Part shown: one piece after another, positions 1 to 64,000 of the stretch | How the letters are laid out: every line of letters starts with the position of its first letter | Position numbering within the stretch: position 1 is the stretch's first letter | Source of the DNA: a bacterium | Lineage (GTDB): Bacteria > Chloroflexota > Dormibacteria > Aeolococcales > Bog-877 | Reading direction: 5' to 3' | Assembly: GCA_021816695.1 (NCBI GenBank) | Contig: JAKAXE010000001.1 | Coordinates: 67,344-131,343, forward strand | Length of the DNA stretch: 64,000 nucleotides | Program-made: the position numbers and the translations under genes | Notes under the pieces: model-generated | The model's database searches: none | What the model was told of the DNA's origin: nothing | What the model saw: only the letters and a program-made list of their open reading frames with translations

Positions 1-290
1 CGGTCCCGATAACGGACTCGGAGCCAGATGCGCTCCTGGGTGCTCTCCTCCAGCACCTCGGCCTGCAGCCCCTCCCGGAACGGACTCACCTGGATGCCAG
101 CCATCTGGTAGGCGTGAAAGCGCGCCTGGACCTCGCTCAGGGCGTCCCCGGCGAGGGCCAGGCCCAGTCGGGCCAGGTTGCCGGTGGCGGCGGCCTCGTC
201 CACGATGGCCAGGGCGCGCTGCAGCTCGGCGCGGGCGCGCTCGGCCAGTTGGGGTGATGTCGGCCGCCGTCGGAGAGGATTGCTGGGCAT
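1..290 (-). CDS. Partial CDS (N-terminal ~96 aa) of a hypothetical protein; continues beyond window start
   Basis: ATG at 290-288 on minus strand opens a frame (MPSNPLRRRPTSPQLAERARAELQ...) that runs off the 5' edge. No recognisable motif. Confidence 0.3.
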   Translation of the reverse strand, partial: MPSNPLRRRPTSPQLAERARAELQRALAIVDEAAATGNLARLGLALAGDALSEVQARFHAYQMAGIQVSPFREGLQAEVLEESTQERIWLRVRYRD

Positions 291-297
291 GACTTCC

Positions 298-924
298 TCA
301 GCGCCGGCGGGGACGCAGCGGCCTCAGCACGTCGGTTGGCTCGTACGCGGTTTGCGGCGGTCCTCCCGCGTCTATGACCTGGGGTGCGCCCGGCGCCGGA
401 GTGGGATCGAGGGAGACCGGTGGCGGAGGTACCTGCACCGGGGTCTCCGCGGCCCAGTCATAGGTGGGCGCGGGGGGAGGCGGTCCGGCCGGGCTCGGTG
501 GGCGCGGGGCGGTGGGGGCTGCTTCGACCACCGCCGTGAGCCCTCGTGGAGCCGGAAGAGGCGGCCCCGACCGGCCCAGGAGCATGGCCGGAAGCGTCTC
601 GAGGGCCGGCAAGACGATCATCCCCACCGCCTCCGCCATCCAGCGGACGGTTTCCTCTGGCCACGCGGAGCCCTCAGGGATGACGAAGCAGCGTGAGGGG
701 GAGAGCCGTGAGAGCTGGCCGAGAAGGGCGAACCCAGGGAGGGCGGAGCACACCAGGGAATCCGGGCCGGAGCCCGAGTCCAGGAGAGAGCGGACGGCCT
801 CCACTGAGGTGACCGGATCCTCAAGCTCGGCCTCGGAGTCGGGTCCGAGGACTTCGAAGTTGGGCAGCAGCCGACGCACCCGCTCGGCGAGCTCTGAGCT
901 CCCCACCACCACGACCTGCCCCAT
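298..924 (-). CDS. Hypothetical protein with a Pro-rich C-terminal half
   Basis: 208-aa ORF. N-terminal region has ordinary composition (MGQVVVVGSSELAERVRRLL...). C-terminus is a PAPTAPRPPSPAGPPPP low-complexity stretch. No catalytic motif recognised. Confidence 0.35.
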   Translation of the reverse strand: MGQVVVVGSSELAERVRRLLPNFEVLGPDSEAELEDPVTSVEAVRSLLDSGSGPDSLVCSALPGFALLGQLSRLSPSRCFVIPEGSAWPEETVRWMAEAVGMIVLPALETLPAMLLGRSGPPLPAPRGLTAVVEAAPTAPRPPSPAGPPPPAPTYDWAAETPVQVPPPPVSLDPTPAPGAPQVIDAGGPPQTAYEPTDVLRPLRPRRR

Positions 925-955
925 CAGACCTGGTCCGTTCTGTTCGCCCGGTGCC

Positions 956-2083
956 TCAGGGGATCACCTCCAGATGCACCGTCGCACGATCGAAGGCGGC
1001 CTCGTCGACCACCACCCCGAGTCCGGGCCCCGTCGGGACCGGTAGAGTCCCGTGGGGGGAGAGGCGGAAGGGGGTCTCCAGGATGTCCTGGTGGTAGTAG
1101 CGGTCGCTGGCTGAAGTGTCCCCGGGCAGGGTGAAGCCGGGGAGCGAGGCCAGCGCCAGGTTGGCCGCCCGCCCGATGCCGGTCTCCAGCATCCCTCCGC
1201 ACCACACCGGCCAGCCCTCGGCAAGGCAGGCGTCGTGGATGGCCAGAGCGGGGATCAGTCCGGCCACCCGCCCCGCCTTGATGTTGAGGATCCTCCCGGA
1301 ACCCAGGCGAAACGCCGCCCGGAGGTCCGCCATCGACTCCACGCTCTCGTCCAGGCAGATCGGCGTCTCCATCTGGGCTTGCAGCTCCGCATGGTCCACC
1401 AGGTCGTCGTGCGCCAGCGGCTGCTCGATCATCATGAGTTCGAAGCGGTCCAGCTGGCGGAGCCGCTCGAGGTCGGAAAGGGTGTAGGCGCTGTTGGCAT
1501 CCAGCATCAGAGCAGTGGCGGGGAAGGCCCGCCGAACCTCGGCCGCCAGCTCGAGGTCGTATCCCGGCTTGCACTTGAGCTTGATGCGCCGGTACCCCTC
1601 GGCCAGGTACCCCTCGATCATCGCCAGGGTGGCCGGAAGGGACGGCTGGATGCCGATGCTGACCCCGCTGGGGATCTCCTCCTTGGTCCCTCCCAGGATG
1701 GCCGCCAGGCTCATGCCGGTCATCTGTCCTGCCAGGTCGAGGATGGCCATCTCCGCTGCCGCCTTGGCCATGTTGTGCCCCCGTACCCAGCTCCAGCGGG
1801 CGGCCAGCTGGACCGGGGTGGAGGGCTCGGCACCGACCACGGCGGGGAGGATGTAGCTGCGCAACGCCTCCAGGGAGGTCTCCCGGGTCTCGTACGAGTA
1901 CCCCGGCTCCACCCCCGCGGCGCACTCCCCCAAACCGCGCAGCCCCTCCCCGTACACCTCCACCAGCACCGCCTCCCTGCGAGTTTGCGTGCCGAAGCTG
2001 GTCGTGAACGGTGAGACCAGGGGGAGTGCGACCACCCGCAGGCGCGCGCCCTCCAGGCGCAGGGGTGGGAGCTCAGCGATCAC
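956..2083 (-). CDS. Enolase-superfamily MR/MLE enzyme: o-succinylbenzoate synthase / N-succinylamino-acid racemase (OSBS/NSAR) family
   Basis: KxK motif (RIKLKCKPG) is followed by LDAN, IEQP, LDES and NIKAGRVGG, the canonical OSBS/NSAR metal-ligand and base positions. Start is probably the GTG at 2083-2081, which forms a GTGA overlap with the upstream M20 stop. Confidence 0.8.
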   Translation of the reverse strand: MIAELPPLRLEGARLRVVALPLVSPFTTSFGTQTRREAVLVEVYGEGLRGLGECAAGVEPGYSYETRETSLEALRSYILPAVVGAEPSTPVQLAARWSWVRGHNMAKAAAEMAILDLAGQMTGMSLAAILGGTKEEIPSGVSIGIQPSLPATLAMIEGYLAEGYRRIKLKCKPGYDLELAAEVRRAFPATALMLDANSAYTLSDLERLRQLDRFELMMIEQPLAHDDLVDHAELQAQMETPICLDESVESMADLRAAFRLGSGRILNIKAGRVAGLIPALAIHDACLAEGWPVWCGGMLETGIGRAANLALASLPGFTLPGDTSASDRYYHQDILETPFRLSPHGTLPVPTGPGLGVVVDEAAFDRATVHLEVIP

Positions 2084-3252
2084 GAGCTCACCCGAGAGGC
2101 GCCCAGCTGCCACACACAGCCGGCGACCAGGGCAGCCCGCTCGGGGAGCGACCCGAGGTCAGCCCATTCTCCCGGGGCGTGAGCTGAGCCTCCCACGACT
2201 CCGAGCCCATCAAGAGTCCGGACTCCGAGGTCAGCGGTGAAGTTCCCATCGCTTCCGCCTCCCACCGTGACCCCCTGGATCGGAGGCAAGCCGAGCCAGC
2301 TGCCGACCTCCCGGGCCATGGCGAAGAGGCCAGCTGCGGCGGAGGTCTCCAGGGGTGGGCGGTTCGGGCCCCCGCCCAGCTCGAGGGTGGCATCCGGGTG
2401 TCTGGGCCTCAACAGGCGCAGCCCCCGGTCGACCCGCGTGGCCTCCGCTGAGGTGGCGAAGCGGACGTCCACATCCAGCTCAGCCAGCTCCGGCACCACG
2501 TTGACCCGTCCCCCGCCCCGGAACACCGTGGGGGTGACAGTGGTCCCCACCCCCGCGTCGCCGAGGTCCCCCACCGCGTCCACCAACCGCGCCAGCTCCG
2601 CCACCGCATTGACTCCCAGCTCCGGCTCCAATCCCGCGTGCGCCGCTCGGCCATGGAGCCTGAGGCGGTACGTCCCCACCCCCTTCCGGCCGACCTTGAG
2701 GGCGCCCTCGGCCGGAGGCTCGAGGACCAGCACCGCGCTGGTCTCCCGGGCGGCCTGTTCGATCGTCGGCCTGGAGGCCGTGCTTCCCACCTCCTCGTCA
2801 CCGGTGCAGAGCAAGGTCACCTTCCCCGGGGCCTTCCCGTGCTCCGCCACGGTGGCCATCGCCGCTAGCCCCACGACCACTCCCCCCTTCATGTCGAACA
2901 CCCCCGGCCCAGTCATCCGCCGGCCTTCCCTACGCAGCCCGCCGGGGAATGCCCCCACCTCCCAGACGGTGTCCAGGTGGCAGAGGAGGAGCACCGCCGC
3001 GCTGGGGTCCCCCTCCAGGGTCAGGCTCAGTTCGGGCACGCCGCCCCGCACCTCTCGGGAGACCCTCACCCCGGGAACCCAGCGGCTCGCCAGCTCGGAG
3101 ACGAGATCCCCGCATCGGCTGATGGCTCCCGGGTCACCGCTCGGGGATTCCAGTGCCACCAACTGGCCCACGGCATCCGCCCACATCTCACTGCGCTCGT
3201 TCAGCCATGAGCGGAGGCGCGCGGGCGGCAGCGGAGCTTGGATCTGGGTCAC
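2080..3252 (-). CDS. M20-family metallopeptidase / amidohydrolase (ArgE/DapE/aminoacylase-like; candidate N-acyl- or N-succinyl-amino-acid deacylase)
   Basis: Carries HLDTV, the GDEEVGS metal-binding motif and a C-terminal dimerisation region typical of M20 peptidases. Confidence 0.8.
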   Translation of the reverse strand: MTQIQAPLPPARLRSWLNERSEMWADAVGQLVALESPSGDPGAISRCGDLVSELASRWVPGVRVSREVRGGVPELSLTLEGDPSAAVLLLCHLDTVWEVGAFPGGLRREGRRMTGPGVFDMKGGVVVGLAAMATVAEHGKAPGKVTLLCTGDEEVGSTASRPTIEQAARETSAVLVLEPPAEGALKVGRKGVGTYRLRLHGRAAHAGLEPELGVNAVAELARLVDAVGDLGDAGVGTTVTPTVFRGGGRVNVVPELAELDVDVRFATSAEATRVDRGLRLLRPRHPDATLELGGGPNRPPLETSAAAGLFAMAREVGSWLGLPPIQGVTVGGGSDGNFTADLGVRTLDGLGVVGGSAHAPGEWADLGSLPERAALVAGCVWQLGASRVSS

Positions 3253-3494
3253 GGCCCGATTCTATGCCCGGGCGGTCTCCTCAGCGCCCCTGCCGCTCGC
3301 CGGCAGCACCAGGTCCCGGAGAGGGCGCGGCTCCCGGCTCGACCAGGGTCGCCACAGGCCGCTCCGGTTGCGGAGGCGGATGGCCGAACAGGGCTCCCAC
3401 CAGGATCATCAGGCCAGCCGCCTCAGAGCGGAGTCGGGACCCCCGCCAGCTCGCGCTGAGCAGCCAGCGCGCCAGCAGGCCTGAGATCACCGGG

Positions 3495-4160
3495 CTACTT
3501 GCAGACCCACTCCGACGACTCCCCGATGGAGAACATCTTGGCGGCGATGTCGGCCTGCTGGGTGGGGTTCCAGATGTCCGTGCCTCCGTGGCCGTAGAAG
3601 GTGGCGGGCATGAACTGGAAGAGGCCGCTGGCCCCGGAGTACCGATTGACGTCCGTGGGGTCAAGGCCGGACTCGCACTGTGCCACCCCGAGCAGCCAGG
3701 TGTAGGACACGTTGTACTTCTGGGCGGCGGCCCAGATGATCTGCTTGATGGTCCCGATGGGCGGCTCCGGCACCGGCTGCCAGAAGGCATTGCCATAGGG
3801 GAGGGATGGTTGGGGCGGCGGCGGCGGGGTCACCTTGGTCACGGACAGCGGCATCGTGATCTGGTAACCGGTGCTGCTGAGGAGGTTGCGGCCCTGGCCC
3901 GCGACCTGGGCCACCAGCGCCGGGGCGGGGGATTGGGGGCCGACCGCCTCTCCGGTGCTGAGCGCTCCCAGCACTGGGGCCAGCGCCGCCAGGCAGAGGG
4001 CGGCCGCTCCCCACCGCAGCCTCGAGGCCAGCCGGGGCCAAGCTCGGCGCTGCGCCGGCGCCGACGGCGCCAGCGTCAGCTCAAGCGGGGCCGTATATGA
4101 AACCCAGGTACCCTGCGCCATCCTGTATCCATCTGTAGTCGACTCGATCCCACCCGCCAC
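3495..4160 (-). CDS. Secreted lytic transglycosylase (SLT domain)
   Basis: Has the VAQCESGLDPTDVNRYSGASGLFQFMPATF SLT signature and an N-terminal signal-like segment (RLRWGAAALCLAALAPVLGALS). The true start is probably internal, because the ORF overlaps the upstream CHAP gene. Confidence 0.7.
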   Translation of the reverse strand: MAGGIESTTDGYRMAQGTWVSYTAPLELTLAPSAPAQRRAWPRLASRLRWGAAALCLAALAPVLGALSTGEAVGPQSPAPALVAQVAGQGRNLLSSTGYQITMPLSVTKVTPPPPPQPSLPYGNAFWQPVPEPPIGTIKQIIWAAAQKYNVSYTWLLGVAQCESGLDPTDVNRYSGASGLFQFMPATFYGHGGTDIWNPTQQADIAAKMFSIGESSEWVCK

Positions 4161-5049
4161 CCGGGACGCCGTAGAAGTTCATCTCCGAGACCTCGAAGGA
4201 ACCGGGCTTGACCGCCACCACGTAGGCCACGTGACCGTAGCCCCAGCTCTCGCCCGGAACGTCGATGCCCCACACCACGATCGACCCCACCTCGGGGGTC
4301 TGGCCCTCGGCATATCCCGCCGCCGCGGCGTTGGCCCACCACTGGTAGGCGTTGCCACCCCAGGTAACCTTGCGCTGGCTGGCGACCCACCAGGTGCAGT
4401 CGCCGAAGGCGAAGGACCAGCTCCCGGTGCCGACGGCCGGCTGGGGGGTGGTCAGCTCGGCCAGGAGCTGCTGGGAGCGCTGACCCAACTGCGCCTGGGC
4501 GACCATCGACTGGCTCTCGTCAGCCCGCAGTTGCGCGGTGGCGGCAGCCACAACCTGCTGGTCGTGCTTGATTGTCCCCACCAGCTGGGCGACCTGGGAG
4601 GCCACCGCCGACGGGAGGGCGGTGCTGGCCAGGAACTGGGCCAGGTTGGGCGCGGCCAGCGCCTCCGCCACCTGCTGGCTGCCGCTGCCGTCCACGTAGG
4701 CAGTGGACACCAGGTTGGTCAGCGCGACCTGATCTCCCGCCATCTGGCGCTGGAGCGTCGCTGAGGTCGCCTGGTCCGCAGCCAGCTTGGCGTTCAGCTG
4801 CTTCAAATAGCTCTGCTCCGACTCAATCTGGGTCAGGAGCGCCATCACCTGGCTCTGAGACGCCAGGTCGCCCTGGGCTCGGAGCTGGTTCAGAAGCTGG
4901 GTCAGTTGGGCCTGGTCACCGGCGAGTCCCTGCTGGGCGCTGGTGTTCGGACCTGGCCCCAGCACAGCGGAGATCCAGACCAACCCGGCCATCGCCACAG
5001 CAATCGAGACGCGCCCAATGGCTTGGGCTCCGCGCATACGTCCTCCCAC
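4081..5049 (-). CDS. Secreted CHAP-domain peptidoglycan hydrolase with N-terminal coiled-coil region
   Basis: Signal/TM (VSIAVAMAGLVWISAVLG) is followed by a Q/A/L-rich heptad-like region. C-terminal CHAP features are GDCTWWVA...GHVAYVV...LGFIYGP. Confidence 0.75.
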   Translation of the reverse strand: MGGRMRGAQAIGRVSIAVAMAGLVWISAVLGPGPNTSAQQGLAGDQAQLTQLLNQLRAQGDLASQSQVMALLTQIESEQSYLKQLNAKLAADQATSATLQRQMAGDQVALTNLVSTAYVDGSGSQQVAEALAAPNLAQFLASTALPSAVASQVAQLVGTIKHDQQVVAAATAQLRADESQSMVAQAQLGQRSQQLLAELTTPQPAVGTGSWSFAFGDCTWWVASQRKVTWGGNAYQWWANAAAAGYAEGQTPEVGSIVVWGIDVPGESWGYGHVAYVVAVKPGSFEVSEMNFYGVPGGGWDRVDYRWIQDGAGYLGFIYGPA

Positions 5050-5099
5050 ATAGCGCGTGCGTTACGGGGGGGCAAGTTAACCGATAGGTCCCGCCGCGG

Positions 5100-6155
5100 T
5101 CAAGTTGGCAGGCGGTGGCCATCCGGCCCGCGGAAATCGTGGACGAGTTCCACCAGCCGCTGGAGCTGGGACGGCTCGGTGTTGGGGAGGACGCCGTGGC
5201 CCAGGTTGAACACGTGGCCCTGACGCCCCCGCGCACGGGCCAGGACATCCTCGGCCAGCGGCCGGAGGCGCTCCCAGGGGGCCAGCAACGCTGCCGGGTC
5301 CAGGTTGCCCTGCAGGAAGTGCTCCGCACCAACCGTGTCCCAGGCGGTGTCCAGGGGCACCCTCCAGTCGACGGAGATCCCGGCGGCCCCCAGGGCGGAG
5401 AAGGCGGGGAGCAGGTGGCTGGAGGCGGTGGAGAAGTAGATGGCGGGCACCTTTCCCCGGAGCCGGCCGAAGAGGCCTTGCAGGTGGGGAAGGAGGTGCT
5501 CCCGGAACGACCTTTCGTCGAGGACGCCAACCCAGCTGTCGAAGACCTGCACGACCTCGCAGCCGGCCTCGGCCTGGGCGACCAGGTAGTCGCCGAGGTG
5601 GTCTGTGAGGGTGGCCAGCAGCTGCGCGAACACCGCGGGGTCCGTGCGCAGGAGCCCGCGGAGCGCCGGGTAGTCCCGGCTGCCATGGCCCTCGACCAGG
5701 TAGCAGGCCAGGGTGAACGGTGAGGGCCCGAACCCGATCAGGCCGGCCCGCTCTCCGAGCCGCTCGCGGGCGATGCGGATGCCCTGCAGTAGGAAGGGGT
5801 AGGCCTCCTCGGCGGCGGGGCGGCGCAGCCCCCGCACCTGCTCGGCGCTGCGGATGGGGTCATCGACCCAGGGTCCCACCTCCTCGCGAAGCTCGAAGGG
5901 CACTCCCATCCCCTCCAGGGGAAGCATGATGTCGGCGAAGAGCACGGCAGCGTCGACGCCCAGGAGCTCCACGGGCATGCAGGTGACCTCGGCGCAGAGC
6001 TCGGGCTGGTGCACCATCTCCATCAGCCCCCAGCGCCGCCGGAGCTCTCGGTAAGGGGGCAGGGACCGGCCAGCCTGGCGCATGAACCAGACCGGCGTGG
6101 CGTCGACCTGCTGGCGCTGTACGGCGGCCAGCAGCCGTGCCCGTCCGCCCCTCAC
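5100..6155 (-). CDS. hemE: Uroporphyrinogen decarboxylase
   Basis: Has the N-terminal PVWFMRQAGRSLPPYRE UroD signature and full-length similarity. Start is probably the in-frame GTG (MRGGRARLLAAVQRQQVDATPVW...); the ORF track extends to a TTG at 6194. Confidence 0.9.
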   Translation of the reverse strand: MRGGRARLLAAVQRQQVDATPVWFMRQAGRSLPPYRELRRRWGLMEMVHQPELCAEVTCMPVELLGVDAAVLFADIMLPLEGMGVPFELREEVGPWVDDPIRSAEQVRGLRRPAAEEAYPFLLQGIRIARERLGERAGLIGFGPSPFTLACYLVEGHGSRDYPALRGLLRTDPAVFAQLLATLTDHLGDYLVAQAEAGCEVVQVFDSWVGVLDERSFREHLLPHLQGLFGRLRGKVPAIYFSTASSHLLPAFSALGAAGISVDWRVPLDTAWDTVGAEHFLQGNLDPAALLAPWERLRPLAEDVLARARGRQGHVFNLGHGVLPNTEPSQLQRLVELVHDFRGPDGHRLPT

Positions 6156-6187
6156 CGCTCGCCCATTTGGTCCACCATCATGGGAGC

Positions 6188-7054
6188 ATGCCAAATCGGA
6201 GCGGGTCTCTGAGCGGCTGGGTCGCCGCCGCCCACCTGGGTCCCTCTCTGGCCTGCACCGCGTTCACCGCCCTCTCCGGATGGGCGGCCGCCCGCGCGCA
6301 GGGCGGCCGCGGGTCCCGCACCGCGGCGTTCCTGGCGTCCCTGGCGATGGCCCTGGCCCAGGTGAGCACCGGCTCGCTCAACGACGTTGCCGATCATCGG
6401 GCGGATTTGATCCACCAGCCTTATAAACCAATCCCCCGCGGCCAGGTGACGCGGCCGAGGGTCCTGGTCTTTGCCCTCGGCACCGGGGCCGGCTCGCTCC
6501 TCGTTGCCGCGCTGGCCGGACGCCGGGCGCTCAGGGTCATGGCCCTGGGGCTGGCTAGCGGCTGGACCTACGACCTCTGGCTGCGGCGCACCCCACTCTC
6601 CTGGGCTCCGTTTGCGGTCGGCATCGGGACGGTGCCGCTGCTGGGACCGGCGGCGCTGGGTTTGCCGCCCGTCCGCCCCCGCCTGCTGATGGCGATGGCG
6701 AGCCTTTTGGGGCTTGCGCTGCACCTCGCCAACGGCGGGCCGGATGCCGCCCGCGACCGGGCCGCCGGGCGTAGGAGCCTTCCCGTGCTCCTCGGGGTGC
6801 GCCGGAGTCGGCTTGGGGCTCACGCCACCCTGACCGGAGCGGCGGCGCTGAGCGTGTTGAGTTCGCCGGGTGCGGCCCGCGGATGGGCGCTACGGGGTGC
6901 GGGGGCCGGGCTGGGACTGCTCTCCGTCGACCGTGTCCTTTTGGAAGCCGAGCGCCGTCCGGGCCAGTACCCGTTCGTGCTCCCGGTCCTGGCGGCGGGG
7001 GCGATCGCGGGTGGCTGGCTGGTCGGCGCCGCGGGCACGGGAGCCGGTCGGTGA
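6188..7054 (+). CDS. UbiA-family aromatic/heme prenyltransferase (polytopic membrane)
   Basis: NDVADHRAD (NDxxDxxxD) is followed by KPIPRGQVT, with multiple TM helices. ATG at 6188; the track ORF begins at 6137. Confidence 0.75.
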   Translation: MPNRSGSLSGWVAAAHLGPSLACTAFTALSGWAAARAQGGRGSRTAAFLASLAMALAQVSTGSLNDVADHRADLIHQPYKPIPRGQVTRPRVLVFALGTGAGSLLVAALAGRRALRVMALGLASGWTYDLWLRRTPLSWAPFAVGIGTVPLLGPAALGLPPVRPRLLMAMASLLGLALHLANGGPDAARDRAAGRRSLPVLLGVRRSRLGAHATLTGAAALSVLSSPGAARGWALRGAGAGLGLLSVDRVLLEAERRPGQYPFVLPVLAAGAIAGGWLVGAAGTGAGR

Positions 7055-7620
7055 CCGGGCAGCCGGTGACCGGCACCGAGGTGCGGCTGCGCCCTTCGCC
7101 CCGAGAGCGCTGGCGGGCCGCCTGGAGTGCCGCGCGGGTCCTGGCGCTCCTGCTGATCCCCGTCGGGGTGGTCCTCGCCCTCCTGACCGGGAGCTGGGGC
7201 TGGCTCCTGGTTCTGGAGATGTGGGCGGTGCTTTCGGCTGTCCTCTCGTACGTGGGCCAGGGTCAGAACGCGGTCTACGTGGGCGAACTGGGGGTTCGGA
7301 GGATCACCAAGGGCTGCAGCGTGACCGCCACCTGGGCGGGCCTGGACGGGATCGAGGTGACCATCCCCGGCCAGCGGATCGTGGTCTTCCAAATCAACAG
7401 CAGCGACTACCGCATCGAGCGATCCGGCTGGGGCAGCCGGCGCAACCTGGAGGCCTTGCGGCGCAACCCCCCCGACGGCATCAAGCTGCGCCTGGACCGC
7501 CGGACCGCCGACACCCTGGTCACCATGGTCCGCGAGCACCGCCCTGACCTCTCAGGGGTCTCCGACTGGGATCGGACCAGCCGGCCCAGCGGTGGCGTCC
7601 AGCCGACTTCGGGGGCCTAG
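7051..7620 (+). CDS. Membrane-anchored bacterial PH-domain-like protein (hypothetical)
   Basis: GTG start at 7051 overlaps the UbiA stop (GTGA). Two TM helices (VLALLLIPVGVVLALL, LLVLEMWAVLSAVL) precede a soluble domain (ITKGCSVTATWAGLDGIEVTIPGQRIVVFQI). The track ORF 6883-7620 is over-extended upstream. Confidence 0.45.
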   Translation: MTGQPVTGTEVRLRPSPRERWRAAWSAARVLALLLIPVGVVLALLTGSWGWLLVLEMWAVLSAVLSYVGQGQNAVYVGELGVRRITKGCSVTATWAGLDGIEVTIPGQRIVVFQINSSDYRIERSGWGSRRNLEALRRNPPDGIKLRLDRRTADTLVTMVREHRPDLSGVSDWDRTSRPSGGVQPTSGA

Positions 7621-7853
7621 TCCGGGCCGTCCCGCAGCATCCCCCGAAGTATCGCCCGGGCCTCGGCCCTCTCGCTCTCCAAGAGCGCCAGCAGCTGCTG
7701 ACCGCCATCCAGAAGGGTCTCGGCCTGGCGGAGCAGCTCGGGACTCTGCGCTCCCTGGAGGCGGCTGTGCAGCCGCTCCAGTCGGCGGAGAATCGATCTC
7801 GCCTCGCTGGTGGCAGCATCCAGCTCCCGGAGGTCGCTCAGAGAGCCAGCCAT
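7617..7853 (-). CDS. Small hypothetical coiled-coil protein (78 aa)
   Basis: Ordinary composition with helical heptad-like pattern. Convergent 4-nt overlap with the preceding gene. No motif. Confidence 0.3.
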   Translation of the reverse strand: MAGSLSDLRELDAATSEARSILRRLERLHSRLQGAQSPELLRQAETLLDGGQQLLALLESERAEARAILRGMLRDGPD

Positions 7854-8007
7854 CGTCTGCCGTCCCCCACCGTGCCTGGCATGCGCGCCCTCGCAACCGA
7901 ACGTCCCGATCCATACCGGGGACCCGCCGAGGCTTGGCGTCCCCTATCCGCAGGCGGCAGCGTCCTCAGCCTCGTGGTTCCTCGGGCGCGGCCCCGCGGG
8001 CCGGCTC

Positions 8008-9261
8008 TCACGTTGACGCCTGGCCGCCGGCGGACCAGCGGCTCGGACCACGTCCAACACACGGAATCAGAAGCAGCCCAGCTCCCACGTACGAGCCGGC
8101 CATCACCCCGAAGCCGGCGGCGAAGCCGAGGTGCTGGATGATCTGGCCGATAGCCACGATCCAGAGCGACCCGACGCCGTACGAGAGCGCGAAGTAGTAG
8201 CCGAACATCCCGGCCTGGGCCGAGGTGGCGATGCTGTCGCTGACCAGGGCCTGGAGCAGCGGGTTCTCCACGTACGCCACCAGCCCGACGAGCAGAGCCA
8301 GCACCGCCAGGCCGGCGAGCGGCAGAGAGGAAGCCAGGCCGAAGGCCAGGACCGCGACCGCCGAAAGGGCGTAGGCGCCCCACAGCACCGGGATGCGTCC
8401 GAGCCGGTCCGAGAGCGGCCCGCCCAGGATCGGTCCCAGGACCGCCCCCACGAGGACCACATTGAAGATCACCCCCACCGTGGCCTCCGGGAGGTGGACC
8501 CCGTTGCGCAGGTAGAGGGGGATGAAGGCGTTGAGCGTCCCCAGCCCACGACCACCGGCAGCGACCGTGGCCGCAGCCACCCCGAAGATCGCCACCCGGG
8601 GGTTGACCAGCTGGTCACGCCGGATCCGCGGCAGGTGGGGACGCAGGCTCGGTCGGGGGACACCCTTGCCGCGGTCGCCGGGGACGGGAGGGAAGGTGAG
8701 GAGCAAGACGAGACCGAGAAGGAAGAGCGGAATGGCAAGGATGAGGAGGGTTGGCCTCCAACCCAGATCGGCGATCAGCAGGGCTGCCGGAATGGGGATT
8801 ATCAGCGAACCCACGCTCCCCCCGATGGTGGCCACGCTGAGGGCGGTTCCCCGTCGCTCGGGGTACACCCGGGCCGCCACCGAACTACCCACCGGGTGCT
8901 GCTGGCTCGATCCCAAAAGGGCCAGCCCCTGACCCGTCGCAAAGACGGGGTAGGTGGGCGCCACCGCGCCGAGGATGGCGCAGAGCCCCACCACGAGGTT
9001 CTGGCACCCGAGGATCCAGCGCGCGGCCACCCGCTGGCCGACGTACCCGGCACTGGCCTGGGTGAGGCCGCCCACCACCCCGATCACCCCTACGGCCAGC
9101 CCCAGGGTGGCGTAGTTGAGGTGGAAGTCGACCAGGATCGCCGGGTAGGTCAGCGGCAGGAGGCCCGAGTACATGTGCTGGCCGGCGTGCGAGGTCGCCA
9201 CGAGGCCGAGCGCGCGCCGCCGCGCCCGCCTGCCCGCGCCGAGTTCCGCGGCCGCCTCCAC
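8008..9261 (-). CDS. MFS transporter
   Basis: 12-TM pattern with an MFS-like N-terminus (RRALGLVATSHAGQHMYSGLLPL). The track ORF runs to 9381 through an Arg-rich read-through; true start is more likely near 9261 (GTG) or the ATG at 9174. Confidence 0.75.
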   Translation of the reverse strand: MEAAAELGAGRRARRRALGLVATSHAGQHMYSGLLPLTYPAILVDFHLNYATLGLAVGVIGVVGGLTQASAGYVGQRVAARWILGCQNLVVGLCAILGAVAPTYPVFATGQGLALLGSSQQHPVGSSVAARVYPERRGTALSVATIGGSVGSLIIPIPAALLIADLGWRPTLLILAIPLFLLGLVLLLTFPPVPGDRGKGVPRPSLRPHLPRIRRDQLVNPRVAIFGVAAATVAAGGRGLGTLNAFIPLYLRNGVHLPEATVGVIFNVVLVGAVLGPILGGPLSDRLGRIPVLWGAYALSAVAVLAFGLASSLPLAGLAVLALLVGLVAYVENPLLQALVSDSIATSAQAGMFGYYFALSYGVGSLWIVAIGQIIQHLGFAAGFGVMAGSYVGAGLLLIPCVGRGPSRWSAGGQAST

Positions 9262-9280
9262 GCTTGCAGCATACGGAGCG

Positions 9281-9961
9281 TCAGGACGGGGACGGCGGCG
9301 GTGCAGGCCCGTAGACGAACCCGAGGAGGGTCTCAGTCGGACTCCCCGTGGCCCCCGCTGCGACCCCTCTGAGGTCCACATAGGGCGGGGCGGGGCCGGG
9401 AAGCGCCCAGTTGGACTCCGCCACCGTGTACGACCCGTCCGCGCTCACCCCGACCACGAAGGCCACGTGCCCAGGGCCCCGATCTCCGAACACCGCGATC
9501 GCCCCCAGCGCCGGGGAGACGCCGACCGCGTAGCCCGCCGCCGATGCCAGCTCCAGCCACTGTCCCCCATTGCCCCCCAGGAGGCCCTGGGGCGTGTGCC
9601 AGGTGACCAGCCGGCGCGTGGCCACGTACCAGGTGCACTGACCGGTGGAGAACCCCTGGTAGTTGGCGGGGAACGGATCGGGGTGTCCGGTGCAGGCCGA
9701 CGGTTGGACCGCCAGCGCCCCGGGCTCGGGTCCGCACGGAGCCGCCCAGTTTGGAAAGGAGGGCGAACTCGCCAGCACCACCTCTCCCGGCCGCAGGACC
9801 AGCCCCCCAGGATCTGGGAGCAAGCCACCCAGAGCCGGCCACCCGGCAGCCGCCGCGCCAGCGCCCAGCAATCCCACCAGGCTGGCCCCCAGGACCGCTG
9901 GGACCAGGCAGCCCAGGGCCAGAAGGGCACCCATTCCGGACAGCCAGCGCCGGGGACTCAT
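9281..9961 (-). CDS. CHAP-domain cell-wall hydrolase, last gene of the T4SS-like operon (VirB1-like role)
   Basis: C-terminal CHAP features GQCTWYVA...GHVAFVV...LGFVYGP are paralogous to the CHAP protein at 4081-5049. Signal/TM is MGALLALGCLVPAVLGASLVGLLG. ATG at 9961-9959 overlaps the VirB4 stop (ATGA, verified as plus-strand tcat at 9958-9961). Confidence 0.75.
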   Translation of the reverse strand: MSPRRWLSGMGALLALGCLVPAVLGASLVGLLGAGAAAAGWPALGGLLPDPGGLVLRPGEVVLASSPSFPNWAAPCGPEPGALAVQPSACTGHPDPFPANYQGFSTGQCTWYVATRRLVTWHTPQGLLGGNGGQWLELASAAGYAVGVSPALGAIAVFGDRGPGHVAFVVGVSADGSYTVAESNWALPGPAPPYVDLRGVAAGATGSPTETLLGFVYGPAPPPSPS

Positions 9962-12159
9962 GGGGAGTCCGCGGCCAGTTGACCGGTGCTCAGGGCCGGC
10001 CACCACTCTCGAGGAGCGCCCCCTCGGAAGCTGGCGTGCTCATCTCCGGCCAGCACCAGCCCGCAGCCCGGCTCCGCATCTCGGAGGAGCTCGCACTCCG
10101 CGTCGGAGAGCGAGAACGCGCGCCGCACCCCGGGAAGAGCCACCGGCTCCTGGCGGAGGAGCAGCTTGGTATGGCAGTTGCGGATGACCACGTTGCCCAC
10201 GGGCGAGTTGAGGAAGTCCTCGACCACCTGCGAAACCACTAGCAGCCCGGCTCCCAGCTTGCGGATGCGCCGAGCCATGCTCTCCAGGAACCGGGCTCCA
10301 GAGGGAGAGGAGAGCAGGACCTCGGCCTCATCCACGACCACCAGGGTGGGATGCGTGTGCGGGAGCTCGAGGTCCGCCTCCAGATGCCAGAGCACCAGCT
10401 CCATGGCAGTCCCCAGGAGCTCCTCCCGGGCGTGGAGGTGGCGCAGGGAGACCACCAATGCGTCGTCGACGTCGAGTCCGCCGGCGCCGTTGAAGACGCC
10501 TGACCCGGGGCCGGCTGCCTGTCGTTGCAGCCCGGCTGCGAGCTCCCCCTGGCCCGCCTCCTCCAGCTGCTCCAGGACCTCGGAGAGGCCGGCTCTCATG
10601 GGCTGGAGCCGAAGGGCGGTCAGAGCGGCGAGCCTCAGGGCCTCCAGGGAGCTCCTCGAGGTGGCCGACCGGCTCGACGCCAGCAGCCGGCCCAGCAGAG
10701 GAAGTGCCCGGTCGACCCGCCGCTCAGGCTCCTGACCAGGTGGCCCGAGTACATTCAGCCCGCGCTCGTCGGTCGCGCCCAGTTCCAGGCACCGGGCTCC
10801 GAGCAGCGCCCCCAGCTTCAGGTACTCCCCGGCGGGGTCCAGGCACCGTAGACGGCAACCTTGTAGGAAGAGGCGGGCCGCGAGCAGTTTGGAGGTGAAG
10901 GACTTGCCCCCACCGGAGGTCCCCAGGACCAGGATGTTGCGGTTGGGATTGGACTCGGCCAGGGGATCGACGGTCACCAGCTCCCTTGTGCTGGGGCTGG
11001 GTCCGAGGAGCACCCCGTTCCGCGCGTCCAACGTGGCCCGCAGGAAGGGGATCGCCGTGGCGGTGGCTGCGGTCGTCATGTCCCGGGACCAGCCGAGGGG
11101 GTCCACACCCAGCGGCAGCGTGGATCGCCATCCGTCCGCCTGGCGGTTGAACAGCGGAATTGGGGTGCACCCGAGCTCGATGAGGGTGTTCACCACCTGC
11201 TCCCAGCCCAGCTCCATCTCTGCCTGGCTGGATCCCTCCACCGTGATGCAGGTCACCAGCCGCATGAGCCGGTCCTCCTCCAGTAGGACCCGCTCCTCGA
11301 GGGCCAGCGCGTCCTCGAGTGCGGCCCGCGTGCCGGCATCCGGGCGGCGACCCTGGCGCCGGTCCACCTCGAGCCCGGTCTCGAAGGTGCGAATCCGTCG
11401 GCGCAGGTGGCTCAGACTGTGCACCTTGGGCACCGGGTACAGGTGCTGGGCCATCCGGATGGGAGCTGGGGTGGCCAGGACCAGGGGGGCCAGCCACCCC
11501 AGCTGCAGACGGCGGGGGAAGCCGCGCACGACCAGGCTGCGGACCACCCGGTCCGAGAGCTCCAAGCGGTCCGGCCTCACTGTGGCCGTGTCTGGCGCCA
11601 GCCAGCTGGCGAAGCTGGCGGTGGGGCGGCCGCTCCGCCCCCCGGTCAGCTCCTGGAGGATGGACAGCCAATCCCCGTCCTCAAGGGGACGGGGGCGCAG
11701 CCCCGGACCGCTCAAGGCTGCCGCGACCGCTCTCCGGCGCTGGTCCAGCTCGTACGTGCCGCGAGGGCGCACTTGCCCCGGCAGCGCCCCCCGCAGGCTC
11801 GCCGGGGAGTCGTCCCAGATCACTGCCAGGTGTCGGCGAAGGTGCACCTGGCCACTGGCCATGAGCCCCGCCGAGTAGTCGGCGTCGGCGCGCCCGATCG
11901 TGGTCTGCGCCGGTTGAGCTGAGGCGGCCAGGGGCCGGGAGATGGTGTAGAGGGAGACGGGCCCGGAGAGGGTTGAGAGTGCTCGCCAGTAGCGCCTCCA
12001 GACCAACTGCCGCTCGGCGCCGGAGCGCAGCAGGAGGTTCAGGGCGGCCAGTTCCAGCCCGACCCGGCGGCGCCCGTCCCGGAGGCTGGCCACGCCGCCC
12101 TCCAGGTAGGCGACGTCGATGAGGTCCAGGGTGGATCCGACCCGCGAGGGCAGCCTCAT
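9958..12159 (-). CDS. VirB4/TrbE/TcpF-like type IV secretion ATPase
   Basis: Walker A (NILVLGTSGGGKSFTSKLL) and Walker B-like (HPTLVVVDEAEVLL) motifs, ~730 aa. Start ATG at 12159-12157 forms an ATGA with the stop of the upstream small gene. The first ~150 aa of the 883-aa track ORF are rejected as Arg/Pro-rich read-through overprinting that small gene. Confidence 0.85.
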   Translation of the reverse strand: MRLPSRVGSTLDLIDVAYLEGGVASLRDGRRRVGLELAALNLLLRSGAERQLVWRRYWRALSTLSGPVSLYTISRPLAASAQPAQTTIGRADADYSAGLMASGQVHLRRHLAVIWDDSPASLRGALPGQVRPRGTYELDQRRRAVAAALSGPGLRPRPLEDGDWLSILQELTGGRSGRPTASFASWLAPDTATVRPDRLELSDRVVRSLVVRGFPRRLQLGWLAPLVLATPAPIRMAQHLYPVPKVHSLSHLRRRIRTFETGLEVDRRQGRRPDAGTRAALEDALALEERVLLEEDRLMRLVTCITVEGSSQAEMELGWEQVVNTLIELGCTPIPLFNRQADGWRSTLPLGVDPLGWSRDMTTAATATAIPFLRATLDARNGVLLGPSPSTRELVTVDPLAESNPNRNILVLGTSGGGKSFTSKLLAARLFLQGCRLRCLDPAGEYLKLGALLGARCLELGATDERGLNVLGPPGQEPERRVDRALPLLGRLLASSRSATSRSSLEALRLAALTALRLQPMRAGLSEVLEQLEEAGQGELAAGLQRQAAGPGSGVFNGAGGLDVDDALVVSLRHLHAREELLGTAMELVLWHLEADLELPHTHPTLVVVDEAEVLLSSPSGARFLESMARRIRKLGAGLLVVSQVVEDFLNSPVGNVVIRNCHTKLLLRQEPVALPGVRRAFSLSDAECELLRDAEPGCGLVLAGDEHASFRGGAPREWWPALSTGQLAADSP

Positions 12160-12554
12160 TGGCAGGAGGTGGCTCCCGAGGGCATGGTCCAGGAGATGGG
12201 CGAGGTCTCCGCACCGTCGACGTCGCGGAACTCCGCACGCGAACTCACCAGGTCCGGATGGCTCAGCCGCCTGCGCTGGGCCCGGAACCGCGCCGCGTCC
12301 AGGAGGTAGGCATCGAGCCGGCGGCCTCGGCGGCTGCCGAAGCCCAGAACGACGCAGCCGGCCGCCCACGGCACGGCCCCGGTCAGGGTGGCGTCCAGGC
12401 CGCAATGGGCGTGGATCAGGATCATCGGCAGGACGGCCGCTCCGCTGAGCCAGCCCAGCTGTGGGGTGGTCAGCCCGCCCCAGCGGCTGGGCACGTCGGA
12501 GATGGGTTGCGGTACTTCGGCCTCCATCATGTTCGCCTGGTTTGGTCCCGCCAA
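12156..12554 (-). CDS. VirB3/PrgI/TcpE-like small membrane protein (candidate)
   Basis: 132 aa with two adjacent TM helices (LGWLSGAAVLPMILIHAHCGL, TGAVPWAAGCVVLGF). Sits immediately upstream of, and ATGA-coupled to, the VirB4-like gene, which is the canonical VirB3 position in T4SS operons. Confidence 0.5.
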   Translation of the reverse strand: MAGPNQANMMEAEVPQPISDVPSRWGGLTTPQLGWLSGAAVLPMILIHAHCGLDATLTGAVPWAAGCVVLGFGSRRGRRLDAYLLDAARFRAQRRRLSHPDLVSSRAEFRDVDGAETSPISWTMPSGATSCQ

Positions 12555-14650
12555 CGGCCGGGCTGGGGCTGAAGCCTGCCGCGGCGCAGGGAGTTGAGGT
12601 AGGCCACATCCAGGCTATGGACCGCCGGACCTCCCGCGGCGGCGTACCTGGTGCCGAGGTCGTGGAGGGCCTCTCCCAACTCCGGGCCTTCGGCCAGGGA
12701 CTTGATCGCCGCGAGGTCTCTGGGGGTGAGCCCGGTCAGCCGGACGAGCTCCCGCTGGCGTCCCCCATCCCACAGGAGCTGGCGGCCGAGAAACTGCTCT
12801 CTCGTCTCCCGTCCGTCGACCGCCGGCCACCCACCGCCGGCTCCTGGGACCGCACTCTCGAGCCTGGTGGCGAGGTCCTCCTCTGGCCTCCCGGGCAGTC
12901 CCAGGGCGTGGGCGGCCCGCCCACCCCAGCGGGAGCCATAGCGCCGAGCCTGGGGGATGGCGGTGGTGGCCGCCAGAAGTGAGCCGCCGAGCACCGTACC
13001 CACAGACAGCTCAGCCAGGGCTCTTACCCGGCGGGTGGTGGACATCTCGCCCCGGCTGATTCGTCCCGGCACCTCGACCATGAGGAAGACCGTCACGGCG
13101 GCCAGCAGACACTTGGCGAACTGGTCCCCGGGGTTCCCGCTCCCCACCTCGGCCAGCAGGCCGCCCTGGGCCGCGGCGCAGCTCGAGTGCGTGGTGGGGG
13201 AGATGAAGGGGCAGGACCCGTGGGCAGCCACCGGGGCCAAGCCGGACACGGTGGAGACCACCGCCACGAACGCCAGGAAGATGAGGGTCTGGACCACCAC
13301 CACGGCCGAGAGCGACGCGACCGTGGCCCAGTAGCGGTTGAAGAGGGTGCGGCCCCCCGGCAGCGCCAGCGCCACGAAGGCCAGGCTGGAGCAGGCGGCC
13401 AGGAGCGAGAGGACGATGAATCGGGCCAGGTAGGTCAGCGCCAGCCACAGGCCGAGCCCGGTGAGGGCGGTGAAGGCCACCATCCCCATCAGCCCATCGG
13501 GGACGTCGTAGCCGTTGCGCCCGTGGGGCCCGACCCCGGCCCAGACGTCGGTGAAGGTGGGCGTCGTCCCCCAGTAGATGTCCGCATAGCGGCAATCGGC
13601 AGGGCTCTGGCCGTCTCCCGCCCGAGGCTCACCCGGTAGGGGAAGGACCCCCAACTGGAGGGACCCGATGGTGGAGCTGCCGCTGCCCTCCAGGCAGTTC
13701 TGGCCCTGGTTGTTGTTGACCTGGTTGTCGGTGTTGGTGCAGAGGGGCTGGCCGGGGGATGCATCGCCGCGGTCGCAGTTGGCGTCATGGAGCGGGGGGC
13801 CGAAATAGTTCTCGCTGCGGTCCAGGACCTCCTTGGTGAAGTCGGGGCTGGACACCCCGATGCAGTGCGACTGCGTGAAGGACCGGTCCATCCAGGGGTC
13901 GACCAGGACCTGCTGGCGCGGGCTCGGGCCCGGGAGCGAGAGATGGATGCCCGGGTGGATGATGGGACTGTCCTCCGGGCAGTAAGCGGTGACTGCGAGG
14001 ACGGTCATCATGTCCAGCGGGGCGGTCCCCGAGCCGCCCAGCCGGTGGAAGGTGGCCTCCAGAATGCCCTGGGACACCCAGCTCCCCATGTCGATGACGC
14101 GTCCCGCCAGGTGCAGTGGGAGCCCGGCCCCCAGGACTGCAGCGGCGATCAGGCAGGGCACGATGCCGGCTCTGAGATTCAGCTGCTGCCCGGCCATGAA
14201 GAGCGACACCTGGAGAGCGAAGGCGACCACGATCAGCGCCAGGGACAGCGGCTCAAGGACCGCGTTCATCTCCTGGACCCAGGGGATGCACCCGGCAGGA
14301 CCGCACTGGTGCGCCGGCTCACCCAGGCTCCCGTCGTAGTTGTCCACCACCGGGTTGGTGCCCACCAGGGTGGTGATCAGGTGCCAGGGGCCCGAGGTCA
14401 CCGCCCCGGTCAGGGGGTCGATGTGGGCCGGGTCAGGACTCCCGTCGAGGCTGCCCATGATGGCCACCGGCCCGGAGACGAACGCATCGATCACGTAGCA
14501 GAAGGGATCCGTGATCCCCCCGCACTGCTGGCTGTCGCTCCCGGCGGAGGCTGCCGCCGCGGGGGGAGTCGGGGTGGGCTGGGCGAGGGTTGCCGGAGCG
14601 CTCCCGGCGGAGAGCAGGTGCCCGGCCAGGACGACCACGGCAGCGGACGG
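12527..14650 (-). CDS. VirB6/TrbL/TcpH-like polytopic T4SS membrane protein with Cys-rich extracytoplasmic regions (candidate)
   Basis: Signal-like start (AAVVVLAGHLLSAGSAPATLA) and at least 6 TM helices. Cys pairs sit in predicted external loops (QQCGGITDPFCYV, HQCGPAGCIPW, NCDRGD...PLCTNT). The track ORF runs to 15103, but that N-terminus overprints the pilin-like gene and is rejected. Exact start near 14650 is unresolved (GTG at 14638?). Confidence 0.5.
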   Translation of the reverse strand, partial: PSAAVVVLAGHLLSAGSAPATLAQPTPTPPAAAASAGSDSQQCGGITDPFCYVIDAFVSGPVAIMGSLDGSPDPAHIDPLTGAVTSGPWHLITTLVGTNPVVDNYDGSLGEPAHQCGPAGCIPWVQEMNAVLEPLSLALIVVAFALQVSLFMAGQQLNLRAGIVPCLIAAAVLGAGLPLHLAGRVIDMGSWVSQGILEATFHRLGGSGTAPLDMMTVLAVTAYCPEDSPIIHPGIHLSLPGPSPRQQVLVDPWMDRSFTQSHCIGVSSPDFTKEVLDRSENYFGPPLHDANCDRGDASPGQPLCTNTDNQVNNNQGQNCLEGSGSSTIGSLQLGVLPLPGEPRAGDGQSPADCRYADIYWGTTPTFTDVWAGVGPHGRNGYDVPDGLMGMVAFTALTGLGLWLALTYLARFIVLSLLAACSSLAFVALALPGGRTLFNRYWATVASLSAVVVVQTLIFLAFVAVVSTVSGLAPVAAHGSCPFISPTTHSSCAAAQGGLLAEVGSGNPGDQFAKCLLAAVTVFLMVEVPGRISRGEMSTTRRVRALAELSVGTVLGGSLLAATTAIPQARRYGSRWGGRAAHALGLPGRPEEDLATRLESAVPGAGGGWPAVDGRETREQFLGRQLLWDGGRQRELVRLTGLTPRDLAAIKSLAEGPELGEALHDLGTRYAAAGGPAVHSLDVAYLNSLRRGRLQPQPGRWRDQTRRT

Positions 14651-14655
14651 CCGCC

Positions 14656-14943
14656 TCAGGGGCCGCTCGCGGAACAGGTGGCGGTGGCACAGGCGGTGTT
14701 GCTGCCGGTCAGCCCCTCGACGAAGGTCAGGATGGCTCCTTCGTTCACCAGCAGGAGCACGCCCAGGAGGACGGTCACCAGGCCCTGGATGGCGGCCGCC
14801 CGGCGCTGGCTGTTGTCTAGCGAGGTCATGTAGCGGATAGCCGCGAAGCTGAGGCACAGGACCGCTACCGCCCCCAGGGCCAGGGTGGTGACCGTGTGGA
14901 TGAGGTTGTTGAGCCCGGTCGCGAAGGTCGCCAGCTCCGTCAA
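14656..14943 (-). CDS. VirB2/TrbC-like pilin candidate (95 aa, two-TM hairpin)
   Basis: TTG start at 14943-14941. Two hydrophobic helices (HTVTTLALGAVAVLCLSFAAI, IQGLVTVLLGVLLLV) and a short Cys-containing tail. Sits between VirD4 and VirB6-like genes, with its stop at 14658-14656 directly abutting the VirB6-like start. Confidence 0.45.
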   Translation of the reverse strand: MTELATFATGLNNLIHTVTTLALGAVAVLCLSFAAIRYMTSLDNSQRRAAAIQGLVTVLLGVLLLVNEGAILTFVEGLTGSNTACATATCSASGP

Positions 14944-16493
14944 CGAAGCTCACCCCGGGGCTGAGCCCAGGCGATCGGACGCGGCCCATCTGCGATGGCG
15001 ATGGGCCGCCCCTTGGCCGGTCGGGGCATGCGCTCAAGGTCCGCCCCTGCGCCGGCCGCCGCTCGCATCCTGCGGTCGCCATACCAGGGAAGCTGGCGAA
15101 CAAGTGCCGGGTGGTCGCTGCCCCGAAGGATCAGGGCTCGCCCGCGCCGGAGGCGCCTGATCTCATCCGGCGGCAGATGCGGGTGGGCCTGTACGGGGTG
15201 GCCGCCCCCCGCGGAGTGCAGGGTGGCCGAGCCAACCAGACGGCTGGCCCGTTCCAGCAGGTCTACCTCCGAGATGCCGGGCAGGAGGAGCTTCGTCCGG
15301 CAGTTGGCCCAGAGTGCGGTCACGGCGTCGGCCCCGTAGAGGGTCGAGATGGACGCGACGTCTTGGGCCAGCAGCACCAGTCGCACCCCCTGGGTGCGGC
15401 CCAGCTGCACCAACGACGGCAGCTCGGGCAGGGTCGTCAGCTGGGCGAACTCGTCCAGGACGAAGAGCACGGGGAGCGCCGGCGGGCTGGCATACACCGC
15501 CCGCCAGCAGGCGGAAAGCAAGGCGCTCAGCAGTCCCCGCACCAGGGGAGCGTCGGTGGGGCTGACCACGCAGTAGAGGCTGTTCAGCTGACCGCTCGCC
15601 AAAGAGCGCGGATCGAAGGTGCTCCGGGAGGTGGTCCGAGCCACCTGATCGCTGCCGAACACCCCCAATTTAGACACCAGGGTGGCGACCACCCCCATGG
15701 CCGTGCGGTCCCCGCCGCTCAGTGCGCCCTGGACCAGCTGCCGGGCCAGCGGATGGCTGAGCTCCTCGACCACCTCCTCCGCCGGGACTTGCTGCAGTAG
15801 GGCCAGGAGGTCACTCAGGGTCAGACCTGAAGCGGCGGCCTCCACCAGCAGCCCGTGCAGCAGCTGAAGCGCCAGGTCGTGCCAGAACGGTTCACGCTCC
15901 GGCGGGCGGCCGAGAAGGAAGCCGGCGCTGCGCAGCGCGTCGTCCGAGCTGGAGATGGCGCTGATGGGGTTCCAGCCATCCCCGGGCTCCATGAGGGGGG
16001 CGAAGACGGCGGCTCGGCCTCGCCGCTCCCGGGCCATCAGGGTCCGGGCCAGCAGCTCCCCCTTGGGGTCCGTGACCACCACCGGGCCGGGCCACTCGAG
16101 GATCGCGGGAATCGCCAGCGCGCTGGACTTCCCCGACCCGGTGGGGCCCAGCACCAACAGATGCTCGTCCTCCGGCAGTCGGACCGTCACCGGCCCGATC
16201 CGTCCCAAGCGGACGCGTGCCCCACCCCCATGCCAGAGCCGGCGGAGCTCAAGGAGGCGGGCGGTGCGTGCCCCCCCCAGCGTCCCGGGGCGAAGGGAGG
16301 AGCGTGGACGGCCGAGCCAGATGAGCGCCGCAGCGGCCAACACCACCCCGAGGGTGGCAGCCAGGCCGGTCAGCCGCGTCCCCGTTGGTGGGCCGCCCAT
16401 GACCCCCTCGCGCATCGCGCCGGCCACCACCGCCGCTCCCACCACCGCGGCCGGCAGCAGCAGCCAGAGCAACTCCTCCTGCCTCTTCTCCAC
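14940..16493 (-). CDS. VirD4/TraG/TraD-family type IV coupling protein (T4CP)
   Basis: Two N-terminal TM helices are followed by Walker A (HLLVLGPTGSGKSS), VTDPKGE and Walker B (VLFVLDEFAQL) motifs, 517 aa. Confidence 0.85.
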   Translation of the reverse strand: MEKRQEELLWLLLPAAVVGAAVVAGAMREGVMGGPPTGTRLTGLAATLGVVLAAAALIWLGRPRSSLRPGTLGGARTARLLELRRLWHGGGARVRLGRIGPVTVRLPEDEHLLVLGPTGSGKSSALAIPAILEWPGPVVVTDPKGELLARTLMARERRGRAAVFAPLMEPGDGWNPISAISSSDDALRSAGFLLGRPPEREPFWHDLALQLLHGLLVEAAASGLTLSDLLALLQQVPAEEVVEELSHPLARQLVQGALSGGDRTAMGVVATLVSKLGVFGSDQVARTTSRSTFDPRSLASGQLNSLYCVVSPTDAPLVRGLLSALLSACWRAVYASPPALPVLFVLDEFAQLTTLPELPSLVQLGRTQGVRLVLLAQDVASISTLYGADAVTALWANCRTKLLLPGISEVDLLERASRLVGSATLHSAGGGHPVQAHPHLPPDEIRRLRRGRALILRGSDHPALVRQLPWYGDRRMRAAAGAGADLERMPRPAKGRPIAIADGPRPIAWAQPRGELR

Positions 16494-16577
16494 CGCCCGG
16501 TGAGTCCGGTCAGCTCCCTCCGGGGGGCGCAGCTCGGGTCTGCGACGGTGCCGTCGCCAGGTGCGCCCGGGCCGTTA

Positions 16578-16645
16578 CAGGAATTTGCCGGACTGCTTCA
16601 GGAACTTGCACAAGCGGGCCCACTCCGGGACCTAGACTGCGCCAG
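16578..16645. promoter_or_regulatory. Divergent promoter region with two AGGAAyTTGC direct repeats and a TAGACT -10-like box 7 nt upstream of a leaderless-looking ATG
   Basis: CAGGAATTTGC at 16578-16588 and CAGGAACTTGC at 16599-16609 are 10/11 identical and spaced 21 bp. TAGACT lies at 16633-16638 and the receiver-gene ATG at 16646. The region is locally AT-richer than its surroundings. Confidence 0.3.
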
Positions 16646-17119
16646 ATGCCCCGTTCTCCCCTCGCCCCCACCCGTCACCAGGGGGCGAGGACCATTCTGG
16701 TCGCTGACCGAGACCTCCGGTCCCGCACCGCCACGTCCGCGATCTTGCGCCGTCTGGGATTCGAGGTGGCCGAGGCGGAGTCGCCCCGCTCGGCACTCGC
16801 CCAGGCCCGCTCCGGACCCTACTCCTGCGCCATCCTTGACCTGAACATCTCGGAGGCCGGCGCCTTCGATCTCTGCCGCCGGCTGCTCTCGGCTCCGGGC
16901 TGGAGCTGGACCCCGGTGATCTTCACCAGCTCGCGCCCCCCCGAGCCCGAGCAGAGGGACACGCTCCAGCAGGGCGGATTCACGTTCCTGCTCAAGCCGT
17001 TCCGCTCCGGGCAGCTCCTCTCAGCCGTGGGCGATGCCCTGGCCGCCACCACGCCGTTGCGTGAATCCCGGCCCGATCGGAGGCGGGCGCTCTCCACCGT
17101 CGAGGCCGCCACCGCCTGA
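16646..17119 (+). CDS. Single-domain CheY-like response-regulator receiver protein
   Basis: ILVADRD (acidic pocket), phospho-acceptor context AILDLN, conserved T/S and LLKPF lysine. There is no output domain. Confidence 0.75.
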   Translation: MPRSPLAPTRHQGARTILVADRDLRSRTATSAILRRLGFEVAEAESPRSALAQARSGPYSCAILDLNISEAGAFDLCRRLLSAPGWSWTPVIFTSSRPPEPEQRDTLQQGGFTFLLKPFRSGQLLSAVGDALAATTPLRESRPDRRRALSTVEAATA

Positions 17120-17131
17120 GCGGACCGGTGC

Positions 17132-19276
17132 CTAGCCCCCCGGGCCCGGTGCCTGAGGCGACCCCGATGGCGACGGCACGGATGACGGGGATGGGGAGGG
17201 AGATGCCGATGGGGTCGCGGGCGCGCTGGGGGTGACGACCGGGGTGGGGGTCGGGGTAGGCGACGGCGTCACGCTGCCTCCCCCGAGCACCTTGGTCGAC
17301 GGTCCGGTCCCTGGCAGGTAGTAGTCAACCTCACCGTTCACGGTGCGGCTCACCAGGCCCTGAGGGGGTGTGTACCAATGGTTCGGTACCCCCGCCAGAG
17401 CGGCCTCCATGAACTGGTTCCAGAGGGAGGCGGCTCCGCTGATGCCATTCAGCCCGCCACCGTACATGGGGGCGTCGTTGGCGTTCCCCACCCAGTCTGC
17501 CCCCACCAGCTGAGGCGTCCAGCCCACGGCCAGGTTGTCGCGGTAGCTGTTGGAGGTCCCGGTCTTGATCGCCGCCGTGTGCCCCGGCAGGATCAGGGGG
17601 GTGTTCGGTCCGAAGGCCAGGAGCCGGTTGGAGTTGCGGGAGAGGATGGTGTTCATGATGTAGGCGACCTGGGGGGATAGCACTTGGGTGGCGGCGGTCG
17701 GCGCCTGGTAGAGGATCTGCCCCGTCTGACTCTCCACCGTGTTCACGAAGTGGGCCGGGTGCAGCACCCCTTGGGAGGCGAAGACCGACCCCGCCTGGGC
17801 CAGTTCCCAGAGGGGAATCGGATAGGCCCCCAAGGTCATGCTCGGCCCGTACGAGGAGTCCGGTCCGTTCAGGGTTGTCACCCCCATCGCCCGGGCGGTG
17901 GTGAGGATCTGCGGGATGCCGGTGGCGAGCTCGACCCGGACGGCCGGCACGTTGAGCGAATTGCCCAAGGCGACCTGGATCGGCACCACCCCGGCGTAGG
18001 TTCCCTCGTAGTCGTGGACCACGAAGGGCCCGCCGCCCGGCCCGCCGGTGGGGAGGCTGTAGGGGCTGTCCAGAACCGGGGTGGTCATGGTGACCTGGTG
18101 GTCCGCGATGGCGGTGGAGTAGGTGAAGAGCTTGAACGTCGACCCCGGCTGCCGGGCCACCGCCGCCATGTCGATCTCGCCCCCCGGCACATTGGGCCCG
18201 GCACCGCCGACCCAGACCTCGATCTGCCCGGTGGCGGGATCCTCAGCCACCAGGGCACCGTCGGTCATGTGCATCGCCTGGTGCCTGGCGATGTCGGCCG
18301 TCACCAGCTGCTGTGCCTTCTGGTTCAGCGCCACGTTGAGGCTGGTGTAGACCCGCAGCCCCATGGTGGCGTAGCCCGAGCCGAAGTGCTGCTGCAGCCA
18401 GACGCGCACCTGGTCGACGAAGTAGGGCGCGTTGTCCACCGGGGCCTCGCTTCCCGAGCCCAGAGCGGGCGGCTTGGCCAGAACCGCCGCCGCCTCCCGG
18501 GCGGGAAGCTCCCCGTACTTGACCATGGCGGCCACCACTGCCTGCTGGCGAAGGCGCGCCCCCGCCATGTTGCTGAAGGGGTCGAGGTAGGACGGTGCGG
18601 GCAGGAGGCCGGCGAGCAGGGTGGCCTCGGGGAGGGTGAGCTGCGCGGCGCTCACCCCGAAGTAGGTCTCGGCGGCGGCCTGGATCCCGGTCGCTCCCTG
18701 TCCGAAGTAGACGTCATTCAGGTAGTCGTCCAGGATCTGGCTGCGGCTGAGGTGCGAGGTCAGCTCGTTTCCGTAGAGGATCTCCTTCACCTTGTAGGTG
18801 ATCGACTTGTTGTCGGTGAGGTAGAGGAGCTTGGCCACCTGCTCCGGGATCGTGCTGGCGCCCTGGGCGGCGCTGTGATGAATCAGGTCGTAGACCCCGG
18901 CCTCGACGATCCGCCCCACGTCGAAGCTCGGCGCCGTCCAGAAGCTGTGGTCCTCGATGGCGACCACCGCCTTCTGCATCGCCGGGGCGATCTGGTTAAG
19001 CGGCACCGGGATCCGGCTGGTGCCGGAGGGATGGAGGTCCGCCACCAGCTGGTTGCCCTGGCCGTACACCACAGTGTCTGTGGGGAGTTGCCGGGGAGGC
19101 GGCAGCGAGCTGTAGGCACGGGCCAGCGCCGTCGTGGGCACCGCCAGCGCAACCACCGCCACCAGCACGCCCATTAGTGCCAGGCCCACGATCTGCCGGC
19201 CGTGGGGAGCTGCGGCGCCACCACGCCGGCGGCCCCGGCGCGGTCGCTGGCGGGACTCGGGATTCAGTTCACGCAT
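17132..19276 (-). CDS. Class A penicillin-binding protein (bifunctional transglycosylase/transpeptidase, PBP1A-type)
   Basis: N-terminal TM segment. GT51 motif AIEDHSFW. Transpeptidase motifs STFKLF (SxxK), SNS (SxN) and KTGTS (KTG). Pro/Ser/Thr-rich C-terminal tail. Confidence 0.9.
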   Translation of the reverse strand: MRELNPESRQRPRRGRRRGGAAAPHGRQIVGLALMGVLVAVVALAVPTTALARAYSSLPPPRQLPTDTVVYGQGNQLVADLHPSGTSRIPVPLNQIAPAMQKAVVAIEDHSFWTAPSFDVGRIVEAGVYDLIHHSAAQGASTIPEQVAKLLYLTDNKSITYKVKEILYGNELTSHLSRSQILDDYLNDVYFGQGATGIQAAAETYFGVSAAQLTLPEATLLAGLLPAPSYLDPFSNMAGARLRQQAVVAAMVKYGELPAREAAAVLAKPPALGSGSEAPVDNAPYFVDQVRVWLQQHFGSGYATMGLRVYTSLNVALNQKAQQLVTADIARHQAMHMTDGALVAEDPATGQIEVWVGGAGPNVPGGEIDMAAVARQPGSTFKLFTYSTAIADHQVTMTTPVLDSPYSLPTGGPGGGPFVVHDYEGTYAGVVPIQVALGNSLNVPAVRVELATGIPQILTTARAMGVTTLNGPDSSYGPSMTLGAYPIPLWELAQAGSVFASQGVLHPAHFVNTVESQTGQILYQAPTAATQVLSPQVAYIMNTILSRNSNRLLAFGPNTPLILPGHTAAIKTGTSNSYRDNLAVGWTPQLVGADWVGNANDAPMYGGGLNGISGAASLWNQFMEAALAGVPNHWYTPPQGLVSRTVNGEVDYYLPGTGPSTKVLGGGSVTPSPTPTPTPVVTPSAPATPSASPSPSPSSVPSPSGSPQAPGPGG

Positions 19277-19489
19277 GATGTCGGTTGGGCGCGGCGCGGG
19301 GCCAGGGTCCCCGGGTTCTTGCCGGGGCCGGCCAGGCGGGGGAGGCGCACTTCACGCGCCGCGCCCACCTCTGCAACGCCCACCGGAGCGGTTTGGTTTC
19401 CATCACCGGCTCCGGCGACCCGGCGACCCAGGCCCGTCTGAGTTGGGGACCGACGTCGGGACAGGGTCCCCGGGACTCCCCAGCCGAAT

Positions 19490-19966
19490 TCACCCGATCA
19501 GGTGCCCGGAGGATCCATAGGCTCTCGCCAACCGGGAGCCTCGCCCTTCTGTCGCCGCCGTGTCGCCGCGGTTGTAGAGGCGACAGCGGCGCAGCGACAG
19601 GCAGCCGCACCCGACGCAGCCGGTGAGGTCGTCGCGGAGACGCTCTAGAGCCGCGATTCTGAGGTCAAGCTGGCTGCGCCACCCCACGGAGAGCTCCTGC
19701 CAGTCCGCGCGGGTGGGGGTTCGTTGGTCCGGGAGCCTGGCCAGGGCGGCGCGGATCTCCTCCAGTGTCAGTCCGACCATCTGGGCCGCTGAGATGAACG
19801 CGAGTCGACGCAGGGTGGCGCGGGGAAACAGGCGCTGGCCGCCCGGCGAGCGCTCAGAGGTGAGCAAACCCCTGGCTTCGTAGAAGCGGATCGCGGAAGC
19901 GGCCACTCCACTTCGGCCGGAGAGCTCGCCGATGGAGAGGCGGGTCGGCAGGACGGGCACGGCCAA
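19490..19966 (-). CDS. soxR: SoxR-type MerR-family redox-sensing regulator ([2Fe-2S])
   Basis: MerR-type HTH (LSIGELSGRSGVAASAIRFYEARGLL) and the C-terminal CVGCGCLSLRRCRL cluster, matching the SoxR CIGCGCLSxxxC Fe-S ligand motif. Confidence 0.85.
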   Translation of the reverse strand: MAVPVLPTRLSIGELSGRSGVAASAIRFYEARGLLTSERSPGGQRLFPRATLRRLAFISAAQMVGLTLEEIRAALARLPDQRTPTRADWQELSVGWRSQLDLRIAALERLRDDLTGCVGCGCLSLRRCRLYNRGDTAATEGRGSRLARAYGSSGHLIG

Positions 19967-19985
19967 ATGTTCCTCACGAAGATCC

Positions 19986-20016
19986 TTGACATCAACTTAA
20001 CATTAAGTATTAGCCT
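19986..20016 (+). promoter_or_regulatory. Candidate SoxR-controlled promoter: TTGACA -35, ACTTAA-ca-TTAAGT dyad centred in a 19-bp spacer, TAGCCT -10, ATG 7 nt downstream
   Basis: TTGACA at 19986-19991, dyad at 19995-20008 and TANNNT box at 20011-20016, with the transketolase ATG at 20023. This is the only AT-rich patch between divergent soxR and tkt. Over-long spacers with a central dyad are the hallmark of MerR/SoxR promoters. Confidence 0.5.
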
Positions 20017-20022
20017 GCTGCC

Positions 20023-20763
20023 ATGACAACAGTGCTCCCTAACGCTGCGACGGTTCCTGCCTCAGTCCCGTCCCGGATCGTGGGCTATGAAGGGTTGGGC
20101 GGCCTTCTGGACCTGATTTCGGGGGACGGGAAGCACTCCTCGGCGTCCACCTCGACCCTCGACGTCTTGTGGGTTCTTTATGACCGCATCCTCGAGGTCG
20201 GACCGCAGACCGTCGGCGATCCTTCTCGGGATCGGTTCATTCTCTCCAAGGGCCACGGCCCAGCCGGCTACTACGCAGTCCTGGCTGCCAAGGGCTTTAT
20301 CTCCGCGGAGCTCTTGGCGGAGTTCGGATCGTTCAACTCGCCATTGGGCCATCACCCTGATCGTCTGCTGGTCCCAGGGGTCGAGGTCTCCAGCGGATCA
20401 CTCGGCCACGGCCTGGCGATTGCGGTAGGCGTGGCCGCGGGGCTTCGCATCCAGGGTCGGCTGAAGCCGCGGGTCATCTGCCTGCTGGGCGACGGTGAGT
20501 TGGAGGAGGGGTCCAACCACGAGGCGCTCTGGCTGGCCTCGATCCACCGGCTCTCATCGCTGACGGCCATCGTGGTCGACAATCGCAGCTCGGAGCTGGG
20601 CTGGCCGGGCGGCGTGGACGCCCCCTTCGCCGCGGCGAGATGGCAGGTGGAGCGCGTCGGGGCACATGACCAGGCCGCTCTGGAAGTGGCCCTCCGGCGT
20701 CGATGTGAGACGGGCCCCAACCTGGTGGTCGCCGCCACCTACCCTGGCCCGGTTCCGGAATGA
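20023..20763 (+). CDS. Transketolase, N-terminal (TPP-binding) subunit of a split transketolase
   Basis: Carries GHGPAGYYA, GSLGHGLAIAVG and LLGDGELEEGSNHEAL TPP-binding signatures. Ends with a 4-nt overlap to the next gene. Confidence 0.85.
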   Translation: MTTVLPNAATVPASVPSRIVGYEGLGGLLDLISGDGKHSSASTSTLDVLWVLYDRILEVGPQTVGDPSRDRFILSKGHGPAGYYAVLAAKGFISAELLAEFGSFNSPLGHHPDRLLVPGVEVSSGSLGHGLAIAVGVAAGLRIQGRLKPRVICLLGDGELEEGSNHEALWLASIHRLSSLTAIVVDNRSSELGWPGGVDAPFAAARWQVERVGAHDQAALEVALRRRCETGPNLVVAATYPGPVPE

Positions 20764-21662
20764 GGCAGCGGGTTGCCGACGAGCTGGGGCGAATGCTGGA
20801 CCGCGACGACCGGCTGGTGGTGGTCCTCGCGGCCATCTCCACTGGCCAGTTCGCCTCCGCCCGGGCCAGACATCCGCAGCGCGTAATAGACGTGGGAATC
20901 CGGGAGCAGGCGCTCATCGGGGTCGCAGCCGGGTTGGCCCACGCGGGGCTGCGCCCGGTGGCCCACACCTTTGCACCCTTTTTGTTGGAACGCCCCTTCG
21001 AGCAATTGAAGATGGATCTATGCCAGCAAGGGCTGGGCGCCATCCTCGTCAGCATCGGCGCCTCCTACGACTTCCCCGAGTACGGCACCTCACACTTTTG
21101 TCCGGAGGACGTGGCTCTGCTGGATACCTTGCCGGGGATCGAGGTCCACGTTCCCGGCCATGCGGACGAGGCGGTCACTTTCCTCCGGAAGATGGTGCCC
21201 GAGGACGGGATCGGCTATCTGCGGCTATCCGAGGCCACCAATGCCCGCGCCGAGCCCACACCCCCCGGGGGTATGCGTGTGCTCCGAAGTGGCGCCGCTG
21301 GGTCGGTGTTGGCCGTCGGGCCGATGCTGGATCCCGTGGTGGCGGCGGTGGAGGGCCTGGACGTGACCCTCATTTACGCGAACACCGTGAGGCCCCTGGA
21401 TGAGGCAACCGTCCTGGCCTCCCTCGGCCGGCCCGCGGTGGCGGTGGTGGAGCCGTACCTCGCGGGCACCTCGGTGGGGGTGATCAGCCAGAGTCTGGGC
21501 CACATCCCCCATCGGATCCTCGGTGTGGGAGTCACGCGGCGCGACCTGCGTCGCTACGGCAGTCGCCGCGAGCATGATCTGGCGCACGGGCTGGATCCGG
21601 CGTCCTTGCGCCGTACCCTCCTGGACTTTCTCGTGACCGCTGGGCCGACTCCGGGTGCGTGA
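20760..21662 (+). CDS. Transketolase, C-terminal (pyrimidine-binding/C-terminal domain) subunit
   Basis: Has the transketolase Pyr-domain pattern (VIDVGIREQALIGVAAGLA, FAPFL) plus a C-terminal domain. ATGA-coupled to the N-terminal subunit gene. Confidence 0.85.
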   Translation: MRQRVADELGRMLDRDDRLVVVLAAISTGQFASARARHPQRVIDVGIREQALIGVAAGLAHAGLRPVAHTFAPFLLERPFEQLKMDLCQQGLGAILVSIGASYDFPEYGTSHFCPEDVALLDTLPGIEVHVPGHADEAVTFLRKMVPEDGIGYLRLSEATNARAEPTPPGGMRVLRSGAAGSVLAVGPMLDPVVAAVEGLDVTLIYANTVRPLDEATVLASLGRPAVAVVEPYLAGTSVGVISQSLGHIPHRILGVGVTRRDLRRYGSRREHDLAHGLDPASLRRTLLDFLVTAGPTPGA

Positions 21663-21965
21663 TAGCCCCCCACCAGCTGGGAATGGTGCAGGTGGCGCTG
21701 GTGTTCGGTCCCAGCCGAGCGGTTGACTGGTTGGGACGTCGTCACCGGCCCCGGTCTGCCGGTGCCATGAGTGTGTCTCCCAGCGGGCCCGGACGGTCAA
21801 CGGATTTGGGTGATCGCTCGGACGAAAACGTGCAGTGCGCGGGGACCGGCGGTTGAGTGAGGTTAGGGATCTCGCGGCGGTTGGCCCGCTCCACCACTCC
21901 CAGCGGCGCCTCCGCTCCTCGCCGGCAGACGCCCGCCCGGTGGATCTGCCAGTCTAGAGGCTCGG

Positions 21966-22510
21966 TAATGAGCAGCATGCCGCCTTTCGAGGAGCGCCGG
22001 GAGCTCCCGGTAGAGCCCTCCCAGATGCCTTACCTCCGGCCGCCCACCCCACGGGCGAACTGGAGGTTCACCGGGCTGGCGCTCGGGGGGCTAGGCCTGC
22101 TGGCCGTCCTCCGGTTGGTCGTCTCCCACCCGGCGCCCGCCCCCTCCCATGCCTCGCCGCAGGCTGCGGTCGCCGGCTACCTCAATGCCGCCGTCGCCGG
22201 CTCCCAGGCCGGTCTGGAGTCGTACCTGGCCCCCAGCGACCGTCAGGGGGCCGCTGCCATGCTCAGCGCTCTCCGCGCCGACCGGGTGCGGCTGGTCTCC
22301 CCCTCGATCGGTCCGACAAGCGTCGAGGGGGCCACCGCCCAGGTGGAGGTGGCGCTGGAGGTCTGCTATCGGAAATCCTCCTCGGCCCCGTACACCTGCG
22401 AGCTTCTGAGCCACGAGCCGCTGGGACTCTCCTCGGAGATCCTGTGCCAGGACCTCGCCGGGCGCTGGTACGTAACGACCCTTCTGAAGCCGTCGCCGCT
22501 GACCGGCTAA
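21966..22510 (+). CDS. Hypothetical membrane-anchored protein
   Basis: ATG at 21966 (MSSMPPFEE...), a single TM (FTGLALGGLGLLAVLRLVV) and a soluble domain of ordinary composition. The track ORF starts earlier at 21857. Confidence 0.4.
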
Positions 22511-22521
22511 GGAGGCGGCAC

Positions 22522-23937
22522 CTATCCGGCCGCGGGAGCCTCCAGGGAGGGCACCACCTGCCGTTCGGGGTCGAGCAGCCGGGTGAGCTCGTCCTCGGAT
22601 AGGGAGGTGCGCTGGCGGGCCACCTCGCGCACCGTGGCCCCGGTCTCGAAGGCCTCGTGGGCGATGGCCGCCGCGGCGTCATAGCCGATCGCCGGCACCA
22701 GACCGGTGCAGATTGCGAGTCCGCGCTCCAGCATCTCCGGTCCGCGCTCGGTGGCCACCAGGCCGTCCACTGCCCGCTGCGCGAAGTTGTCCACCGCCCG
22801 GGCCAGAAGCTCCATCTCGGTGAGCAGGTTGTGGGCCGCCACCGGGAGCATCACGTTGAGTTCCAGGATGGAGCCGGCGGTGCCGGCGAAGCTCACCGTG
22901 GCGTCGCACCCCAGCACCTGGGCCACCACCATCAGCAGGGCCTCGCAGATCACCGGGTTGACCTTGCCGGGCATGATCGAGGATCCCGGCTGGACCGCGG
23001 GGAGGCTCAGCTCGCCGATCCCCGCCCGCGGTCCGCAGGAGAGGAGACGGATGTCGCTGGCGATCTTGTAGGCGCTGATGGCCGCCGACCGCACCGCCGC
23101 CGAGGCGAAGACGACAGCATCGAGGGTCGACTGAGCCTGGAAATGGTTGTCGGTCTCGCGCAGCTGGGGGTCGTAGATGGGACGGAGGCGCTCCACCACC
23201 CGGGCCGCGAACTCGGGGTGCCGACCGATCCCCGTCCCGACCGCCGTGCCTCCGAGAGCGACCTCGGTCAGCTGGACCCGTGCCGCTTCCAGCCGCTGCA
23301 GCGCTCGCTCCACCTGGCCTCGGTAGCCTTCGAACTCCTGTCCGAGCCGGATGGGGGTGGCATCCTGGAGGTGGGTCCGCCCGGTCTTGATCACCGGCCA
23401 CAGCGCCTCCCGCTGCGCCGCCAGGCTGTTGGCCAACCGCTCCATGGCCGGTCGGAGCTGGTCGCGCAGGGTGGCCAGCGCCGCCAGGTGGATGGCGGTG
23501 GGGAAGACGTCGTTGCTGGACTGCCCGAGGTTGACGTGGTCGTTGGGATGCACCAGCCCGCGGTCGCCACGGTCCGCTCCCAGCAGCTCCAAGGCCCGGT
23601 TGGCGATCACCTCGTTGGCGTTCATATTGGACGAGGTGCCGCTGCCGGTCTGGAAGATGTCGACGACGAACTCGCCGTCGAAGCTCCCCTCGGCCACCTC
23701 GCCGGCGGCGGCGGCGATCGCCCGGGCCCGCTCCTCGGCCAGCAGGCCGAGGTCCAGGTTGACCAGCGCGGCCTCGCGCTTGATCGCCCCCAAGGCGGCG
23801 ATCAGGGCCCGGGGCAGGCGCAGGGTGGAGATGGGGAAGTTCTCCACCGCGCGCTGGGTCGAGGCGCCGTAATAAGCGCGGGCCGGCACCGCCAGCTCGC
23901 CCATGGAATCGCGCTCCAGCCGAACTTCTGCGTCCAC
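22522..23937 (-). CDS. fumC: Class II fumarate hydratase (fumarase/aspartase family)
   Basis: GSSIMPGKVNP signature and QTGSGTSSNMNANEVIANRA, 471 aa. The fumarase-versus-aspartase assignment leans to fumarase but is not decisive from sequence alone. Confidence 0.8.
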   Translation of the reverse strand: MDAEVRLERDSMGELAVPARAYYGASTQRAVENFPISTLRLPRALIAALGAIKREAALVNLDLGLLAEERARAIAAAAGEVAEGSFDGEFVVDIFQTGSGTSSNMNANEVIANRALELLGADRGDRGLVHPNDHVNLGQSSNDVFPTAIHLAALATLRDQLRPAMERLANSLAAQREALWPVIKTGRTHLQDATPIRLGQEFEGYRGQVERALQRLEAARVQLTEVALGGTAVGTGIGRHPEFAARVVERLRPIYDPQLRETDNHFQAQSTLDAVVFASAAVRSAAISAYKIASDIRLLSCGPRAGIGELSLPAVQPGSSIMPGKVNPVICEALLMVVAQVLGCDATVSFAGTAGSILELNVMLPVAAHNLLTEMELLARAVDNFAQRAVDGLVATERGPEMLERGLAICTGLVPAIGYDAAAAIAHEAFETGATVREVARQRTSLSEDELTRLLDPERQVVPSLEAPAAG

Positions 23938-23939
23938 GG

Positions 23940-24605
23940 TTACGAGTTTAGGCCCTGTTCAGGTTGGGGGCCGGGGCGCCAGTCGTCGACCAGCCGGCGC
24001 TTCCAGTCGTCCTGGGGATCGCGCCGGCCCGGCGGCCAGAGACGGTAGCCCTCGAAGCGGCGCAGGAGCAGGCAGAGCAGCACCCCGACGGCCGTGATCG
24101 GGTAGGCGCGCGGGTCGCGGCTGGCCGCCAGCACCACCGGCAGGCTGAGGTAGCCCATGAGCACTCCGAGGCCACTCCGCCGCATCCCCCCGCCCACCGC
24201 CAGCAGGGCGAGCAGGCACACCAGGCCGATCCAGGACCAGAGGGCGATGGCCCCGGTGGCGGTGGCCACCCCCCGGCCGCCGTTGTAGCGGAAGTAGAAC
24301 GGCCACCCGTTGCCGATCACCGCCGCCAGCCCGGCGCCCGCCGCGACCCAGCTGGGACCGTGGAGGAGGTCGGCTGCCAGCACCGGCGAGAGCCCCTGGG
24401 CGAACTGGAGCGGCCCCACCACGGCCGCCGGAGCCAGTCCCACCGTCCGATAGAGGTTGCTGGTGCCGATCTTCCCGGTACCGACCCGGCGGAGGTCCAC
24501 CCCGGCCGCGCGCCCCACCAGCCATCCCACCGGCACTCCTCCCAGGAGGTAGGCCCCGCAGAACAGGGCGGTAACCCCCGCCGGGGCGCTCAGCGGGCCG
24601 GTCAT
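23940..24605 (-). CDS. plsY: Glycerol-3-phosphate acyltransferase PlsY
   Basis: Polytopic protein with a GTGKIGTSNLYRTVG motif (PlsY G-x-G-N/K-x-G-x-T-N). ATGA overlap with the degV stop (tcat at 24602-24605). Confidence 0.8.
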   Translation of the reverse strand: MTGPLSAPAGVTALFCGAYLLGGVPVGWLVGRAAGVDLRRVGTGKIGTSNLYRTVGLAPAAVVGPLQFAQGLSPVLAADLLHGPSWVAAGAGLAAVIGNGWPFYFRYNGGRGVATATGAIALWSWIGLVCLLALLAVGGGMRRSGLGVLMGYLSLPVVLAASRDPRAYPITAVGVLLCLLLRRFEGYRLWPPGRRDPQDDWKRRLVDDWRPGPQPEQGLNS

Positions 24606-25483
24606 TCCGGCAGAGGCAAGTCGCAGATGGCCGCCGCCCCGAAGAGGCCGGGGCCGGTGTGGAGGGCGATCACCGGGGTGAGGCTCAGCTGCTCCACCCC
24701 GTCCACCCCGAACCGCCCGCGCAACGCCTCCACCAGCGGCTCCATGGTGGAGGCGGCATCCCCGCAGAAGGCGGCCAGCCGCAACGGAACCTCACGCGGC
24801 ATCTGCTCATAGAGAGAGTCGACCACTGTCCGCAGGGCGCGCCTCGTGCCCTGGACCAGGCCGAGCCGGCGGACATCGCCGCCGACGAAGGCGAAGACCG
24901 GGCGAACGCGCAGCAGGTCACTGCCCCTGCCCGCCAGCGCCGGCACCCTCCCGGACCGCACCAAAAAGCGCATCGTCTCCAGCGCGGCGATGACCCGGGC
25001 CGAGGCCGCCAGGCGGGCCACGTGGCCCACCACCTGCTCCAGCTCCAGGCCGGCCGCGCAGCCGGCGGCGGCGGCCTCGGCGACCAGGGTGAACCCGGCG
25101 GCGGCGGTGCCGGTGTCCATCACCTCCACCCGCCTATCCGGCTGCTCCTCGCGCAGCATCTCCGCCGCCACCCGGGCCGAGCGCTCCATGGTCGAGAAGC
25201 CACCGGGGATTGTGAGACAGAGCACGCTGTCCCCCGCCGCCGCCCGAAAGGCCTTGAGGTAGTCGCCGGGGCTCGGGGAGCTGCTGGTGGGGAGTGGTCC
25301 CGCCGCCCGCAGCATGGTGTACAGCTCCTCGCTGGAGATGTCCACACCATCGCGGAGGCTGCGTCCGTCCACCGTGATGGACATGGGCACGACCGTCACC
25401 TGGGGAGCCCGCGCCAGCTCCGGGGGCAGGCAGGCGCCGCTATCCACCACCAGAGCGGTCCTCGAGGTCCTCCCGGCGGTCAC
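24602..25483 (-). CDS. DegV-family fatty-acid-binding protein
   Basis: DegV pattern (LVVDSGACLP...VTVVPMSITVDG...). Probable GTG start at 25483-25481 giving a GTGA overlap with the upstream glycosyltransferase stop. The track ORF extends to 25519. Confidence 0.75.
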   Translation of the reverse strand: MTAGRTSRTALVVDSGACLPPELARAPQVTVVPMSITVDGRSLRDGVDISSEELYTMLRAAGPLPTSSSPSPGDYLKAFRAAAGDSVLCLTIPGGFSTMERSARVAAEMLREEQPDRRVEVMDTGTAAAGFTLVAEAAAAGCAAGLELEQVVGHVARLAASARVIAALETMRFLVRSGRVPALAGRGSDLLRVRPVFAFVGGDVRRLGLVQGTRRALRTVVDSLYEQMPREVPLRLAAFCGDAASTMEPLVEALRGRFGVDGVEQLSLTPVIALHTGPGLFGAAAICDLPLPE

Positions 25484-26661
25484 TCGCTCCCCGGCGGCGT
25501 TTCCAGCTCCCTCATGCAATCTCGATAGATTGCCAGAAGGCGCTCGATCATCGGTTCCATGCCGTGACGCTGGAGAGCCCGCTGGCGGGCCGCTTCCCCC
25601 AGGGTGGCGGCCCGCCCCGGATCCGATGCCAGCTGGCCGAGCTGCTCCCCCACTGAAGCCGCCAGGCGACTGGGGTCGATCGCTATCCCCCCTTCAGCCG
25701 CCACCTCCAGCCCACCCTCCGGAGTGGCGAGCACGGCGCAGCCGCTGGCCATGGCCTCCAGCAGCGAGATAGACAGACCCTCCGCGGTGGAGGGCAGGCA
25801 GAAGACATCGACCTCCTGCCAGAAGGCCACTCGGGCGTCGGCGCCCACCAGCTGGCCGCGGTAGCTGACCCGGGGGTCGAGGGCCGCCGCCCTTCGGACC
25901 AGCGGCGACAGGGTGCCGGATCCGGCGATCACCAACCGGGCACCCGGCGCCAGGGGGGCCGCGGTGAAACCCTCCAGCAGCGCACCTATCCCCTTCTCCG
26001 GGTCCAGACGGCCCAGGTAGCCGACGACCAGCTCGCCCGGCGAGCGGCGCTGACGACCTCCCTGGGGAGGGTGGAAGACGTCCACATCCACGGCGTTGGG
26101 CACGACCACGACCCGCTCGGTCCCGGCCCCCAGCCGCAGCAGCCGCTGCCGGTGCCCCTCGCTGAACACCACCAGCCGCTGGTAGGCGCCGAGCCGAGAG
26201 AGCCAGAAACGGTGCAGCTGGCGCATCACCCAGCCCCGGGCGGTGCCCTCAGCAGCGAAGGGCAGGTGGAAGGTGGCCACGGTGGCGGAGCCGTGCCGGC
26301 GGGCCAGGCGACCCACCCAGCCGTCCGCGAGGGTGAAGCTCAAGGAGCAGTGGGTCACCTGAGGCCGCTGGAGGGCGATGGCCTCCGCCATCCGGCGGCG
26401 GAAGCCCGGACGGGGGATGGTGACGGTCTTGAAGCGCAGGGTGGGCCAGGATGTCGCCATCTGTGGATCCACCGGCACCTGGGGGCCGTCCTCGGCGGCG
26501 TGGTGCAGGTAGACGGTGCAGCCCCGGCGCTGCAACCCCTGGGCCACCTGTTCGCTGTAGCTGCTGAGGCCGTCCGCCCGCCGCCCTGCGGCATGCCCGA
26601 GGAGGGCTACCCGCAGCCCGCCCTCAGGCTGGTCCGAGGTCACGCAGGCGCCCCCTCTCAA
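25480..26661 (-). CDS. GT4-family glycosyltransferase (PimA-like mannosyltransferase candidate)
   Basis: GT-B fold with the EX7E motif region (EGLSISLLEAMASGCAVLATPEGG). Gene order after a PatA/HtrB-like acyltransferase matches the actinobacterial acyltransferase-pimA arrangement. Confidence 0.75.
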   Translation of the reverse strand: MRGGACVTSDQPEGGLRVALLGHAAGRRADGLSSYSEQVAQGLQRRGCTVYLHHAAEDGPQVPVDPQMATSWPTLRFKTVTIPRPGFRRRMAEAIALQRPQVTHCSLSFTLADGWVGRLARRHGSATVATFHLPFAAEGTARGWVMRQLHRFWLSRLGAYQRLVVFSEGHRQRLLRLGAGTERVVVVPNAVDVDVFHPPQGGRQRRSPGELVVGYLGRLDPEKGIGALLEGFTAAPLAPGARLVIAGSGTLSPLVRRAAALDPRVSYRGQLVGADARVAFWQEVDVFCLPSTAEGLSISLLEAMASGCAVLATPEGGLEVAAEGGIAIDPSRLAASVGEQLGQLASDPGRAATLGEAARQRALQRHGMEPMIERLLAIYRDCMRELETPPGSE

Positions 26662-27574
26662 AGGGGTACCACTGCTCGGGCCAGCGGAGCACGGCGCGCT
26701 CGAAGGCCTCGATCACCGGGCGGAGTGCCCTCTGGGGATCGGCCCCGGGCGCCACGAGCACGGGATCGTGCACCTCGATGAAGTAGCCGCCGGCCGGGCT
26801 GCGCACCGCCACCACGGGGATGAGGGGGCAGCCGGTGTGTTGCGCCAGCCGGTAGGGGAGGTCCGAGATCTTCGTCAGGTGGCCGAGGAACTCCACCTCC
26901 ATGGAGGGGGTGTCACCCGGGATGTCGGCGACCAGCGCCACCACCTCCCCCCGGCGCAACGCCGCCAGGACGGCGCGAGGGGACCGCGATGCCAGCACGG
27001 TGTGCATCCCCATCTCGGAGCGTGCCCACACCACCAGGTCGCGGATGGCGGCCGAGCCCTCGTCCGCCATCACCACCGTGAGTGGCAGGCCGATCGCGGT
27101 GGCGTAGGCCCCACCGGCGTCCCAGGTTCCCAGGTGGAAGAGAACGAGTACCGCTCCCTGTCCGCTGAGCCGGAGGTCCAGAAGCCTCTCCGCCCCGAAC
27201 GCCGTGAAGGTCGACAGGAGGCGGGGGCGCGACAGTCGGTGGACGTAAACGAAGTCCAGCGCGGTTCTGGCGTACTCCCGATAGCTGCGGGCGGCCAGCC
27301 GGCGGGCTCCGCGGCGGTCCAGCCCCGGCAGCACCTTCCGGAAGTTGGCGGCGGTGATGGCTCGCCGTCGGGGCTGGAGGGCGAAGGCAAGGTTGGCCAT
27401 CGCGTCCGCAAGCCGGTACCTGTGGTCCCCCAGGAGGTGCAGGAGACCGGCGGTGACGTTCAGGCCCGCTCGCAGGGAGGCGTGGGGCAAGGGCCGTTCC
27501 GCCTGGGGCACCTCTGGATTGTCGCATCGGGCGACTCTCGGGCTGCGACTCGGGCGCCACGCGCAGCCGCCCAC
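26624..27574 (-). CDS. LPLAT/HtrB-family lipid acyltransferase (PIM acyltransferase-like)
   Basis: Lauroyl/myristoyl acyltransferase family features, with no TM-rich region and about 316 aa. It is in the position of the actinobacterial acyltransferase that precedes pimA. Confidence 0.7.
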   Translation of the reverse strand: MGGCAWRPSRSPRVARCDNPEVPQAERPLPHASLRAGLNVTAGLLHLLGDHRYRLADAMANLAFALQPRRRAITAANFRKVLPGLDRRGARRLAARSYREYARTALDFVYVHRLSRPRLLSTFTAFGAERLLDLRLSGQGAVLVLFHLGTWDAGGAYATAIGLPLTVVMADEGSAAIRDLVVWARSEMGMHTVLASRSPRAVLAALRRGEVVALVADIPGDTPSMEVEFLGHLTKISDLPYRLAQHTGCPLIPVVAVRSPAGGYFIEVHDPVLVAPGADPQRALRPVIEAFERAVLRWPEQWYPFERGRLRDLGPA

Positions 27575-27828
27575 CCACCTCAGCTCCCGACCTTCCCCGA
27601 CCCGACCGCCTTGCTCTCAGCAAGCCTGTACTTCGACCTGAAGCAGGTCAGCCGGCGGCCGCCCGGGCTCTGAGCTCGTCCCCCGGAGGCGGCCCGTTCG
27701 GCGTCTCGGCTCGTCGCTCAAGGGCTGCTGGACGCGGGCGGTGGTGCCGACTGAGCCAGGCGATGCGTGTTTTGCACAGCCGAGATGGTGTAAACTCCAG
27801 CGCCGGTGGGCAGCCCCCGCCAGTGGCC

Positions 27829-30800
27829 ATGGTCCGCGTGCGAAGGCCTGGCAGGGTGCGAGTCCGATGGTCGATGGTGGGCCAGGCAGGGGGTAGAAGA
27901 TTGGCTGACCGCTCTGGGCCGCTACTGGCCGCCCACCAGTTCTTTCGCCAAGGGCAACCGTCGGCCGAAGGTTGGAGCCAGCTGGTGGCGAAGGGGCGGG
28001 AGTGGGAGGCGTTCTATCGCGATCGGTGGCAGCACGACAAGGTGGTGCGTTCCACCCACGGTGTCAACTGCACTGGTTCTTGCTCTTGGAATGTCTACGT
28101 CAAGGATGGCCTGATCACCTGGGAAAACCAGGCAGTTGACTACCCCTCGCTGGGACCCACCATGCCGGAGTACGAGCCGAGGGGATGCCCCCGCGGTGCC
28201 TCCTTTTCCTGGTACACGTACTCGCCCTTGCGGGTCCGCTATCCGTATGTCCGAGGGAGCCTTCTGATGCTATTCCGGGCAGCGAAGGAGCGGCAGCACG
28301 ATCCGGTGGCCGCATGGGCGTCGGTCGTGGAGGATCCGGAGGCGGCCAGCCTCTACAAGTCCCACCGGGGCAAGGGGGGGTTCGTGCGCGCCTCTTGGGA
28401 CGAGGCCGTGGAGATGATCGCAGCGGCGCACGTCTACACGATCAAGACATATGGGCCCGATCGGGTGGCGGGCTTCTCGCCGATCCCAGCTATGTCGCAG
28501 GTCTCGTATGCGGCTGGGACCCGCTTCCTCTCCTTGATCGGGGGTGTGATCCTCAGCTTTTACGACTGGTACGCCGACCTCCCACCTGCTTCACCTCAGG
28601 TCTTCGGGGACCAGACCGATGTCCCGGAATCTGGCGACTGGTGGAACGCCGGGTATCTGATGATCTGGGGCACCAACCTTCCCATCACGCGGACCCCGGA
28701 CGCCCACTTCATGACTGAGGCCCGGTACCGCGGCCAGAAGGTGGTTGTGGTCTCCCCGGATTACTCAGACCACGTCAAGTTCGCTGACCACTGGCTGCCC
28801 GCTCAGCCCGGCACCGATGCGGCGCTTGCTATGGCCATGGGCCACGTGATCGTGAAGGAGTTCTACGTGGATCGCCAGGTCCCCTACTTCCAGGACTACG
28901 CCCGTCGCTTCACCGACCTGCCCCTGCTCGTGACCCTGGACCAGCAGGAGGAGGGGACGGTCCCGGGGCGGTTCTTGCGGGCCTCGGACTTGGAGGGAGG
29001 CGGAGGAGAAGAGCTCCCCGAGTGGAAGCTCGTGGTTCTCGACGAGGCCACCGGGAACCCAGCCGTGCCCCCCGGCTCAGTGGGGCACCGCTACCAGACG
29101 ACCGAAGGCCAGTGGAATCTGGAGTTGGGGGACCTGCGTCCGGCACTCACCGTCCTCGACCGGGCTGCCGAGCGTCTTGAGGTGAGGCTGCCTCGGTTCG
29201 ATCTCGGGGGCGGTGAGGGAGGCTCGGAGCTCATTCGGGGGGTCCCGGCGATCCGGGTCGGGGGCCACCTGGTGACCACGGTCTACGATCTCATGCTGGC
29301 TCAGTACGGTGTTGTCAGACCTGGCCTGCCGGGGAACTGGCCTAGAGGGTACGACGATCCGGAGCCATGCACCCCGGCCTGGCAGGAGGAGATCACCTCA
29401 GTCGGGGCGCAGCTGGCCACCCGCATCGCCCGGGAGTTTGCCCGCAACGCTGAGGTCACCGAAGGCCGCTCCATGATCGCCATGGGGGCCGGGACCAACC
29501 ACTGGTTTCACTCCGATCTCATTTACCGAGCGTTCCTCTCACTGCTGCTCCTCTGCGGTTGTGAGGGACGGAACGGTGGCGGGTGGGCCCACTATGTCGG
29601 GCAGGAGAAGGTGAGGCCCCTGACCGGCTGGCAGACGATGGCCTTCGCTCTGGATTGGGTGCGGCCACCCCGGCACCAGTCCGCCACTCCGTACCTCTAC
29701 CTGGCAACCGACCAGTGGCGCTACGAGGGGTACGGCGCCGAGGAGCTGGCCTCGTCCCTGGGCAAAGGTCTCTTTCGGGGCCGCCAATTCGCGGACTGCT
29801 ACGTCCAGGCGAGTCGACTGGGCTGGCTGCCAGCCTATCCCAGCTTCGATCGCAGTCCTCTGGATGTCGTCGACGACGCTCGGCGGATGGGTCGGGAGCC
29901 CGCGGACCATGTCATCCAGGAACTCACCGATGGGCGCCTGCATTTCGCCGCCGAGGACCCCGACGCGCCCCAGAACTTCCCCCGGGTGCTGACGGTCTGG
30001 CGGGCCAACCTGCTCGGGTCGTCGGGAAAGGGGCACGAATACTTCCTGAAACACCTGCTGGGCACCAGCGACCCCGCCGTGCGGGCCGAGGAGAGTCCGC
30101 CAGAGCTGCGACCCCAGGAAGTCCGCTGGCATGATGCACCGCCGCGAGGCAAGCTGGACCTGCTCACGACCATCGACTTCCGGATGACCTCGAACTGCCT
30201 CTTCTCGGACGTGGTGCTCCCGGCCGCCACCTGGTACGAGAAGTACGACATCTCGTCGACCGACATGCACCCCTTCGTGCACAGCTTCAACCAGGCGATC
30301 CCCCCTCCCTGGGAGGCCAAGACCGACTGGGACGCGTTCAACCGCATCGCTGCCGCCTTCTCGGAACTGGCAGAACGCCACCTCGGAGTCCGCGAGGACC
30401 TGGTCTGTGCACCGCTGCTTCACGACACCCCAGACGAGATCTCGCAGCCGCTCGGGCAGGTGCTGGACTGGGCCCGCGGGGACTGTTCGCCGGTCCCCGG
30501 GCGCACCATGCCCAAGCTGCTGGTCGTGGAGCGCGACTACCCCGCCGTGGCCGAGAAGATGAAGGCCATCGGGCCGCTGCTGGAGGAGCTGGGCAGCCAG
30601 ACCAAGGGGGCGCATTGGAAGCCGGCGCTCGAGATTGAGGAATTACGGGCCAGCAACGGCACGGTGCAGGGCGGGGTGGCCGACGGACGGCCCCGGCTTG
30701 AGCGAGCCGAGCATGTTGCCGACGCCATCCTGGCGCTCTCCGGGACCTGCAATGGCCGCCTCGCGGTCGAGGGCTTCCGCTCCCTGGAGGGACGCTGCGG

Positions 30801-31566
30801 GGTGCCGCTCGCCGATCTAGCCGCATCGCGCGAGGCGGACCGAATCACCTTCAAGGACACCCAGGTCCAGCCCCGCACGGTGATCACCTCGCCGGAGTGG
30901 TCGGGGAGCGAGGCTCACGATCGGCGCTACGCGCCTTTCACCATCAACGTCGAGAGGGCCAAGCCCTGGCATACCCTGAGCGGTCGGCAGCACTTCTACC
31001 TCGATCACGAGTGGATGCTGGAACTAGGGGAAGGTCTGGCGGTCTTCAAACCACCGCTCAACTACCGCCTCCACTTCGGCGACCAGCAGATCGGGCAGGC
31101 CGGGAGGCTGGAGGTGACGGTGCGCTACCTGACGCCGCACTCCAAGTGGTCGATTCACTCCGAGTACCAGGACAACCTCTTCATGCTGACCCTCTTCCGG
31201 GGCGGCCCGGTGATCTGGATAAGCGAGGACGACGCCGCGGCCATCGACGTGCGTGACAACGACTGGATCGAGGCCTACAACCGCAACGGGGTGATCACCT
31301 GCCGGGCGGCGGTGACCCACCGTCTGCCCCGAGGGGTGTGCCTCATGTACCACGCCAAGGACCGTCATGTGAACGTGCCCCTCAGCGAGCTGCACGGCAA
31401 CCGGGGTGGGGTCGACAACTCCCTGACCAGGGTCGTCTGGAAGCCAACTCACCTCATCGGCGGGTACGCCCAGCTCTCCTTCGGATTCAACTACTTCGGC
31501 CCCACCGGCTCGCAGCGCGATGAGATCACCGTGCTCAGCAAGCGTCAGTCGGAGGTGGTGTACTGA
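27829..31566 (+). CDS. narG: Respiratory nitrate reductase alpha subunit
   Basis: N-terminal FS0 region RWQHDKVVRSTHGVNCTGSCSW and molybdopterin oxidoreductase length. Start is either ATG 27829 or ATG 27874; the track starts at 27763. Confidence 0.95.
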   Translation: MVRVRRPGRVRVRWSMVGQAGGRRLADRSGPLLAAHQFFRQGQPSAEGWSQLVAKGREWEAFYRDRWQHDKVVRSTHGVNCTGSCSWNVYVKDGLITWENQAVDYPSLGPTMPEYEPRGCPRGASFSWYTYSPLRVRYPYVRGSLLMLFRAAKERQHDPVAAWASVVEDPEAASLYKSHRGKGGFVRASWDEAVEMIAAAHVYTIKTYGPDRVAGFSPIPAMSQVSYAAGTRFLSLIGGVILSFYDWYADLPPASPQVFGDQTDVPESGDWWNAGYLMIWGTNLPITRTPDAHFMTEARYRGQKVVVVSPDYSDHVKFADHWLPAQPGTDAALAMAMGHVIVKEFYVDRQVPYFQDYARRFTDLPLLVTLDQQEEGTVPGRFLRASDLEGGGGEELPEWKLVVLDEATGNPAVPPGSVGHRYQTTEGQWNLELGDLRPALTVLDRAAERLEVRLPRFDLGGGEGGSELIRGVPAIRVGGHLVTTVYDLMLAQYGVVRPGLPGNWPRGYDDPEPCTPAWQEEITSVGAQLATRIAREFARNAEVTEGRSMIAMGAGTNHWFHSDLIYRAFLSLLLLCGCEGRNGGGWAHYVGQEKVRPLTGWQTMAFALDWVRPPRHQSATPYLYLATDQWRYEGYGAEELASSLGKGLFRGRQFADCYVQASRLGWLPAYPSFDRSPLDVVDDARRMGREPADHVIQELTDGRLHFAAEDPDAPQNFPRVLTVWRANLLGSSGKGHEYFLKHLLGTSDPAVRAEESPPELRPQEVRWHDAPPRGKLDLLTTIDFRMTSNCLFSDVVLPAATWYEKYDISSTDMHPFVHSFNQAIPPPWEAKTDWDAFNRIAAAFSELAERHLGVREDLVCAPLLHDTPDEISQPLGQVLDWARGDCSPVPGRTMPKLLVVERDYPAVAEKMKAIGPLLEELGSQTKGAHWKPALEIEELRASNGTVQGGVADGRPRLERAEHVADAILALSGTCNGRLAVEGFRSLEGRCGVPLADLAASREADRITFKDTQVQPRTVITSPEWSGSEAHDRRYAPFTINVERAKPWHTLSGRQHFYLDHEWMLELGEGLAVFKPPLNYRLHFGDQQIGQAGRLEVTVRYLTPHSKWSIHSEYQDNLFMLTLFRGGPVIWISEDDAAAIDVRDNDWIEAYNRNGVITCRAAVTHRLPRGVCLMYHAKDRHVNVPLSELHGNRGGVDNSLTRVVWKPTHLIGGYAQLSFGFNYFGPTGSQRDEITVLSKRQSEVVY

Positions 31567-33149
31567 TGAAGGTCCGCGCCCAGGTCGGGATGGTGATGAA
31601 CCTGGACAAGTGCATCGGGTGTCACACTTGCAGTGTCACCTGCAAGCAGGTGTGGACCAACCGGCCCGGGACCGAGTACGTCTGGTTCAACAACGTGGAG
31701 ACCAAGCCTGGCCTCGGCTTTCCACGCCGTTGGGAGGACAACCAGACGTGGCAGGGAGGCTGGAAGCTCGACCGCCGGGGCCGGCTGCGGCTTCGGGCCG
31801 GCGGGCAGCTGCGCAAGCTGCTAACGATCTTCTGGAACCCCGACCTCCCCACCATCGACGACTACTACGAGCCCTGGACCTACGACTACCACACCCTGAT
31901 CGACGCTCCTCTCTCCGAGCGTGACCCGGTGGCTAGGCCGCAATCGCAACTCACGGGCCGGCGGATGGATGTCAAGTGGGGCCCCAACTGGGACGACATG
32001 CTGGCGGGTGCTCCCGAGACGGCCTCCCGAGACCCTGATCTGGCCGGTCTGCAGGAGCAGGTCAAGCTGACCTACGAGCGTACGTTCATGTTCTACCTGC
32101 CCCGGATCTGTGAGCACTGCCTCAACCCCTCGTGCGTCGCCTCCTGTCCCTCGGGGGCCATGTACAAGCGCGAGGAGGACGGCATAGTCCTGGTCGACCA
32201 GGAGAAGTGCCGGGGCTGGCGCTTCTGCGTGTCCGGCTGTCCCTACAAGAAGGTCTACTTCAACCACCACACCGGCAAGGCGGAGAAGTGCACCCTCTGC
32301 TACCCCCGGATCGAGCTCGGGCTGCCCACCGTGTGCTCCGAGACCTGCGTCGGCCGGATCCGCTACCTGGGCCTCGTTTTGTACGACGCCGACCGGGTCA
32401 GAGAGGCGGCCTCAGTGCCGGACGAGAAGCGCCTCCTGGACGCGCAGCTGAAGGTATTCCTCGACCCCGCGGACCCGGCGGTGCAGCGGCAGGCGCGGGC
32501 CGACGGCATCCCCGACGACTGGATCGAATACGCCCAGCGCTCCCCGGTGTACGCCTTGGCGCACCGCTGGCGGGTTGCCCTCCCACTGCACCCCGAGTAC
32601 CGCACCTTGCCCATGGTCTGGTACGTTCCCCCGCTTTCTCCGGTCGTGAACGCCATGGAGGCGGACGGCTACGAGGCTGACCCCGACCAGCTGTTCCCGG
32701 CCATCGACGCCATGCGCATCCCCCTGGACTACCTGGCCAACATCCTGGCCGCCGGCGACCGGGAGGTGGTCCGGCTGGCTTTGCGCCGCCTCGCGGGCAT
32801 GCGCAGCTACATGCGCAAGCTGGAGGTCCTGGGAGTTCGCGACCACCAGGCCGCAACGGCAGCTTCCCTGGAGCCTTCTGAGATCGAGGCGATGTACCGC
32901 TTGCTGGCGGTCGCCAAGTACGAGGACCGCTACGTCGTACCCCAGGCCCACAGTGAGCAGGCACAGCGGCTGGCCGAGTTGCCGGGGAGCTGCGGACTGG
33001 ACTTTGATGGCGGTCCAGGCAACTGTGGGGCGCTGCCACGACCCGCTCAGGGCCTCAACGAGACCTTCATGGTCCAAGACCGGAAGGTCGGAGGTCACCG
33101 GTTCGTGCCGCTGCCTGTGGTGAACCCGGGGCCTGGGCACGGCGAGTGA
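31566..33149 (+). CDS. narH: Respiratory nitrate reductase beta subunit (Fe-S)
   Basis: CIGCHTCSVTCK plus further Cys clusters (CEHCLNPSCVASCP, CRGWRFCVSGCP). TGATG overlap with narG. Confidence 0.95.
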   Translation: MKVRAQVGMVMNLDKCIGCHTCSVTCKQVWTNRPGTEYVWFNNVETKPGLGFPRRWEDNQTWQGGWKLDRRGRLRLRAGGQLRKLLTIFWNPDLPTIDDYYEPWTYDYHTLIDAPLSERDPVARPQSQLTGRRMDVKWGPNWDDMLAGAPETASRDPDLAGLQEQVKLTYERTFMFYLPRICEHCLNPSCVASCPSGAMYKREEDGIVLVDQEKCRGWRFCVSGCPYKKVYFNHHTGKAEKCTLCYPRIELGLPTVCSETCVGRIRYLGLVLYDADRVREAASVPDEKRLLDAQLKVFLDPADPAVQRQARADGIPDDWIEYAQRSPVYALAHRWRVALPLHPEYRTLPMVWYVPPLSPVVNAMEADGYEADPDQLFPAIDAMRIPLDYLANILAAGDREVVRLALRRLAGMRSYMRKLEVLGVRDHQAATAASLEPSEIEAMYRLLAVAKYEDRYVVPQAHSEQAQRLAELPGSCGLDFDGGPGNCGALPRPAQGLNETFMVQDRKVGGHRFVPLPVVNPGPGHGE

Positions 33150-33781
33150 TGCCGGGTTTCGGGCACAGGGCCCCCTACAAGCTGCTCTCGGTCCTCCTCC
33201 AGTATCCCGGAGATGAGGTAGAGCAGGCTCATCCCGAGCTGGTGGCGGCATTCGGGCGATGTGCGCCCGGTGTGCAGCGGGAGATCTCCAACTTCTTTCG
33301 CTACTGGGAGGTTACCCCCTGGCCGCGGGTGCGCGAGGAGTACGTCGAGACCTTCGACCTCCAGCGACGGTGCAGCCTCTTTCTCACCTTCTTCACCCAT
33401 GGCGACACCCGCAGGCGGGGTCAGGAGCTGCTCCGGCTCAAGTGGCTGTACCGGGCCGCCGGGCTCGAGCTGGAGGGCTCAGAGCTGCCGGACTACCTTC
33501 CGGTAATGCTGGAGTTCGCCGCCCTGGCGCCTGACGCCGCTGGCCGGGAGCTGTTGCAGGAGCACCGCCCCGGGCTGGAGCTGCTGTGGCTGCGATTGAA
33601 CGAGCTGGAGAGCCCCTACGCGTGCCTGGTCCAGCTAATCCGCCGGAGTCTACGACCACTTGCCGCGTCCCAGTTGGAGGTGGTGCGCAGGCTGGTCCAG
33701 GAAGGCCCGCCCGCCGAGGCGGTCGGCCTGCAGCCGTTCGCCCCACCGGAGGTGATGCCGTGGTCGGAGGTGCACCGGTGA
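33146..33781 (+). CDS. narJ: Nitrate reductase molybdenum-cofactor assembly chaperone
   Basis: NarJ/TorD-like ~210-aa protein between narH and narI. GTGA overlap with the narH stop. Confidence 0.85.
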   Translation: MMPGFGHRAPYKLLSVLLQYPGDEVEQAHPELVAAFGRCAPGVQREISNFFRYWEVTPWPRVREEYVETFDLQRRCSLFLTFFTHGDTRRRGQELLRLKWLYRAAGLELEGSELPDYLPVMLEFAALAPDAAGRELLQEHRPGLELLWLRLNELESPYACLVQLIRRSLRPLAASQLEVVRRLVQEGPPAEAVGLQPFAPPEVMPWSEVHR

Positions 33782-34473
33782 CCGTGGAGGAGGCGCTGCT
33801 GTTCGTGGCCCTGCCCTATTCCTCCATCACCCTCTTTGTGGCCGGGCACATCTGGCGCTATCGGCACGACAAGTTCGGGTGGACCAGCCGCTCCACCCAG
33901 CTACTGGAGCGGCGCTGGCTGGCCTGGGGCAGCAACCTCTTCCACTACGGGGCCCTGGCCGCCATCGGGGGCCACGTAGTCGGGCTCCTGATCCCCGAGC
34001 AACTGACCCATGCTGTGGGCATAAGCGAAGGCGCCTACCACCTGTTCGCGGCCGCTGCCGGCACCGTCGCCGGCCTCGCCTGCATCGCCGGGTTCGTCAT
34101 CCTGGTGGGGCGGCGCGCCTACTTCCCGCGGATCCGGCGCACGACCACCTGGACGGATGTCGTGGTCTACCTGGTGCTGGCGGGCATCATCGTCCTCGGG
34201 CTGATCGAGACCATCGGCTTCAACACCCTGGGCACCGGTTACAACTACCGCCCCACCGTCGGGGTGTGGTTCCGCAGCCTGCTGTGGCTGCACCCCGAGC
34301 CCCAGCTCATCGCGGGGGCTCCGCTGGTGTATCAGCTCCATGCCACCCTGCCGTGGATCCTCTACGCGGTCTGGCCCTTTAGCCGCCTGGTTCACGCCTG
34401 GAGCCTGCCCTGGCAGTACCTGGGCCGACCCTACATCCTTTATCGCCGTCGCTACGGCCTGGCCCGGCGCTGA
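33778..34473 (+). CDS. narI: Respiratory nitrate reductase gamma subunit (cytochrome b)
   Basis: GTG at 33778 overlaps the narJ stop (GTGA). Five TM helices with the conserved His-containing helices (ITLFVAGHIWRY, HYGALAAIGGHVVG). Confidence 0.85.
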   Translation: MTVEEALLFVALPYSSITLFVAGHIWRYRHDKFGWTSRSTQLLERRWLAWGSNLFHYGALAAIGGHVVGLLIPEQLTHAVGISEGAYHLFAAAAGTVAGLACIAGFVILVGRRAYFPRIRRTTTWTDVVVYLVLAGIIVLGLIETIGFNTLGTGYNYRPTVGVWFRSLLWLHPEPQLIAGAPLVYQLHATLPWILYAVWPFSRLVHAWSLPWQYLGRPYILYRRRYGLARR

Positions 34474-34512
34474 TGGTAGGCGGGGGTGGCGCAAGCAGAC
34501 TGAGAGCGGAGC

Positions 34513-34977
34513 GTGGTTGAGCTTCGCTTCCGCGGCCGCCTGGAACTGGATTTCGACAGGGTGCGAGCCGTCCTCCAGGGTCCGGCCGAACGCTGGCTGC
34601 CCGGGCGCCGGCAGGCCGATGGGACCTTCCTGGTGAGGCTCCGCGCCGGCGAGCCTCCCCTTGGGCTGAAGCGGGAGGCACGGGTCTCCGTCGCTTCCGC
34701 GCAGCCCTTCGGTTGGGGGCTTGTCGTCCCGCTGGAGTGGCGGGCGGCGGTGCATCCCAGCCTCTACCCCGTACTCCTCGGGTATCTCAGAGTAGAGCCT
34801 GTCCCGGAGGGGGGTACCCGTCTGCGCTTTGACGCGCGCTACACTCCTCCGGGGGGCGGGGTCGGGAACGCCGCCGACCGCGCTTTATTGCACCGGCTGG
34901 CCCGGACGACGGTGGAGAGGTTCTTCGCGGAGGTCACATCAGGGTTGCGGGATGCGGCCAGCGGCGGGGTTGCCTAG
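34513..34977 (+). CDS. Hypothetical protein (possibly SRPBCC-like)
   Basis: 154-aa ORF of ordinary composition. No decisive motif. Confidence 0.3.
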   Translation: MVELRFRGRLELDFDRVRAVLQGPAERWLPGRRQADGTFLVRLRAGEPPLGLKREARVSVASAQPFGWGLVVPLEWRAAVHPSLYPVLLGYLRVEPVPEGGTRLRFDARYTPPGGGVGNAADRALLHRLARTTVERFFAEVTSGLRDAASGGVA

Positions 34978-35001
34978 CTGTCTTCGCTGAGCCGGGCTGG
35001 G

Positions 35002-35961
35002 TTGAGTCCGGGCCTGGCGTCGATGGTCAAGGGGCTAGTACCCCCCGCCTCTGGTGCCGTGGTGATGGGGACCGGGATCGTTGCCATCGGGCTGGGGCTC
35101 GACCACCAGCCGCTCTTCTCGCGTCTAGTCTTGGCCCTGGCAGGAGCCGTCTGGGGCCTCCTCGGTGGAGTCCTCATTGCGAGGCTGCTCACAGGTCGTG
35201 AGGGGTTGGAGGTGGAGGCGCGCTCCCCGGCCGCCCTCACGGGAGTCGCCGGCAGCGCGGTCCTCGGGACCGCTCTTACGCTCATCGGCTGGGTCTGGGC
35301 GGGCGGGGCTCTTCTAGCCGTCAGCACCGGCCTATGGCTGATTCTCGTCGGACCGGTAGCAGGGCACTGGACCGTACCCACGGTGGGAGTCTCCTTCATG
35401 ATCACCGTGGCGACCGAAGCGCTCGCGGTGCTGGCGGCCACCCTGGCGGCAGCTACCGGGTCAGCTTGGTTGGCGGTGGCCGCCGCTGTTCCCTGGCTCC
35501 TGGGCCTTCTCGCCTACGTCCTGGTCCTCTCTCGCTTCGACCTCTGCCAGCTGGCCACGGGGCGGGGGGACCACTGGGTTTCCGGCGGGGCCCTGGCCAT
35601 AAGCGCCCTGGCGTCTGGGCGGTTGACTCTGGCGGCCTCCGCCCTGGGCTGGCCCCATCAGCTGGTACGGGACCTGGCGCTGGTGGCTTTCGGGGTCTGG
35701 GTCGCCGCTGTGGCCTGGCTGCCGGCACTGCTTCTGGCGGAGGCACTCCGTCCCCGGCTGGGCTACGACCTGCGCCGGTGGGCGACCGTTTTCCCGGTGG
35801 GGATGTACGCCGCCTGCAGCTTCGTCGTGGGCCGCGCCGCCCGCATGACGGCGCTGGAGATGTTCGCCGCGGTGTGGGTGTGGGCAGGGGTCCTGGTCTG
35901 GGTGCTGGTACTGGTTCCGACCCTGCGGCGCACTGCAAGTTCGGTTCGGGCCCTGCTCTGA
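35002..35961 (+). CDS. TDT-family (TehA/Mae1/SLAC1-like) anion transporter
   Basis: About 10 TM helices, 319 aa. Pattern typical of tellurite-resistance/dicarboxylate transporter family proteins. Located immediately after narI. Confidence 0.65.
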   Translation: MSPGLASMVKGLVPPASGAVVMGTGIVAIGLGLDHQPLFSRLVLALAGAVWGLLGGVLIARLLTGREGLEVEARSPAALTGVAGSAVLGTALTLIGWVWAGGALLAVSTGLWLILVGPVAGHWTVPTVGVSFMITVATEALAVLAATLAAATGSAWLAVAAAVPWLLGLLAYVLVLSRFDLCQLATGRGDHWVSGGALAISALASGRLTLAASALGWPHQLVRDLALVAFGVWVAAVAWLPALLLAEALRPRLGYDLRRWATVFPVGMYAACSFVVGRAARMTALEMFAAVWVWAGVLVWVLVLVPTLRRTASSVRALL

Positions 35962-35990
35962 CCGTCCCCGCTCGGCTCACGAACCTTCGG

Positions 35991-36293
35991 TCAGGTGCTG
36001 GGAGTTGCGGAGGGATCGATCAGACAGGAGCACAGGCCGAACTCCCAGAGGGAAGAACACACCGATATCCGCCGGAGGAACTCTCGCCAGTCTCCCTCCT
36101 CAAGAGCCACCCGGCAGGCCTCCTCGCCCAGCCTCAAGCCGCGCCACACGAGGTCGCCCAAGCAGCCCGTCGGTAGCCGCTCGGCATCTCTCCGCATCTG
36201 TGCCACAAGCTGCCGTCGCTCCGGGTCGACCGCCACCGACTCGAGATCGCCCAGCCGAAGGGAGAGTTCCCCAGACAGATACTGCCTGGTCAC
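35991..36293 (-). CDS. Hypothetical small protein (100 aa)
   Basis: ORF with ordinary composition. No motif. Could be non-coding. Confidence 0.2.
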   Translation of the reverse strand: MTRQYLSGELSLRLGDLESVAVDPERRQLVAQMRRDAERLPTGCLGDLVWRGLRLGEEACRVALEEGDWREFLRRISVCSSLWEFGLCSCLIDPSATPST

Positions 36294-36389
36294 TTCCGCC
36301 CATCTCCAGCGGTACCGCGCGCCATCACCGTGCCGCCCGCCCCGGTCCGGCAGGGCTGGTGCTGCCCTCCGAGGAGGGCAGCACCCCGC

Positions 36390-38525
36390 TCACTCCACCT
36401 GGCCGAAGGCCTTGATCTCCTCCGCCTCTTCCGCACTGAGCTCCCGCGGGGCCTGGCCACTGCTCAGCTTCTGGCTCTGGACGTGGTGCCGAATGTCGTC
36501 GACGATCTCGGGATTCGCCAGGGTGGTCGTGTCCCCAACGTCGGTGAAGTTGGAGATGCCCGCGATCACCCGGCGCATGATCTTGCCGGAGCGGGTCTTG
36601 GGCATGTCCGGAACGATCCAGACGTTCTTGGGGCGGGCGATCTTCCCGATTTCCGTTTCGATGGCCATCGAGACCTTCTCCTCCACCTCCTTGCTGGCCA
36701 CGATCCCCGGCTTCAAGGAGACATACATCTCCACCGCTCGCCCTCGGAGCTCGTCCACGACCGGCACCGCCGCCGCCTCCGCCACCTCCGGCACGGTGAT
36801 GGTGGCCGACTCCAACTCCTTGGTCCCCAGGCGGTGGCCGGCTACGTTGATCACGTCATCGACGCGCCCGAGGATGCGAAAGTAGCCGTCGGCCGCCTGG
36901 ACCGCTCCGTCTCCGGAGAAGTAGGGCCAGTCGCGCCAGTCGGTGCTCTTGGGGTTCCGGCAGTACTTCTGGTAGTAGATCTGGACGAACCGCTCCGGCT
37001 GGCCCCAGATAGTCTGGAAGATCCCCGGCCACGGGTTGCGGATGCACATATTGCCCGCCCGACCGCTGCCCGCCTCCACGACCTCTCGGTTCTCGTCGTA
37101 GATGACCGGGTAGACGCCCAACACACCTGGGCCGCAGCTCCCTGGCTTCATCGCTTGGAGGGCTGGGAGGGTGCTCCCCAGGAAGCCCCCGTTCTCGGTC
37201 TGCCACCAGGTGTCGACGATCACCGCCTCGCCCTTGCCCACCACCTCGTGGTACCAGCGCCAGACCTCGGGCTCTATCGGCTCACCGACCGTGGTCATGT
37301 GCTTGAAGTGGTAGTTGTACTTCCGAGGCTCGTCTGGACCGACCTTGCGCAGCATCCGGATGGTGGTGGGGGCGGTGTGGAAGATGTTCACCCCCAGCCG
37401 TTCAGCGATGCGCCAGGGGCGTCCGGGGTCGGGATAGGTGGGAACCCCCTCGTACATCACCGATGTGGCCCCCAGCGCCAACGGGCCGTAGACGATGTAG
37501 GAGTGGCCGGTGATCCACCCGATGTCGGCGAAGCACCAGTAGGTGTCTTCGGGATGGATGTCCTGGTAGTACTTGGAAGTTCCCGTGACGTAGGCGAGGT
37601 AGCCTCCGGTGCTGTGCTGGGCCCCCTTGGGCCGGCCGGTCGTGCCGCTGGTGTACATCAGGAACAAGGGCGCTTCGGCCGGCATCGAAACCGGCTCGAC
37701 CACTGCCCCCCGGTAGCGGGGGAGCAGCTCGTCGATGAAGAAGTCGCGGCCCTCCACCATCGGGCTCTTGGACGCGTACTGCCCGGGATGGCGGAGCCAG
37801 ACCAGGACCTTGTCGACCTCCTGGCCGTCCTGGCGGGCTCGATCCAGCGCCTGGTCGGCCTTCACCTTGTGGTCGCCGAGCTCGCCATTGCGGTAGTACC
37901 CGTCCATGGTGATCAGGATCCGGCTGCCGGAGTCCGCGATCCTATCCCCGCAGGCGGCGCCGCTGAAGCCCCCGAACACCTCCGAGTGGATCACCCCGAG
38001 TCGGGCCAGGGCCAGCATGGTCACGGGCAGCTCGGGGGTCATCGGCAGGTGCAGGGTGACCCGGTCACCGGTCTTGACCCCGGCGAAGTCCCGCAGCAGG
38101 GCGGCCATCTCGTTCACCTGCCGGTACAGCTCCTGGTAGGTGATGGCCCGGGTCTCCTGCTCCTCCGGCTCCGGGACCCAGATGATGGCTGCCTTGTTGC
38201 GCATCGTGGGGAGATGCCGGTCCACGCAGTTGTAGCAGGCGTTGAGCTTGCCCCCCACGAACCACTTCCAGAAGGGCGGGTTGCTGGTGTCCAGGGTGGT
38301 GTGCCAGTAGGAGTCCCAGCTCAGTAGGTCGGCGTACTCCTTGAAGCACTCCGGGAAGTGCTCCTCCTTGAACCTTTCCAGGATCGCCGGGTCGGCTGCG
38401 TTGGCCTGCCCGATGAACCGGGCGGGGGGCTGGATGTACTCCTCCTCCCGCCAGTGGACGGCGATCTGAGCCTCCGATACCTGAGCTGTGTCCTCTTCCA
38501 CTGCCATGGTGCCCCTCCGGCGCAA
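36390..38525 (-). CDS. acs: Acetyl-CoA synthetase (AMP-forming)
   Basis: Full-length Acs pattern: N-terminal ACAS domain, YTSGTTGRPKG AMP-binding motif and the C-terminal lysine region PKTRSGKIMRR. Confidence 0.95.
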   Translation of the reverse strand: MRRRGTMAVEEDTAQVSEAQIAVHWREEEYIQPPARFIGQANAADPAILERFKEEHFPECFKEYADLLSWDSYWHTTLDTSNPPFWKWFVGGKLNACYNCVDRHLPTMRNKAAIIWVPEPEEQETRAITYQELYRQVNEMAALLRDFAGVKTGDRVTLHLPMTPELPVTMLALARLGVIHSEVFGGFSGAACGDRIADSGSRILITMDGYYRNGELGDHKVKADQALDRARQDGQEVDKVLVWLRHPGQYASKSPMVEGRDFFIDELLPRYRGAVVEPVSMPAEAPLFLMYTSGTTGRPKGAQHSTGGYLAYVTGTSKYYQDIHPEDTYWCFADIGWITGHSYIVYGPLALGATSVMYEGVPTYPDPGRPWRIAERLGVNIFHTAPTTIRMLRKVGPDEPRKYNYHFKHMTTVGEPIEPEVWRWYHEVVGKGEAVIVDTWWQTENGGFLGSTLPALQAMKPGSCGPGVLGVYPVIYDENREVVEAGSGRAGNMCIRNPWPGIFQTIWGQPERFVQIYYQKYCRNPKSTDWRDWPYFSGDGAVQAADGYFRILGRVDDVINVAGHRLGTKELESATITVPEVAEAAAVPVVDELRGRAVEMYVSLKPGIVASKEVEEKVSMAIETEIGKIARPKNVWIVPDMPKTRSGKIMRRVIAGISNFTDVGDTTTLANPEIVDDIRHHVQSQKLSSGQAPRELSAEEAEEIKAFGQVE

Positions 38526-38532
38526 ACGCCGA

Positions 38533-39234
38533 CTACCCCTTATGAGCCATGAGTCTACCCAACTTCTCGGTTGGGTGTCGAGGGTTGTCGTCCTCGGGAC
38601 GCTCCCGTCTTACCCTGGAGTCGGTGCCGGGAGAGGAGGTGGGCGGGTCTGCGGACACTGGAGGAAGACCGTAGACCAGGGCCTCACCCACGACGACCAC
38701 GCCCGCGGTGGGGACGTGGGGGCTCAGGTGCCCACGATGATCGAGATGCAGGACGGGGACTTTCCCCACCAGCACTACATAATCCGCGAGGAGGCGCCGG
38801 TGACAGCGCCACCAGAGAGTTTCAGCGCACATGACCGCGGTGGTCCGCTCGCGCGCCCCCTCCAGCAGCCTCTCCACGGACGCGACGAAGGCCGGCGTCT
38901 CCATGTAATCGGCGTAGGAGCGGAACGCCGGATGGCGGAGGCCGAGGTGGGCTGAGGTGGGCTTTCCCCGCCGGAATCCACCGAGGCCGGTGTCCCATCG
39001 GTAGCCTACCCCGGCGCGCGGCACCCACTCCTCCAGGGCCTGGCGGGCAAATTGTGGGTTGTGTCGGCTGCCGGGGACGCTCCGTATGTCAACCAGGGCT
39101 TGGATCCCGGCCCCCTTCACCATCTTGAGGAACTCGGCCTGCGTTGCGGTTCCGTGGCCCACAGTGAGCAGCGCAGGGGGGACATCTGGGGTCCTCTCCA
39201 CCGTCGGCGCGTCACCCCGGAACTGGCTCGCCAT
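38533..39234 (-). CDS. DUF488-family protein
   Basis: LLTVGHGT...MCAETLWWRCHRRLLADY pattern characteristic of DUF488. Confidence 0.65.
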   Translation of the reverse strand: MASQFRGDAPTVERTPDVPPALLTVGHGTATQAEFLKMVKGAGIQALVDIRSVPGSRHNPQFARQALEEWVPRAGVGYRWDTGLGGFRRGKPTSAHLGLRHPAFRSYADYMETPAFVASVERLLEGARERTTAVMCAETLWWRCHRRLLADYVVLVGKVPVLHLDHRGHLSPHVPTAGVVVVGEALVYGLPPVSADPPTSSPGTDSRVRRERPEDDNPRHPTEKLGRLMAHKG

Positions 39235-39252
39235 CCGCCGGCCCTGGGTAGG

Positions 39253-39915
39253 TCATCCGGCAGCCCCACGCCCGCCACGCCGTACTTCGTACGCGTCCAG
39301 GTACTCCATGACCCGGGCGACCTCCCTGCTGAACTCAGGCTCGAAGCCCGCCCTCTCGAGAAGGTGGAAGCCCAGCTCCATGCCTGAGCTTATCCCCGCC
39401 GCGGTCACGATCCGCCCGGCATCCACGACCCGGTCCCGGCTGATGACCGTCCGGGGAGCCAGCCGTGCCAGGCGGTCAATCGGGACCATGCCACGAGCGC
39501 TGAGTTCCTGGGGGTCCCCTTCCTTGCGAGCCGTGGCGGCCAGCCCGTCGAGCAGGCCCATCTGGGCATAGACCCATGGCCCGGTGCACAGAGCGGCCAG
39601 GATGGTGGTTTCGGGAAGGGCACGGATGAACTGATGCAGATGACGGTTGTACATCTCCTGGCGCGTCCCGGCCCCACCCGGGATGAGGAAGGCATCCATC
39701 GCGGGGTCGTCGGCAAAACAGTAGTTGGGCAGCACGGTGAACCCCGCCTGCGCTACGACTGGTCGCATCGACTCGGCGATGAGGAAGACGTCCAGGCTCG
39801 GCTCCCAGCGCCTGGCCACCGAGAAGACCCCGAAGGGAGCGGTGAAGTCGACGATCTCCGCCTCCTCGAAGACGTAGATGCCGAGCCGGAAGCCCTTGGG
39901 GTCCTTGTCAGCCAT
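39253..39915 (-). CDS. DJ-1/PfpI-family protein (class I glutamine amidotransferase-like fold)
   Basis: Nucleophile-elbow cysteine context (ILAALCTGPW) and 220 aa. Confidence 0.75.
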   Translation of the reverse strand: MADKDPKGFRLGIYVFEEAEIVDFTAPFGVFSVARRWEPSLDVFLIAESMRPVVAQAGFTVLPNYCFADDPAMDAFLIPGGAGTRQEMYNRHLHQFIRALPETTILAALCTGPWVYAQMGLLDGLAATARKEGDPQELSARGMVPIDRLARLAPRTVISRDRVVDAGRIVTAAGISSGMELGFHLLERAGFEPEFSREVARVMEYLDAYEVRRGGRGAAG

Positions 39916-39981
39916 TGGCCGGCCTCACCCCGTGTTGGGGGTCCCGGCCCGCACCCGGCGGGCACGACGGTGCCGCAGGTC

Positions 39982-40647
39982 TCACGGCCCCGCCAAGGCC
40001 GAGCGGCCACACAAGGCCAGGAACTCGCGGCGGAGGCCCGGGTCCTGGTCGTAGCTCCCGCGCCAGAAGGTGGTCTTGGTGCTCGACTGAAGCTCGCGCA
40101 CTCCTCTCATCTGAGTGCACATGTGGGTGCCCTCGAGGTATACCGCGATCCCGTGCGCCCCCAGCGTCGTGTCCAGGAAGTCGACTATCTCCTGGCCCAG
40201 TCGCTCCTGCACCGTGAAACGGCGAGCGTACAGCCGGACCACCCTGGTCAGCTTGGAGAGCCCGATGATGTCCTGGTGGGCGATGTAGCCCACGTGCGCC
40301 CGCCCGTAGAAGGGCAAGGCGTGATGCTCGCAGAGCGAGAAGTAGGGGATCGGTCCCTCCACCACCTGGGCGATGCGGCAGTCCGGCCCGCCCCGGCACT
40401 CGGTCGGGAAGGTGGTGATGAGCTTCGGGTCTCCGTCGTACCCACTGGTGGCGTCGTGAATCGCGGCCAGAAACCGTTCCGGGGTGCGGCGGGTTCCGGG
40501 CCGGTCCGGGGGCAACCCCAGGGCTTCGAAGATCTCCGCGAGGTAGCCCTGGAAGCGTTCCTTCTGTGCCGGGGTCAGCCGCCCGTGGCGGCTCCCCTTT
40601 GGCTCCGCCTGGCCCCCCACGCTGGCCGTCTCAGGCCGCAGTGCCAT
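39982..40647 (-). CDS. folE: GTP cyclohydrolase I
   Basis: FSLCEHHALPFYG zinc/active-site motif and 221 aa. Confidence 0.9.
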   Translation of the reverse strand: MALRPETASVGGQAEPKGSRHGRLTPAQKERFQGYLAEIFEALGLPPDRPGTRRTPERFLAAIHDATSGYDGDPKLITTFPTECRGGPDCRIAQVVEGPIPYFSLCEHHALPFYGRAHVGYIAHQDIIGLSKLTRVVRLYARRFTVQERLGQEIVDFLDTTLGAHGIAVYLEGTHMCTQMRGVRELQSSTKTTFWRGSYDQDPGLRREFLALCGRSALAGP

Positions 40648-41323
40648 CGGCTCCGTCCTCTTCGAGAGTCTCCAGGCTGAAGACGCAGCCTCCGGCGTGG
40701 CAACGGAAGGGGGTGACGTGGCCGCGGAGGGGGCTTCCCGCGAGCACCCCCTCGATCAGGCCGGCATGGAGGTTCGGCACCAGGGCTGGCTCGGCCGCGC
40801 AGGCGTCTCTGAAGGCGCACCGCTCGACCACCACCTGTCCGGGTGGGTCCAGGTGGAGCCGGTCACCCAGCGTGACCAGGGGCTCGAGCCATTCGCCCGG
40901 TGAGCCCTCGGTACGTGCCAGAGATCTTCCCAGCCGGACGGCACTATCGCGGGCGGCCGCCTGGCCCCGAGCTCCGAACTCCCGGACGGTCTCGGAGAGC
41001 ACGCGCAAGGCGGTGAGCAGGCCGTGGGCCGGGGGCTCGTTGGGAGGAGGCTCGGGGGCCAGCCGGTATGTCTTGGTGGGCCGTCCGCGGGTGCCGCGGC
41101 GCAGCCCGGTGGCCAGGTAGCCCAGGCCGACCAGCTTCTCCAGGTGGGCGTAGGCCACAGAGCGGTGCACCCCGGCCAAGGTCACCACCTGGTCCACCGT
41201 CCGAGGCCGCGGATCGCTGTAGAAGGAGAACAGGATCCCCTTTCGGGTGGGGTCTTGGAGTGCGAGGACCATCCGCTCGGTCGCCTCTCGAGGTTCCACA
41301 GCGGTAGTATACTGCTCTTCCAC
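40631..41323 (-). CDS. Winged-HTH (ArsR/TrmB-like) transcriptional regulator with C-terminal Cys/His domain
   Basis: GTG start at 41323. wHTH region is TVDQVVTLAGVHRSVAYAHLEKLVGLGYLA. C-terminal domain motif is ERCAFRDAC...HAGLIEGVL...RCHAGGC. Paralogous to the regulator at 58390-59073. Confidence 0.6.
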   Translation of the reverse strand: MEEQYTTAVEPREATERMVLALQDPTRKGILFSFYSDPRPRTVDQVVTLAGVHRSVAYAHLEKLVGLGYLATGLRRGTRGRPTKTYRLAPEPPPNEPPAHGLLTALRVLSETVREFGARGQAAARDSAVRLGRSLARTEGSPGEWLEPLVTLGDRLHLDPPGQVVVERCAFRDACAAEPALVPNLHAGLIEGVLAGSPLRGHVTPFRCHAGGCVFSLETLEEDGADGTAA

Positions 41324-41387
41324 GATATGAATGGTGTAAAAGCTATCAATCAGCCCGGGGGTTCACCCCGGCTGGCCAGGGGTTGCC

Positions 41388-42281
41388 GTGGCTGAGCCGT
41401 GGTTCGACCGGCTGGTCCGGAGCCAGAGCTGGCTCGACCCGGTGGGGGGATTGGTCCAGGCCTCGCTCAAGAGCACCTTCACGGCTCTCGGCCCGCCGGG
41501 CGGCTTGGTCCGCGACCTGCTGCATGGTTCCAAGGGGTTGGGGCACCCGCTCCACCCCGCTCTCACAGACCTTCCGCTAGGCGCCTGGGGGGCCGGAGTG
41601 GCTCTGGACTACACCGCCCACTTCGACCCGAAGCTGGGCACACAAGCCGGCGACGCGGCCCTGGCGGTGGGCCTCCTGGTGGGAGTGGCGGCCGCCATCA
41701 CGGGCTTGACCGACTCGCAGGACACCTTCGGGCAGGAGTTGCGGGTCAACATGCTGCACGGCCTGACCATGGCGACAGCGCTCCTGCTTATGGCCGCTTC
41801 CCTGGGCCTGCGGTGGTGGTCCTCCTTCGCCTGGCATCCCTTGGCGCTGGGACTGTCGACGGCCGGCCTGGCGGTGGCCATGGCCGGCATGTACGCGGGC
41901 GGCCACCTCACCTTCGGTCTCGGGACCATGGTCAACCGAAGTGCCTTCCTGAGCGGGCCGACCAGCTTCACCAGCCTCGGCATGAGCAGCGACTTCCCTG
42001 AAGGGGAGCTGTGCCCTGTTGAGGCCGACGGGATGCGGGTGGTGGTGGCCCGGGTCCAGGGGCAGCTGTGTGCCCTGAGCGCCGTCTGTTCCCACGCGGG
42101 AGGGCCCCTCGCCGAGGGGAGGCTTCAGGGGAGTGTGGTCACCTGCCCCTGGCATGGCTCCCAATTCGACCTGAAGGACGGAAGGGTGCTGCGGGGACCT
42201 GCCACCTTCCCCCAGCCGCGGTTGGTGATTCAGGAGCGGGACGGCATCGTCGAGGGGCGTCTGGCACACCCGGTGCCATAG
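41388..42281 (+). CDS. Membrane-anchored Rieske [2Fe-2S] protein
   Basis: N-terminal 4-5 TM region followed by a Rieske domain with CSHAGGPL ... CPWHGSQF (CxH...CxxH). Confidence 0.75.
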   Translation: MAEPWFDRLVRSQSWLDPVGGLVQASLKSTFTALGPPGGLVRDLLHGSKGLGHPLHPALTDLPLGAWGAGVALDYTAHFDPKLGTQAGDAALAVGLLVGVAAAITGLTDSQDTFGQELRVNMLHGLTMATALLLMAASLGLRWWSSFAWHPLALGLSTAGLAVAMAGMYAGGHLTFGLGTMVNRSAFLSGPTSFTSLGMSSDFPEGELCPVEADGMRVVVARVQGQLCALSAVCSHAGGPLAEGRLQGSVVTCPWHGSQFDLKDGRVLRGPATFPQPRLVIQERDGIVEGRLAHPVP

Positions 42282-42301
42282 GCGGCGAAGGAGGACTGGG
42301 G

Positions 42302-42481
42302 ATGAGTGAACGTGTGCAGCCACATGCGGTGGAGGGAGCGGCGCATGTGGTGGTCGACCAGGGGATGCGACGCTGGTATGAGTCCTGCCCCTGCTGCCTG
42401 AGCGCCGCCTACCCGGAGGTGAAGCGGACCCTCGACCTCGAGCGAGCGGACCGCCGGGAGAGGACGGATGGCCACGGCTAG
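42302..42481 (+). CDS. Small hypothetical Cys-containing protein (about 59 aa)
   Basis: ATG at 42302 (MSERVQPHAV...WYESCPCCLSAAYPEV). Sits directly after the Rieske gene. Could be spurious. Confidence 0.2.
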   Translation: MSERVQPHAVEGAAHVVVDQGMRRWYESCPCCLSAAYPEVKRTLDLERADRRERTDGHG

Positions 42482-43592
42482 GGCTGTGCCCGTGGGCCGG
42501 GCAGTCCGGCCGCTGGACTGGGTGCGCCGAGCCGGGCAGTCGCTCTGGCTGGACAACCTGGACCGAACCCAACTCCGGAACGGGACGCTGGCCAGATGGG
42601 TGGAGGATCTCGGGCTGAGCGGCCTGACGTCCAACCCCTCGATCCTGGCCCGGGCCCTCACCGAGGGTCAGGCGCACGACGGCTCGATGATGATCTTCCT
42701 GAGGCGACAGGTCACCGACCCCCAGGAACTCGTCTATGCGGTGGCCTCGGAGGACCTGCTCGGGGCCGCCACGCTCTTCCTCCCCATCCACCAGCGCAGC
42801 CGCGGTGGGGACGGGTACGTCTCCCTGGAGATCCCTCCCGACCTCGCTCACGACTACCAGAAGACCCTGGCCTGGGGCCGACGACTCTCCGAGCAGGCCG
42901 GGATCCCGAACCTCCTGATCAAAGTGCCGGGCACCAGTGCCGGACTTGCGGCCGCCGAGGAGCTGATGGCTGGCGGGGTAGGGGTCAACCTGACCCTTTT
43001 GTTCTCGGAGACCCATTACCTGGGGGCAGCGGGCGCTCATCTCCGAGCCCTGGAGAGACGCAGGGTAGCGGGGCTCCCGCTTAACGTGCCCTCGGTGGCC
43101 TCCCTCTTCGTGTCCCGCTGGGATGGCGCAGCCGACACCCAGCTGCCGGAACGGCTCCAGCATCAGCTCGGCCTGGCGATGGCCCGTAGGGTTCTGGCCG
43201 CCTATCGATCGATCCTAGCCAGCCAGCGTTGGACGGAGCTGGCGGCCCTGGGTGCACTGCCCCAGCGGCTGCTGTGGGCTTCCACCTCCACCAAGGACGG
43301 CCGGCTGCCGGCGACGTACTATGCGGCCGCGCTGGTGGCGGGAGGCACGATCGACACCATGCCGGAGGTGACTCTCCTCGCCCTGGCCTCCGGCCCGGAG
43401 GGCTCCCCCATGGAGGAGCCCACCTCCGGAGCCGACCGGGTGATTGGGGAGGTGGAGGCCTGCGGGCTCGATGTCGACACCCTCGGCGAGTCCCTGCAGG
43501 CCCAGGGAGTCGAGCGTTTCGCCCGAGACTGGAAGACTCTGCTGGACGCCGTCGGCGAGAAGGCGGCCCAGCTGCGCTCGAGCCTACCTTGA
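42468..43592 (+). CDS. tal: Transaldolase (long actinobacterial type)
   Basis: SLWLDNLDR and TSNPSILARAL signatures, plus the catalytic Lys region (LIKVPGTSAG), 374 aa. Confidence 0.9.
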   Translation: MATARAVPVGRAVRPLDWVRRAGQSLWLDNLDRTQLRNGTLARWVEDLGLSGLTSNPSILARALTEGQAHDGSMMIFLRRQVTDPQELVYAVASEDLLGAATLFLPIHQRSRGGDGYVSLEIPPDLAHDYQKTLAWGRRLSEQAGIPNLLIKVPGTSAGLAAAEELMAGGVGVNLTLLFSETHYLGAAGAHLRALERRRVAGLPLNVPSVASLFVSRWDGAADTQLPERLQHQLGLAMARRVLAAYRSILASQRWTELAALGALPQRLLWASTSTKDGRLPATYYAAALVAGGTIDTMPEVTLLALASGPEGSPMEEPTSGADRVIGEVEACGLDVDTLGESLQAQGVERFARDWKTLLDAVGEKAAQLRSSLP

Positions 43593-43789
43593 CGGCCACA
43601 GGAAGGCCGCCGGGGGAGTCCCTCCGCCCGCCGTCGCAGAGCGGTCGGGACCACGAGGCCTCCTCGCCTGCGGCGGACGCGGCGGACGAGGCCGGCGACC
43701 CCGCCTGCTGGGCCGGGCTGCTCTGCCCCGACTGCGGGGCGGTGCTGAGAGAAGGCCACCAACCGGGGTGTGCCAGTTGGGAGTCGGGA

Positions 43790-44301
43790 TGAACGGCGAG
43801 GAGATCGCCCACGACCAAAGGGCTGCCGCTCAGTCCCGGGCCGGACAGCCGGCGCGCCTCGACTACTCGAAGGTGTTGCCGGCGGCGGTGCAGGCGATGG
43901 CCGGCCTGGAGCAGGTGGTGCACTCCTCGACCCTGGAGCCGGAGCTGCTCGAACTGGTCAAGGTGCGAGCGTCCCAGATCAATAGCTGCGGCTACTGCCT
44001 GGACATGCACACCAAGGACGCGGCGGCGCTGGGGATTGAGCCCCAGCGGCTGCACCTGGTGGCCGCCTGGCAGGAGGCGCCCATCTACTCAGATCGCGAG
44101 CGGGCAGCCCTCCTTTGGTGTGAGGCGCTCACGCTGCTGCCGGGATCGGGGGCTCCGGACCCGGCCTACCGGGAGGTGGCGGCCAACTTCTCGCCTGAGG
44201 AGGTGATCTCGCTCACCCTCGCCATCGTGGCCATCAACGGCTGGAACCGCCTGGCGGTGGGGTTCCGCACCCCCGTGGGCAGTTACCAGCGCAGGGGATG
44301 A
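43790..44301 (+). CDS. Carboxymuconolactone decarboxylase-family (AhpD-like) protein
   Basis: ATG at 43790 (MNGEEIAH...). AhpD-like motif region INSCGYCLDMHT (CxxC...H). Confidence 0.8.
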
Positions 44302-44304
44302 CCG

Positions 44305-45351
44305 GTGCCAACTCTCCCGGGTGCCGGGACGGCCGGCCTGCGCATCGGGACGGAGGAAGCTTCCTCCTGGCGCTGGCGGACCACTGGCCCGGGGTCGGCC
44401 ACGACCCTCATCGAGCTGCCTGAGAAGGCCCCGTTCCGGCTCGACCTCACCGTTTGGACCTTGAGGCGCCGCGGGCACAACCAGGTCGATCAGTACGACG
44501 GGACCTGGTACCGGCGGCTCCTGGCTGTCGACGGAGCCGCGGTGGGCGTGGCGGTGCGCCAGCTCGGCCCCAGGCTCGAGATAGTCGCGCGAGGTGAGCC
44601 CCAGGCGGTTTCTCCGGAAGCCCTCCACCTGGTGGGCGTCACCCTGGTGGACATACTGGGGCTCGGCAAGGAGCTTGCCGGCTTCTACCGGGTGCGGAAG
44701 GAGCCATGGCTGGAAGAGCTGGCCCGACGCTTCCGGGGCATGCGCCCACCGCGCTTTCCCAGTGTCTTCGAGGCCGCGGTGAATGCCGTGGTCTGCCAGC
44801 AGCTCAGCCTTGTCGTCGGCATTCACCTGCTCAACCGGCTCGCCGCCCGGTTTGGCACCCGGCCGCCACGGGCCATAGACGGCTGGGGTCCCGGGGCACC
44901 GGAGATGGGACGCATCGCCGGTGCCGACTGGCAGTCGCTGCGGGAGCTCGGCTTGAGCGGCTCCAAGTCAAGGTCTCTGGTGGCCATCGCTCAGGCTCTG
45001 AGCGGTGCGGACTTCGCCTCCGAGGCCCTGGCGGCGATGCCGGACCAACAGCTGGAGGAGAGGCTCCGCTCCCTGCCGGGGATCGGGCGCTGGAGCGCCC
45101 AGTATGTGATGCTCCGCGGGCTGGGTCGCTGGTCGATCCTCCCCGGCGACGACGTGGGTGCCCAGAACGCTCTGCGCCGGCGCTTCCAGCTTCCGGGACG
45201 GCCCGGGTACGAGGAGGTCCAGGAGCTCGCCCAAGCCTGGCGCCCGTACGCGGGTCTGGTCTACTTCCACCTTCTCCTCGCGGGACTCGAGATGGGCGAG
45301 TCAGGGCGGCTGAGCCGGGAGGAGACGGAAGCCGGGGTGGCGGGGCGGTGA
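44305..45351 (+). CDS. HhH-GPD DNA glycosylase, AlkA-like (DNA-3-methyladenine glycosylase II)
   Basis: N-terminal AlkA-like domain. HhH-GPD region LRSLPGIGRWSAQYVMLRGLG with the catalytic Asp context (PGDDVG). Confidence 0.7.
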   Translation: MPTLPGAGTAGLRIGTEEASSWRWRTTGPGSATTLIELPEKAPFRLDLTVWTLRRRGHNQVDQYDGTWYRRLLAVDGAAVGVAVRQLGPRLEIVARGEPQAVSPEALHLVGVTLVDILGLGKELAGFYRVRKEPWLEELARRFRGMRPPRFPSVFEAAVNAVVCQQLSLVVGIHLLNRLAARFGTRPPRAIDGWGPGAPEMGRIAGADWQSLRELGLSGSKSRSLVAIAQALSGADFASEALAAMPDQQLEERLRSLPGIGRWSAQYVMLRGLGRWSILPGDDVGAQNALRRRFQLPGRPGYEEVQELAQAWRPYAGLVYFHLLLAGLEMGESGRLSREETEAGVAGR

Positions 45352-48206
45352 CCGACGTCTTCAACTCGGAGTCAGAGCTCACGGTGGGTGGGCGGCGTTA
45401 CCGGATCAGCCGGCTGGCGTCGCTGCGAGACCTTGCGGATCTCGACGTCCTGCCCTACAGCATCAAGATCCTGCTGGAGAACCTGCTCCGTCACCAGCGG
45501 GACGGGGAGGTCTCTTCCGAGGCGGTGGCTGCCCTGGCCAGGTGGGCCCGGGGGGGCGGTCAATCCCTGGAGCTCCCCTTCCACCCCGAGCGGGTCCTGC
45601 TTCAGGACTTCACCGGGGTGCCTGCGGTAGTGGACCTGGTGGCACTCCGGGACGCCCTCTCCGAGCTGGGCGGTGACAGCGTCCAGGTGAACCCCAAGGT
45701 CCCGGTGGAGCTGATCGTGGATCACTCGGTGATCGTGGATGAATGGCGCGGATCGGCTGCCTTCGACGTCAACCGTACGCTCGAGTTCTCCCGCAACCGG
45801 GAACGCTACCGTCTGCTGCGCTGGGCTCAGCAGGGCTTCCGCCAGTTCGCAGTGGTGCCTCCGGACACTGGGATCTGTCACCAGGTCAACTTGGAGCACC
45901 TCGCCCGGGTGGTGTTCGCCACCGAGGAGGGGGAAGCGTATCCCGACACCTTGGTGGGCACCGACTCTCACACCCCGATGGTCAACGGAATCGGTGTCCT
46001 GGGGTGGGGAGTGGGGGGCATCGAAGCGGAGGCGGCGATGCTGGGACACCCGGTTCCTGTCCCCATGCCCGTGGTGGTCGGGGTATACCTGGAGGGGGAG
46101 CTGCCCCCCACGGCCACCGCCACGGACCTCGTCCTGACGCTGACCCAGTTGCTCCGTCAGCACGGGGTGGTGGGCAAGTTCGTGGAGTTCACCGGCCCCG
46201 GCCTCAGCCGGCTGCGGGTCGAGCACCGCGCCACCCTGGGCAACATGGCGCCTGAATACGGGGCCACCTGTGCCATCAGCCCGATCGACCAGGCCACCCT
46301 GGACTACCTGCGCCTCACCGGCCGGCCAGGTTCCCACGTGGAGCTAGTGGAAGCCTATGCCCGGGAGCAGGGGCTGTTCTTTGACCCCGGCAACCCCCTC
46401 CCGCAATTCTCCGAGCTGGTGCACCTGGACCTCTCCAAAGTGGAGACGTCTTTGGCCGGCCCGGCCCGCCCTCAGGATCGAGTGGCGCTGTCACTCGTGC
46501 CCCAGTCCTTCCGCAGCCACCTCGGGGCACTGGCGCCCGAGACCATGGACTCCGGCACTTTGGCTCCGACCTGGACCCCACCTCCGCTCGTGGATGGGTC
46601 CTGTGAGCAGGCCTCGGCAGACTCCTTCCCCGCCAGCGACCCCCCGGCGTCGAACTGCGCGGGAGCCGCGCACGGCGAGCCCGGTGCTGATCGACCGGAG
46701 GCCGCCAGCCCTCCCGCTCTGCCCAAGGAGCTGTCGGGCAGGCGCAGGCGCGTCGTCGAGGTGGAGCTAGATGGACAGGTGGTGCCGATCGACGACGGCC
46801 ACGTGGTCATCGCCGCCATCACCAGCTGCACCAACACCTCCAACCCCGAGGTGATGGTGGCCGCCGGGCTGATGGCCCGGCGGGCGGTTGACCTCGGGCT
46901 GCGCCGCAAGCCCTGGGTGAAGACCTCGCTGGCACCGGGGTCGAGGGTGGTGATGCGCTACCTTCGCCGGGCGGGCCTGGACCGGCCGCTCGCCGAACTT
47001 GGCTTCAACCTGGTCGGGTACGGATGCACCACCTGCATCGGCAACTCGGGGCCGCTGATCCCGGAGGTGTCCGCGGCGGCGCGGGAGAAGGGGCTCGTAG
47101 TGGCTGCGGTCCTCTCCGGTAACCGCAACTTCGAAGGCCGGATCCACCCCGAGGTGCGCCTCAACTACCTGGCCTCGCCCCCGCTGGTGGTGGCGTATGC
47201 GCTGGCAGGCTCCCTCGACTTCGACTTCGGAGCTCAGCCCTTGGGGACCTCCTCGGATGGCCGTCCTGTCTGGCTCCGGGACCTCTGGCCCGGCGCGCAG
47301 GAGATCGGCGATGTCGTGTCGCAGGTGCTGACCAGCGAGCAGTTCCGGGATGAGTACCGGACCGTCTTCCAGGGGGATGAACTCTGGGAGCGGCTGTTAC
47401 CTCAGGACGCCGCCCGGTTTGTCTGGGAGCCCGAATCGACCTACGTGCGGCGGCCCCCCTTCCTCACCGGGGTGGCGAGGGCGGCCGTTCCGCCTGGGGA
47501 CATCCAGGGGGCTCGTTGCCTAGCGCTGCTTGGGGACAGCGTCACCACCGACCACATCTCTCCGGCTGGCGCGATCAGTCCCGACGGGCCGGCCGGCTCG
47601 TACCTCAGGGGGCACGGGGTGGCCGTACCTGATTTCAACTCCTTCGGCTCGCGGCGGGGCAACCACGAGGTGATGATCAGGGGCACCTTCGCCAACCCGC
47701 GGCTTAGGAACCAGCTTGTGCCCGGCGTAGAGGGGGGGTACACCCGGCATCATCCCAGTGGCCGCACCATGACTATCTACGACGCCTCCTGCCTGTACCA
47801 GGAGGCGGGGACTCCGCTGCTGGTCGTGGCCGGCCGCGACTACGGCTCGGGCTCCTCGCGCGACTGGGCCGCCAAGGGCACGCGGTTGCTGGGCGTGCGC
47901 GCGGTAGTGGCCCAGAGCTTCGAGAGGATTCACCGCTCGAACCTGGTGGGCATGGGCGTGCTCCCCATCGAGTTCTGGAACGGCGCCAGCGCGGCTCAGC
48001 TCGAGCTGACCGGAGAGGAGACCTTCGATCTGCTGGGGATCGCAGACTTGCTCGAGGGGGACCTGGCTGCACTGAGGCTGATAGCCGACGGGCGGGAGCT
48101 CCCGGTGCGGGCGCGGCTCGACTCCCCGACCGAGATCGACCAATTCCGGCACGGGGGCATCCTGCCCCTGACCTTGCGCCAGCTCCTGGGGACGGCCCCA
48201 CTTTGA
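45347..48206 (+). CDS. acnA: Aconitate hydratase A
   Basis: GTG at 45347 overlaps the alkA-like stop (GTGA). Full-length aconitase features include IKILLENLLR, the Fe-S ligand cysteines (ITSCTNTSNP, GYGCTTCIGNSG) and the swivel domain. The 1166-aa track ORF from 44706 is an out-of-frame extension into the glycosylase gene and is rejected. Confidence 0.95.
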
Positions 48207-48310
48207 GCCGGGCCCAGGGACCTCCCACGGGTGGGCCCGGTTCGAAGGATCCGAAGCCCCGGGGTGGGACCGGGACGGACGCGCGTGAGAGAACCGGGTG
48301 GGCCTCCGGC

Positions 48311-48733
48311 ATGTTCAGTTGTCCCCGCTGCCGCAGGCAGTTTCACCGCAGCTTCCTTGAGCGCTTCTGGTCCGAATGGCAGGTGGTCTGCTGGGTCCCG
48401 GACGGGCGGAGCTACCACCTGGACTGCCCGCTGCTCTCGGCCCCACCTCCTGCAGATGCCCTCGATGCGCCCGAAGAGAGCCCCTCACCGCCGCGTTCCA
48501 GTGGCGACCCCCCGGGGGCTACTCAGGTTCTCGGCGCCTGCCTGGGCGACTGCGCCCTCTGCGGCGACCACGCCCGGCTTGCGGTGGTCACCAGCGGTGG
48601 GGTCCTCAGCCGCTGCCTGCGCTGCCGTGACGAGAAGGGGCTCGATGCCCCTCCGCCATTCTGTGCCCGGGCCGGAGCCATTTCGCATCGGGCCGCCCGG
48701 CGCCCGCCCACCACCGGGGCGGAGCGCGGATGA
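48311..48733 (+). CDS. Hypothetical Cys-rich (zinc-ribbon-like) protein
   Basis: MFSCPRCRRQF...CLGDCALCGD...CLRCRDEKG, i.e. several CxxC pairs. Coding status uncertain in this GC-rich context. Confidence 0.3.
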   Translation: MFSCPRCRRQFHRSFLERFWSEWQVVCWVPDGRSYHLDCPLLSAPPPADALDAPEESPSPPRSSGDPPGATQVLGACLGDCALCGDHARLAVVTSGGVLSRCLRCRDEKGLDAPPPFCARAGAISHRAARRPPTTGAERG

Positions 48734-48978
48734 GGCAGCACGACCCGGGGGCGAGGGTCACGGCCGGGCGGCTCCCCACCACGGGCCGAGCGGATCAGGC
48801 CGCTCCGGCGCTCGTAGGCGGGGCACGCCGGTCCCCTTCTCGACCGTCACCTCCGGGGCGCGCACCCAATCGCCAGCCCGGCCACGGCCTAGGCCAAGAG
48901 CACCGGAGGAAGGCTGATAGGGCAGGTGAGTATCGGCTGGGGTGGATCGGGCGGGAGGAGCCACACCGGGGTGCCCGG

Positions 48979-49719
48979 GTGCCACCCGCCCAGTACGAGC
49001 TTCCCTTCCGGGTCGCCGGCAAGCTAAGGCTCAACCTTCGCACCGTGGAGCTCCGGCTGGCGCCACTCGCCCGGCGGCTGGGCTTCGTCCCCGGTCAGTA
49101 CCTCCTGCTGTCGGACCCAGACGGGCAGGTCGAGCCACGCTCGTATTCGATCGCCAATCGCCCCCGCCCCGATGGCACCCTCACCCTGCTCGTGACTCAG
49201 GTGCCGCAGGGCCAGTGCAGCAGCTGGGTCTTAGGGACGCTGGCGGTTGGCGCCGAGGTGCTCGTGGACGGGCCCTTCGGGGACTTCTTCCCCGGCCCAG
49301 AGGACTTCGAGGCCACGGTGTACCTGGCCGGGGGGGTTGGGATGGCCCCGATTCTGGCCCTGCTCGCGGAGGCGCTCGCCTCCTCGGGGGGTGCCGACCT
49401 GCACCTCCTCGGCTCTTTCCGAAGTGAGGACGACTTCCTGGGGCGGGAGCAGGTGCGGAGGTGGCAGAGGCGGCATCCACGCTTCCACTTCACGCGGACT
49501 CTGACCAGGAGCTCGGAGCAGTTGCCGCTGGGCAGGCTGCCCCCGCTCCTGCCGGAGCTGCTCGGGTCGCTGGAAAAGGTCTCCAACTTCGTCGCCGGGC
49601 CGGAGGGATTCGTCGACAGCTGCGCGGCCACCTTGCTGTCTCTTGGAGCCGACCCCTCCCGCCTCCACACTGAGGCCTTCTTCCCCAATCCCAGCCCTTG
49701 GGGGGCAGCTCCACTGTGA
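48979..49719 (+). CDS. FNR-family FAD/NAD(P)-binding oxidoreductase (ferredoxin-NADP reductase-like)
   Basis: GTG at 48979. FAD-binding RSYSIANRP and the NAD-binding VYLAGGVGMAPILAL motif. The track ORF from 48730 is an Arg/Pro-rich upstream extension. Confidence 0.7.
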   Translation: MPPAQYELPFRVAGKLRLNLRTVELRLAPLARRLGFVPGQYLLLSDPDGQVEPRSYSIANRPRPDGTLTLLVTQVPQGQCSSWVLGTLAVGAEVLVDGPFGDFFPGPEDFEATVYLAGGVGMAPILALLAEALASSGGADLHLLGSFRSEDDFLGREQVRRWQRRHPRFHFTRTLTRSSEQLPLGRLPPLLPELLGSLEKVSNFVAGPEGFVDSCAATLLSLGADPSRLHTEAFFPNPSPWGAAPL

Positions 49720-50267
49720 GCCGGGTCTACACACGGCTGGGAGATGACGGCACCACGGGGCTCCTGTTCGGAGGCCGGGTCTCCAAGGCGGACGGACTGA
49801 TCGCCACTCTGGGCGCCATCGACGAGGCGGTGGCCACCCTCGGGGTCGCCCGGGCGGCCGGACCGCCCGGGGAGCTGGGCGACCTCATCTTGGACTTACA
49901 GCGGGAACTCTTTGTGGTGGCTGCCGACCTGGCCTGCAACCCCCGCCAGCGCCGGCGCCTTCGCACGCGGCTGACCCGGGTGAGCTCGGAGATGGTCACC
50001 GGGCTGGAGGCCCGCATCGACGGGCTCGTCGCCCAGCATCCGCTGCGGCCGGTCTTCGTGGTGAGCGGTGCCAACCTGGAGTCGGCCCTCCTGGACCTCG
50101 CCCGAGTCGCTGTACGCCGTGCGGAGCATCACGCGGTCGGCCTTGCGGCAGCGGGGCGGACGGTGTCACCACAGGTCGGCACCTACCTCAACCGGCTCTC
50201 CGATCTTCTCTACGTCATGGCGAGGACAGCCGCCGGGGAAGAGGCCGAGCCGGTCAGCCACCAATGA
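49716..50267 (+). CDS. PduO-type ATP:cob(I)alamin adenosyltransferase
   Basis: VYTRLGDDGTTGL N-terminal signature. The GTG at 49716 forms a GTGA overlap with the FNR-like stop (49717-49719). The track ORF starts at the TTG at 49698. Confidence 0.85.
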   Translation: MSRVYTRLGDDGTTGLLFGGRVSKADGLIATLGAIDEAVATLGVARAAGPPGELGDLILDLQRELFVVAADLACNPRQRRRLRTRLTRVSSEMVTGLEARIDGLVAQHPLRPVFVVSGANLESALLDLARVAVRRAEHHAVGLAAAGRTVSPQVGTYLNRLSDLLYVMARTAAGEEAEPVSHQ

Positions 50268-50436
50268 GCCATCAGGATGCCTTCTCGGCGTGTTGTGGAG
50301 TGGTTGGCCTTGGGCCAGGGCCCCTTGAGCTCCACCCCGCCTGGCCGGTGAGAGCGAGGCGGCCCTGGCGGGACGGGCTCGTACCGGGCGGCGTCACTGC
50401 CCGCGCCCGGGGAACGCGCCGGTTCCGGGCCTCAGG

Positions 50437-51603
50437 ATGACGAAGACTTCGGGCCGAGCAGGGCCCGGCAAGCCCCGCTTCTCGCGCTCCGCCCCGGTGG
50501 TCATAGTCGTGGGGGGAGGTGACGCCGGGTTGGCGGCCGCCCTTCACCTGTCCGCGGCCGGCGTGCGGGTCCGGCTCGTGACCGAGGGGGGGAAGGCCGG
50601 GTACCTGCCCGGCGTGCCCGACGTCATCCTGGGTCGGGCTCGGGCGAGCCGATTCCGCGTCCCGCTGAACCTGCCGCAGATCGAGGTCGTCGCGGGCCGG
50701 GCGCGGGAGGTGCGGCCCAAAGGGGTGCGCATTGGCGGCGATTGGATGCCGGCAGATGCGGTGGTGGCGGCACCAGGGCTGACGCTGGCCCGCCAGCGGG
50801 CCGACCCGGCGGCGGGTCCCCTGCCCTGCTGGGACCTGCCGTCGGCCGCCCGGACGACGGCGCGGTTGCTCGACCTCGAGCGGGGGACGGTAGCCATCGT
50901 CATTGCCTCCCTCCCCTACCGCTGCCCGCCCGCACCATTCGGCCTGGCCATGCGGCTGTCCCGACACCTTCGCGAGCGAGGGAGAGGAGTCAGGGTAGTG
51001 CTGACGACCCCCGAGGCGCATCCGTTGGAGGCCTTGGGGCCGGAGCCCGGCACCCACCTGCTGCAGGCCTGTGCCAGCGTCGGGGTGGAGGTCCGTCTGG
51101 GCTGGGCCCCGGCCCGGGAGGCGCTGGCGAGGGGGCGGCTGGTGGGGGAGGATGGCAAGCCGCTGGCCGCTGAGCTGGTGCTCCTGGTACCGGCCCACCG
51201 CCCCAGCCCTCTGCTGGCACCGCTGGCGGGGGAAGGGCCGCTGGTCCCGGTGAATCATCAGTTCGAGACCCACTGGGCGGGACTGTTCGTGGCTGGCGAC
51301 GCGGCCGCCAGCCCATATCCTCGCGCGTCGGGAGCGGCCATCGCGTCGGGCAAGTCCGCCGCTCAGGGGGTGCTGGCGCGGCTCGGCCTGTCGGAGAAGG
51401 AAGAGGGCAGCCTGCCTCAGCTCGACTGCTACGTCGGCCACGGCGGCGATATCTACAGCCGGCTGAGCGTGCGCTATCCCGAGGGCCCGCCTCCCGTGGG
51501 CCACCCCCAGGTGCTCATCGACGGACCGTCCGCCGACCTCGGCACCGAGTTCGGGGAGGGATTCCTGCGCTGGCTTCGTGCCAGGCAGCCCGGCGCCCGG
51601 TAG
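50437..51603 (+). CDS. FAD-dependent pyridine-nucleotide-disulfide oxidoreductase, sulfide:quinone oxidoreductase-like
   Basis: Rossmann VVIVVGGGDAGLAAALHL and a second dinucleotide fold (GLFVAGDAA). SQR-like Cys context (YRCPPAPFG). The antisense track ORF 50272-51504 is rejected as an artefact. Confidence 0.65.
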   Translation: MTKTSGRAGPGKPRFSRSAPVVIVVGGGDAGLAAALHLSAAGVRVRLVTEGGKAGYLPGVPDVILGRARASRFRVPLNLPQIEVVAGRAREVRPKGVRIGGDWMPADAVVAAPGLTLARQRADPAAGPLPCWDLPSAARTTARLLDLERGTVAIVIASLPYRCPPAPFGLAMRLSRHLRERGRGVRVVLTTPEAHPLEALGPEPGTHLLQACASVGVEVRLGWAPAREALARGRLVGEDGKPLAAELVLLVPAHRPSPLLAPLAGEGPLVPVNHQFETHWAGLFVAGDAAASPYPRASGAAIASGKSAAQGVLARLGLSEKEEGSLPQLDCYVGHGGDIYSRLSVRYPEGPPPVGHPQVLIDGPSADLGTEFGEGFLRWLRARQPGAR

Positions 51604-51708
51604 CAGGTGGACCCGCCACCGCGAGGGGTGGTCCGGCCCCGGCGAGGGCGGCGACCAGTGCCGCCGGGCGCGCTACAAGCGGGAAGGCCCGGGCGGGGCA
51701 TCAGGATA

Positions 51709-51731
51709 ATTACACTATATGCGTCGTGTTA
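51709..51731 (+). promoter_or_regulatory. Operator-like dyad TTACAC-N10-GTGTTA in an AT-rich patch 12 nt upstream of the NnrS-like gene start
   Basis: Seen directly. Same core and spacing as the dyad at 59083-59104. Confidence 0.4.
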
Positions 51732-51742
51732 AAGGTTAGGGG

Positions 51743-53062
51743 ATGATCCGCCCGCAGCGAAGCCCCGAGATCGGCCTGCCTCTGCGCTACCTGGCGACAG
51801 GGATGGGGGCCTGGCTGCTGGCGGCCGTGGCGGTGCCCGTGCTGGCCTCCCACCTCACCTCGGGATTCGACGACCCGGAGGTCTTCGCCCTGACCCATCT
51901 CGTGGTGCTGGGCTGGGTGACCATGACACTCATGGGGGCCCTCTTCCAGCTCTTCCCGGTGGCCCTCCAGGCCACCCTTGCCGCACCGCGCCTGGTCCGA
52001 TGGAACTACTTCGTCTACACGGCTGGGGTGGCCGGCTTTGTGCCCAGCTTCTACTTCAACTGGACCCCGGGCGTGGCCGGCTTCGGGAGCCTTGCGGTTC
52101 TCGGGATCCTGGTCTTCGCCGCGGTGCTGGCCGTCAGCTACCGGACCGTCCGCACCCGGCACCCCATGGGGCTGTTCGTCCTCTGCGGGCTCGCCTGGCT
52201 CCTGGTCACTATCGGCTTCGGGCTGACCTGGGCCCTGGACTGGCAGTTCCAGTGGTTCGCGATCACCCCCAACATGCTCGCCGCCCACGTCCACGCCGGG
52301 CTGGCGGGTTGGTTGGGATGCACTCTGATCGGAGTCTCGTACAAGCTCATGGAGCTGTTCGCGCTGGCGCACCGCCGCAGCTGGCGGGCGGCCCACATCC
52401 TGCTGGTCCTCTGGAACGGCTCTCTGGCGGCGCTGGTGCTGGGTCTTCTGCTCTGGCCCGGCAGCATCGAGGTCAGGGTGGCGTCCACCGCGCTCGCTGG
52501 AGCGGTGCTCCTGTTCGCGGCCGACCTCTTCCAGATGTGGCGAGGGCGACGCCGTCGCCGGGTCTCCGTGGAGCAGGGCCACGTGGCCGTCAGCCTCACC
52601 TCGCTGCTGATGGCGGCAGGCCTGGGGGTCCTGCTCAGCGCCGGGGTCGATTTCCCCCCGCGGGCCTTCGTCGCCTACGGCTACGCCGCCATCATGGGAG
52701 GATTCGGCTTCGCCATCGCCGGCCGGTACCAGAAGATCCTCCCCTTCCTCACCTGGGTCCATCGCTACTCTCGGGGCCCCGGGCCAACTCCGCCTCCGTT
52801 GCTCCAGGACCTCGTGGATGAGCGCCTGGGATGGATCAGCCTGCTTGTCCTCACCGCGGGATACGCCACCACTTTGGGAGGCCTCCTTGCTGGTTCGCCG
52901 GTGGCGGTCCTGGGAGGTGGTGCGGTGTACGCCGCCGGGGCGGTGCTGGGGCTGGGGGCGGTGCGCCTCACCCTCCTTCCGGCCCGTGCCGCCCGGCGGT
53001 CGTCCCCTGCTGCTGCCCTGCCAGGATCACGGACCGGGACCTCGGCGCCCCCCTCCCCCTGA
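51743..53062 (+). CDS. Polytopic (about 12 TM) membrane protein, possibly NnrS-like heme-copper protein
   Basis: 439 aa with about 12 hydrophobic helices and conserved-looking His residues in helices (THLVVLGW, HVHAGLAGW, HRRSWRAAH). The assignment rests on topology and genomic context and is uncertain. Confidence 0.45.
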   Translation: MIRPQRSPEIGLPLRYLATGMGAWLLAAVAVPVLASHLTSGFDDPEVFALTHLVVLGWVTMTLMGALFQLFPVALQATLAAPRLVRWNYFVYTAGVAGFVPSFYFNWTPGVAGFGSLAVLGILVFAAVLAVSYRTVRTRHPMGLFVLCGLAWLLVTIGFGLTWALDWQFQWFAITPNMLAAHVHAGLAGWLGCTLIGVSYKLMELFALAHRRSWRAAHILLVLWNGSLAALVLGLLLWPGSIEVRVASTALAGAVLLFAADLFQMWRGRRRRRVSVEQGHVAVSLTSLLMAAGLGVLLSAGVDFPPRAFVAYGYAAIMGGFGFAIAGRYQKILPFLTWVHRYSRGPGPTPPPLLQDLVDERLGWISLLVLTAGYATTLGGLLAGSPVAVLGGGAVYAAGAVLGLGAVRLTLLPARAARRSSPAAALPGSRTGTSAPPSP

Positions 53063-53067
53063 GCAGG

Positions 53068-54332
53068 TGGTGAAGGCTACTCCAACTCGGAAACCGCCGC
53101 CCACCGTGGTGGTGATCGGGGCGGGGTTCGCCGGTCTGGCCGCGATGGCGGATCTCGCCAGGCTGGGCTGGGACGCCTGGCTGGTGGAACGGCAGCCCTA
53201 CACGACCTTCCAGCCGCTTCTCTACCAGGTGGCGACCGGGGGCCTGAATCTGGAGGATGTCGCCTTCCCCATCCGCAGCCTGCTGCGCCGGATGGGTCGC
53301 GGAAGATTCGTGCAGGGCGTCGCGGCCTCCGTCGACTGGGACCTGAGACAGGTGACCCTGGAAGGTGGGCAGACCCTCTCTTACGACCACCTGCTGCTGG
53401 CCACGGGAGCCGCACCCAAGTTCTTCGGTGTGCCCAGCGCGGCCGAGTTGGGGCTTCCCCTCCACACCCTGGTGGACGCGGCCCGGCTGCGAACTCGGCT
53501 CGTTGCGGTGCTGGAGCGGGCCGCCGCCGACCACACCCAGCACCGGGTGCACCTGGTGGTGGTGGGAGGAGGGCCGACCGGGGTGGAGACGGCCGGGGCG
53601 CTGGCGGAGCTCCGGGACCTTTTGGCGGGGAGGGACTATCCGGAACTGGGCCGGGATGACATCAGCATCGAGCTCCTGGAGGCGGCTCCGCGGCTGCTCC
53701 CCAGCTTTCACCCGGAGCTGTCCCGCTACGCTCGCCGGGAGCTGGAACGGCGCTCTGTGGTCGTTTTAACCGGCAGCGCAGTCCGGCAGGTGCAGGAAGG
53801 GGCGGTCCTTCTCGACTCCGGGCTGAGGCCTACGGACCTTTTGGTCTGGTCGGCCGGAGTGGAGGTGGCCGACTCCCCCTTGCTGCGCGGCCTGGCCCGG
53901 ACCGCGTCGGGGCGGCTGGACGTCACCCCTTCCCTGCAACTGCCAGGTCACCCAGAGGCCTTTGCCCTGGGGGACTGTGCCGGCGCGCGAGCCGGCACGG
54001 CTGAACTGCCGCAGCTGGCTCAGCCAGCGATCCAGGCCGGTCGGCATGCGGTGCGGCAGCTGCGCCGGATTCGCTCCGGTCAGGAGCCCCTGCCCTTCCG
54101 GTATCGCGACCGGGGGACCATGGCCACCATCGGCAGGCGGGCGGCGGTGGCCCAGCTTCGAGGCGGGCTCAGGCTCACCGGAACGGCCGCCTGGCTCGCC
54201 TGGCTGGGGCTACACCTAGTGGAGCTCCTCGGGGTCCGCAACCGAGCCTCGGTCCTGCTCAATTGGACCTGGCACTACCTGGCCTGGCGGCAGGCCGCGG
54301 GACTGATCCCACCAGCACCTGGCCCCGGATAG
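53068..54332 (+). CDS. ndh: Type II NADH:quinone oxidoreductase (NDH-2)
   Basis: VVVIGAGFAGL and VVVGGGPTGVE dinucleotide-binding motifs. GTG start near 53068. The track ORF from 52818 overlaps the preceding gene in another frame. Confidence 0.8.
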
Positions 54333-54348
54333 CCAGGCCCCGGACTCC

Positions 54349-54741
54349 TCAGGGTCCGGGGAGGACGGCGAGAGCCGCTCCCAGTCCGAGAATGGCAATC
54401 GAGCCGATCAGGGTCATGCCCGCCAGAAGCCGGGTGCGGTGCCGAGGCAACCGATGCGCCACCAGGCCGTGGACCGCCGCCAGGGCGAAGACAGCTCCCA
54501 CGAGCGCCGCCTTCACCAAAAGGACCCTTCCGAAGGCAGTGGTGGTGAGGTTGCCGAGGCGCACCCCGTTCAGGGCGGCCAGGGCGATCCCGCTGGCCAC
54601 CAGCACCGGCAGAAGCACCCAGTTGGTGACCGTCGCGAAGCGCCGTCCCGTAGAACTCGCCAGCTCCCGCACCAGCTGCGGTGACCCGCCGCTGCGCAGC
54701 ACGGGCATGACCACCACGACAAGCATGAGCTGGCCCCCCAC
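54349..54741 (-). CDS. Small hypothetical membrane protein (about 130 aa)
   Basis: Four short hydrophobic helices. The frame extends upstream without a clear start (GTG in WVGG or the ATG). The 219-aa track ORF 54275-54934 in another frame is Arg/Pro-rich and rejected. Confidence 0.35.
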   Translation of the reverse strand: MGGQLMLVVVVMPVLRSGGSPQLVRELASSTGRRFATVTNWVLLPVLVASGIALAALNGVRLGNLTTTAFGRVLLVKAALVGAVFALAAVHGLVAHRLPRHRTRLLAGMTLIGSIAILGLGAALAVLPGP

Positions 54742-54834
54742 CCAGAAGCTGGCGGCCAGGACATGAACCAGGACGAGGAGTGTCCACAGCAGCGGGCTCA
54801 GCGCATGTTCTCCGGCTACCGGAGGGGGCGCGGA

Positions 54835-55386
54835 TCAGCCGCCAACTAGCTGCTCCATCCGTTCCCAAAGCTCTGTCCGAGCGTGGGAGTCCAGGGGCGG
54901 TCGGCCCAGGACGAGCACGGTCGGCTCGTCCCACCCGAGATCCCAGGATGCGCTGAGCCGTCCCGAATCCGGTTCTGTGGACTCCACGGTCATGGAGAAG
55001 GGCGTCCTCAGCATCCGCAGGGTCTCCTCAAGCTCGCGGAGGGGAAGGATCCCGGTGGCGGAAAAGCGCAGCTCTAGACCATCCGCCTGGTCGGCCCGGG
55101 CCGTGCAGCTGGTCTCGTCGGCGACCGCAGCTGCCAACCGGTGGGCGATGAGGTGCGCCCGCGTGGTGGTCTGGGAGTCGAGCAGCTCCCCCTGGATCTG
55201 CTTCCACGAGGCGCCCTGGGTCAGGCGCTCCATGGCGTGGAGGGCTGAGGTCACCTCACGCGGCTCCATCGGGCCGATGGAAAGGGAGACCTCGAGGAGT
55301 GCCCCGCACCCCTGGCTCCGACCTCGCTCTGGGGAAAGCCCGGCCACCACCTCCACGGCTTCGCCGGGCGCCGTCCGAGATGCCAA
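54835..55386 (-). CDS. Hypothetical protein, last gene of the redox operon
   Basis: 183 aa of ordinary composition, 3 nt downstream of fdxA. No motif. Confidence 0.4.
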   Translation of the reverse strand: MASRTAPGEAVEVVAGLSPERGRSQGCGALLEVSLSIGPMEPREVTSALHAMERLTQGASWKQIQGELLDSQTTTRAHLIAHRLAAAVADETSCTARADQADGLELRFSATGILPLRELEETLRMLRTPFSMTVESTEPDSGRLSASWDLGWDEPTVLVLGRPPLDSHARTELWERMEQLVGG

Positions 55387-55388
55387 CC

Positions 55389-55694
55389 TCAGGCCCCCTG
55401 CACCACCCGCGGCTTGAGCTCCTCAACCCGGGCCCGGGCTGCGGCCGGATCCTTGAAGTACTGCTCATTGATCTCCGTGTACTGGTTCCACTGCGGCGGC
55501 AGGTCCTCCTCCGCGTAGATGGCGTCCACCGGACAGGGGTCCACACACGCCCCACAGTCGATGCACTCCAGAGGGTTGATGTAGAGCATGCGATCCTCGT
55601 CGGTCCCGATGATGCAATCGACCGGGCACACCTCGACGCAGGCCTTGTCCTTCACATCGACACAAGTCTCTCCGATCACGTAGGTCAACGCCAT
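55389..55694 (-). CDS. fdxA: 7Fe ferredoxin ([3Fe-4S][4Fe-4S], FdxA type)
   Basis: TYVIGETCVDVKDKACVEVCPVDCI ... CIDCGACVDPCPVDAI Cys pattern, 101 aa. Confidence 0.9.
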   Translation of the reverse strand: MALTYVIGETCVDVKDKACVEVCPVDCIIGTDEDRMLYINPLECIDCGACVDPCPVDAIYAEEDLPPQWNQYTEINEQYFKDPAAARARVEELKPRVVQGA

Positions 55695-55728
55695 TCCTCC
55701 TCAGGGCTAGGTCGAGCCCCCATGCAGG

Positions 55729-56040
55729 TCACCGCTCCACCTCGATTACGACCTCGTCGTGCTCCCGAAGGGTGGGATACGTCTGCAGCGGGAGCACCGC
55801 CGGAAGGTTGAGCACGTCCCCAGTGGCGAGGTCGAAGCACGACCCGTGGCAGGGGCATTCCACGGCCTCCCCCTCCAGCGCCCCCGCACTGAGCGAGCAG
55901 TCCTCGTGGGTACAGGTGTCATCCACCGTGTACCAGCCACCACTCTCGGTGTGGGCCAGGCAGAGGACCTTCTCGCCGAGCTCGAGGCGAAGAAGTCCTG
56001 GCCGCGGTAGCGTGGCCACCGGGATTCGGACGGTCGCCAC
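55729..56040 (-). CDS. Soluble Rieske [2Fe-2S] ferredoxin-like protein (NirD/oxygenase-ferredoxin type)
   Basis: CTHEDCSL ... CPCHGSCF (CxH...CxxH). Start is probably the GTG near 56040 (VATVRIP...). The track ORF extends to 56199. Confidence 0.7.
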   Translation of the reverse strand: MATVRIPVATLPRPGLLRLELGEKVLCLAHTESGGWYTVDDTCTHEDCSLSAGALEGEAVECPCHGSCFDLATGDVLNLPAVLPLQTYPTLREHDEVVIEVER

Positions 56041-56041
56041 C

Positions 56042-56284
56042 TCAGCTGGCGCGGACACGACTACCCCCTTGCGGCCGCCGGCAGGTGAGGTGATGGAGGG
56101 TCCCGGTGAAGCGCTCGGCAGCCGCTGGGTCCCACTTCTCCAAGAGGGCGTAGGCGGAAGCCGCCATCCGGCAGGCGCTCTCCACCTGGCCGGCATCACC
56201 GAGCTCCCGCAGGGCCTGGTCCAGGATCCTGGCCAGCCTGCCTGTGGCGGTCACTGCGAGCGGCGCCCGATCCGGACCTTCCAT
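56042..56284 (-). CDS. Small hypothetical protein (80 aa)
   Basis: ORF of ordinary composition bridging the OsmC-fusion and Rieske genes. Overlaps the OsmC-fusion C-terminus by 34 nt, so coding status is uncertain. Confidence 0.25.
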   Translation of the reverse strand: MEGPDRAPLAVTATGRLARILDQALRELGDAGQVESACRMAASAYALLEKWDPAAAERFTGTLHHLTCRRPQGGSRVRAS

Positions 56285-56925
56285 GTCTTCGGGCCCTGCT
56301 CCAGGTATTCCCAGCTGAACTCCTCGCCCCTGGTGGCCTCGAGCTGGTAGCGCAGGGGCAGAGGATCATGGTCGTTCACCAGGGTTAGGTTCCTGCCGGC
56401 CTCCAGCCGGTCGATGGTGGAGAAGATCAGCTGATGGCGCTGGGCAGGGGCCAGGGAGCGGACGTCCAGTTCCTCCTGCGCCGCTTCGGGGGCTCGGACC
56501 GACACCCGGCCCACCCGGTACTCCACCTCGCTCCGCAGGTGCTTGCCGATGAAGCAGTGCTCCCGGGCCAGGTTGGCCGCAGACTGGTAGGCGTCATGGC
56601 GCGTGGGATCTCCGCCCAGCACCTCTGGGGTCACCAGGAGCTCAGAGATCCGCAGCGGCTGGCCCTCCACCCGCTGTCGCATCCTCACCTGGACCTTATC
56701 CCAGGGGAGGCCGTCTCGGTTCAGGAGTGAACTGAGGGTGCCGGTGTAACAGGTGGCGACCGCGCTGGCCAGGAGCTCCTCCGGGCTGCTCCCCTCGCCC
56801 CGCCCGCCCATCCCGGCGGGGACGGACCAGGCCAGGACCTGGTCCCCGGTCTCGACTGTGCCGAGCGCGTCCCGGCCGACTCCGGACCACCGGGTGGTCA
56901 CCTCGAACGTCAGCTCATTCATCAT
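56251..56925 (-). CDS. OsmC/Ohr-family domain fused to a C-terminal DUF2249-like domain
   Basis: N-terminal OsmC-like region TRWSGVGRD...SPEELLASAVATCY. C-terminal LDVRSLAPAQRHQLIFSTIDRLEAGRNLTLVNDHDPLPLRYQLE, which resembles the stand-alone DUF2249-like protein at 57815-58051. Confidence 0.6.
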   Translation of the reverse strand: MMNELTFEVTTRWSGVGRDALGTVETGDQVLAWSVPAGMGGRGEGSSPEELLASAVATCYTGTLSSLLNRDGLPWDKVQVRMRQRVEGQPLRISELLVTPEVLGGDPTRHDAYQSAANLAREHCFIGKHLRSEVEYRVGRVSVRAPEAAQEELDVRSLAPAQRHQLIFSTIDRLEAGRNLTLVNDHDPLPLRYQLEATRGEEFSWEYLEQGPKTWKVRIGRRSQ

Positions 56926-57822
56926 TCATCTCCCTTCTTCCCCATCGCCCTTCCCTGCCTCTTGCTGAGGCATGGGCTCCTCCGGATGGCCTCCCGTCAG
57001 GCTCTGCACCATTGCCTCCCGCTCATCCGGGCCGAGCCGGGAGAGCAGGGGAAGGTACAGCTCCTCCTCCTTGTCGAAGTGCAGCTGGACCGTCGTCGCC
57101 AGCTGCTGGAGCAGCGCGCGCACCTCCTCCGAGCGCCCCGCGGCAGCCGCTCGCTCCAGATCCCCTGCCAACCGCTCGATGCGGCGGTGGTCGTACTCCA
57201 TGGTGGCGGTCGCCTTGGCTTCAGCCCTGAGCACCCGGCCTACCTGGGGGTAGATGAGGCGCTCCTCGGCTCGCGCGTGCGGGAGGAGTTCATTCTCCAG
57301 GAACTCGATCGCGGTCTGGATCTCTCCGTCAAGCTGATCGACGTCGCCTCTCGAAAGTCGCTGGGCGAGAAGGCCCAGGTGGGCCACCCCGTTGATCAGC
57401 TCCCGGTGCTCGGAGCGGATGACGGCTGCCGGGTCCGGGCCCGGGGGCCGCACCGGCCAGGCCACCGACTCATCTCCCAGGTGGTCGCCCGCACCGGGTG
57501 GAGGGGACACGATGGCCAGCGCCACGAGCCGCCCGGCAGGGCAACGCACTCCCCGAGCGACACCGGCTGGTACGGTGGCCACCTCCCCCGCCAGGAGCCA
57601 CCGAGTCGTGTCGCCGGTGAGCAGTTCGGCCGTTCCCTGAAGGACGCAGAGGACCAGCCCGCTGGTCGGGCGGTGAGGTGGCAGCTCCCGCCCGGGCGTC
57701 AGCTCCAGCAGGAGCACCCGGTGCGAGGGCGCATCGCTCAGGGTTCGAGCGATCGGACCCCCACTGGATCGGACCTTATCAGAATGGATCACCTCGACTT
57801 CGGTGGCCGCTGCCTCACCCAT
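56926..57822 (-). CDS. Cupin domain fused to hemerythrin-like (HHE cation-binding) domain
   Basis: N-terminal cupin beta-barrel pattern (LLELTPGRELPPHRPTSGLVLCVLQG). C-terminal His/Glu/Asp pattern HRELINGVAHL...EFLENELLPHARAEE...MEYDHRRIE...LHFDKEEELYLPLL. Confidence 0.7.
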   Translation of the reverse strand: MGEAAATEVEVIHSDKVRSSGGPIARTLSDAPSHRVLLLELTPGRELPPHRPTSGLVLCVLQGTAELLTGDTTRWLLAGEVATVPAGVARGVRCPAGRLVALAIVSPPPGAGDHLGDESVAWPVRPPGPDPAAVIRSEHRELINGVAHLGLLAQRLSRGDVDQLDGEIQTAIEFLENELLPHARAEERLIYPQVGRVLRAEAKATATMEYDHRRIERLAGDLERAAAAGRSEEVRALLQQLATTVQLHFDKEEELYLPLLSRLGPDEREAMVQSLTGGHPEEPMPQQEAGKGDGEEGR

Positions 57823-58051
57823 CGCGCCGCGCCTCCAGTGGGCTGAAGACCACCAGGAAGTCTCCCTCGCCCAGGTCCTCCGTCTCGTGGCCGTATCCCC
57901 GGGACTCCATCACCGAGTAGAGAGGAACCGGGTCGAGGGGCGCCACGAGCTCGAGCGGTTCTCCAGGGGAGAGGGCGGAGACCGCCGCCATGATCGCCGC
58001 GAAGGGCTCTTCTCCTCTGGCCATCAGCCCCCGGACATCCAGATGGGCCAT
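57815..58051 (-). CDS. DUF2249-like small protein (78 aa)
   Basis: LDVRGL...PFAAIMAAVSALSPGEPLELVAPLDPVPLYSVMESRGYGHE matches the DUF2249 pattern seen fused in the neighbouring gene. Confidence 0.5.
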   Translation of the reverse strand: MAHLDVRGLMARGEEPFAAIMAAVSALSPGEPLELVAPLDPVPLYSVMESRGYGHETEDLGEGDFLVVFSPLEARRDG

Positions 58052-58057
58052 CCGACC

Positions 58058-58393
58058 TCAGCTCCAGCCCAGGGCTTGCTTGGCGGCGGGACTCATCATG
58101 TCCGGCTCCCAAGGTGGCTGCCACACCAGCTCCACCGCCACCTCACGGACTCCTGGGATCGTCTCCAGGCGGAACCGGACCTGATCTGGGATGCTGCCCC
58201 CCATTGGGCAGCCCGGGGTGGTCAGGGTCATCGCTACCAGCAGAGCACCTTCGTGGACCTCGAGTCCGTACACCAGCCCCAGGTTCACGAGGTCGATGCC
58301 CAGCTCGGGATCGTAGACCTCCAGGAGGCGCTGCCAGGCTTCCTGCTCGATCGCTGGGTCGCCCAGGGTGTCCGCCAGCGGTGGTGTCATCAC
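58058..58393 (-). CDS. DUF59 / SufT-like Fe-S cluster assembly protein (MIP18 family)
   Basis: YDPELGIDLVNLGLVY ... TPGCPMG motif, 111 aa. Confidence 0.75.
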   Translation of the reverse strand: MMTPPLADTLGDPAIEQEAWQRLLEVYDPELGIDLVNLGLVYGLEVHEGALLVAMTLTTPGCPMGGSIPDQVRFRLETIPGVREVAVELVWQPPWEPDMMSPAAKQALGWS

Positions 58394-59073
58394 TCACCCG
58401 CGCTGGTGACCGCATCCCTGCCGGCGAGATCGGCGACGCAGAGGTTCGGCTCGACCAGCGGGTGGAGCTCGGAGACGGTGACCCCGGCCCCGACCTCTGC
58501 CAGCGCCCCGCGCAGCAAGCCCAGGTGCGCTGAGCAGATGAGCTGGCGGTTCCCGGCGGCCACTTCCAGGAACGGGCAGCGGTGAAGGTTGATTCGCGAC
58601 CGCCCCTGAACCTCTTCGAGCTCCGGGCTGAACCCCAGGTCCGCCAGCATCCCGAGGACCCGGGGTAGCCCCCCTCCGCTCTCGGCAGCGTCCGCACGCG
58701 CGAGCTCGGCACCCCACCGGGTTCCGAGCTCCAGGCCCGTCCTCTCAGCACTGGGGGACGAGGTCGAGAGATAGCCGGACAGCACCTCGGCCAGCATCCG
58801 GTATCCGGCCTCTGGCCCTGCATTCACCACTGCATGCCAGATCCGCCGGGGCCGGCCCCGGCGCAACCGACGCTCCGTCTCCGAGGCGACCAAGCCTGCG
58901 CGCGCCAGCACCTCGAGATGGAATCGCACCGTGTTCACATGTATCCCCGCCCGCTCCGCGAGCTCCTGGGCGTCCAGCGGCGCCGGGGCCCTGCGAAGCT
59001 CCTCGAGCAGGGCGACCCGGGTCCAGTCCGAGAGGGCCCGGTGGGCCCGTAGGGAGGTCTCAGGTGTGCTCAT
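58390..59073 (-). CDS. ArsR-like winged-HTH regulator with C-terminal Cys/His domain; first gene of the redox operon
   Basis: ATG at 59073-59071 (MSTPETS...). wHTH region [32 protein letters not shown]-terminal motif HRCPFLE...[15 protein letters not shown]. The 378-aa track ORF from 59526 is an upstream over-extension. Confidence 0.7.
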
Positions 59074-59082
59074 GCCGATATT

Positions 59083-59138
59083 ATACACAACAGATATTGT
59101 GTCAATCATGCGACGACAGATACACGTCTGTGTCCGCA
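59083..59138. promoter_or_regulatory. AT-rich operator-like region: ATACAC-N10-GTGTCA dyad plus a second ACAGATACACGTCTGTGTC dyad between the divergent ArsR-like regulator and yyaL-like gene
   Basis: First dyad at 59083-59104 and second at 59117-59138, in a conspicuous AT-rich 70-bp intergenic patch. The same ACAC-N10-GTGT core and spacing recurs at 51710-51731. Confidence 0.4.
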
Positions 59139-59145
59139 GTACCTT

Positions 59146-61161
59146 GTGGCGATGAACCGCCTCGCCCAGGAGTCCAGCCTCTATCTCCGCCAGCATCAGG
59201 AGAACCCGGTCGACTGGTACCCCTGGGGTGAGGAGGCGTTCACCGTCGCCCGGGCAGAGGACAAGCCGGTGCTGCTGAGCGTGGGCTACTCCACCTGCCA
59301 CTGGTGCCACGTGATGGCCCACGAGTCCTTCTCCGACCCCGAGGTTGCCGAGCTCCAGAACCGCCTCTTCGTCTCCATCAAGGTGGATCGGGAGGAGCGC
59401 CCCGGGGTCGACCGGATCTACATGGAGGCGCTGCTTGCCTTCACCGGGTCCGGCGGCTGGCCCATGACCGTCTTCCTCCTCCCGGATGGGCGGCCCTACT
59501 TCGCCGGAACGTACTTCCCACCCCAAGATCGTGGCGGCCTTCCTGCCTTCCGCCGGGTGCTGCTGGCGGCCGCGGCAGCCTACCGGGACCGGCGCCCGGA
59601 TCTCGAGGCGACCTCCCGCGAGCTGGCACGGGCGCTGGCGCCCTCAAGGGTCGGCGGGACCGGGTCGGCTCCCTCGCAGGAGGACCTCGCCGCCGCCTCG
59701 GAGCGCGTCCTCGCCGGCTGGGACAAGGACCACGGGGGGCTGCGCGGTGCGCCCAAGTTCCCCCAGGCTCCCCTCCTGGAGTTCCTCCAGGCGCGCTGGG
59801 CACTGCGCGGGGACCAGGACGCCGGGCGGGCCGTGGGACTGACCCTCCGACGCATGGCGGAGGGCGGGATTCACGATCAGTTGGGAGGTGGATTCCACCG
59901 CTACTCGGTGGATGACCGTTGGGGGGTACCCCACTTCGAGAAGATGCTCTATGACCAGGCCCAGCTGATCCCCCTCTACCTCCATCACTGGCAGATGCAG
60001 CGAGATGAGGGGGCGCTCGGGGTGGCCGTCCAGACCGCGGAATTCATAGTCAGCGGACTCGGGCTGCCTTCGGGAGGGTTCGCCGCTGCCGTCGACGCCG
60101 ACTCCGCCGGCCGGGAGGGGCTCACCTACCTCTGGACCCGGGAGCAGCTGGAGAGCGCCGGGGGGGAGGGCTGGCGGGAGTTCTGGAGGCTGGATCCCGG
60201 CGCCCGGGTGGACGGTGACTTCGTGCTCCAGGCCGCGCTCCCCTGGGGGCGCCTTCCGCCTGGGGCCGCGGAGGTGCGCTCGCGGCTCCTGGCGGAGCGG
60301 GCGGAGCGCCCCCAGCCCCAGCGGGACGACAAGGTCGTGGTGGCGTGGAACGCTCAGGCGGCCAGCGCGCTCGCGGAGCTGGGGCTCCTGCTTTCGGATG
60401 ACCGATTCCTCACCCCGGCGCTGCGGTGTGCCCTCTTGCTCTGGGAGAGCGCGCGTGACTCCGAGGGCGGGCTCACCCATCTCCTGTACGGCTCGAGCTC
60501 CCGCCTTCCGGCCACCCTTGAGGACCGGGCGGCGCTCGGCCTGTGCGGCCTTTGGATGCACGAGCTCACCGGCGACGGGGTGTGGGTGGAGCGGTCCTTG
60601 GATTTGGCGGAGTCGGCCGAGCGGCTCCATCGGGACGGGGCGGGGCTATGGCACGAGACGGCCGCCGGAGCTGACCCCCTGCTGCCGGCTCGGCCGACCG
60701 TGGTTGACGACGGGGCCACGCGCTCCGGGATCTCCCAGATGGCCTCCCTCTGCTGGCGGCTCTGGCAGCTCACCGGGGAGGCGTCGTGGTCGGAGCGGGC
60801 CGAGGCGGCCGCGTCGCGTCTCGGCCGGGGCGCGACCGGCCAGCCCCTGGCCTTCGGAGGGCTCCTGGCCGACCTCGAGTCCATGAACGCTGGGGGGACC
60901 CAGCTGGCCATAGCAGCTGCACCAGGGGAACATCTCGAGCTCCTCCGCCGGGCTCGCTCCCACTTCTTGCCGACCCTGGTGGTGGCAGTGGGCACCGGGT
61001 CGGAGTCGGATCCGCCACTCGCCGCCGGGCGGCCGGCCCTGGGCGGCATCCCTACGGCACACGTCTGCCGTGACTTCACCTGCCGGATGCCCACCACGCT
61101 GGTAGACGACCTCGAGGCGCAGCTTTCCGCCGCGCGATCCGCGGGGAGCATGGGAGGATAG
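59146..61161 (+). CDS. Thioredoxin-domain protein of the YyaL/DUF255 family (N-terminal thioredoxin-like fold plus six-hairpin-glycosidase-like domain)
   Basis: N-terminal [13 protein letters not shown]...[20 protein letters not shown] signature, 671 aa. Confidence 0.9.
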
Positions 61162-61164
61162 CGG

Positions 61165-61914
61165 ATGGTGAACGGGAAGCAGGGGCGCCCACTGGCGGTG
61201 GTCACCGGGGCCAGCTCGGGGATCGGCGAGGCGGTGGCGCGCCGGCTCCACCGGGAGGGATTCGACCTGCTCCTGGGAGCGCGCCGCGATGGACTCCTGG
61301 AGCCGCTGGCCGCCGAGCTGGGCGTCAGTTGGCGGCACCTGGACGTGGCCGACCAGGCGAGTGTCGAGCAATTCTGCGAGGGGGTTGAGCAGCTGGCGGT
61401 TCTGGTCAACAACGCCGGCGGCGCCCGGGGACTGGACCCGGTCGAGGCCGCCCCGCTCGAGGACTGGCGCTGGATGTGGGAGGTCAACGTCCTGGGGCTG
61501 GTGGCGATGACCCGGCAGCTCATCCCGGCCCTGGAGCGCTCCGGCCGGGGCATTGTGGTGAACATCTCCTCCACCGCCGCCTTCGAGGTGTACGAGGGCG
61601 GGGCCGGCTACACCGCCGCCAAGCACGCCGTCCACGCCATCTCCCGGACCCTCCGACTGGAGCTGGCGGGGCGCCCCATCCGGGTCACCGAGGTCTGCCC
61701 GGGGATGGTGGAGACGGACTTCTCCGTGAACCGCTTCCGGGGGGACGCCGGGCGTGCCGCTCAGGTGTATCGAGGTGTCGAGGCGCTCACGGCGGCCGAT
61801 GTCGCGGACGTGGTGGCCTTCGCCGCCACCCGTCCCCCGCACGTGGACCTCGACCAGATCGTGATGCGCCCGGTCCAGCAGGCCGCGAGCCACAAGGTGG
61901 TGCGGAGGGAATAG
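61165..61914 (+). CDS. SDR-family short-chain dehydrogenase/reductase
   Basis: VVTGASSGIG Rossmann motif, NNAG, and YTAAK (YxxxK), 249 aa. Confidence 0.85.
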   Translation: MVNGKQGRPLAVVTGASSGIGEAVARRLHREGFDLLLGARRDGLLEPLAAELGVSWRHLDVADQASVEQFCEGVEQLAVLVNNAGGARGLDPVEAAPLEDWRWMWEVNVLGLVAMTRQLIPALERSGRGIVVNISSTAAFEVYEGGAGYTAAKHAVHAISRTLRLELAGRPIRVTEVCPGMVETDFSVNRFRGDAGRAAQVYRGVEALTAADVADVVAFAATRPPHVDLDQIVMRPVQQAASHKVVRRE

Positions 61915-61920
61915 GGCGGC

Positions 61921-62757
61921 TCAGCCGGCCATCGGATTCCGCACCGGGCGGCCGGGGTCCGCCGCCCACTCGCTCCAGGAGCCCGGGTAGAGCTGTCCCG
62001 GATGGCCTCCGGCCACCTCCAGGGCGAGGAGCACCGCGCAGGAGGTGACCCCGGACCCGCAGTAGACCACGACCGGACGGTCATCCGCACCGGATTCTCC
62101 GAGCAGGTGCCGCAGCTCGGCCGCGGGGCGGAGCCGACCCCGGTCGAAGAGGTCGGTCCAGGGGAGGCTGACCGCCCCCGGGAGGTGCCCGGGCCGGGGG
62201 TCCAGTGGGTTTGGCTGCCCCAGGTAGCGCGCCCTGGCCCGCGCGTCCACTACGACGCTGCCCCGATCCCGGCACGTCTCGAGGCTATCCGCACCCACCC
62301 AGCCCTCGAACCCCTCGGCCTGGAAGTCGCCGGACCGTGGGGCCGGCCGCTCACCGGTGAGCCTCCCCCCTGCCTCCAGATAGGCCCGGAGGCCGCCGTC
62401 CAGGACCGCCACCCGGCGGTGGCCGGCGGCCCGGAGCATCCACCAGGCCCGGGCCGCTGCCCCGGTGACCTCGTCGTACACCACCACCTGGCTGCCGGCG
62501 TTGACCCCGTGGCGGCGCATGCTGGCGACAAAGCTCTCCACCGGCGGAAGGGGGTGGCGGCCCTGCGGGCCCGCCGGTCCTGCGAGCTCCAGGTCAAGGT
62601 CCACGAACTCCGCCCCGGGGATGTGGCCGGCGAGATAGGCCTCGCGTTCGGCACCCAGCTCCAGCGACCAGCGCACGTCCAGGACCACCAGATCCGGCGC
62701 GCCCAGCTGCCGGATCAGGTGGTCGGGCTGCACCAGGGGCTGGGGCCTATCCGGCAT
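61921..62757 (-). CDS. Tandem-rhodanese sulfurtransferase (thiosulfate/3-mercaptopyruvate sulfurtransferase-like)
   Basis: Two rhodanese domains with active-site loop CGSGVTSCAV in the C-terminal domain. ATG at 62757 (MPDRPQ...). The track ORF extends to 62835. Confidence 0.85.
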   Translation of the reverse strand: MPDRPQPLVQPDHLIRQLGAPDLVVLDVRWSLELGAEREAYLAGHIPGAEFVDLDLELAGPAGPQGRHPLPPVESFVASMRRHGVNAGSQVVVYDEVTGAAARAWWMLRAAGHRRVAVLDGGLRAYLEAGGRLTGERPAPRSGDFQAEGFEGWVGADSLETCRDRGSVVVDARARARYLGQPNPLDPRPGHLPGAVSLPWTDLFDRGRLRPAAELRHLLGESGADDRPVVVYCGSGVTSCAVLLALEVAGGHPGQLYPGSWSEWAADPGRPVRNPMAG

Positions 62758-62842
62758 GGCGACATAATGCCGGAAGTGGGCCGTACGCAAGGATTCAGCC
62801 GGAGGGGGGCGCGACCCTCCCCCCTCGGAGGCCACCGTCTGA

Positions 62843-63829
62843 ATGGGTCAGCCCGTGAGCCCTGAGCTGAGATGCCTGGTGGTCGGGCGCAGCCCGACCC
62901 CGGATCCGGGCGTGCTGGCCGGGCTGGACCGGGGCCTGGAGCTGGTCGGGCCCGGGGCCGGGGTGGGCGAGGGACGCTTCGACTGCATCTGGCGGCTCTT
63001 CGGGGGGCGCCTCGAGGGAGCGACCGAGGACCCCCTTGAGGCAGGGCTCGAGGCTCACCCCGAAGTGCGCTGGGTGCACACGGTGAGTGCCGGGATCGAC
63101 CACCTGCGCCCGCTGCTGGAGCGATACCCCGGGGTCACCCTCACGACCTCCGCCGGGGTGGTGGCGGTTCCCATCGCCGAGTTCGTGCTCGCCTGCCTAC
63201 TGCACCACTGCAAGCGGCTGGCCGACCTGGATGAGCTGCAGCGCCAGCGCCGCTTCGAGGCGGTTCCTCTGAGGGAGCTGGGGGACTTGAGGGTGGTGCT
63301 GGTCGGCCTGGGGGCGATCGGCAACGAGGTGGCTCGGAGAGCCCTCGCCATGGGGGCGCAGGTGGTCGCCGTGCGCCGCCGCCCCGAGTTGGGGGGTGGC
63401 CCGCACGGGTTGCCGGTCATTGGCCCGGAGGGGCTCCCCGAGGCCTGCCGCGGGGCTGACGCCCTGGTGCTGGCGGCCCCGCTGACCGGAAGCAGCCGGG
63501 GGATGATCGGGGATCGGGAGCTGCGGCTCATGGGCGAGGGATCGGCGCTGGTCAACATCGCCCGGGGCGGGCTCGTGGACGAGCCGGCGCTGCTCCGGGC
63601 GCTCACCCACGGACCCCTGGCCGCCGCCTACCTGGACGCCTTCGAGGAGGAGCCGCTGCCGGACTCGTCTCCGCTTTGGACCGCCCCCGGCGTCCACCTG
63701 AGCCCCCACGTGAGCTGGAACTCTCCCCACTTCGCCCGGCGAAGCACCGAGCTCTTCCTGAACCAGCTCAACCGCTTTCGCCAAGGGCTGCCCTTGGCGA
63801 ACGTCGCCGATGTCGCCCAGGGCTACTGA
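62843..63829 (+). CDS. D-isomer-specific 2-hydroxyacid dehydrogenase (NAD-binding)
   Basis: NAD-binding VVLVGLGAIGNEVARR. Catalytic Arg/Glu/His context (NIARGGLVDE...SPHVS), 328 aa. Confidence 0.85.
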   Translation: MGQPVSPELRCLVVGRSPTPDPGVLAGLDRGLELVGPGAGVGEGRFDCIWRLFGGRLEGATEDPLEAGLEAHPEVRWVHTVSAGIDHLRPLLERYPGVTLTTSAGVVAVPIAEFVLACLLHHCKRLADLDELQRQRRFEAVPLRELGDLRVVLVGLGAIGNEVARRALAMGAQVVAVRRRPELGGGPHGLPVIGPEGLPEACRGADALVLAAPLTGSSRGMIGDRELRLMGEGSALVNIARGGLVDEPALLRALTHGPLAAAYLDAFEEEPLPDSSPLWTAPGVHLSPHVSWNSPHFARRSTELFLNQLNRFRQGLPLANVADVAQGY

Positions 63830-63830
63830 C

Positions 63831-64000
63831 TCATTCCGGGATGTAGTCGGAGCGGAGCCCCAGGAGCTCGGGGGCGTGGAGCTGGACCAGCTTGGAGGCC
63901 ACCCCTGGCGGCGGGCCGGGGCGGAGCAGGGAGCCCAGGACCATGGTGGCGAAGGCCAGCGGCACGGTGACGATCGCCGGCTGAGCCAGGATCACGGCCA
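63831..64000 (-). CDS. Partial CDS (C-terminal about 56 aa) of a hydrophobic, probably membrane, protein
   Basis: A minus-strand frame ends with ...SDYIPE* at the stop at 63833-63831 and runs off the 3' edge of the window. Hydrophobic, helix-like. Confidence 0.3.
   Translation of the reverse strand, partial: AVILAQPAIVTVPLAFATMVLGSLLRPGPPPGVASKLVQLHAPELLGLRSDYIPE

What the first reader, a model, noticed from the sequence alone, without database searches (positions are those of the whole stretch)
19490..21662. SoxR divergently paired with a split transketolase through a classic over-long-spacer promoter
The SoxR gene, identified by its CVGCGCLSxxxC cluster, starts 20 bp from a TTGACA. A perfect ACTTAA-ca-TTAAGT dyad is centred in a 19-bp spacer leading to a TANNNT box, with the transketolase ATG 7 nt downstream (leaderless geometry). 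In non-enteric bacteria SoxR directly controls a handful of redox enzymes and pumps. A two-subunit transketolase as the immediate target is not a commonly described arrangement. It hints at redox-cycling-drug-responsive control of a TPP enzyme, possibly acting on a non-canonical substrate rather than in the pentose-phosphate pathway.
Basis: partly seen in the sequence, partly recalled or inferred. Interest (0 to 1): 0.7.

Follow-up and report, generated by a model that had tools for sequence, protein, structure and literature searches.

The report
SoxR switch controlling a transketolase-like enzyme
A redox-sensing regulator (SoxR) sits back-to-back with a two-gene transketolase-like enzyme and almost certainly switches it on through a standard SoxR promoter; the same pairing recurs across at least six bacterial phyla, yet nobody knows what the enzyme does.

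Summary
The window has a true SoxR gene, a divergent split TPP-enzyme operon (tktN-tktC), TTGACA, a 19-nt spacer, TAGCCT, and an ATG whose A is the 7th base after the -10 box.

The perfect ACTTAA-ca-TTAAGT dyad is real but is probably not the operator. In 77 of 80 species-level relatives of this enzyme, a canonical SoxR box (TTGAC-nTCAAGT-nn-ACTTGAnGT) sits at the same promoter position. This is true whether or not soxR is adjacent.

75 of the 77 boxed promoters place the start codon 6-7 nt after the -10 box, so the leaderless geometry is conserved. soxR has its own overlapping leaderless promoter.

The enzyme is transketolase-like, not a bona fide transketolase. It keeps the cofactor-binding and donor-side residues but lacks His261, His461, Asp469 and Arg520 (E. 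coli numbering).

The link is not new. S. avermitilis SAV_1623 ("putative transketolase") is a published SoxR target, but I could not verify that it belongs to this family. The cross-phylum spread and the unknown chemistry are the interesting remainder. The window comes from Candidatus Dormibacterota.

The parts
19490..19960 (-). soxR coding sequence (156 aa from GTG 19960; the open frame extends to TTG 19966)
   Evidence: TIGR01950 SoxR equivalog at 188.3 bits against a cut-off of 116.9; Pfam MerR, MerR_1 and MerR-DNA-bind. Gene callers give 156 aa. Orthologues have their start codon aligned with GTG 19960.
19583..19618 (-). codons for the [2Fe-2S] ligand motif Cys115-x2-Cys118-x-Cys120-x5-Cys126 (CVGCGCLSLRRC)
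   Evidence: Translation. The motif is invariant in all 27 adjacent SoxR homologues aligned.
19967..19972 (-). -10-like hexamer GAACAT of the soxR promoter, 6 nt before GTG 19960 (leaderless soxR)
   Evidence: (T/G/C)A(A/C)CAT lies at the same 6-nt distance from the start codon in 7 of 7 close relatives.
19990..19995 (-). -35-like hexamer TTGATG of the soxR promoter, 17 nt upstream of GAACAT, inside the left SoxR half-site
   Evidence: Sequence and conserved geometry in L086, L087 and the window. Its function is inferred.
19986..19991 (+). -35 hexamer TTGACA of the tktN-tktC promoter
   Evidence: TTGA is invariant and C is present in 71 of 77 orthologous promoters.
19990..20007 (.). SoxR box in the conserved register: CATCAA-CTTAAC-ATTAAG (consensus CCTCRA-N6-TYGAGG); degenerate right half
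   Evidence: Matrix from 77 orthologous sites gives +14.3 bits (+ strand) and +20.0 bits (- strand). The next best site in the 64 kb scores 9.5. All other registers are negative. Close relatives L090 and L095 carry near-perfect boxes at the same place.
   Evidence: Symmetry in this register is 6/6 only in the window and L091, and 3-4/6 in six other relatives.
20011..20016 (+). -10 hexamer TAGCCT, 19 nt after the -35
   Evidence: At the equivalent positions, A (second base) and T (sixth base) are invariant in 77 of 77 promoters.
20023..20763 (+). tktN: TPP-binding (PP-domain) subunit of a transketolase-like enzyme, 246 aa, probably translated from a leaderless mRNA
   Evidence: Pfam Transketolase_N at 84 bits, covering profile positions 23-239 of 334. 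Nearest solved structure is the split transketolase N chain 6YAK at 123 bits. A start codon lies at +37/+38 from TTGAC in 75 of 77 relatives.
20760..21662 (+). tktC: pyrimidine-binding plus C-terminal-domain subunit, 300 aa, start overlapping the tktN stop (ATGA)
   Evidence: Pfam Transket_pyr at 93 bits. Nearest solved structures are 6YAJ at 80 bits, then DXS at 68 bits. The two-gene arrangement is kept in all 80 loci.

Best explanation
This is a compact SoxR regulatory cassette.

Shown by sequence and comparison:
- A [2Fe-2S] MerR-family SoxR is encoded divergently from a two-gene operon for a transketolase-like TPP enzyme.
- The 62-bp intergenic region holds two overlapping, divergent promoters. 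Both place the start codon 6 nt after the -10 box, giving leaderless mRNAs.
- The tktN promoter has the soxS-type architecture: a -35 box, a 19-bp spacer and a SoxR box overlapping the -35 box.

Inferred from established SoxR/MerR mechanism:
- A SoxR dimer sits on the box at all times.
- In the reduced state it holds the over-spaced promoter closed and blocks its own promoter, whose -35 lies in the left half-site.
- Oxidation of the cluster by redox-cycling small molecules untwists the spacer, realigns the -35 and -10 boxes, and turns on tktN-tktC.

The window's box is a weakened, lineage-derived version of the canonical one (G10C, G18T and T16A relative to relatives). The perfect ACTTAA/TTAAGT dyad is most likely a by-product of those substitutions.

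The product is a heteromeric TPP enzyme. It keeps the cofactor site and the donor-side histidines of transketolase but lacks the residues that anchor sugar phosphates. It probably transfers or cleaves a two-carbon ketol unit on a non-phosphorylated or otherwise unusual substrate, as part of the response to redox-active compounds. This last step is the least certain.
For: SoxR identity.

Promoter anatomy.

Conservation:
- 24 of 80 species-representative loci have a divergent soxR next to tktN.
- 77 of 80 have a SoxR box at the fixed position, whether or not soxR is adjacent. The control rate is 6 of 3339 segments.
- -10 positions A26 and T30 and the 19-nt spacer are invariant.
- The start codon lies at +37/+38 in 75 of 77.

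Window site:
- It is the only SoxR-box match in the 64 kb, and only in the canonical register.
- Close relatives form a graded series from a perfect canonical box (L095 9/9, L090 8/9) to the window (5/9) at the same position.
- The SoxR helix-turn-helix is identical across that series, so there is no sign of changed DNA specificity.

Same cassette elsewhere: Myxococcota and Acidobacteriota, Chloroflexota and Gemmatimonadota.

Literature:
- The SoxR consensus is CCTCRA-N6-TYGAGG, overlapping the -35 box (PMC8867992).
- S. avermitilis SAV_1623, a 'putative transketolase', carries a conserved SoxR site (PMC4146615).
- Its promoter binds SoxR in vitro, and its transcript is higher in a soxR deletion. 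That fits repression by reduced SoxR.

Enzyme:
- TPP motifs, the cofactor Glu and His26/66/100/473 (E. coli numbering) are kept.
- His461 is replaced by Gly, and Asp469 and Arg520 are not conserved.
- The N subunit ends near E. coli residue 252, before His261.
- NCBIfam transketolase scores 131 bits against a cut-off of 488.
Against: - The window's right half-site matches only 3 of 6 consensus positions.
- It carries A where 76 of 77 relatives have T (position 16).
- The whole-promoter matrix score of 23.9 is below the family's 5th percentile of 32.9, so binding may be weak.
- The perfect dyad in the shifted register is shared with L091. The window-specific T16A change falls in that dyad's central gap, which is what a shifted operator would tolerate.
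- No transcript, binding or enzyme data exist for this organism.
- I could not confirm that SAV_1623 belongs to this exact enzyme family.
- The E. coli residue numbering is mapped through alignments to 6YAK, 6YAJ and human transketolase plus coordinate ranges, not through a direct E. coli alignment.
Confidence: 0.72

Rival explanations
1. Shifted operator. In this species (and L091), SoxR or another dimeric regulator binds the perfect ACTTAA-N2-TTAAGT dyad centred in the spacer, so the operator has moved 3 bp from the canonical SoxR register.
For: The dyad is perfect and unique in the window. It is also perfect in L091. The two lineage substitutions G10C and G18T each create a match in this register. 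The window-only T16A change lies in the dyad's 2-nt gap, yet it hits the most conserved base of the canonical right half.
Against: - The half-sites ACTTAA/TTAAGT do not resemble the SoxR half-site CCTCAAG, and the matrix scores -44 bits in this register.
- Six of eight lineage members have only 3-4/6 symmetry there, while all keep the canonical position.
- The SoxR DNA-reading helices are identical to those of L090, whose box is canonical.
- Two substitutions both landing on matches has a chance of about 1 in 9, which is not significant.
- A 3-bp shift would rotate the dimer by about 100 degrees relative to the -35 and -10 boxes.
Confidence: 0.1
2. Regulatory decay. The window's SoxR box has degenerated so far that SoxR no longer controls tktN-tktC effectively. 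The over-spaced promoter is then weak or silent, or the operon is expressed from elsewhere.
For: The box and whole-promoter scores lie at or below the family's 5th percentile. The nearly invariant T16 is lost. The MFS transporter that follows tktC in relatives L087 and L089 is absent here.
Against: - soxR, tktN and tktC are intact, with all catalytic and cluster motifs.
- The -35 box, the 19-nt spacer, the -10 A and T, and the 6-nt distance to the ATG are all retained.
- The site still scores 5-10 bits above anything else in the 64 kb.
- S. avermitilis SoxR binds quite degenerate sites in vitro (PMC8867992).
Confidence: 0.1
3. Ordinary metabolic role. TktN/TktC is a working pentose-phosphate transketolase (a split isozyme) that SoxR induces to raise pentose-phosphate flux and NADPH supply under redox stress, analogous to zwf induction in the E. 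coli SoxRS response.
For: The best solved match is a genuine split transketolase (6YAK/6YAJ). TPP motifs and four active-site histidines are conserved. Databases name it transketolase. Liu et al. filed sav_1623 under primary metabolism.
Against: - It scores far below every NCBIfam transketolase cut-off (131 against 488).
- It lacks the last ~90 positions of the Pfam Transketolase_N profile and any counterpart of E. coli His261.
- His461, Asp469 and Arg520, the phosphate- and hydroxyl-anchoring residues, are not conserved across the family.
- From general knowledge, not tested here: streptomycetes that carry this family already have full-length tkt genes.
Confidence: 0.12

Closest known systems
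E. coli soxR-soxS divergent promoter (SoxR box in a 19-bp spacer; MerR-type activation by DNA untwisting; SoxR autorepression)
   Same: - A [2Fe-2S] SoxR with the CX2CXCX5C motif.
- A box overlapping the -35 box of a promoter with a 19-bp spacer.
- The regulator gene is divergent, and its own promoter overlaps the operator.
   Different: - The target is an enzyme operon, not a second transcription factor.
- Both transcripts are leaderless.
- The box is degenerate in its right half.
Streptomyces SoxR regulons (S. coelicolor six-gene regulon; S. avermitilis targets including SAV_1623 'putative transketolase')
   Same: - SoxR directly controls a few enzymes and transporters through CCTCRA-N6-TYGAGG boxes overlapping the -35 box (PMC4146615, PMC8867992).
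- A transketolase-annotated gene is already listed as a target and binds SoxR in an EMSA.
- Many Streptomyces loci found here have the same box in front of tktN-tktC, with soxR elsewhere in the genome.
   Different: - Here soxR is adjacent, and the host is Candidatus Dormibacterota.
- The published work treats SAV_1623 as one item of primary metabolism.
- It does not describe the two-subunit, truncated nature of the enzyme, the family-wide box or the spread across phyla.
- That SAV_1623 belongs to this family is likely but was not verified.
Split (two-chain) transketolase, e.g. Carboxydothermus hydrogenoformans 6YAK/6YAJ
   Same: - A PP-domain chain followed by a Pyr-plus-C-domain chain.
- 47% identity over 150 aa in the N chain and 31% over 223 aa in the C chain.
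- The GDG...N TPP motif, the cofactor Glu and three N-chain histidines are conserved.
   Different: - The N chain is about 30-40 residues shorter at its C-terminus.
- The family has GSLGHGL in place of GSLGQG.
- THAG...GEDG...GRS becomes (S/I)GAS...P(E/A)xG...S(E/L)x, so the counterparts of His461, Asp469 and Arg520 are missing.
1-deoxy-D-xylulose-5-phosphate synthase (DXS)
   Same: The C subunit matches DXS almost as well as transketolase (68 against 80 bits). The LAAIS segment resembles the DXS TPAM segment.
   Different: It scores far below the DXS cut-offs (66 against 466 bits). It lacks the DRAG and R(G) motifs of DXS aligned. It is two-chain rather than single-chain.

Membership tests
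SoxR (NCBIfam TIGR01950, MerR family) | N-terminal MerR-type helix-turn-helix plus a coiled-coil dimerisation helix | tested here: met
   Pfam MerR, MerR_1 and MerR-DNA-bind, E from 1e-12 to 1e-18
SoxR (NCBIfam TIGR01950, MerR family) | C-terminal CX2CXCX5C motif that ligates the [2Fe-2S] cluster | tested here: met
   CVGCGCLSLRRC, Cys115/118/120/126 in the 156-aa protein
SoxR (NCBIfam TIGR01950, MerR family) | score above the curated equivalog cut-off | tested here: met
   188.3 bits against 116.9. The next family (ZntR) scores 60 bits against a cut-off of 143
SoxR (NCBIfam TIGR01950, MerR family) | redox-active [2Fe-2S] cluster and activation by redox-cycling compounds | not testable with these tools
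   needs protein spectroscopy or reporter assays
soxS-type SoxR-dependent promoter | -35 and -10 boxes separated by an over-long 19-bp spacer | tested here: met
   TTGACA, 19 nt, TAGCCT. The same spacing occurs in 77 of 77 orthologous promoters
soxS-type SoxR-dependent promoter | 18-bp palindrome CCTCRA-N6-TYGAGG overlapping the -35 box | tested here: inconclusive
   The window has CATCAA-CTTAAC-ATTAAG: left half 5/6, right half 3/6. The matrix gives +14 to +20 bits against a family median of 26, and the site is unique in the window. The position is orthologous to perfect boxes in L090 and L095
soxS-type SoxR-dependent promoter | SoxR binding and oxidant-dependent activation | not testable with these tools
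   needs EMSA, footprinting or a reporter. The only indirect support is EMSA on S. avermitilis sav_1623 (PMC8867992)
Transketolase (EC 2.2.1.1) | TPP-binding motif GDG-x(25-30)-N and the cofactor-activating glutamate | tested here: met
   GDGELEEGSNHEA...DN in TktN and GIREQ in TktC, conserved across the family
Transketolase (EC 2.2.1.1) | active-site histidines His26, His66, His100 and His473 (E. coli numbering) | tested here: met
   H38, H78 and H110/H111 in TktN, and the TSH histidine in TktC, aligned to 6YAK, 6YAJ and human transketolase
Transketolase (EC 2.2.1.1) | His261 and the substrate- and phosphate-anchoring residues His461, Asp469 and Arg520 | tested here: not met
   TktN ends near E. 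coli residue 252. THAG becomes IGAS, GEDG becomes PEYG and GRS becomes SEA. These positions are not conserved as His, Asp or Arg in the family
Transketolase (EC 2.2.1.1) | score above the curated NCBIfam transketolase cut-offs | tested here: not met
   best scores 130.9 bits (TktN) and 89.9 bits (TktC) against a cut-off of 488
DXS (1-deoxy-D-xylulose-5-phosphate synthase) | score above the curated cut-off and the single-chain three-domain architecture | tested here: not met
   66.3 bits against 466, and a two-chain architecture
Leaderless mRNA | start codon at or within about 1 nt of the position expected for the transcript start (6-7 nt after the -10 box) | tested here: met
   The window has 6 nt between TAGCCT and the ATG. 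75 of 77 relatives have a start codon at +37/+38. The same geometry holds for soxR in 7 of 7 close relatives
Leaderless mRNA | mapped 5' end at the start codon | not testable with these tools
   needs 5'-RACE or differential RNA-seq

The most novel reading that the evidence does not exclude
The truncated two-subunit transketolase-like enzyme is a dedicated SoxR effector that moves between phyla as a soxR-box-tktNC cassette. It would act directly on redox-active small molecules or their products. Possible activities are ketol transfer or cleavage on non-phosphorylated hydroxyketones, dicarbonyls or quinone-derived substrates, or TPP-dependent electron delivery. That would make it a previously uncharacterised enzymatic arm of the bacterial response to redox-cycling compounds, not a pentose-phosphate isozyme.
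Probability: 0.3. Interest if true: 0.7.

Novelty: new member of a known kind. Interest (0 to 1): 0.45.

Why it matters
Outside enteric bacteria, SoxR regulons are small. They are thought to process or export redox-active metabolites, and few of their enzymes have a known reaction.

Here one enzyme family carries a SoxR box at an identical promoter position in 77 of 80 species representatives. It travels with soxR in six phyla, including the uncultured Dormibacterota. That marks it as a core SoxR effector of unknown chemistry.

The question is directly testable: express the two subunits, screen donors and acceptors, and delete the genes in a tractable Streptomyces. The work also yields a well-populated promoter alignment, useful for modelling SoxR operator tolerance and leaderless MerR-type promoters.

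For this particular window the regulatory module itself is ordinary.

Tried and rejected
1. It is kept as a 10% rival.
2. TTG 19966 as the soxR start is rejected in favour of GTG 19960.
3. A frameshifted single tkt pseudogene is rejected. The two-ORF layout is kept in all 80 loci, with varied junctions.
4. A riboswitch or other RNA element in front of tktN: there is no Rfam hit anywhere in the window, and there is no leader to hold one.
5. Sigma-70 and terminator scan: there are no promoter calls because the tool only allows 16-18 nt spacers, and only one terminator-like hit, inside tktN, at the level expected from shuffles.
6. Neighbouring genes as clues to function were uninformative. Flanks differ between lineages (bacterial PH-domain protein, YjbR, methyltransferase). 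Only an MFS transporter recurs, and only in the closest relatives.
7. I tried to prove that S. avermitilis SAV_1623 belongs to this family. The supplementary tables were not held. S. avermitilis did not appear among the 120 best hits or the cluster members read. This stays unresolved.
8. Dietrich et al. 2008 and Dela Cruz et al. 2010 could not be read.
9. A second transketolase or MerR-family gene in the window: none at E<=1e-3.
10. Other SoxR boxes in the 64 kb: none.
Full report
**What is in the sequence**

On the minus strand, 19490..19966 is an open frame whose product is a SoxR.
- NCBIfam TIGR01950 (equivalog) scores 188.3 bits against a cut-off of 116.9. The next MerR-family models score 60 bits or less.
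- Pfam finds the MerR helix-turn-helix and dimerisation helix.
- The protein carries CVGCGCLSLRRC, the CX2CXCX5C ligand set for the [2Fe-2S] cluster.

On the plus strand, tktN (20023..20763, 246 aa) and tktC (20760..21662, 300 aa) overlap by ATGA. They match Transketolase_N and Transket_pyr.

Between the genes lie TTGACA (19986-19991), a 19-nt spacer, TAGCCT (20011-20016), six bases and then the ATG.

The dyad ACTTAA-ca-TTAAGT (19995-20008) is perfect and unique in the window, with 0.03 expected at up to 2 mismatches.

**Origin**

The exact proteins occur on metagenome contigs and in two MAGs, GCA_027317925.1 and GCA_021838905.1. The adjacent class II fumarase has its best named relatives (74-83% identity) almost all in Candidatus Dormibacterota. 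G+C content is 70%.

**The pairing is conserved, and so is the promoter**

An alignment of TktN relatives was used to scan one genome per species. It returned 80 loci, mostly Actinomycetota, plus Chloroflexota and Gemmatimonadota. All have tktN followed by tktC.

- In 24 of the 80 loci, a SoxR homologue (51-64% identity) lies divergently just upstream.
- 77 of the 80 loci carry a canonical SoxR box at one fixed position upstream of tktN: TTGAC-nTCAAGT-nn-ACTTGAnGT. This holds whether or not soxR is adjacent. Control 350-bp segments of the same loci match in 6 of 3339 cases.
- The 77-site matrix shows invariant TTGA, T6, A9, T16, A19, G21 and T22. It also shows a -10 box of form CAnnnT, with A26 and T30 invariant, exactly 19 nt after the -35 box.
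- In 75 of the 77 boxed loci, a start codon lies at +37 or +38 from the T of TTGAC. That is 6-7 nt after the -10 box, the geometry of a leaderless mRNA.
- The same cassette, with a divergent soxR, occurs in Stigmatella (Myxococcota) and in an Acidobacteriota MAG.
- The consensus equals the published Streptomyces SoxR site CCTCRA-N6-TYGAGG and the footprinted sav_7218 site, both overlapping the -35 box (PMC8867992).

**Which register is the operator?**

Aligned to this architecture, the window reads TTGACA TCAACT TA ACATTA AGTAT TAGCCT. The canonical box is then CATCAA-CTTAAC-ATTAAG (19990-20007), centred at 19998/19999.

- The matrix gives +14.3 bits (plus strand) and +20.0 bits (minus strand) in the canonical register. 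The family median is 26 and the 5th percentile is 17.
- The next best site in the 64 kb scores 9.5.

Seven closer relatives (TktN 58-77% identity), six of which share the window's 62-63-bp spacing, form a graded series at the same position:
- L095: TCAAGTTAACTTGAAGT, 9/9 symmetric pairs
- L090: 8/9
- L089 and L092: TCAACTTAACTTGAGCT
- L087: TCAACTTAACTTTAGAT
- L091: TCAACTTAACTTTAAGT
- window: TCAACTTAACATTAAGT

The perfect dyad arises from two substitutions, G10C and G18T. It is shared only with L091. The other six relatives have 3-4/6 symmetry in that register.

The SoxR DNA-reading segments (SIGELSxRSGV...SAIRFYE) are the same in the window and in its six closest relatives, including L090 with its canonical box. 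I therefore read the dyad as a by-product of drift in a weakened canonical box.

One caveat keeps a shifted operator alive at about 10%.

**soxR's own promoter**

Gene callers and the seven close orthologues put the soxR start at GTG 19960, not at TTG 19966. Six of those orthologues start with ATG and L091 with GTG.

- Six nt upstream of it (minus strand) is GAACAT (19972-19967). The same spot holds TAACAT, TACCAT or CGACAT in 7 of 7 relatives.
- Seventeen nt further upstream is TTGATG (19995-19990), inside the left half-site and overlapping the tktN -35 box by 2 bp.

The 62-bp intergenic region thus holds two divergent, overlapping, leaderless promoters. SoxR bound to its box should occlude its own -35 box, as in E. 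coli. This last point is inference from established SoxR biology.

**Mechanism**

The mechanism is inferred from the SoxR/MerR paradigm. A SoxR dimer occupies the box. While reduced, it keeps the 19-bp-spaced promoter inactive. Oxidation of the [2Fe-2S] clusters by redox-cycling compounds distorts the spacer and activates transcription of tktN-tktC.

The published observation that sav_1623 mRNA is higher in a soxR deletion grown without inducer (PMC8867992) fits repression by the reduced form.

**The enzyme**

The nearest solved structures are the split transketolase of Carboxydothermus hydrogenoformans (6YAK at 123 bits, 6YAJ at 80 bits). DXS is nearly as close for the C subunit at 68 bits.

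Family alignments against those sequences show what is retained:
- the TPP motif GDxELxEGSNHEA...DN
- the cofactor glutamate (GIREQ)
- the counterparts of E. coli His26, His66, His100 and His473

Several things are missing or changed:
- The N subunit covers only profile positions 23-239 of the 334-position Pfam domain. It ends near E. coli residue 252, before His261.
- In the C subunit, THAG becomes (S/I)GAS, so His461 is lost.
- GEDG becomes P(E/A)xG, so Asp469 is lost.
- GRS becomes S(E/L)x, so Arg520 is lost.

Family-specific conserved features include GSLGHGL (His in place of Gln) and a GWPGG motif. Scores are far below the NCBIfam cut-offs for transketolase (131 against 488) and DXS (66 against 466).

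Relatives share 55-60% identity across phyla, and the catalytic motifs are invariant. The enzyme is clearly under selection.

My reading is that the TPP carbanion chemistry and the donor-side pocket are kept, while the distal sugar-phosphate anchors are gone. That points to a non-phosphorylated or otherwise unusual substrate. This is inference; no assay exists.

Flanking genes give no further clue, except an MFS transporter fused to the operon in L087 and L089 and absent here.

**What is already known**

- Naseer et al. 2014 (PMC4146615) note in a table footnote that S. avermitilis SAV_1623, a 'putative transketolase', has a conserved SoxR site.
- Liu et al. 2021 (PMC8867992) show by EMSA that SoxR binds its promoter and file it under primary metabolism.
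- Family members are annotated 'transketolase' or 'transketolase A subunit' in a very large number of Streptomyces species and strains.
- I could not obtain the SAV_1623 sequence, so its membership is likely but unverified.
- Full-text searches found no paper describing the family-wide association, the truncated two-subunit nature or the spread across phyla. Dietrich et al. 2008, the broad SoxR-box survey, was not readable.

**Verdict**

The interpretation that SoxR directly controls a split TPP enzyme through an over-spaced, leaderless promoter is well supported. The arrangement is a common, conserved cassette, not a rarity, and its Streptomyces counterpart is already in the literature.

The residual interest lies in the unknown reaction of a core SoxR-regulon enzyme found in six phyla.

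Noticed in passing
L087:4035-5300 and L089:3443-4666; compare window 21663-22510: In the two closest relatives with enough contig, an MFS transporter gene follows tktC directly (overlapping it in L087). That makes a soxR / tktN-tktC-MFS unit. The window has no MFS gene there, only a 180-aa ORF (21968-22510) with no Pfam match.
   Followed up: partly
window 22522-23937 (-): The best named relatives of the class II fumarase (74-83% identity) are almost all Candidatus Dormibacterota. This places the window in that uncultured phylum.
   Followed up: yes
window 19490-19540 (-), C-terminus of SoxR: SoxR in this lineage has a conserved C-terminal extension (GSRLxRAFGxxGHLxG) that the other adjacent SoxR homologues and E. 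coli SoxR lack. It also has SAIRFYE where most others have SALR(F/Y)YE.
   Followed up: partly
L008:530-612 and L025:3674-3745: Two Chloroflexota loci have a perfect SoxR box and a CAGAAT -10 box but no start codon at +37/+38. They appear to make a leadered transcript, unlike the other 75 boxed promoters.
   Followed up: no
L088, L093/L094, L006, L013, L030: A few family members have neither an adjacent soxR nor a recognisable SoxR box. L088 follows a hydantoinase B gene, L093 follows a 78-aa ORF, and L006 follows a methyltransferase. These are possible cases of the enzyme recruited into other contexts.
   Followed up: no
protein hits P0155, P0163, P0247: Some Streptomyces members of the TktN family are labelled 'Ferredoxin fas2' in UniRef or NCBI. 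This presumably reflects similarity to the TPP-binding part of Rhodococcus fascians Fas2. It is a reminder that two-subunit TPP enzymes can serve as electron donors.
   Followed up: no
L097:1116-1166: The Acidobacteriota box reads CTTAAAG-CTTA-CTTTAAG. It is a symmetric variant in which C7 and G18 of the consensus are changed together to A and T. SoxR boxes with T at position 18 therefore exist when the partner position changes too.
   Followed up: no
window ~27985-31566 (+) and onward: A NarG-type molybdopterin oxidoreductase (1193 aa), followed by a NarH-like iron-sulfur subunit, lies about 6 kb downstream. Coordinates are mapped from locus L001. Between it and the SoxR cassette lie PlsY, DegV, a glycosyltransferase and a lipid A-type acyltransferase.
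   Followed up: no
window 16646-19276: Upstream of soxR lie a class A penicillin-binding protein gene (17132-19276, minus strand) with a Pro/Ser/Thr-rich C-terminal tail, and a receiver-domain-like ORF (16646-17119). I annotated both by eye from their translations only.
   Followed up: no

Follow-up and report, generated by a model that had tools for sequence, protein, structure and literature searches.

The bacterial transcription factors ArnR and SufR are both experimentally established [4Fe-4S] proteins (PMC12343034; bioRxiv 10.64898/2025.12.26.696629), and for both an architecture has been reported that consists of a winged helix-turn-helix (wHTH) domain with an AT-hook, two helices and a Bet3/TRAPPC3-like C-terminal domain. 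In the characterised members of their family, COG2345, this sensory domain holds the cluster. SufR (M. tuberculosis Rv1460; also cyanobacterial and Streptomyces proteins) is the founding member, with C179, C192, E195 and C220 as cluster ligands. The glutamate is replaced by histidine in ArnR (C. glutamicum NCgl1138/Cgl1185, NP_600411.1), a [4Fe-4S] sensor of NO with one cluster per subunit, the di-nitrosylation of which abolishes DNA binding. Across COG2345 the second cysteine ligand (Cys2) occurs at a frequency of 97.85% and histidine at the fourth ligand position at 19%; for the DNA-binding residues the literature gives 83% for R50, 85% for H52 and above 97% for GRP. According to the SufR authors, cluster binding by every member of the family cannot be established.

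Within the window, i.e. the whole stretch of 64,000 nucleotides that was analysed, two minus-strand genes encode regulators of this type: reg1 (40631 to 41299; ArnR/SufR-like, COG2345; 222 amino acids) and reg2 (58390 to 59073; ArnR-like, COG2345; 227 amino acids, ATG at 59073). The start of reg1 is probably GTG 41299, which is favoured because the arrangement TATACT-N6-GTG is conserved in the window and at orthologous loci. GTG 41323, taken as the start in the preliminary description, lies 24 nt farther upstream and is probably too far; public gene calls begin at M18 and yield 213 amino acids. Reg1 residues are given here in the 230-amino-acid numbering from GTG 41323.

The preliminary description had regarded the two proteins as paralogous wHTH regulators with a common C-terminal Cys/His motif, and had proposed pairwise alignment as a check. 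In BLASTP they share 25% identity over 191 amino acids (E = 3e-7), in an alignment that includes the wHTH as well as the C-terminal motif. Alignment of the two families by hhalign gave a probability of 99.8% (E = 2.3e-27, 198 columns), and reciprocal HMM matches between them reached E = 4.7e-24 and 5.2e-14. The similarity is thus well beyond chance, the motif is conserved in both family alignments, and reg1 and reg2 are, by sequence comparison, full-length paralogs. A search of the window with the reg1 and reg2 HMMs revealed no third paralog.

Full-length similarity to a characterised COG2345 member was found for both proteins by BLASTP or hhalign. Reg2 aligned with ArnR at 28% identity over 201 amino acids (BLASTP, E = 2e-18), and reg1 aligned with ArnR over 186 amino acids (E = 1e-5); at 23-28%, identities to ArnR are low. 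The reg2-family profile matched M. tuberculosis SufR over 198 columns (hhalign, probability 97.3%, E = 2.5e-11), while BLASTP against the same protein gave no significance beyond the wHTH. In a joint alignment of reg1, reg2, ArnR and both SufR types, H52, G73, P75, Cys1 and Cys3 are invariant. Pfam HTH_20 matched reg2 (E = 4e-12), and the sole Rrf2 match for either sequence was weak and confined to the wHTH. The AlphaFold2 models (pLDDT 85 for reg2, 82 for reg1) are alike in topology and in the order of secondary structure, and both display the three domains of the family: a winged helix with the RGRP AT-hook, two long helices for dimerisation, and a Bet3/TRAPPC3-like C-terminal domain. In Foldseek searches of a PDB copy that held no SufR structure, the reg2 model matched wHTH proteins and the Bet3 chain 2c0j_B, and the reg1 model matched ArsR-type wHTH proteins and the TRAPPC3 chain 3kxc_C (probability 1.0; target-normalised TM-scores 0.48 and 0.60, respectively; sequence identity approximately 20%). 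The wHTH matches were overall of the ArsR/Phr type, and a TRAPPC3 profile matched the C-terminal region weakly. Judged by these comparisons, reg1 and reg2 are members of COG2345 and of its ArnR-like His-type branch, and it is very probable that their C-terminal domain has a sensory role based on a metal or Fe-S centre, as had been suspected from its Cys/His content.

In reg2 the predicted ligand set is complete. C166, C180, H183 and C212, which are invariant in the reg2-family alignment of 25 sequences and are candidate cluster ligands, align one-to-one with C179, C193, H196 and C223 of ArnR, so that reg2 reproduces the ArnR pattern Cys-x13-Cys-x2-His followed by a distal Cys. It also has the RGRP wing motif of ArnR (residues 72-75) and its recognition helix HVNT-x-R-x-HLE; R50 and H52 on this helix and G73-R74-P75 are invariant in the family. 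Features seen in the SufR cryo-EM structure map onto reg2 as well, namely R50/H52 of the wHTH, the GRP AT-hook, the dimerisation-helix Tyr (Y91), the TRAPPC3-like domain and three invariant cysteines equivalent to C179/C192/C220. Unlike in SufR, however, the fourth ligand is His rather than Glu in both paralogs (the residue three after Cys2: H183, invariant, in reg2 and H186, conserved at 90% or more, in reg1), and the Cys1-Cys2 spacing is x13 rather than x12.

Reg1 represents a rare variant with a rewired set of cysteines, none of the kind being reported for ArnR. The canonical second cysteine is lacking and Pro183 stands in its place; of the three cysteines of the SufR type, two are present, with C175 and C208 as possible substitutes. 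Family alignment and a ligand table identify C169, C175, H186, C208 and C213 as candidate ligands, C169 and C213 being invariant and C175, like H186, at least 90% conserved. A CCCH-x-C pattern occurs in 71 of 79 sequences of the reg1-like clade, and Cys208 is present in all five sequences of this clade that lack Cys2. The coincidence of Cys2 loss with Cys208 gain, while C169, C175, H186 and C213 are fixed, speaks for the maintenance of a site with four or more ligands. Reg1 keeps RGRP (GKP in most of its relatives); of the recognition helix it keeps the His but carries Tyr at the Arg position. The absence of Cys2 and of the conserved dimerisation-helix Tyr, together with this Arg-to-Tyr exchange, renders both DNA binding and cluster binding less certain for reg1.

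Reg2 heads a tightly packed putative operon on the minus strand, with overlaps of 4 and 8 nt and short gaps. The gene for a DUF59/FeS_assembly_P (SufT-like) protein (PF01883; 58058 to 58393), the first 4 nt of which are also the last 4 nt of reg2, adjoins reg2-type regulators at 32 of 80 loci. Genes for a DUF2249 protein (57815-58051), a cupin-hemerythrin protein (56926-57822) and an OsmC-DUF2249 fusion (56251-56925), all assigned by Pfam, make up a block (56251 to 58051) that is conserved downstream of reg2 orthologs. Between this block and a Rieske gene lies a small ORF of approximately 70 amino acids (56042 to 56284, minus strand), without a match in a Pfam search, which is 69% identical over 61 amino acids to a 77-amino-acid gene at an orthologous locus, L001. 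The soluble Rieske [2Fe-2S] protein (PF00355; approximately 111 amino acids; approximately 55729 to 56064, the start codon being approximate) is encoded on the same strand approximately 2.3 kb downstream of reg2, has intact CTH...CPCH ligands (CxH...CxxH), and has orthologs of 53-78% identity at the same operon position. The distal end of the operon (54349 to 55694), which likewise co-occurs with reg2 orthologs, encodes a ferredoxin with 4Fe-4S-binding Pfam domains (55389-55694), a 183-amino-acid protein of unknown function (54835-55386) and a CopD-like membrane protein identified by Pfam (54349-54741). Divergent from reg2, and sharing a 72-bp control region with it, is a plus-strand gene for a DUF255/thioredoxin-domain protein (PF03190; 59146 to 61161), which is also the divergent partner of reg2 orthologs at six other loci (L001, L002, L009, L011, L012, L019).

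Sequence inspection and a promoter scan placed the reg2 promoter and candidate operator at 59080 to 59105 (minus strand). Six nt separate the reg2 ATG from a -10 element, TATAAT (59080-59085), a spacing that implies a leaderless transcript; next to the -10 element are the inverted repeat CACAA-N6-TTGTG (59086-59101) and TTGACA (59100-59105). The arrangement GTGTATAAT-N6-ATG/GTG is conserved at approximately 15 of 17 orthologous loci, and both promoter motifs are unique to this site within the window. By sequence the A/T tracts and the dyad are indistinguishable from ordinary promoter elements.

The layout at reg1 is similar: six nt lie between GTG 41299 and an upstream -10-like element, TATACT, implying that this transcript too is leaderless. 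The element is contained in the palindrome AGTATACT (41306 to 41313, minus strand), which may also be part of an operator. TATACT-N6-GTG recurs at L006, L007, L089, L090 and L092, with CATACT at L091. Pfam assigned the genes downstream (38533 to 40647, minus strand) to GTP cyclohydrolase I (folE; 39982-40647, overlapping the reg1 stop by 17 nt), DJ-1/PfpI (39253-39915) and DUF488 (38533-39234); this order is repeated at L007, L090 and L092, and the four genes probably form one operon. On the opposite strand, divergent from reg1, lies the gene for a membrane protein with DUF2231 and Rieske [2Fe-2S] domains (41388 to 42281; PF09990 and PF00355) and intact ligands, CSH...CPWH. The divergent pair is kept at all seven loci with relatives of at least 49% identity (L006, L007, L089-L092 and L169). 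The adjacency of each regulator to a Rieske gene, noted in the preliminary description, is thus real at both loci.

Neither regulator is ArnR proper, the repressor of narKGHJI and hmp. They come from another phylum, Dormibacterota, and neither adjoins narK or hmp; no copy of the ArnR box TAWTTAAWTA, even with up to two mismatches allowed, occurs in the whole window, and the GC-rich region upstream of narG contains no A/T tract. We claim membership in the His-type branch, not orthology to ArnR. The regulators of the Rrf2 family (NsrR, RsrR, IscR) and the WhiB-like proteins resemble reg1 and reg2 in mode, as small DNA-binding proteins with an Fe-S switch for NO, O2 or redox, but differ in being of unrelated fold and family. 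NsrR-type regulons typically contain globins and RIC/YtfE hemerythrins. ArnR itself was found by its authors to lack significant similarity to Rrf2, Wbl and CRP/FNR regulators.

The reading that we consider likely is that both proteins are homodimeric COG2345 transcription factors of the His type, with wHTH, dimerisation helices and a Bet3/V4R-like sensory domain, that exert cluster-dependent repression; as repressors, they would most likely sense NO or oxidative damage. The NO/redox context is suggested by genes found nearby: RIC/ScdA-hemerythrin genes in the vicinity of Gaiellales relatives, DUF2249, proteins of which are tied to nitrate respiration, a truncated globin downstream of 26 reg1-like loci, and narGHJI within the window, approximately 6 kb from reg1 and 24 kb from reg2.

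Possible, if doubtful, is that reg2 is a SufR-type sensor of Fe-S supply rather than of NO, controlling an accessory operon for Fe-S assembly and repair (DUF59/SufT-like, ferredoxin, Rieske). No other gene is as tightly linked to reg2-type regulators as that for DUF59, relatives of 42-46% identity are divergent from sufB/sufD at nine loci (L003, L032, L035-37, L039, L044, L045, L059), and M. tuberculosis SufR is reported to respond to NO too. However, the window contains no match to SufB, SufC or SufD, a neighbour-joining tree sets the suf-adjacent relatives apart as a clade of their own, and at the fourth ligand position reg2 has the His of ArnR, whereas Glu is highly conserved in SufR. TIGR02702 (SufR_cyano) scored 14.9 bits, over the wHTH only, against a cut-off of 178.8. 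By all these features reg2 is not SufR proper, and its module rich in hemerythrin, DUF2249, OsmC and RIC points to stress and N-oxide biology.

The preliminary description had further viewed the pair as redox-sensing regulators of Rieske modules. The sensory domain in this proposal is supported, while the case for Rieske genes as targets is circumstantial, being one of neighbourhood enrichment; that they are the primary targets of both paralogs we regard as unlikely. Besides the Rieske genes near both paralogs, whose Rieske domains are 44% identical over 56 amino acids, a search for co-occurrence revealed enrichment near reg2-type regulators: the soluble Rieske gene was present at 9 of 11 Dormibacterota loci with the whole operon in view and at 8 of approximately 24 Gaiellales loci, versus 1 of approximately 37 other family loci. 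In two MAGs (L017, L021) the gene immediately upstream of the reg2 ortholog encodes a DUF2231-Rieske ortholog of full length (55% identity over 293 amino acids); at L021 it is preceded by a ferredoxin-reductase gene. Against this, the reg2 operon at L001 has no Rieske gene, nor have about two-thirds of the Gaiellales loci. For reg1 the association is limited to the relatives of at least 49% identity, since 76 more distant loci (below 47% identity), among them the 26 with a truncated globin, lack a Rieske neighbour. The genes controlled by the characterised family members are suf, nar and hmp rather than those of Rieske proteins. The core that is conserved in the reg2 module consists of DUF59/DUF2249/hemerythrin and recurs in Dormibacterota and Gaiellales. 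Some of the neighbourhood conservation within Dormibacterota may stem from common ancestry and not from co-regulation.

A C-terminal domain that houses Zn, some other metal or a small ligand instead of an Fe-S cluster, with reg1 perhaps as a degenerate paralog without a cluster, seems improbable. In favour of this reading, the domain is predicted to share its fold with Bet3/TRAPPC3 (Zn-bound in TRAPPC3) and V4R-type sensors such as MopR, which bind Zn, palmitate or small ligands and have neither DNA-binding domain nor Fe-S cluster, Zn and Fe-S ligand sets look alike, reg1 lacks the near-universal Cys2, and the reservation of the SufR authors applies. In SufR and ArnR, however, the very residues that align here are the ligands of the [4Fe-4S] cluster, and the exchange of Cys2 for Cys208 beside four fixed residues points to a maintained site.

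The analysis demonstrates homology, conservation of the ligand positions, the fold, the layout of the operons and the conservation of their gene neighbourhoods; that the proteins bind a cluster and act as repressors, and which signal they sense, we infer. Under cluster-dependent repression, the cluster would be ligated by C166, C180, H183 and C212 in reg2, and in reg1 by C169, C175, C213 and C208 with H186 nearby. Bound at its own A/T-containing core promoter, the holo-dimer would repress the leaderless operon that encodes it, and may repress the divergent gene too; nitrosylation or oxidative loss of the cluster would then release the DNA. Reg1 and reg2 are new, uncharacterised members of a described family, neither a new kind of sensor nor an unrecognised domain, and their predicted targets differ from those of ArnR: reg1 would derepress folE, DJ-1 and DUF488, perhaps with the divergent DUF2231-Rieske gene, and reg2 a module for metal-centre protection or repair and electron transfer that comprises DUF59, DUF2249, hemerythrin, OsmC, Rieske, ferredoxin and CopD-like proteins.

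Two regulator genes in this G+C-rich window (~70%) were analyzed: reg1, on the minus strand with its stop at 40631, and reg2 at 58390-59073(-), encoding 227 aa. The preliminary description had regarded them as paralogs sharing a C-terminal Cys/His motif, and both points held. The paralogy extends over the full length: BLASTP aligned the two proteins at 25% identity over 191 aa (E=3e-7), hhalign of their family alignments gave a probability of 99.8% (E=2.3e-27, 198 columns), and among the six-frame ORFs of the window the family HMM of each regulator picked out only the other. The motif was conserved in relatives of both, the nearest of which come from Candidatus Dormibacteria/Dormibacterota MAGs: C166, C180, H183 and C212 were invariant in 25 reg2 relatives, while in 20 relatives of reg1 (numbered here on the earlier 230-aa frame) C169 and C213 never varied and C175 and H186 seldom did.

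Pfam and NCBIfam matched only an ArsR-type wHTH at the N-terminus of both proteins, and no model of either collection covered the C-terminal domain. JGI labels the relatives 'predicted ArsR family transcriptional regulator', and phmmer and hmmsearch against PDB sequences, a set without a SufR entry, returned ArsR-type wHTH proteins and weak TRAPPC3 matches only. It was only in December 2025 that COG2345 came to be known as a large group of SufR-like [4Fe-4S] transcription factors, through a preprint that presents a cryo-EM structure of SufR from M. tuberculosis (bioRxiv 10.64898/2025.12.26.696629). SufR combines a wHTH with an RRH motif and a GRP AT-hook in its long wing, a dimerisation domain of two helices and a sensory domain resembling TRAPPC3, and its cluster ligands are C179, C192, E195 and C220. 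ArnR of C. glutamicum, also a COG2345 member, carries an O2-stable [4Fe-4S] cluster whose di-nitrosylation abolishes DNA binding (PMC12343034). Its fourth ligand is His where that of SufR is Glu; of all family members, 19% have His there.

With ArnR and SufR sequences taken from the supplementary dataset of bioRxiv 10.64898/2025.12.26.696629, we found reg2 to be 28% identical to ArnR over 201 aa (E=2e-18), with C166/C180/H183/C212 opposite ArnR C179/C193/H196/C223, and reg1 to align with ArnR over 186 aa (E=1e-5). Against Mtb SufR, BLASTP significance was confined to the wHTH; the reg2 family profile aligned with SufR along the full length (probability 97.3%, E=2.5e-11). A joint alignment of reg1, reg2, ArnR and both SufR types left H52, G73, P75 and the first and third cluster cysteines invariant. 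AF2 models (pLDDT 85 for reg2, 82 for reg1) displayed an identical order of secondary structure elements, and Foldseek retrieved ArsR/Phr-type wHTH proteins and, for the C-terminal half, Bet3/TRAPPC3, with no single chain covering all three domains; these fold relatives coincide with those published for SufR and ArnR. Homology, fold and ligand comparisons thus place both proteins in the ArnR-like, His-type branch of COG2345, and their membership of the family is close to certain. As this family is already described, they reveal no new kind of regulator. The proposal that the C-terminal domain is an Fe-S or metal sensor is backed by the homology to the characterised ArnR and SufR, and reg2 probably binds a cluster.

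The stretches directly ahead of the two genes in the window, 59074-59105 for reg2 and 41300-41313 for reg1, suggest that both are leaderless. A hexamer lies exactly six nt ahead of the start codon, a spacing that implies leaderless transcripts: (G)TGTATAAT in ~15 of 17 reg2 orthologs, and for reg1 TATACT in all six orthologous loci (L006, L007 and L089-L092, with CATACT in L091). The presence of TATACT six nt upstream in the window and in these loci makes GTG 41299 (222 aa) the more likely reg1 start, in agreement with gene callers, which chose the equivalent position in a 50%-identical ortholog. The previously assigned start at 41323 would put the hexamer within the coding sequence. For reg2, the -10 element is at 59080-59085(-). 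Two further motifs overlap the core promoter: the inverted repeat CACAA-N6-TTGTG at 59086-59101 and TTGACA at 59100-59105. This region is compatible with SufR-type recognition, in which two A/T tracts flank a low-specificity dyad, but is indistinguishable from ordinary promoter elements. TTGACA sits only 14 nt from TATAAT, and a promoter scan chose TAATAT, 16 nt away, as its partner instead, so that the -35 and operator assignments stay putative. In the window, GTGTATAAT and CACAA-N6-TTGTG occurred at the reg2 promoter only, and hence no wider regulon is predictable from sequence. A 6-bp G+C stem, CCGGGG-GTTCA-CCCCGG (41355-41371(+)), sits in the interval from the reg1 promoter region to the start (41388) of the divergent DUF2231-Rieske gene.

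Downstream of reg2, on the same strand (-) and overlapping or spaced by 0-93 nt, follow genes for a DUF59/FeS_assembly_P protein (directly after reg2, 4-nt overlap), a DUF2249 protein, a cupin-hemerythrin, an OsmC-DUF2249 fusion, a small conserved ORF of ~70 aa (56042-56284), a soluble Rieske protein with intact CxH...CxxH (~55729-56064), a ferredoxin with 4Fe-4S-binding domains, a 183-aa protein of no assigned family and, last, a CopD-like protein. The small ORF carries conserved Cys and His residues and had no match in Pfam; L001, a related locus from another genome, has a called gene of 77 aa in the corresponding operon position, with 69% identity to it over 61 aa. Divergent from reg2 across a common 72-bp control region is a gene for a 671-aa DUF255/thioredoxin-domain protein (59146-61161(+)), which may be co-regulated with reg2, since the same pairing recurs in L001, L002, L009, L011, L012 and L019.

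The neighbourhoods of reg2 relatives were surveyed in 80 species-level genome loci. Dormibacterota orthologs retained the DUF59/DUF2249/hemerythrin/OsmC core, and a soluble Rieske gene was present in 9 of the 11 Dormibacterota loci with the whole operon in view (window counted); L001 has a reg2-type operon and no Rieske gene. Two loci, L021 and L017, instead encode a full-length ortholog of the window's membrane DUF2231-Rieske protein (55% identity over 293 aa) upstream of the reg2 ortholog. The order in L021 (6673-10681) is a ferredoxin-reductase-type flavoprotein (Pyr_redox_2 + Reductase_C), DUF2231-Rieske, DUF488, and the reg2 ortholog with its operon; for L017 (8404-10669) the genes read comprised only DUF2231-Rieske and the regulator. 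These Dormibacteria MAGs thus have, beside reg2, genes that neighbour reg1 in the window. In a Gaiellales/Thermoleophilia clade of its own, with 43-48% identity to reg2, the regulator follows a DUF59 gene and adjoins DUF2249, ferredoxin and RIC/ScdA-hemerythrin genes, with Rieske in 8 of ~24 loci. Among the ~37 remaining loci, a Rieske gene was within reach in one. DUF2249 proteins have been linked to nitrate respiration in Thermus (DrpA/DrpB) and are induced during denitrification in Haloferax.

In a third clade of nine loci the regulator is divergent from sufB/sufD. These relatives (L003, L032, L035, L036, L037, L039, L044, L045 and L059; Thermoleophilia/Gaiellaceae, 42-46% identical to reg2) occupy the position expected of SufR and have His at the fourth-ligand position, where SufR is described as having a highly conserved Glu; the set was retrieved with a pattern requiring C-x2-H, which cannot return Glu-type neighbours. 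As to reg2 itself, orthology with SufR was rejected because the window has no suf genes, the fourth ligand is His and not Glu, the protein falls in another clade and its model score stays below the cut-off. A SufR-like signal, with reg2 responding to Fe-S supply, is a possibility we regard as rather doubtful: it has in its favour the third clade beside sufB/sufD and the DUF59 gene linked to reg2-type regulators, and set against these is a module rich in hemerythrin, DUF2249 and OsmC genes.

Divergent from reg1 lies the gene for a DUF2231+Rieske membrane protein (41388-42281(+)) with intact CxH...CxxH. It was kept in seven of seven loci of reg1 relatives with ≥49% identity, as were downstream folE, which overlaps the reg1 stop, DJ-1/PfpI and DUF488. 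No Rieske neighbour was found in the 76 more distant reg1-like loci (36-46% identity), 26 of which have a truncated globin gene (Bac_globin PF01152) after the regulator on the same strand, recalling ArnR control of hmp. Together with DUF1622 and GGDEF-like neighbours, this globin suggests an NO or O2-related regulon for the globin-linked clade (among L093-L168; e.g. L148 1529-2248). Its regulators have the Cys pattern CCCH-x-C; DUF1622 is downstream in 14 loci and a GGDEF-like protein (judged by eye) upstream in 21.

Each window regulator is thus near a Rieske gene, as first described. The further idea that the regulators control Rieske modules is circumstantial: the Rieske enrichment near them is real, while Rieske genes lie outside the conserved core, as L001 illustrates, and regulation itself is putative. 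That both paralogs are dedicated Rieske regulators is a reading we consider unlikely. In their cluster-binding parts (42087-42251 and 55747-55917) the two Rieske proteins share 44% identity over 56 aa (E ~1e-10), which may reflect common ancestry of their genes or merely the conserved Rieske core.

Past the DUF2231-Rieske gene, 42468-48206(+) encodes a transaldolase, a CMD/AhpD-like protein, an HhH-GPD glycosylase and then, by synteny with L006/L007, aconitase, an order kept in these reg1-locus relatives at 50% identity. A respiratory nitrate reductase operon, narGHJI (27763-34473(+); NarG, 1267 aa, by Pfam, and NarH/NarJ/NarI from ORF sizes and N-terminal sequence) lies ~6 kb from reg1 and ~24 kb from reg2, followed by a SLAC1/TehA-like anion channel gene (35002-35961(+)). 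Orthology with ArnR and control of nar were rejected, as neither an ArnR box nor an A/T tract was found upstream of narG.

The second cluster cysteine is conserved in 97.85% of COG2345, and reg1 has Pro183 at this position (Ser in its nearest relatives). Positions 169, 175, 183, 186, 208 and 213 were tabulated for 79 reg1-like proteins from metagenome loci: 71 displayed CCCH-x-C and four CCSHCC, compared with CCPHCC in reg1 of the window, and every sequence lacking Cys183 had Cys208. In the reg1 AF2 model Cys208 and Cys213 sit on opposite sides of a beta-hairpin turn; the Cys175 column is an invariant Ala in the reg2 family. Among 1.84 billion 50%-identity cluster representatives, 524 matched reg1 at E≤1e-3, and no more than 7 of them at E≤1e-30. 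A single representative, P0129, covers every swapped sequence, and the next-best 40 full-length representatives all kept a Cys 3-4 residues ahead of the His position. The swap looks like one lineage-specific ligand relocation with the site maintained. The correlation of losing Cys183 with gaining Cys208 probably goes back to one evolutionary event, with P0129 alone representing the swapped sequences, and falls short of statistical proof. Cluster binding by reg1 is somewhat favoured, and a Zn- or ligand-binding C-terminal domain, or a degenerate reg1, for which the lost Cys183 might speak, is improbable next to the conserved ligand residues and the homology to ArnR and SufR.

What the analysis shows is family membership, conserved ligand residues, fold and operon layout, together with gene neighbourhoods that recur and in which metal-centre, hemerythrin, globin and redox proteins abound. 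As a mechanism we propose that each regulator would be a dimer with a [4Fe-4S] cluster, whose holo form would repress the regulator's own leaderless operon and perhaps also the divergently oriented gene, and that nitrosylation or oxidative damage of the cluster would release the repressor. We see about an even chance that the repressor role and the NO/oxidant signal both apply. More tentatively, ArnR-like COG2345 regulators might define an unrecognised NO/redox stress regulon common to Dormibacterota and Gaiellales, with reg1 a ligand-swap variant within it. Its proposed content would be DUF59, DUF2249, hemerythrin or RIC, OsmC and a Rieske-ferredoxin pair, in some genomes with DUF2231-Rieske and ferredoxin reductase added; in reg1 a novel combination of Cys ligands (C169, C175, C208, C213) would bind the cluster, which would alter the signal to which the sensor answers.

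SufR and ArnR are the only COG2345 members with known targets, and a literature search on DUF2231 and COG2345 found nothing besides the SufR preprint. Two points are of moderate interest, the cross-phylum module associated with ArnR-like regulators and the reg1 ligand swap. With the former, a third COG2345 subgroup gains a regulon prediction, a DUF59/DUF2249/hemerythrin/OsmC/Rieske/ferredoxin module kept in two phyla, which could give an initial clue to what DUF2249, DUF59 and DUF2231-Rieske proteins do. With the latter, reg1 is a natural variant in which a 98%-conserved cluster Cys is replaced by other Cys residues, of use for studying how the ligand set tunes Fe-S sensors.

Follow-up and report, generated by a model that had tools for sequence, protein, structure and literature searches.

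A rare FNR-fold flavoprotein encoded next to a PduO-type cobalamin adenosyltransferase: a candidate electron donor for corrinoid reduction

Reducing systems for corrinoid adenosyltransferases

Where the very low-potential electron for the Co(II)-to-Co(I) reduction on ATP:cob(I)alamin adenosyltransferases (ATRs) comes from in vivo is an unsettled question. To our knowledge, the only operon-encoded reductases described are PduS of the microcompartments and CobR of the aerobic pathway, which serves CobA-type enzymes, and the prevailing view on PduO-type enzymes is that any reduced flavin serves. The clearest precedent for a dedicated reductase-PduO pair is PduS, a flavoprotein whose gene is in one operon with that of a PduO-type ATR and which has been reported to interact physically with PduO (PMC4083273, PMC2982820, PMC4923194). 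It is a microcompartment-bound protein of ~49 kDa that carries FMN and two [4Fe-4S] clusters. CobR from the aerobic B12 pathway of Brucella melitensis is an NADH-dependent FAD enzyme that converts Co(II) to Co(I) corrinoids for the adenosyltransferase, and many B12 users lack it (PMC4083273); the 18.7-kDa homodimer has been compared to PheA2 and TftC, which are flavin reductases, and does not have the FNR fold.

PduO-type ATRs are now thought not to require a dedicated reductase, free reduced flavin being sufficient (PMC2995210, PMC4083273), and cob(II)alamin bound to the ATR in the 4-coordinate state can be reduced by flavoproteins or by free reduced flavin (PMC4083273, PMC2982820, PMC4923194). 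According to the accounts of Mera and Escalante-Semerena (2010) in PMC4083273 and PMC2982820, Fre is a reducing system for corrinoid adenosyltransferases in vitro, with reduced flavin able to bring cob(III) to cob(II) and also to reduce the cob(II)alamin that PduO-type ATRs bind in the 4-coordinate state. Human methionine synthase reductase (MSR/MTRR) and the bacterial Fpr-flavodoxin system employ an FNR-like FAD/NADPH module that ultimately reduces cob(II)alamin on a B12 enzyme, the electron travelling through an FMN or flavodoxin module. It has been reported that MSR supports the human PduO-type ATR, MMAB, in vitro only, and that it is cytosolic and no longer thought to be the MMAB donor in vivo (PMC2995210). 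The appeal to human MSR made in the initial annotation of the present locus is thus outdated.

The locus lies in a 64,000-nucleotide stretch of a Dormibacteria contig (JAKAXE010000001.1), the whole of which is called the window here, and consists of a flavoprotein gene of the FNR family followed by a PduO-type ATR gene. The arrangement in one operon with a PduO-type ATR recalls PduS, whereas the architecture of PduS is unrelated to that of the window flavoprotein; no match of the latter to the PduS or CobR families was found in Pfam or NCBIfam, and its fold is that of FNR. It resembles Fre of E. coli and Salmonella as a single NAD(P)H-dependent FNR module of ~235-245 aa with neither an Fe-S nor a flavodoxin domain. 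However, Fre is a housekeeping enzyme that is unlinked to an ATR gene and treats flavin as a diffusible substrate, while the window gene overlaps the ATR gene and encodes motifs like those of reductases with bound FAD. The FMN or flavodoxin module of the MSR and Fpr-flavodoxin systems is missing, and comparison by sequence and with Foldseek revealed no specific sequence relationship to these systems beyond the common fold. No description of an FNR-like/PduO gene pair was found in the literature searched.

The gene pair and its products

Both genes are on the forward strand. The flavoprotein gene (48979..49719 including the stop, 246 aa) ends with the TGA at 49717-49719, and the ATR gene (49716..50267 including the stop, 183 aa) starts with the GTG at 49716-49718, so that the two share the four bases GTGA (49716..49719), a signature of translational coupling. 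From GTG 49716 the ATR frame reads (V/M)SRVYTRLGDDGTT... and closes with a TGA at 50265-50267. The overlap of an FNR-family stop codon with the ATR start had been noticed in the initial annotation, and both the coordinates and the two family assignments were borne out by Pfam and NCBIfam. A 4-base start/stop overlap is common among operon genes and is by itself unremarkable. At orthologous junctions, it was retained in 19 of 28 cases (17 of 26 genome junctions, plus the window and L008/L020) as ATGA, GTGA or TTGA, and the remaining junctions had a 1-base overlap or a gap of ~25 nt or less. It is the conservation of the overlap, not the overlap itself, that goes beyond chance.

The start codons of both genes were checked against homologues. 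The long open reading frame of the flavoprotein opens at ATG 48730 and would encode a 329-aa form. This form was rejected because its N-terminal extension is not conserved: the first 83 residues are unconserved among 19 homologues and the domain begins shortly after GTG 48979, which is therefore the likely start. The start at 48979 given in the initial annotation was thereby upheld, and an identical public protein (P0001) is also annotated as 246 aa. For the ATR, GTG 49716 aligns with the ATG, GTG or TTG starts of orthologues, and the other candidate, TTG 49698, fails to do so.

The flavoprotein has the two-domain architecture of the FNR superfamily, with an FAD-binding domain (PF00970 FAD_binding_6; E 5e-11, 43.2 bits against a Pfam cut-off of 21.1) followed by an NAD(P)H-binding domain (PF00175 NAD_binding_1; E 4.6e-8, 34.1 bits against 22), and no match to the [2Fe-2S] domain PF00111 was found in it with Pfam. 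Three motifs stand out among 19 family members. The RxYS motif, which is the flavin-binding motif of the FNR family, is present as R54-S55-Y56-S57 (49138..49149, + strand) with all four residues invariant. In the nucleotide-binding motif GGxGxxP (G118-G-V-G-M-A-P124; 49330..49350, + strand), the invariant residues are G119 and G121, with G118, A123 and P124 nearly invariant. The C-terminal aromatic motif H230-T-E-A-F-F235 (49666..49683, + strand), with T231, E232 and F234 invariant, aligns with the C-terminal 'hrekF' of GcoB (5ogx), and by analogy with the BenC-type reductase class its aromatic residue would stack on the flavin. An AlphaFold2 model with a pLDDT of 85.5 was matched by Foldseek with a probability of 1.00 to many FNR-fold structures, the best matches being the FNR modules of GcoB, CarAd, T4moF and flavohemoglobin at TM ~0.8.

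The closest relatives of the flavoprotein are the FAD/NAD modules of GcoB (5ogx), T4moF (4wqm), CarAd (7c3a), MMOR (1tvc), BenC (1krh) and flavohemoglobin (1gvh), which, like it, carry a C-terminal aromatic residue as well as the motifs RxYS and GGxGxxP. Their [2Fe-2S] or globin domain and the oxygenase partner are missing here. In phmmer searches of PDB sequences, E-values ran from 8e-18 (GcoB) to 2e-13 for the oxygenase-reductase/flavohemoglobin group, identity to the closest structural relatives being just 20-26%. The NCBIfam equivalogs BenC, PaaE, MmoC and AntC gave 88.4 bits at best against a cut-off of 430, and the oxygenase-reductase models matched in the FNR part alone (for example, BenC positions 116-333 of 333). 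The NAD(P)H-flavin reductase model of the Fre/LuxG type, NF005963, reached 49.5 of the 230 bits required for an equivalog, and the Fre structure 1qfj was detected at E 3.4e-5. In public databases the family is labelled 'FAD-binding oxidoreductase' or, mistakenly, 'CDP-4-dehydro-6-deoxyglucose reductase'.

The ATR matched PF01923 Cob_adeno_trans over profile positions 1-171 of 171 (E 3.9e-41, 141.4 bits against a cut-off of 24) and TIGR00636 PduO_Nterm of NCBIfam (123 bits against 108.45), and its closest solved relative is the PduO-type ATR of M. tuberculosis (2g2d/6wgs, E 1e-25). A T6-T14 stretch of this type is the N-terminal ATP-binding motif of PduO-type ATRs; here it reads T6-R-L-G-D-D-G-T-T14 (49731..49757, + strand), a pattern identical to that of the M. 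tuberculosis enzyme, and 12 orthologues keep Y5, T6, G9, D10, D11, G12 and T14 without exception. Further along, F114, R130, R134, R135 and E137 form invariant alignment columns (F-x15-R-x3-R-R-x-E; 50055..50126, + strand). Their spacing equals that of F170, R186, R190, R191 and E193 in human MMAB, the phenylalanine, the residue that displaces the lower ligand, being matched by spacing and not by structural superposition. The human residues Arg186, Arg190, Glu193 and Arg194 coordinate ATP and AdoCbl (PMC9262797), and in L. reuteri PduO the phenylalanine responsible for the 4-coordinate state of Co(II) is Phe112 (Mera 2009, as cited in PMC4923194). At the place of human Arg194 the window ATR has His138, which is common only to it and its three closest relatives. 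With domains and motifs in place, a confident FNR-fold model for the flavoprotein, and a full-length ATR that keeps the spacing of the catalytic residues, both proteins look intact.

Distribution and genomic setting of the pair

The flavoprotein family is rare and unnamed. When grouped at 90% identity it amounts to ~21 clusters among 5.8 billion proteins, and there are ~15-20 full-length 50%-identity representatives with at least 225 bits in 1.84 billion, and a family HMM separates the members (at least 288 bits) from all other FNR relatives (at most 278 bits). An ATR gene is located directly downstream on the same strand in 27 of 31 full-length members, which were assigned to Candidatus Dormiibacterota, Gaiellales, Solirubrobacterales and Micrococcales and thus cover two phyla, and nine further coupled loci were found in other collections (L004, L007, L009, L010, L095, L102, L105, L175 and L176). 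None of ~45 more distant FNR relatives had an ATR within 6 kb. The adjacency is thus near-obligate when viewed from the flavoprotein, and the junction has survived in these 27 members down to ~42-45% sequence identity. All pair-carrying loci are from metagenome-assembled genomes or metagenome contigs.

The flavoprotein and the ATR are the sole genes common to all coupled loci. The other neighbours vary between loci and include aconitase, EF-P/aroB, the DNA pol III delta' subunit, a transposase, an ABC transporter, a cupin and VIT1. When the neighbours at 31 loci were clustered all against all and nine window proteins served as phmmer queries, no universal third partner came to light. Further synteny was partial and included an HhH-GPD glycosylase (8/30 coupled loci) and aconitase (7/30). 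The coupled ATRs constitute one clade, and since the internal branching of this clade resembles the flavoprotein tree, the two genes appear to have come down as a pair. A search for FNR domains in the 120 best ATR homologues found no FNR-ATR fusion. A single frame running through both genes at L050 was discarded as a true fusion; it comes from a long-read metagenome-assembled genome with two further indels relative to L036 and is a probable sequencing error.

Seen from the ATR, the association is much looser. Of 61 close relatives of the ATR in metagenomes that could be judged (36-60% identity), just 3 have the flavoprotein; the neighbours of the uncoupled ones were typed by targeted Pfam scans, as high-GC DNA yields long spurious ORFs, and the nearest uncoupled ATRs adjoin dapA and RNase J. 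Georgenia soli, which falls inside the coupled ATR clade, has no flavoprotein, and in a Streptosporangiaceae lineage (L175/L176) a TGA in place of the invariant Trp83 gives the flavoprotein frame a premature stop. Because of the low fraction of coupled ATR relatives, the absence in G. soli and this premature stop, the flavoprotein is an accessory and not a universal partner of the ATR, and most ATRs, close relatives included, manage without it. The flavoprotein itself occurs without an adjacent ATR in four Solirubrobacterales genomes (L024, L029, L041 and L042), and a sister protein in Azohydromonas (L040) carries a Fer2 domain and has no ATR there. The co-occurrence that the initial annotation proposed to examine therefore holds in one direction, from flavoprotein to ATR across two phyla, and fails in the other.

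The C-terminal tail of the window ATR, E-P-V-S-H-Q (50247..50264, + strand), belongs to an ...EEPxSH type that distinguishes the flavoprotein-carrying ATR clade. The SH ending was found in all 30 of 30 coupled ATRs, and in the sister uncoupled clade R replaces H in 12 of 12, mostly as SR. It was ruled out as a signature of coupling because Georgenia ATRs carry the tail but have no flavoprotein, and it is best read as a marker of the clade.

Little in the surroundings bears on B12. Pfam searches of the window, including 20 further large ORFs (hemE, narGHI, type IV secretion ATPases, fumarase and others), found no B12-dependent enzyme, cob gene or corrinoid transporter, and no microcompartment (BMC) genes were found at the locus. 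Rfam searches at the gathering threshold found nothing in the whole window, cobalamin riboswitches included, and those of 48150-49050 at E <= 5 returned chance matches only. In the 245-nt spacer 5' of the flavoprotein gene (48734..48978, + strand) no regulatory element was recognised, its RNA folding was no better than that of shuffled sequences (z-score 0.01), and a scan of 48100-50600 found neither a sigma-70-like promoter nor an intrinsic terminator. Between aconitase and the flavoprotein gene, a Cys-rich protein of ~140 aa (CPRC...CxxxCxxC...CxxC; 48311..48733, + strand) is encoded in a frame that L001, L004 and L007 also keep; the public gene-call frame 48231-48917 lacks such conservation. 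It has no Pfam or NCBIfam match, is present in 5 of 30 coupled loci, all of Dormiibacterota, and stands outside the conserved pair. Genes for a Rieske ferredoxin (~109 aa) and a 4Fe-4S ferredoxin (Fer4) lie ~6 kb downstream of the pair on the opposite strand.

Possible roles of the flavoprotein

The reading that we put forward is that the flavoprotein is the NAD(P)H-dependent donor for the Co(II)-to-Co(I) reduction of the ATR-bound corrinoid, a proposal drawn from gene order whose chances of being right or wrong we consider about equal. The two genes would then act as a translationally coupled operon unit. The single-module flavoprotein would use NAD(P)H as the hydride source for its bound flavin, which is probably FAD, and hand single electrons to the corrinoid held by the PduO-type ATR. 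This enzyme would bind ATP together with cob(II)alamin in the 4-coordinate state, which lifts the Co(II)/Co(I) potential to where a reduced flavin can act as the donor, and adenosylcobalamin would result from attack of the cob(I)alamin on ATP. The flavoprotein may also reduce cob(III) to cob(II), which is easier. Because the [2Fe-2S] domain of its closest relatives is absent, the flavin would have to reduce its acceptor directly, and electron transfer may take place by docking at the exposed flavin edge where that domain sits in those relatives. Flavohemoglobin, whose FAD reduces a tetrapyrrole directly, offers an analogue for such a transfer. Like the functional meaning of the adjacency itself, the corrinoid as the acceptor and the choice between NADH and NADPH are points that we infer.

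Three other explanations were weighed against this donor role. The top sequence and structure matches are oxygenase reductases (BenC, MmoC, PaaE, T4moF and CarAd), which raises the thought that the flavoprotein serves as the reductase in an oxygenase or ferredoxin chain, feeding for example the Rieske and 4Fe-4S ferredoxins downstream; such genes are also found in a minority of the related loci (Rieske 7/30, Fer4 4/30). However, they are on the opposite strand at variable distances and are missing from most loci, the [2Fe-2S] domain that defines such reductases is absent, the equivalog cut-offs were missed widely, the neighbourhoods examined showed no large subunit of an oxygenase, and it is the Fer2-bearing sister protein of Azohydromonas that comes without an ATR. 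This explanation is very improbable. The initial annotation had itself named an oxygenase or phenylacetate reductase as the case that would speak against its proposal, and with no [2Fe-2S] domain, 88 bits against a cut-off of 430 and no conserved oxygenase neighbour, the window flavoprotein does not correspond to it. A closer rival is a generator of free reduced flavin, in which an NAD(P)H:flavin oxidoreductase of the Fre kind releases FMNH2 or FADH2, the free dihydroflavin chemically reduces the cob(II)alamin, and also the cob(III)alamin, on the ATR, no specific docking takes place and coupling of the genes only ensures co-expression. As in E. coli Fre (233 aa), there is a single FNR module (246 aa) and no second redox centre, the full-length alignment to NF005963 covers positions 21-230 of 233, and free dihydroflavins have been reported as sufficient for PduO-type ATRs. 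Against it, the similarity to Fre is weak (PDB E-value 3e-5 versus 8e-18 for GcoB). Fre carries an RPFS motif, and the invariant RSYS together with the C-terminal aromatic residue seems closer to reductases with tightly bound FAD of the BenC/GcoB type. A generic flavin reductase would also not be expected to remain overlapped with one client gene over two phyla, so we regard this rival as decidedly unlikely.

The remaining explanation is frozen synteny or hitch-hiking, with the flavoprotein doing an unrelated job such as the reduction of ferric iron, quinones, nitro compounds or other small molecules, and the pair having arisen once or moved en bloc, overlapping genes being hard to separate. 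The monophyly of the coupled ATRs makes a single event possible, and the association may go back to one founding event and never have been broken. In the same direction point the partial synteny of the HhH-GPD and aconitase genes across phyla, the loss or inactivation of the flavoprotein in some lineages while the ATR stays, its occurrence alone in four genomes, and the lack of a B12-related context. On the other hand, the junction was kept while all other neighbours were shuffled and the sequences diverged, the sole redox requirement of the ATR is what an NAD(P)H flavoprotein can provide, and the flavoprotein family does not occur in appreciable numbers elsewhere. We consider it somewhat unlikely. 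The donor role thus keeps the support of an adjacency found in 27 of 31 members in unrelated contexts, and the candidacy as a cob(II)alamin reductase put forward in the initial annotation stands to that extent. The strength it was given there was overstated, as what stands behind it is gene order, with no riboswitch, B12 gene or fusion found and a link in one direction. The published view that PduO-type ATRs can do without a dedicated reductase, and His138 at the place of human Arg194, also speak against it. We therefore describe the flavoprotein as a credible candidate electron donor for the ATR.

A more far-reaching version, which we put forward tentatively and are on balance inclined to doubt, sees in the rare FNR-fold family an NAD(P)H:cob(II)alamin reductase that docks to PduO-type ATRs and is dedicated to them, and that would be the first of its kind outside microcompartments. 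A minimal system of two proteins would then make coenzyme B12 out of cob(II)alamin, ATP and NAD(P)H, needing neither an Fe-S carrier nor flavodoxin nor free flavin, and the pair would have arisen once and spread as a coupled cassette in Dormiibacterota and Actinomycetota. The overlapped genes provide a concrete two-gene system for probing a specific protein donor, its docking surface and the need of a lineage for it, a possible reason for such a need being that aerobic soil bacteria may have little free reduced flavin. If the donor role were refuted, the pair would be an instructive example of long-lived synteny without function; if it is true, the family would gain a function in annotation, and the pair would be a compact module for enzymatic AdoCbl production.

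The flavoprotein-adenosyltransferase gene pair and its relatives

The flavoprotein gene (48979-49719, forward strand; 246 aa) is the end of a longer open reading frame, which runs from ATG 48730 to TGA 49717-49719 on the forward strand of the window (G+C 70%). When 19 homologues were aligned, this frame was conserved from GTG 48979 onward only; the 83 codons before this GTG aligned to none of the 19 and look like non-coding DNA in translation, and the identical public protein (P0001) is likewise called with 246 aa. Pfam assigned a PF00970 FAD-binding barrel and a PF00175 NAD-binding domain, and no others. Across the 19 homologues, R54-S-Y-S57 is invariant throughout the family, the core positions of G118-G-V-G-M-A-P124 are invariant or nearly so, as are the C-terminal HTEAFF and the family-specific stretches RTLTR, PLGRLP and AGPxGFVDxC.

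The initial annotation had described the stop of an FNR-like gene as overlapped by GTG 49716 of a PduO-type ATP:cob(I)alamin adenosyltransferase (ATR), and the ORFs, Pfam and NCBIfam bore out every detail. GTG 49716-49718 overlaps the flavoprotein TGA by 4 bases (GTGA) and opens a 183-aa ORF on the same strand, ending at 50267. Its product is a full-length PduO-type enzyme (PF01923, E 3.9e-41; TIGR00636, 123 bits, cut-off 108) with the N-terminal ATP motif TRLGDDGTT; among solved structures, the PduO-type enzyme of M. tuberculosis matches it best (E 1e-25). Residues F114, R130, R134, R135 and E137 have the same spacing as F170, R186, R190, R191 and E193 of human MMAB. At the position of human MMAB Arg194, the window ATR has His (His138, 50127-50129), as do the three orthologues nearest to it (89-93% identity), and all other orthologues have Arg. 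Arg194 contributes to coordination of ATP and AdoCbl in human MMAB (PMC9262797), and Arg194Ser is a disease variant. GCA_027402095.1 encodes proteins identical to the pair, whose closest named relatives come from Dormiibacterota MAGs.

By both sequence and predicted structure (pLDDT 85.5), the flavoprotein comes closest, among solved proteins, to the FAD/NAD modules found in flavohemoglobin and in three-domain oxygenase reductases (GcoB 5ogx, T4moF, CarAd, MMOR, Hmp and BenC; 20-26% identity, TM about 0.8). However, the [2Fe-2S] domain that defines the three-domain reductases is missing from it. All its scores against the NCBIfam equivalogs of oxygenase reductases were far under cut-off (e.g., BenC, 88 bits vs 430), with matches confined to the FNR part of these models, and the single-module flavin reductase Fre is also distant (49.5 bits vs a cut-off of 230; 1qfj, E 3e-5). 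The flavoprotein is thus a member of the FNR superfamily which, by the tests run, does not belong to the BenC-type, Fre, PduS or CobR families. Its own family has no curated model and no informative name, and is small: a set of 5.8 billion proteins contains about 21 of its clusters at 90% identity, and a set of 1.84 billion contains roughly 15-20 full-length representatives (50% identity) that score above 225 bits.

One-way association of the flavoprotein with the adenosyltransferase

Co-occurrence of the two genes was examined in both directions. One genome per GTDB species was scanned with an alignment of the flavoprotein family, and the loci returned were searched with ATR and flavoprotein HMMs. 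Family members have HMM scores of at least 288 bits and form one clade in a neighbour-joining tree; next come an Azohydromonas protein with an N-terminal 2Fe-2S domain (278 bits), an Actinomycetota protein (225 bits) and ordinary FNR relatives (at most 180 bits). The clade covers Candidatus Dormiibacterota, Gaiellales, Solirubrobacterales and Micrococcales (Intrasporangium, Phycicoccus, Janibacter, Dermatophilaceae), together with two 'Actinomycetes' MAGs and one MAG labelled Gemmatimonadota. In this direction the expected co-occurrence was found: 27 of the 31 full-length members, the window counted, have an ATR gene as the next gene downstream, on the same strand. The four without an adjacent ATR (loci L024, L029, L041 and L042) are all from Solirubrobacterales and are scattered among coupled relatives, a pattern suggesting that the genes were separated secondarily; CtaG or DUF488/MarR/ClC genes adjoin two of these stand-alone flavoprotein genes. 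Among about 45 more distant FNR relatives, none has an ATR within 6 kb. The pair was also found in independent loci of other collections (L004, L007, L009, L010, L095, L102, L105, L175 and L176). A 4-base ATGA, GTGA or TTGA overlap joins the genes at 17 of 26 genome junctions, as well as in the window and at locus L008, and at the remaining junctions the genes overlap by 1 base or lie at most about 25 nt apart.

The reverse direction was covered by scanning metagenome contigs with an ATR alignment. Among the 80 closest ATR relatives (36-60% identity), the flavoprotein gene lies upstream in 3 and no FNR-like gene is present in 58, the upstream sequence of the other 19 being too short to judge. 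The nearest uncoupled ATR genes are divergent and adjoin dapA and RNase J genes. In the ATR tree all 30 coupled ATRs fall in one clade, which is sister to an uncoupled clade. When the ATRs of loci L014-L055, L095 and L102 were compared with those of L094-L110, all 30 coupled ATRs ended in a ...EEPxSH(x) tail (codons 50247-50264 in the window), vs Arg in place of the tail His in 12 of 12 of the sister clade, mostly as ...EPxSR(x). The SH tail is present in the ATRs of Georgenia soli and G. subflava too, and the G. soli ATR locus has no flavoprotein gene, so the tail marks an ATR clade and was rejected as a sign of coupling. At this locus of the cultured G. soli (L174, PDJI01000004.1, 857-4747), the ATR gene is divergent from an SCO2322-like protein gene, and beside it lie a double ABC ATPase and an ECF T-component that weakly matches CbiQ; this ECF-type module may be a cobalt or corrinoid-related transporter.

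Since coupling is near-constant for the flavoprotein but rare for the ATR, the flavoprotein depends on the ATR and not vice versa; it is an accessory of single origin that can be lost. A Streptosporangiaceae MAG and a Logan contig independent of it have flavoprotein genes (L175, 4246-5004; L176, 1347-2105) in which an in-frame TGA replaces the codon of the invariant Trp83 (GGQLSC*VHD). They are otherwise intact and still overlap the ATR start, and the TGA marks either a recent pseudogene or stop-codon read-through.

Genomic surroundings of the pair

When the ORFs of 31 loci were clustered and nine window proteins were searched with phmmer, only the flavoprotein and ATR genes were common to all loci. 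Aconitase and a small Rieske protein each recur at 7 of 30 coupled loci, a Cys-rich small protein at 5 and an AlkA-like HhH-GPD glycosylase at 8, in both phyla. The glycosylase gene lies directly 5' of the pair in several Actinomycetota and further 5' in Dormiibacterota (44305-45351, forward strand, in the window; also L025, L036, L055 and L175), and in L175 it shares 4 bases with the start of the flavoprotein gene. Its recurrence has no evident functional reason and is probably residual synteny. Other neighbours vary: EF-P and aroB in Intrasporangium, DNA polymerase III delta' and a hydrolase in Phycicoccus, and elsewhere transposase, ABC transporter, cupin, ferredoxin-reductase-type flavoprotein, VIT1 and other genes. 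The junction has therefore outlasted nearly all its surroundings, and common descent plays a part as well, as some residual synteny shows. At two loci the placement of both proteins is at odds with the label, which suggests mis-binning or recent transfer: L015 (DATKSV010000048.1, 'Candidatus Nanopelagicaceae') is near-identical to a Dormiibacterota MAG, and L055 (JBLMWU010000328.1, 'Gemmatimonadota') groups with an Actinomycetes MAG.

Between the aconitase and flavoprotein genes of the window, a frame at 48311-48733 (forward strand) encodes about 140 aa rich in Cys (CPRC ... C ... C ... CxxxCxxC ... CxxC ... C); this product has no Pfam or NCBIfam match and could be a zinc-ribbon or Fe-S protein. 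It is conserved in Dormiibacterota loci only; the public gene call there (48231-48917) uses a different frame, which is not conserved. Downstream of the ATR gene, all on the forward strand, are a 388-aa, weakly SQR-like Pyr_redox_2 flavoprotein (50437-51603), a 439-aa membrane protein of no family (51743-53062) and a type-2 NADH dehydrogenase (53100-54332), the last two recurrent in Dormiibacterota loci; at L019 and L021 a ferredoxin-reductase-type flavoprotein (Pyr_redox_2 and Reductase_C) adjoins the pair instead. Elsewhere in the window are hemE (5100-6194, reverse strand), narG, narH and narI of a respiratory nitrate reductase followed by a SLAC1-type anion channel (27763-34473, forward strand), and genes for TraG/VirD4-like type IV secretion coupling ATPases and an 858-aa protein of no family (9958-16493, reverse strand), which suggest an integrated conjugative element.

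Neither a cobalamin riboswitch nor another Rfam family was found in the window, nor a B12-dependent enzyme or cob gene among its larger ORFs. The 245-nt spacer 5' of the flavoprotein gene has no excess RNA structure, and 48100-50600 has no promoter-like or terminator-like sites. None of the best 120 ATR homologues is an FNR-ATR fusion. In L050 (5944-7289), one open frame spans the ATR and the C-terminal half of the flavoprotein, with no intervening stop; this long-read MAG has two further indels relative to its close relative L036, and a sequencing error is likelier than a real fusion.

Candidate role of the flavoprotein

The sole redox need of an ATR is one electron, for Co(II) to Co(I). Several papers describe cob(II)alamin as kept 4-coordinate by PduO-type ATRs, so that the potential of the Co(II)/Co(I) couple rises by about 250 mV and reaches about -360 mV (PMC4083273, PMC2982820, PMC4923194, PMC2995210); the Phe enforcing this state in the L. 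reuteri enzyme is given as Phe112 (PMC4923194), and the bound 4-coordinate corrinoid as reducible by flavoproteins or free reduced flavins (PMC4083273, PMC2982820). The most economical reading of the pair, which we hold with about even confidence, is that the flavoprotein is a docking electron donor to the ATR-bound corrinoid. The features of the two proteins and their conserved association are observed; the acceptor, the docking and the nucleotide preference we infer. NAD(P)H would reduce the bound flavin of the flavoprotein, which would dock on the ATR via the face occupied in its relatives by the 2Fe-2S domain. As a single FNR-fold module without an Fe-S or FMN relay, it must pass electrons directly from the flavin, as flavohemoglobin does to heme; one electron would go to the corrinoid, and the resulting cob(I)alamin would attack ATP. 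Translational coupling would match the expression of the two proteins.

Free reduced flavins also serve ATR-bound corrinoid; that the flavoprotein would only produce free dihydroflavin, as Fre does, we regard as improbable. A long-lived synteny of two functionally unlinked genes would fit the contribution of common descent and the separated Solirubrobacterales genes, but the junction has persisted through nearly complete turnover of its neighbours, and this explanation seems doubtful rather than far-fetched. Very improbable is an oxygenase or ferredoxin reductase: the closest solved folds belong to oxygenase reductases, but the flavoprotein lacks their defining domain and no oxygenase context was found at the loci examined. 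The proposal of a dedicated reductase for the ATR is partly supported: the genomic association is strong and runs one way, and most close ATR relatives do without the flavoprotein. The accompanying premise that MSR fills the reductase role in humans is outdated: MSR resides in the cytosol, and on the current view MMAB requires no dedicated reductase (PMC2995210).

The nearest functional precedents differ from the pair. Fre, acting through free flavin, has the same fold, but its gene is not linked to an ATR. PduS is encoded in an operon with PduO and physically interacts with it (PMC4083273, PMC2982820, PMC4923194), but its fold is different; CobR also has a different fold and a CobA-type partner, and is missing from many B12 users (PMC4083273); MSR and Fpr-flavodoxin combine an FNR module with an FMN module. 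No description of the flavoprotein/ATR gene pair was found in the literature. As a candidate ATR-specific reductase, uncharacterised and unnamed, the flavoprotein would be a variant within a known type of system, and the idea of a reductase partner would not surprise a B12 specialist. The pair is nevertheless a clean two-protein system in which to test whether any PduO-type ATR has a dedicated protein as its reductant.
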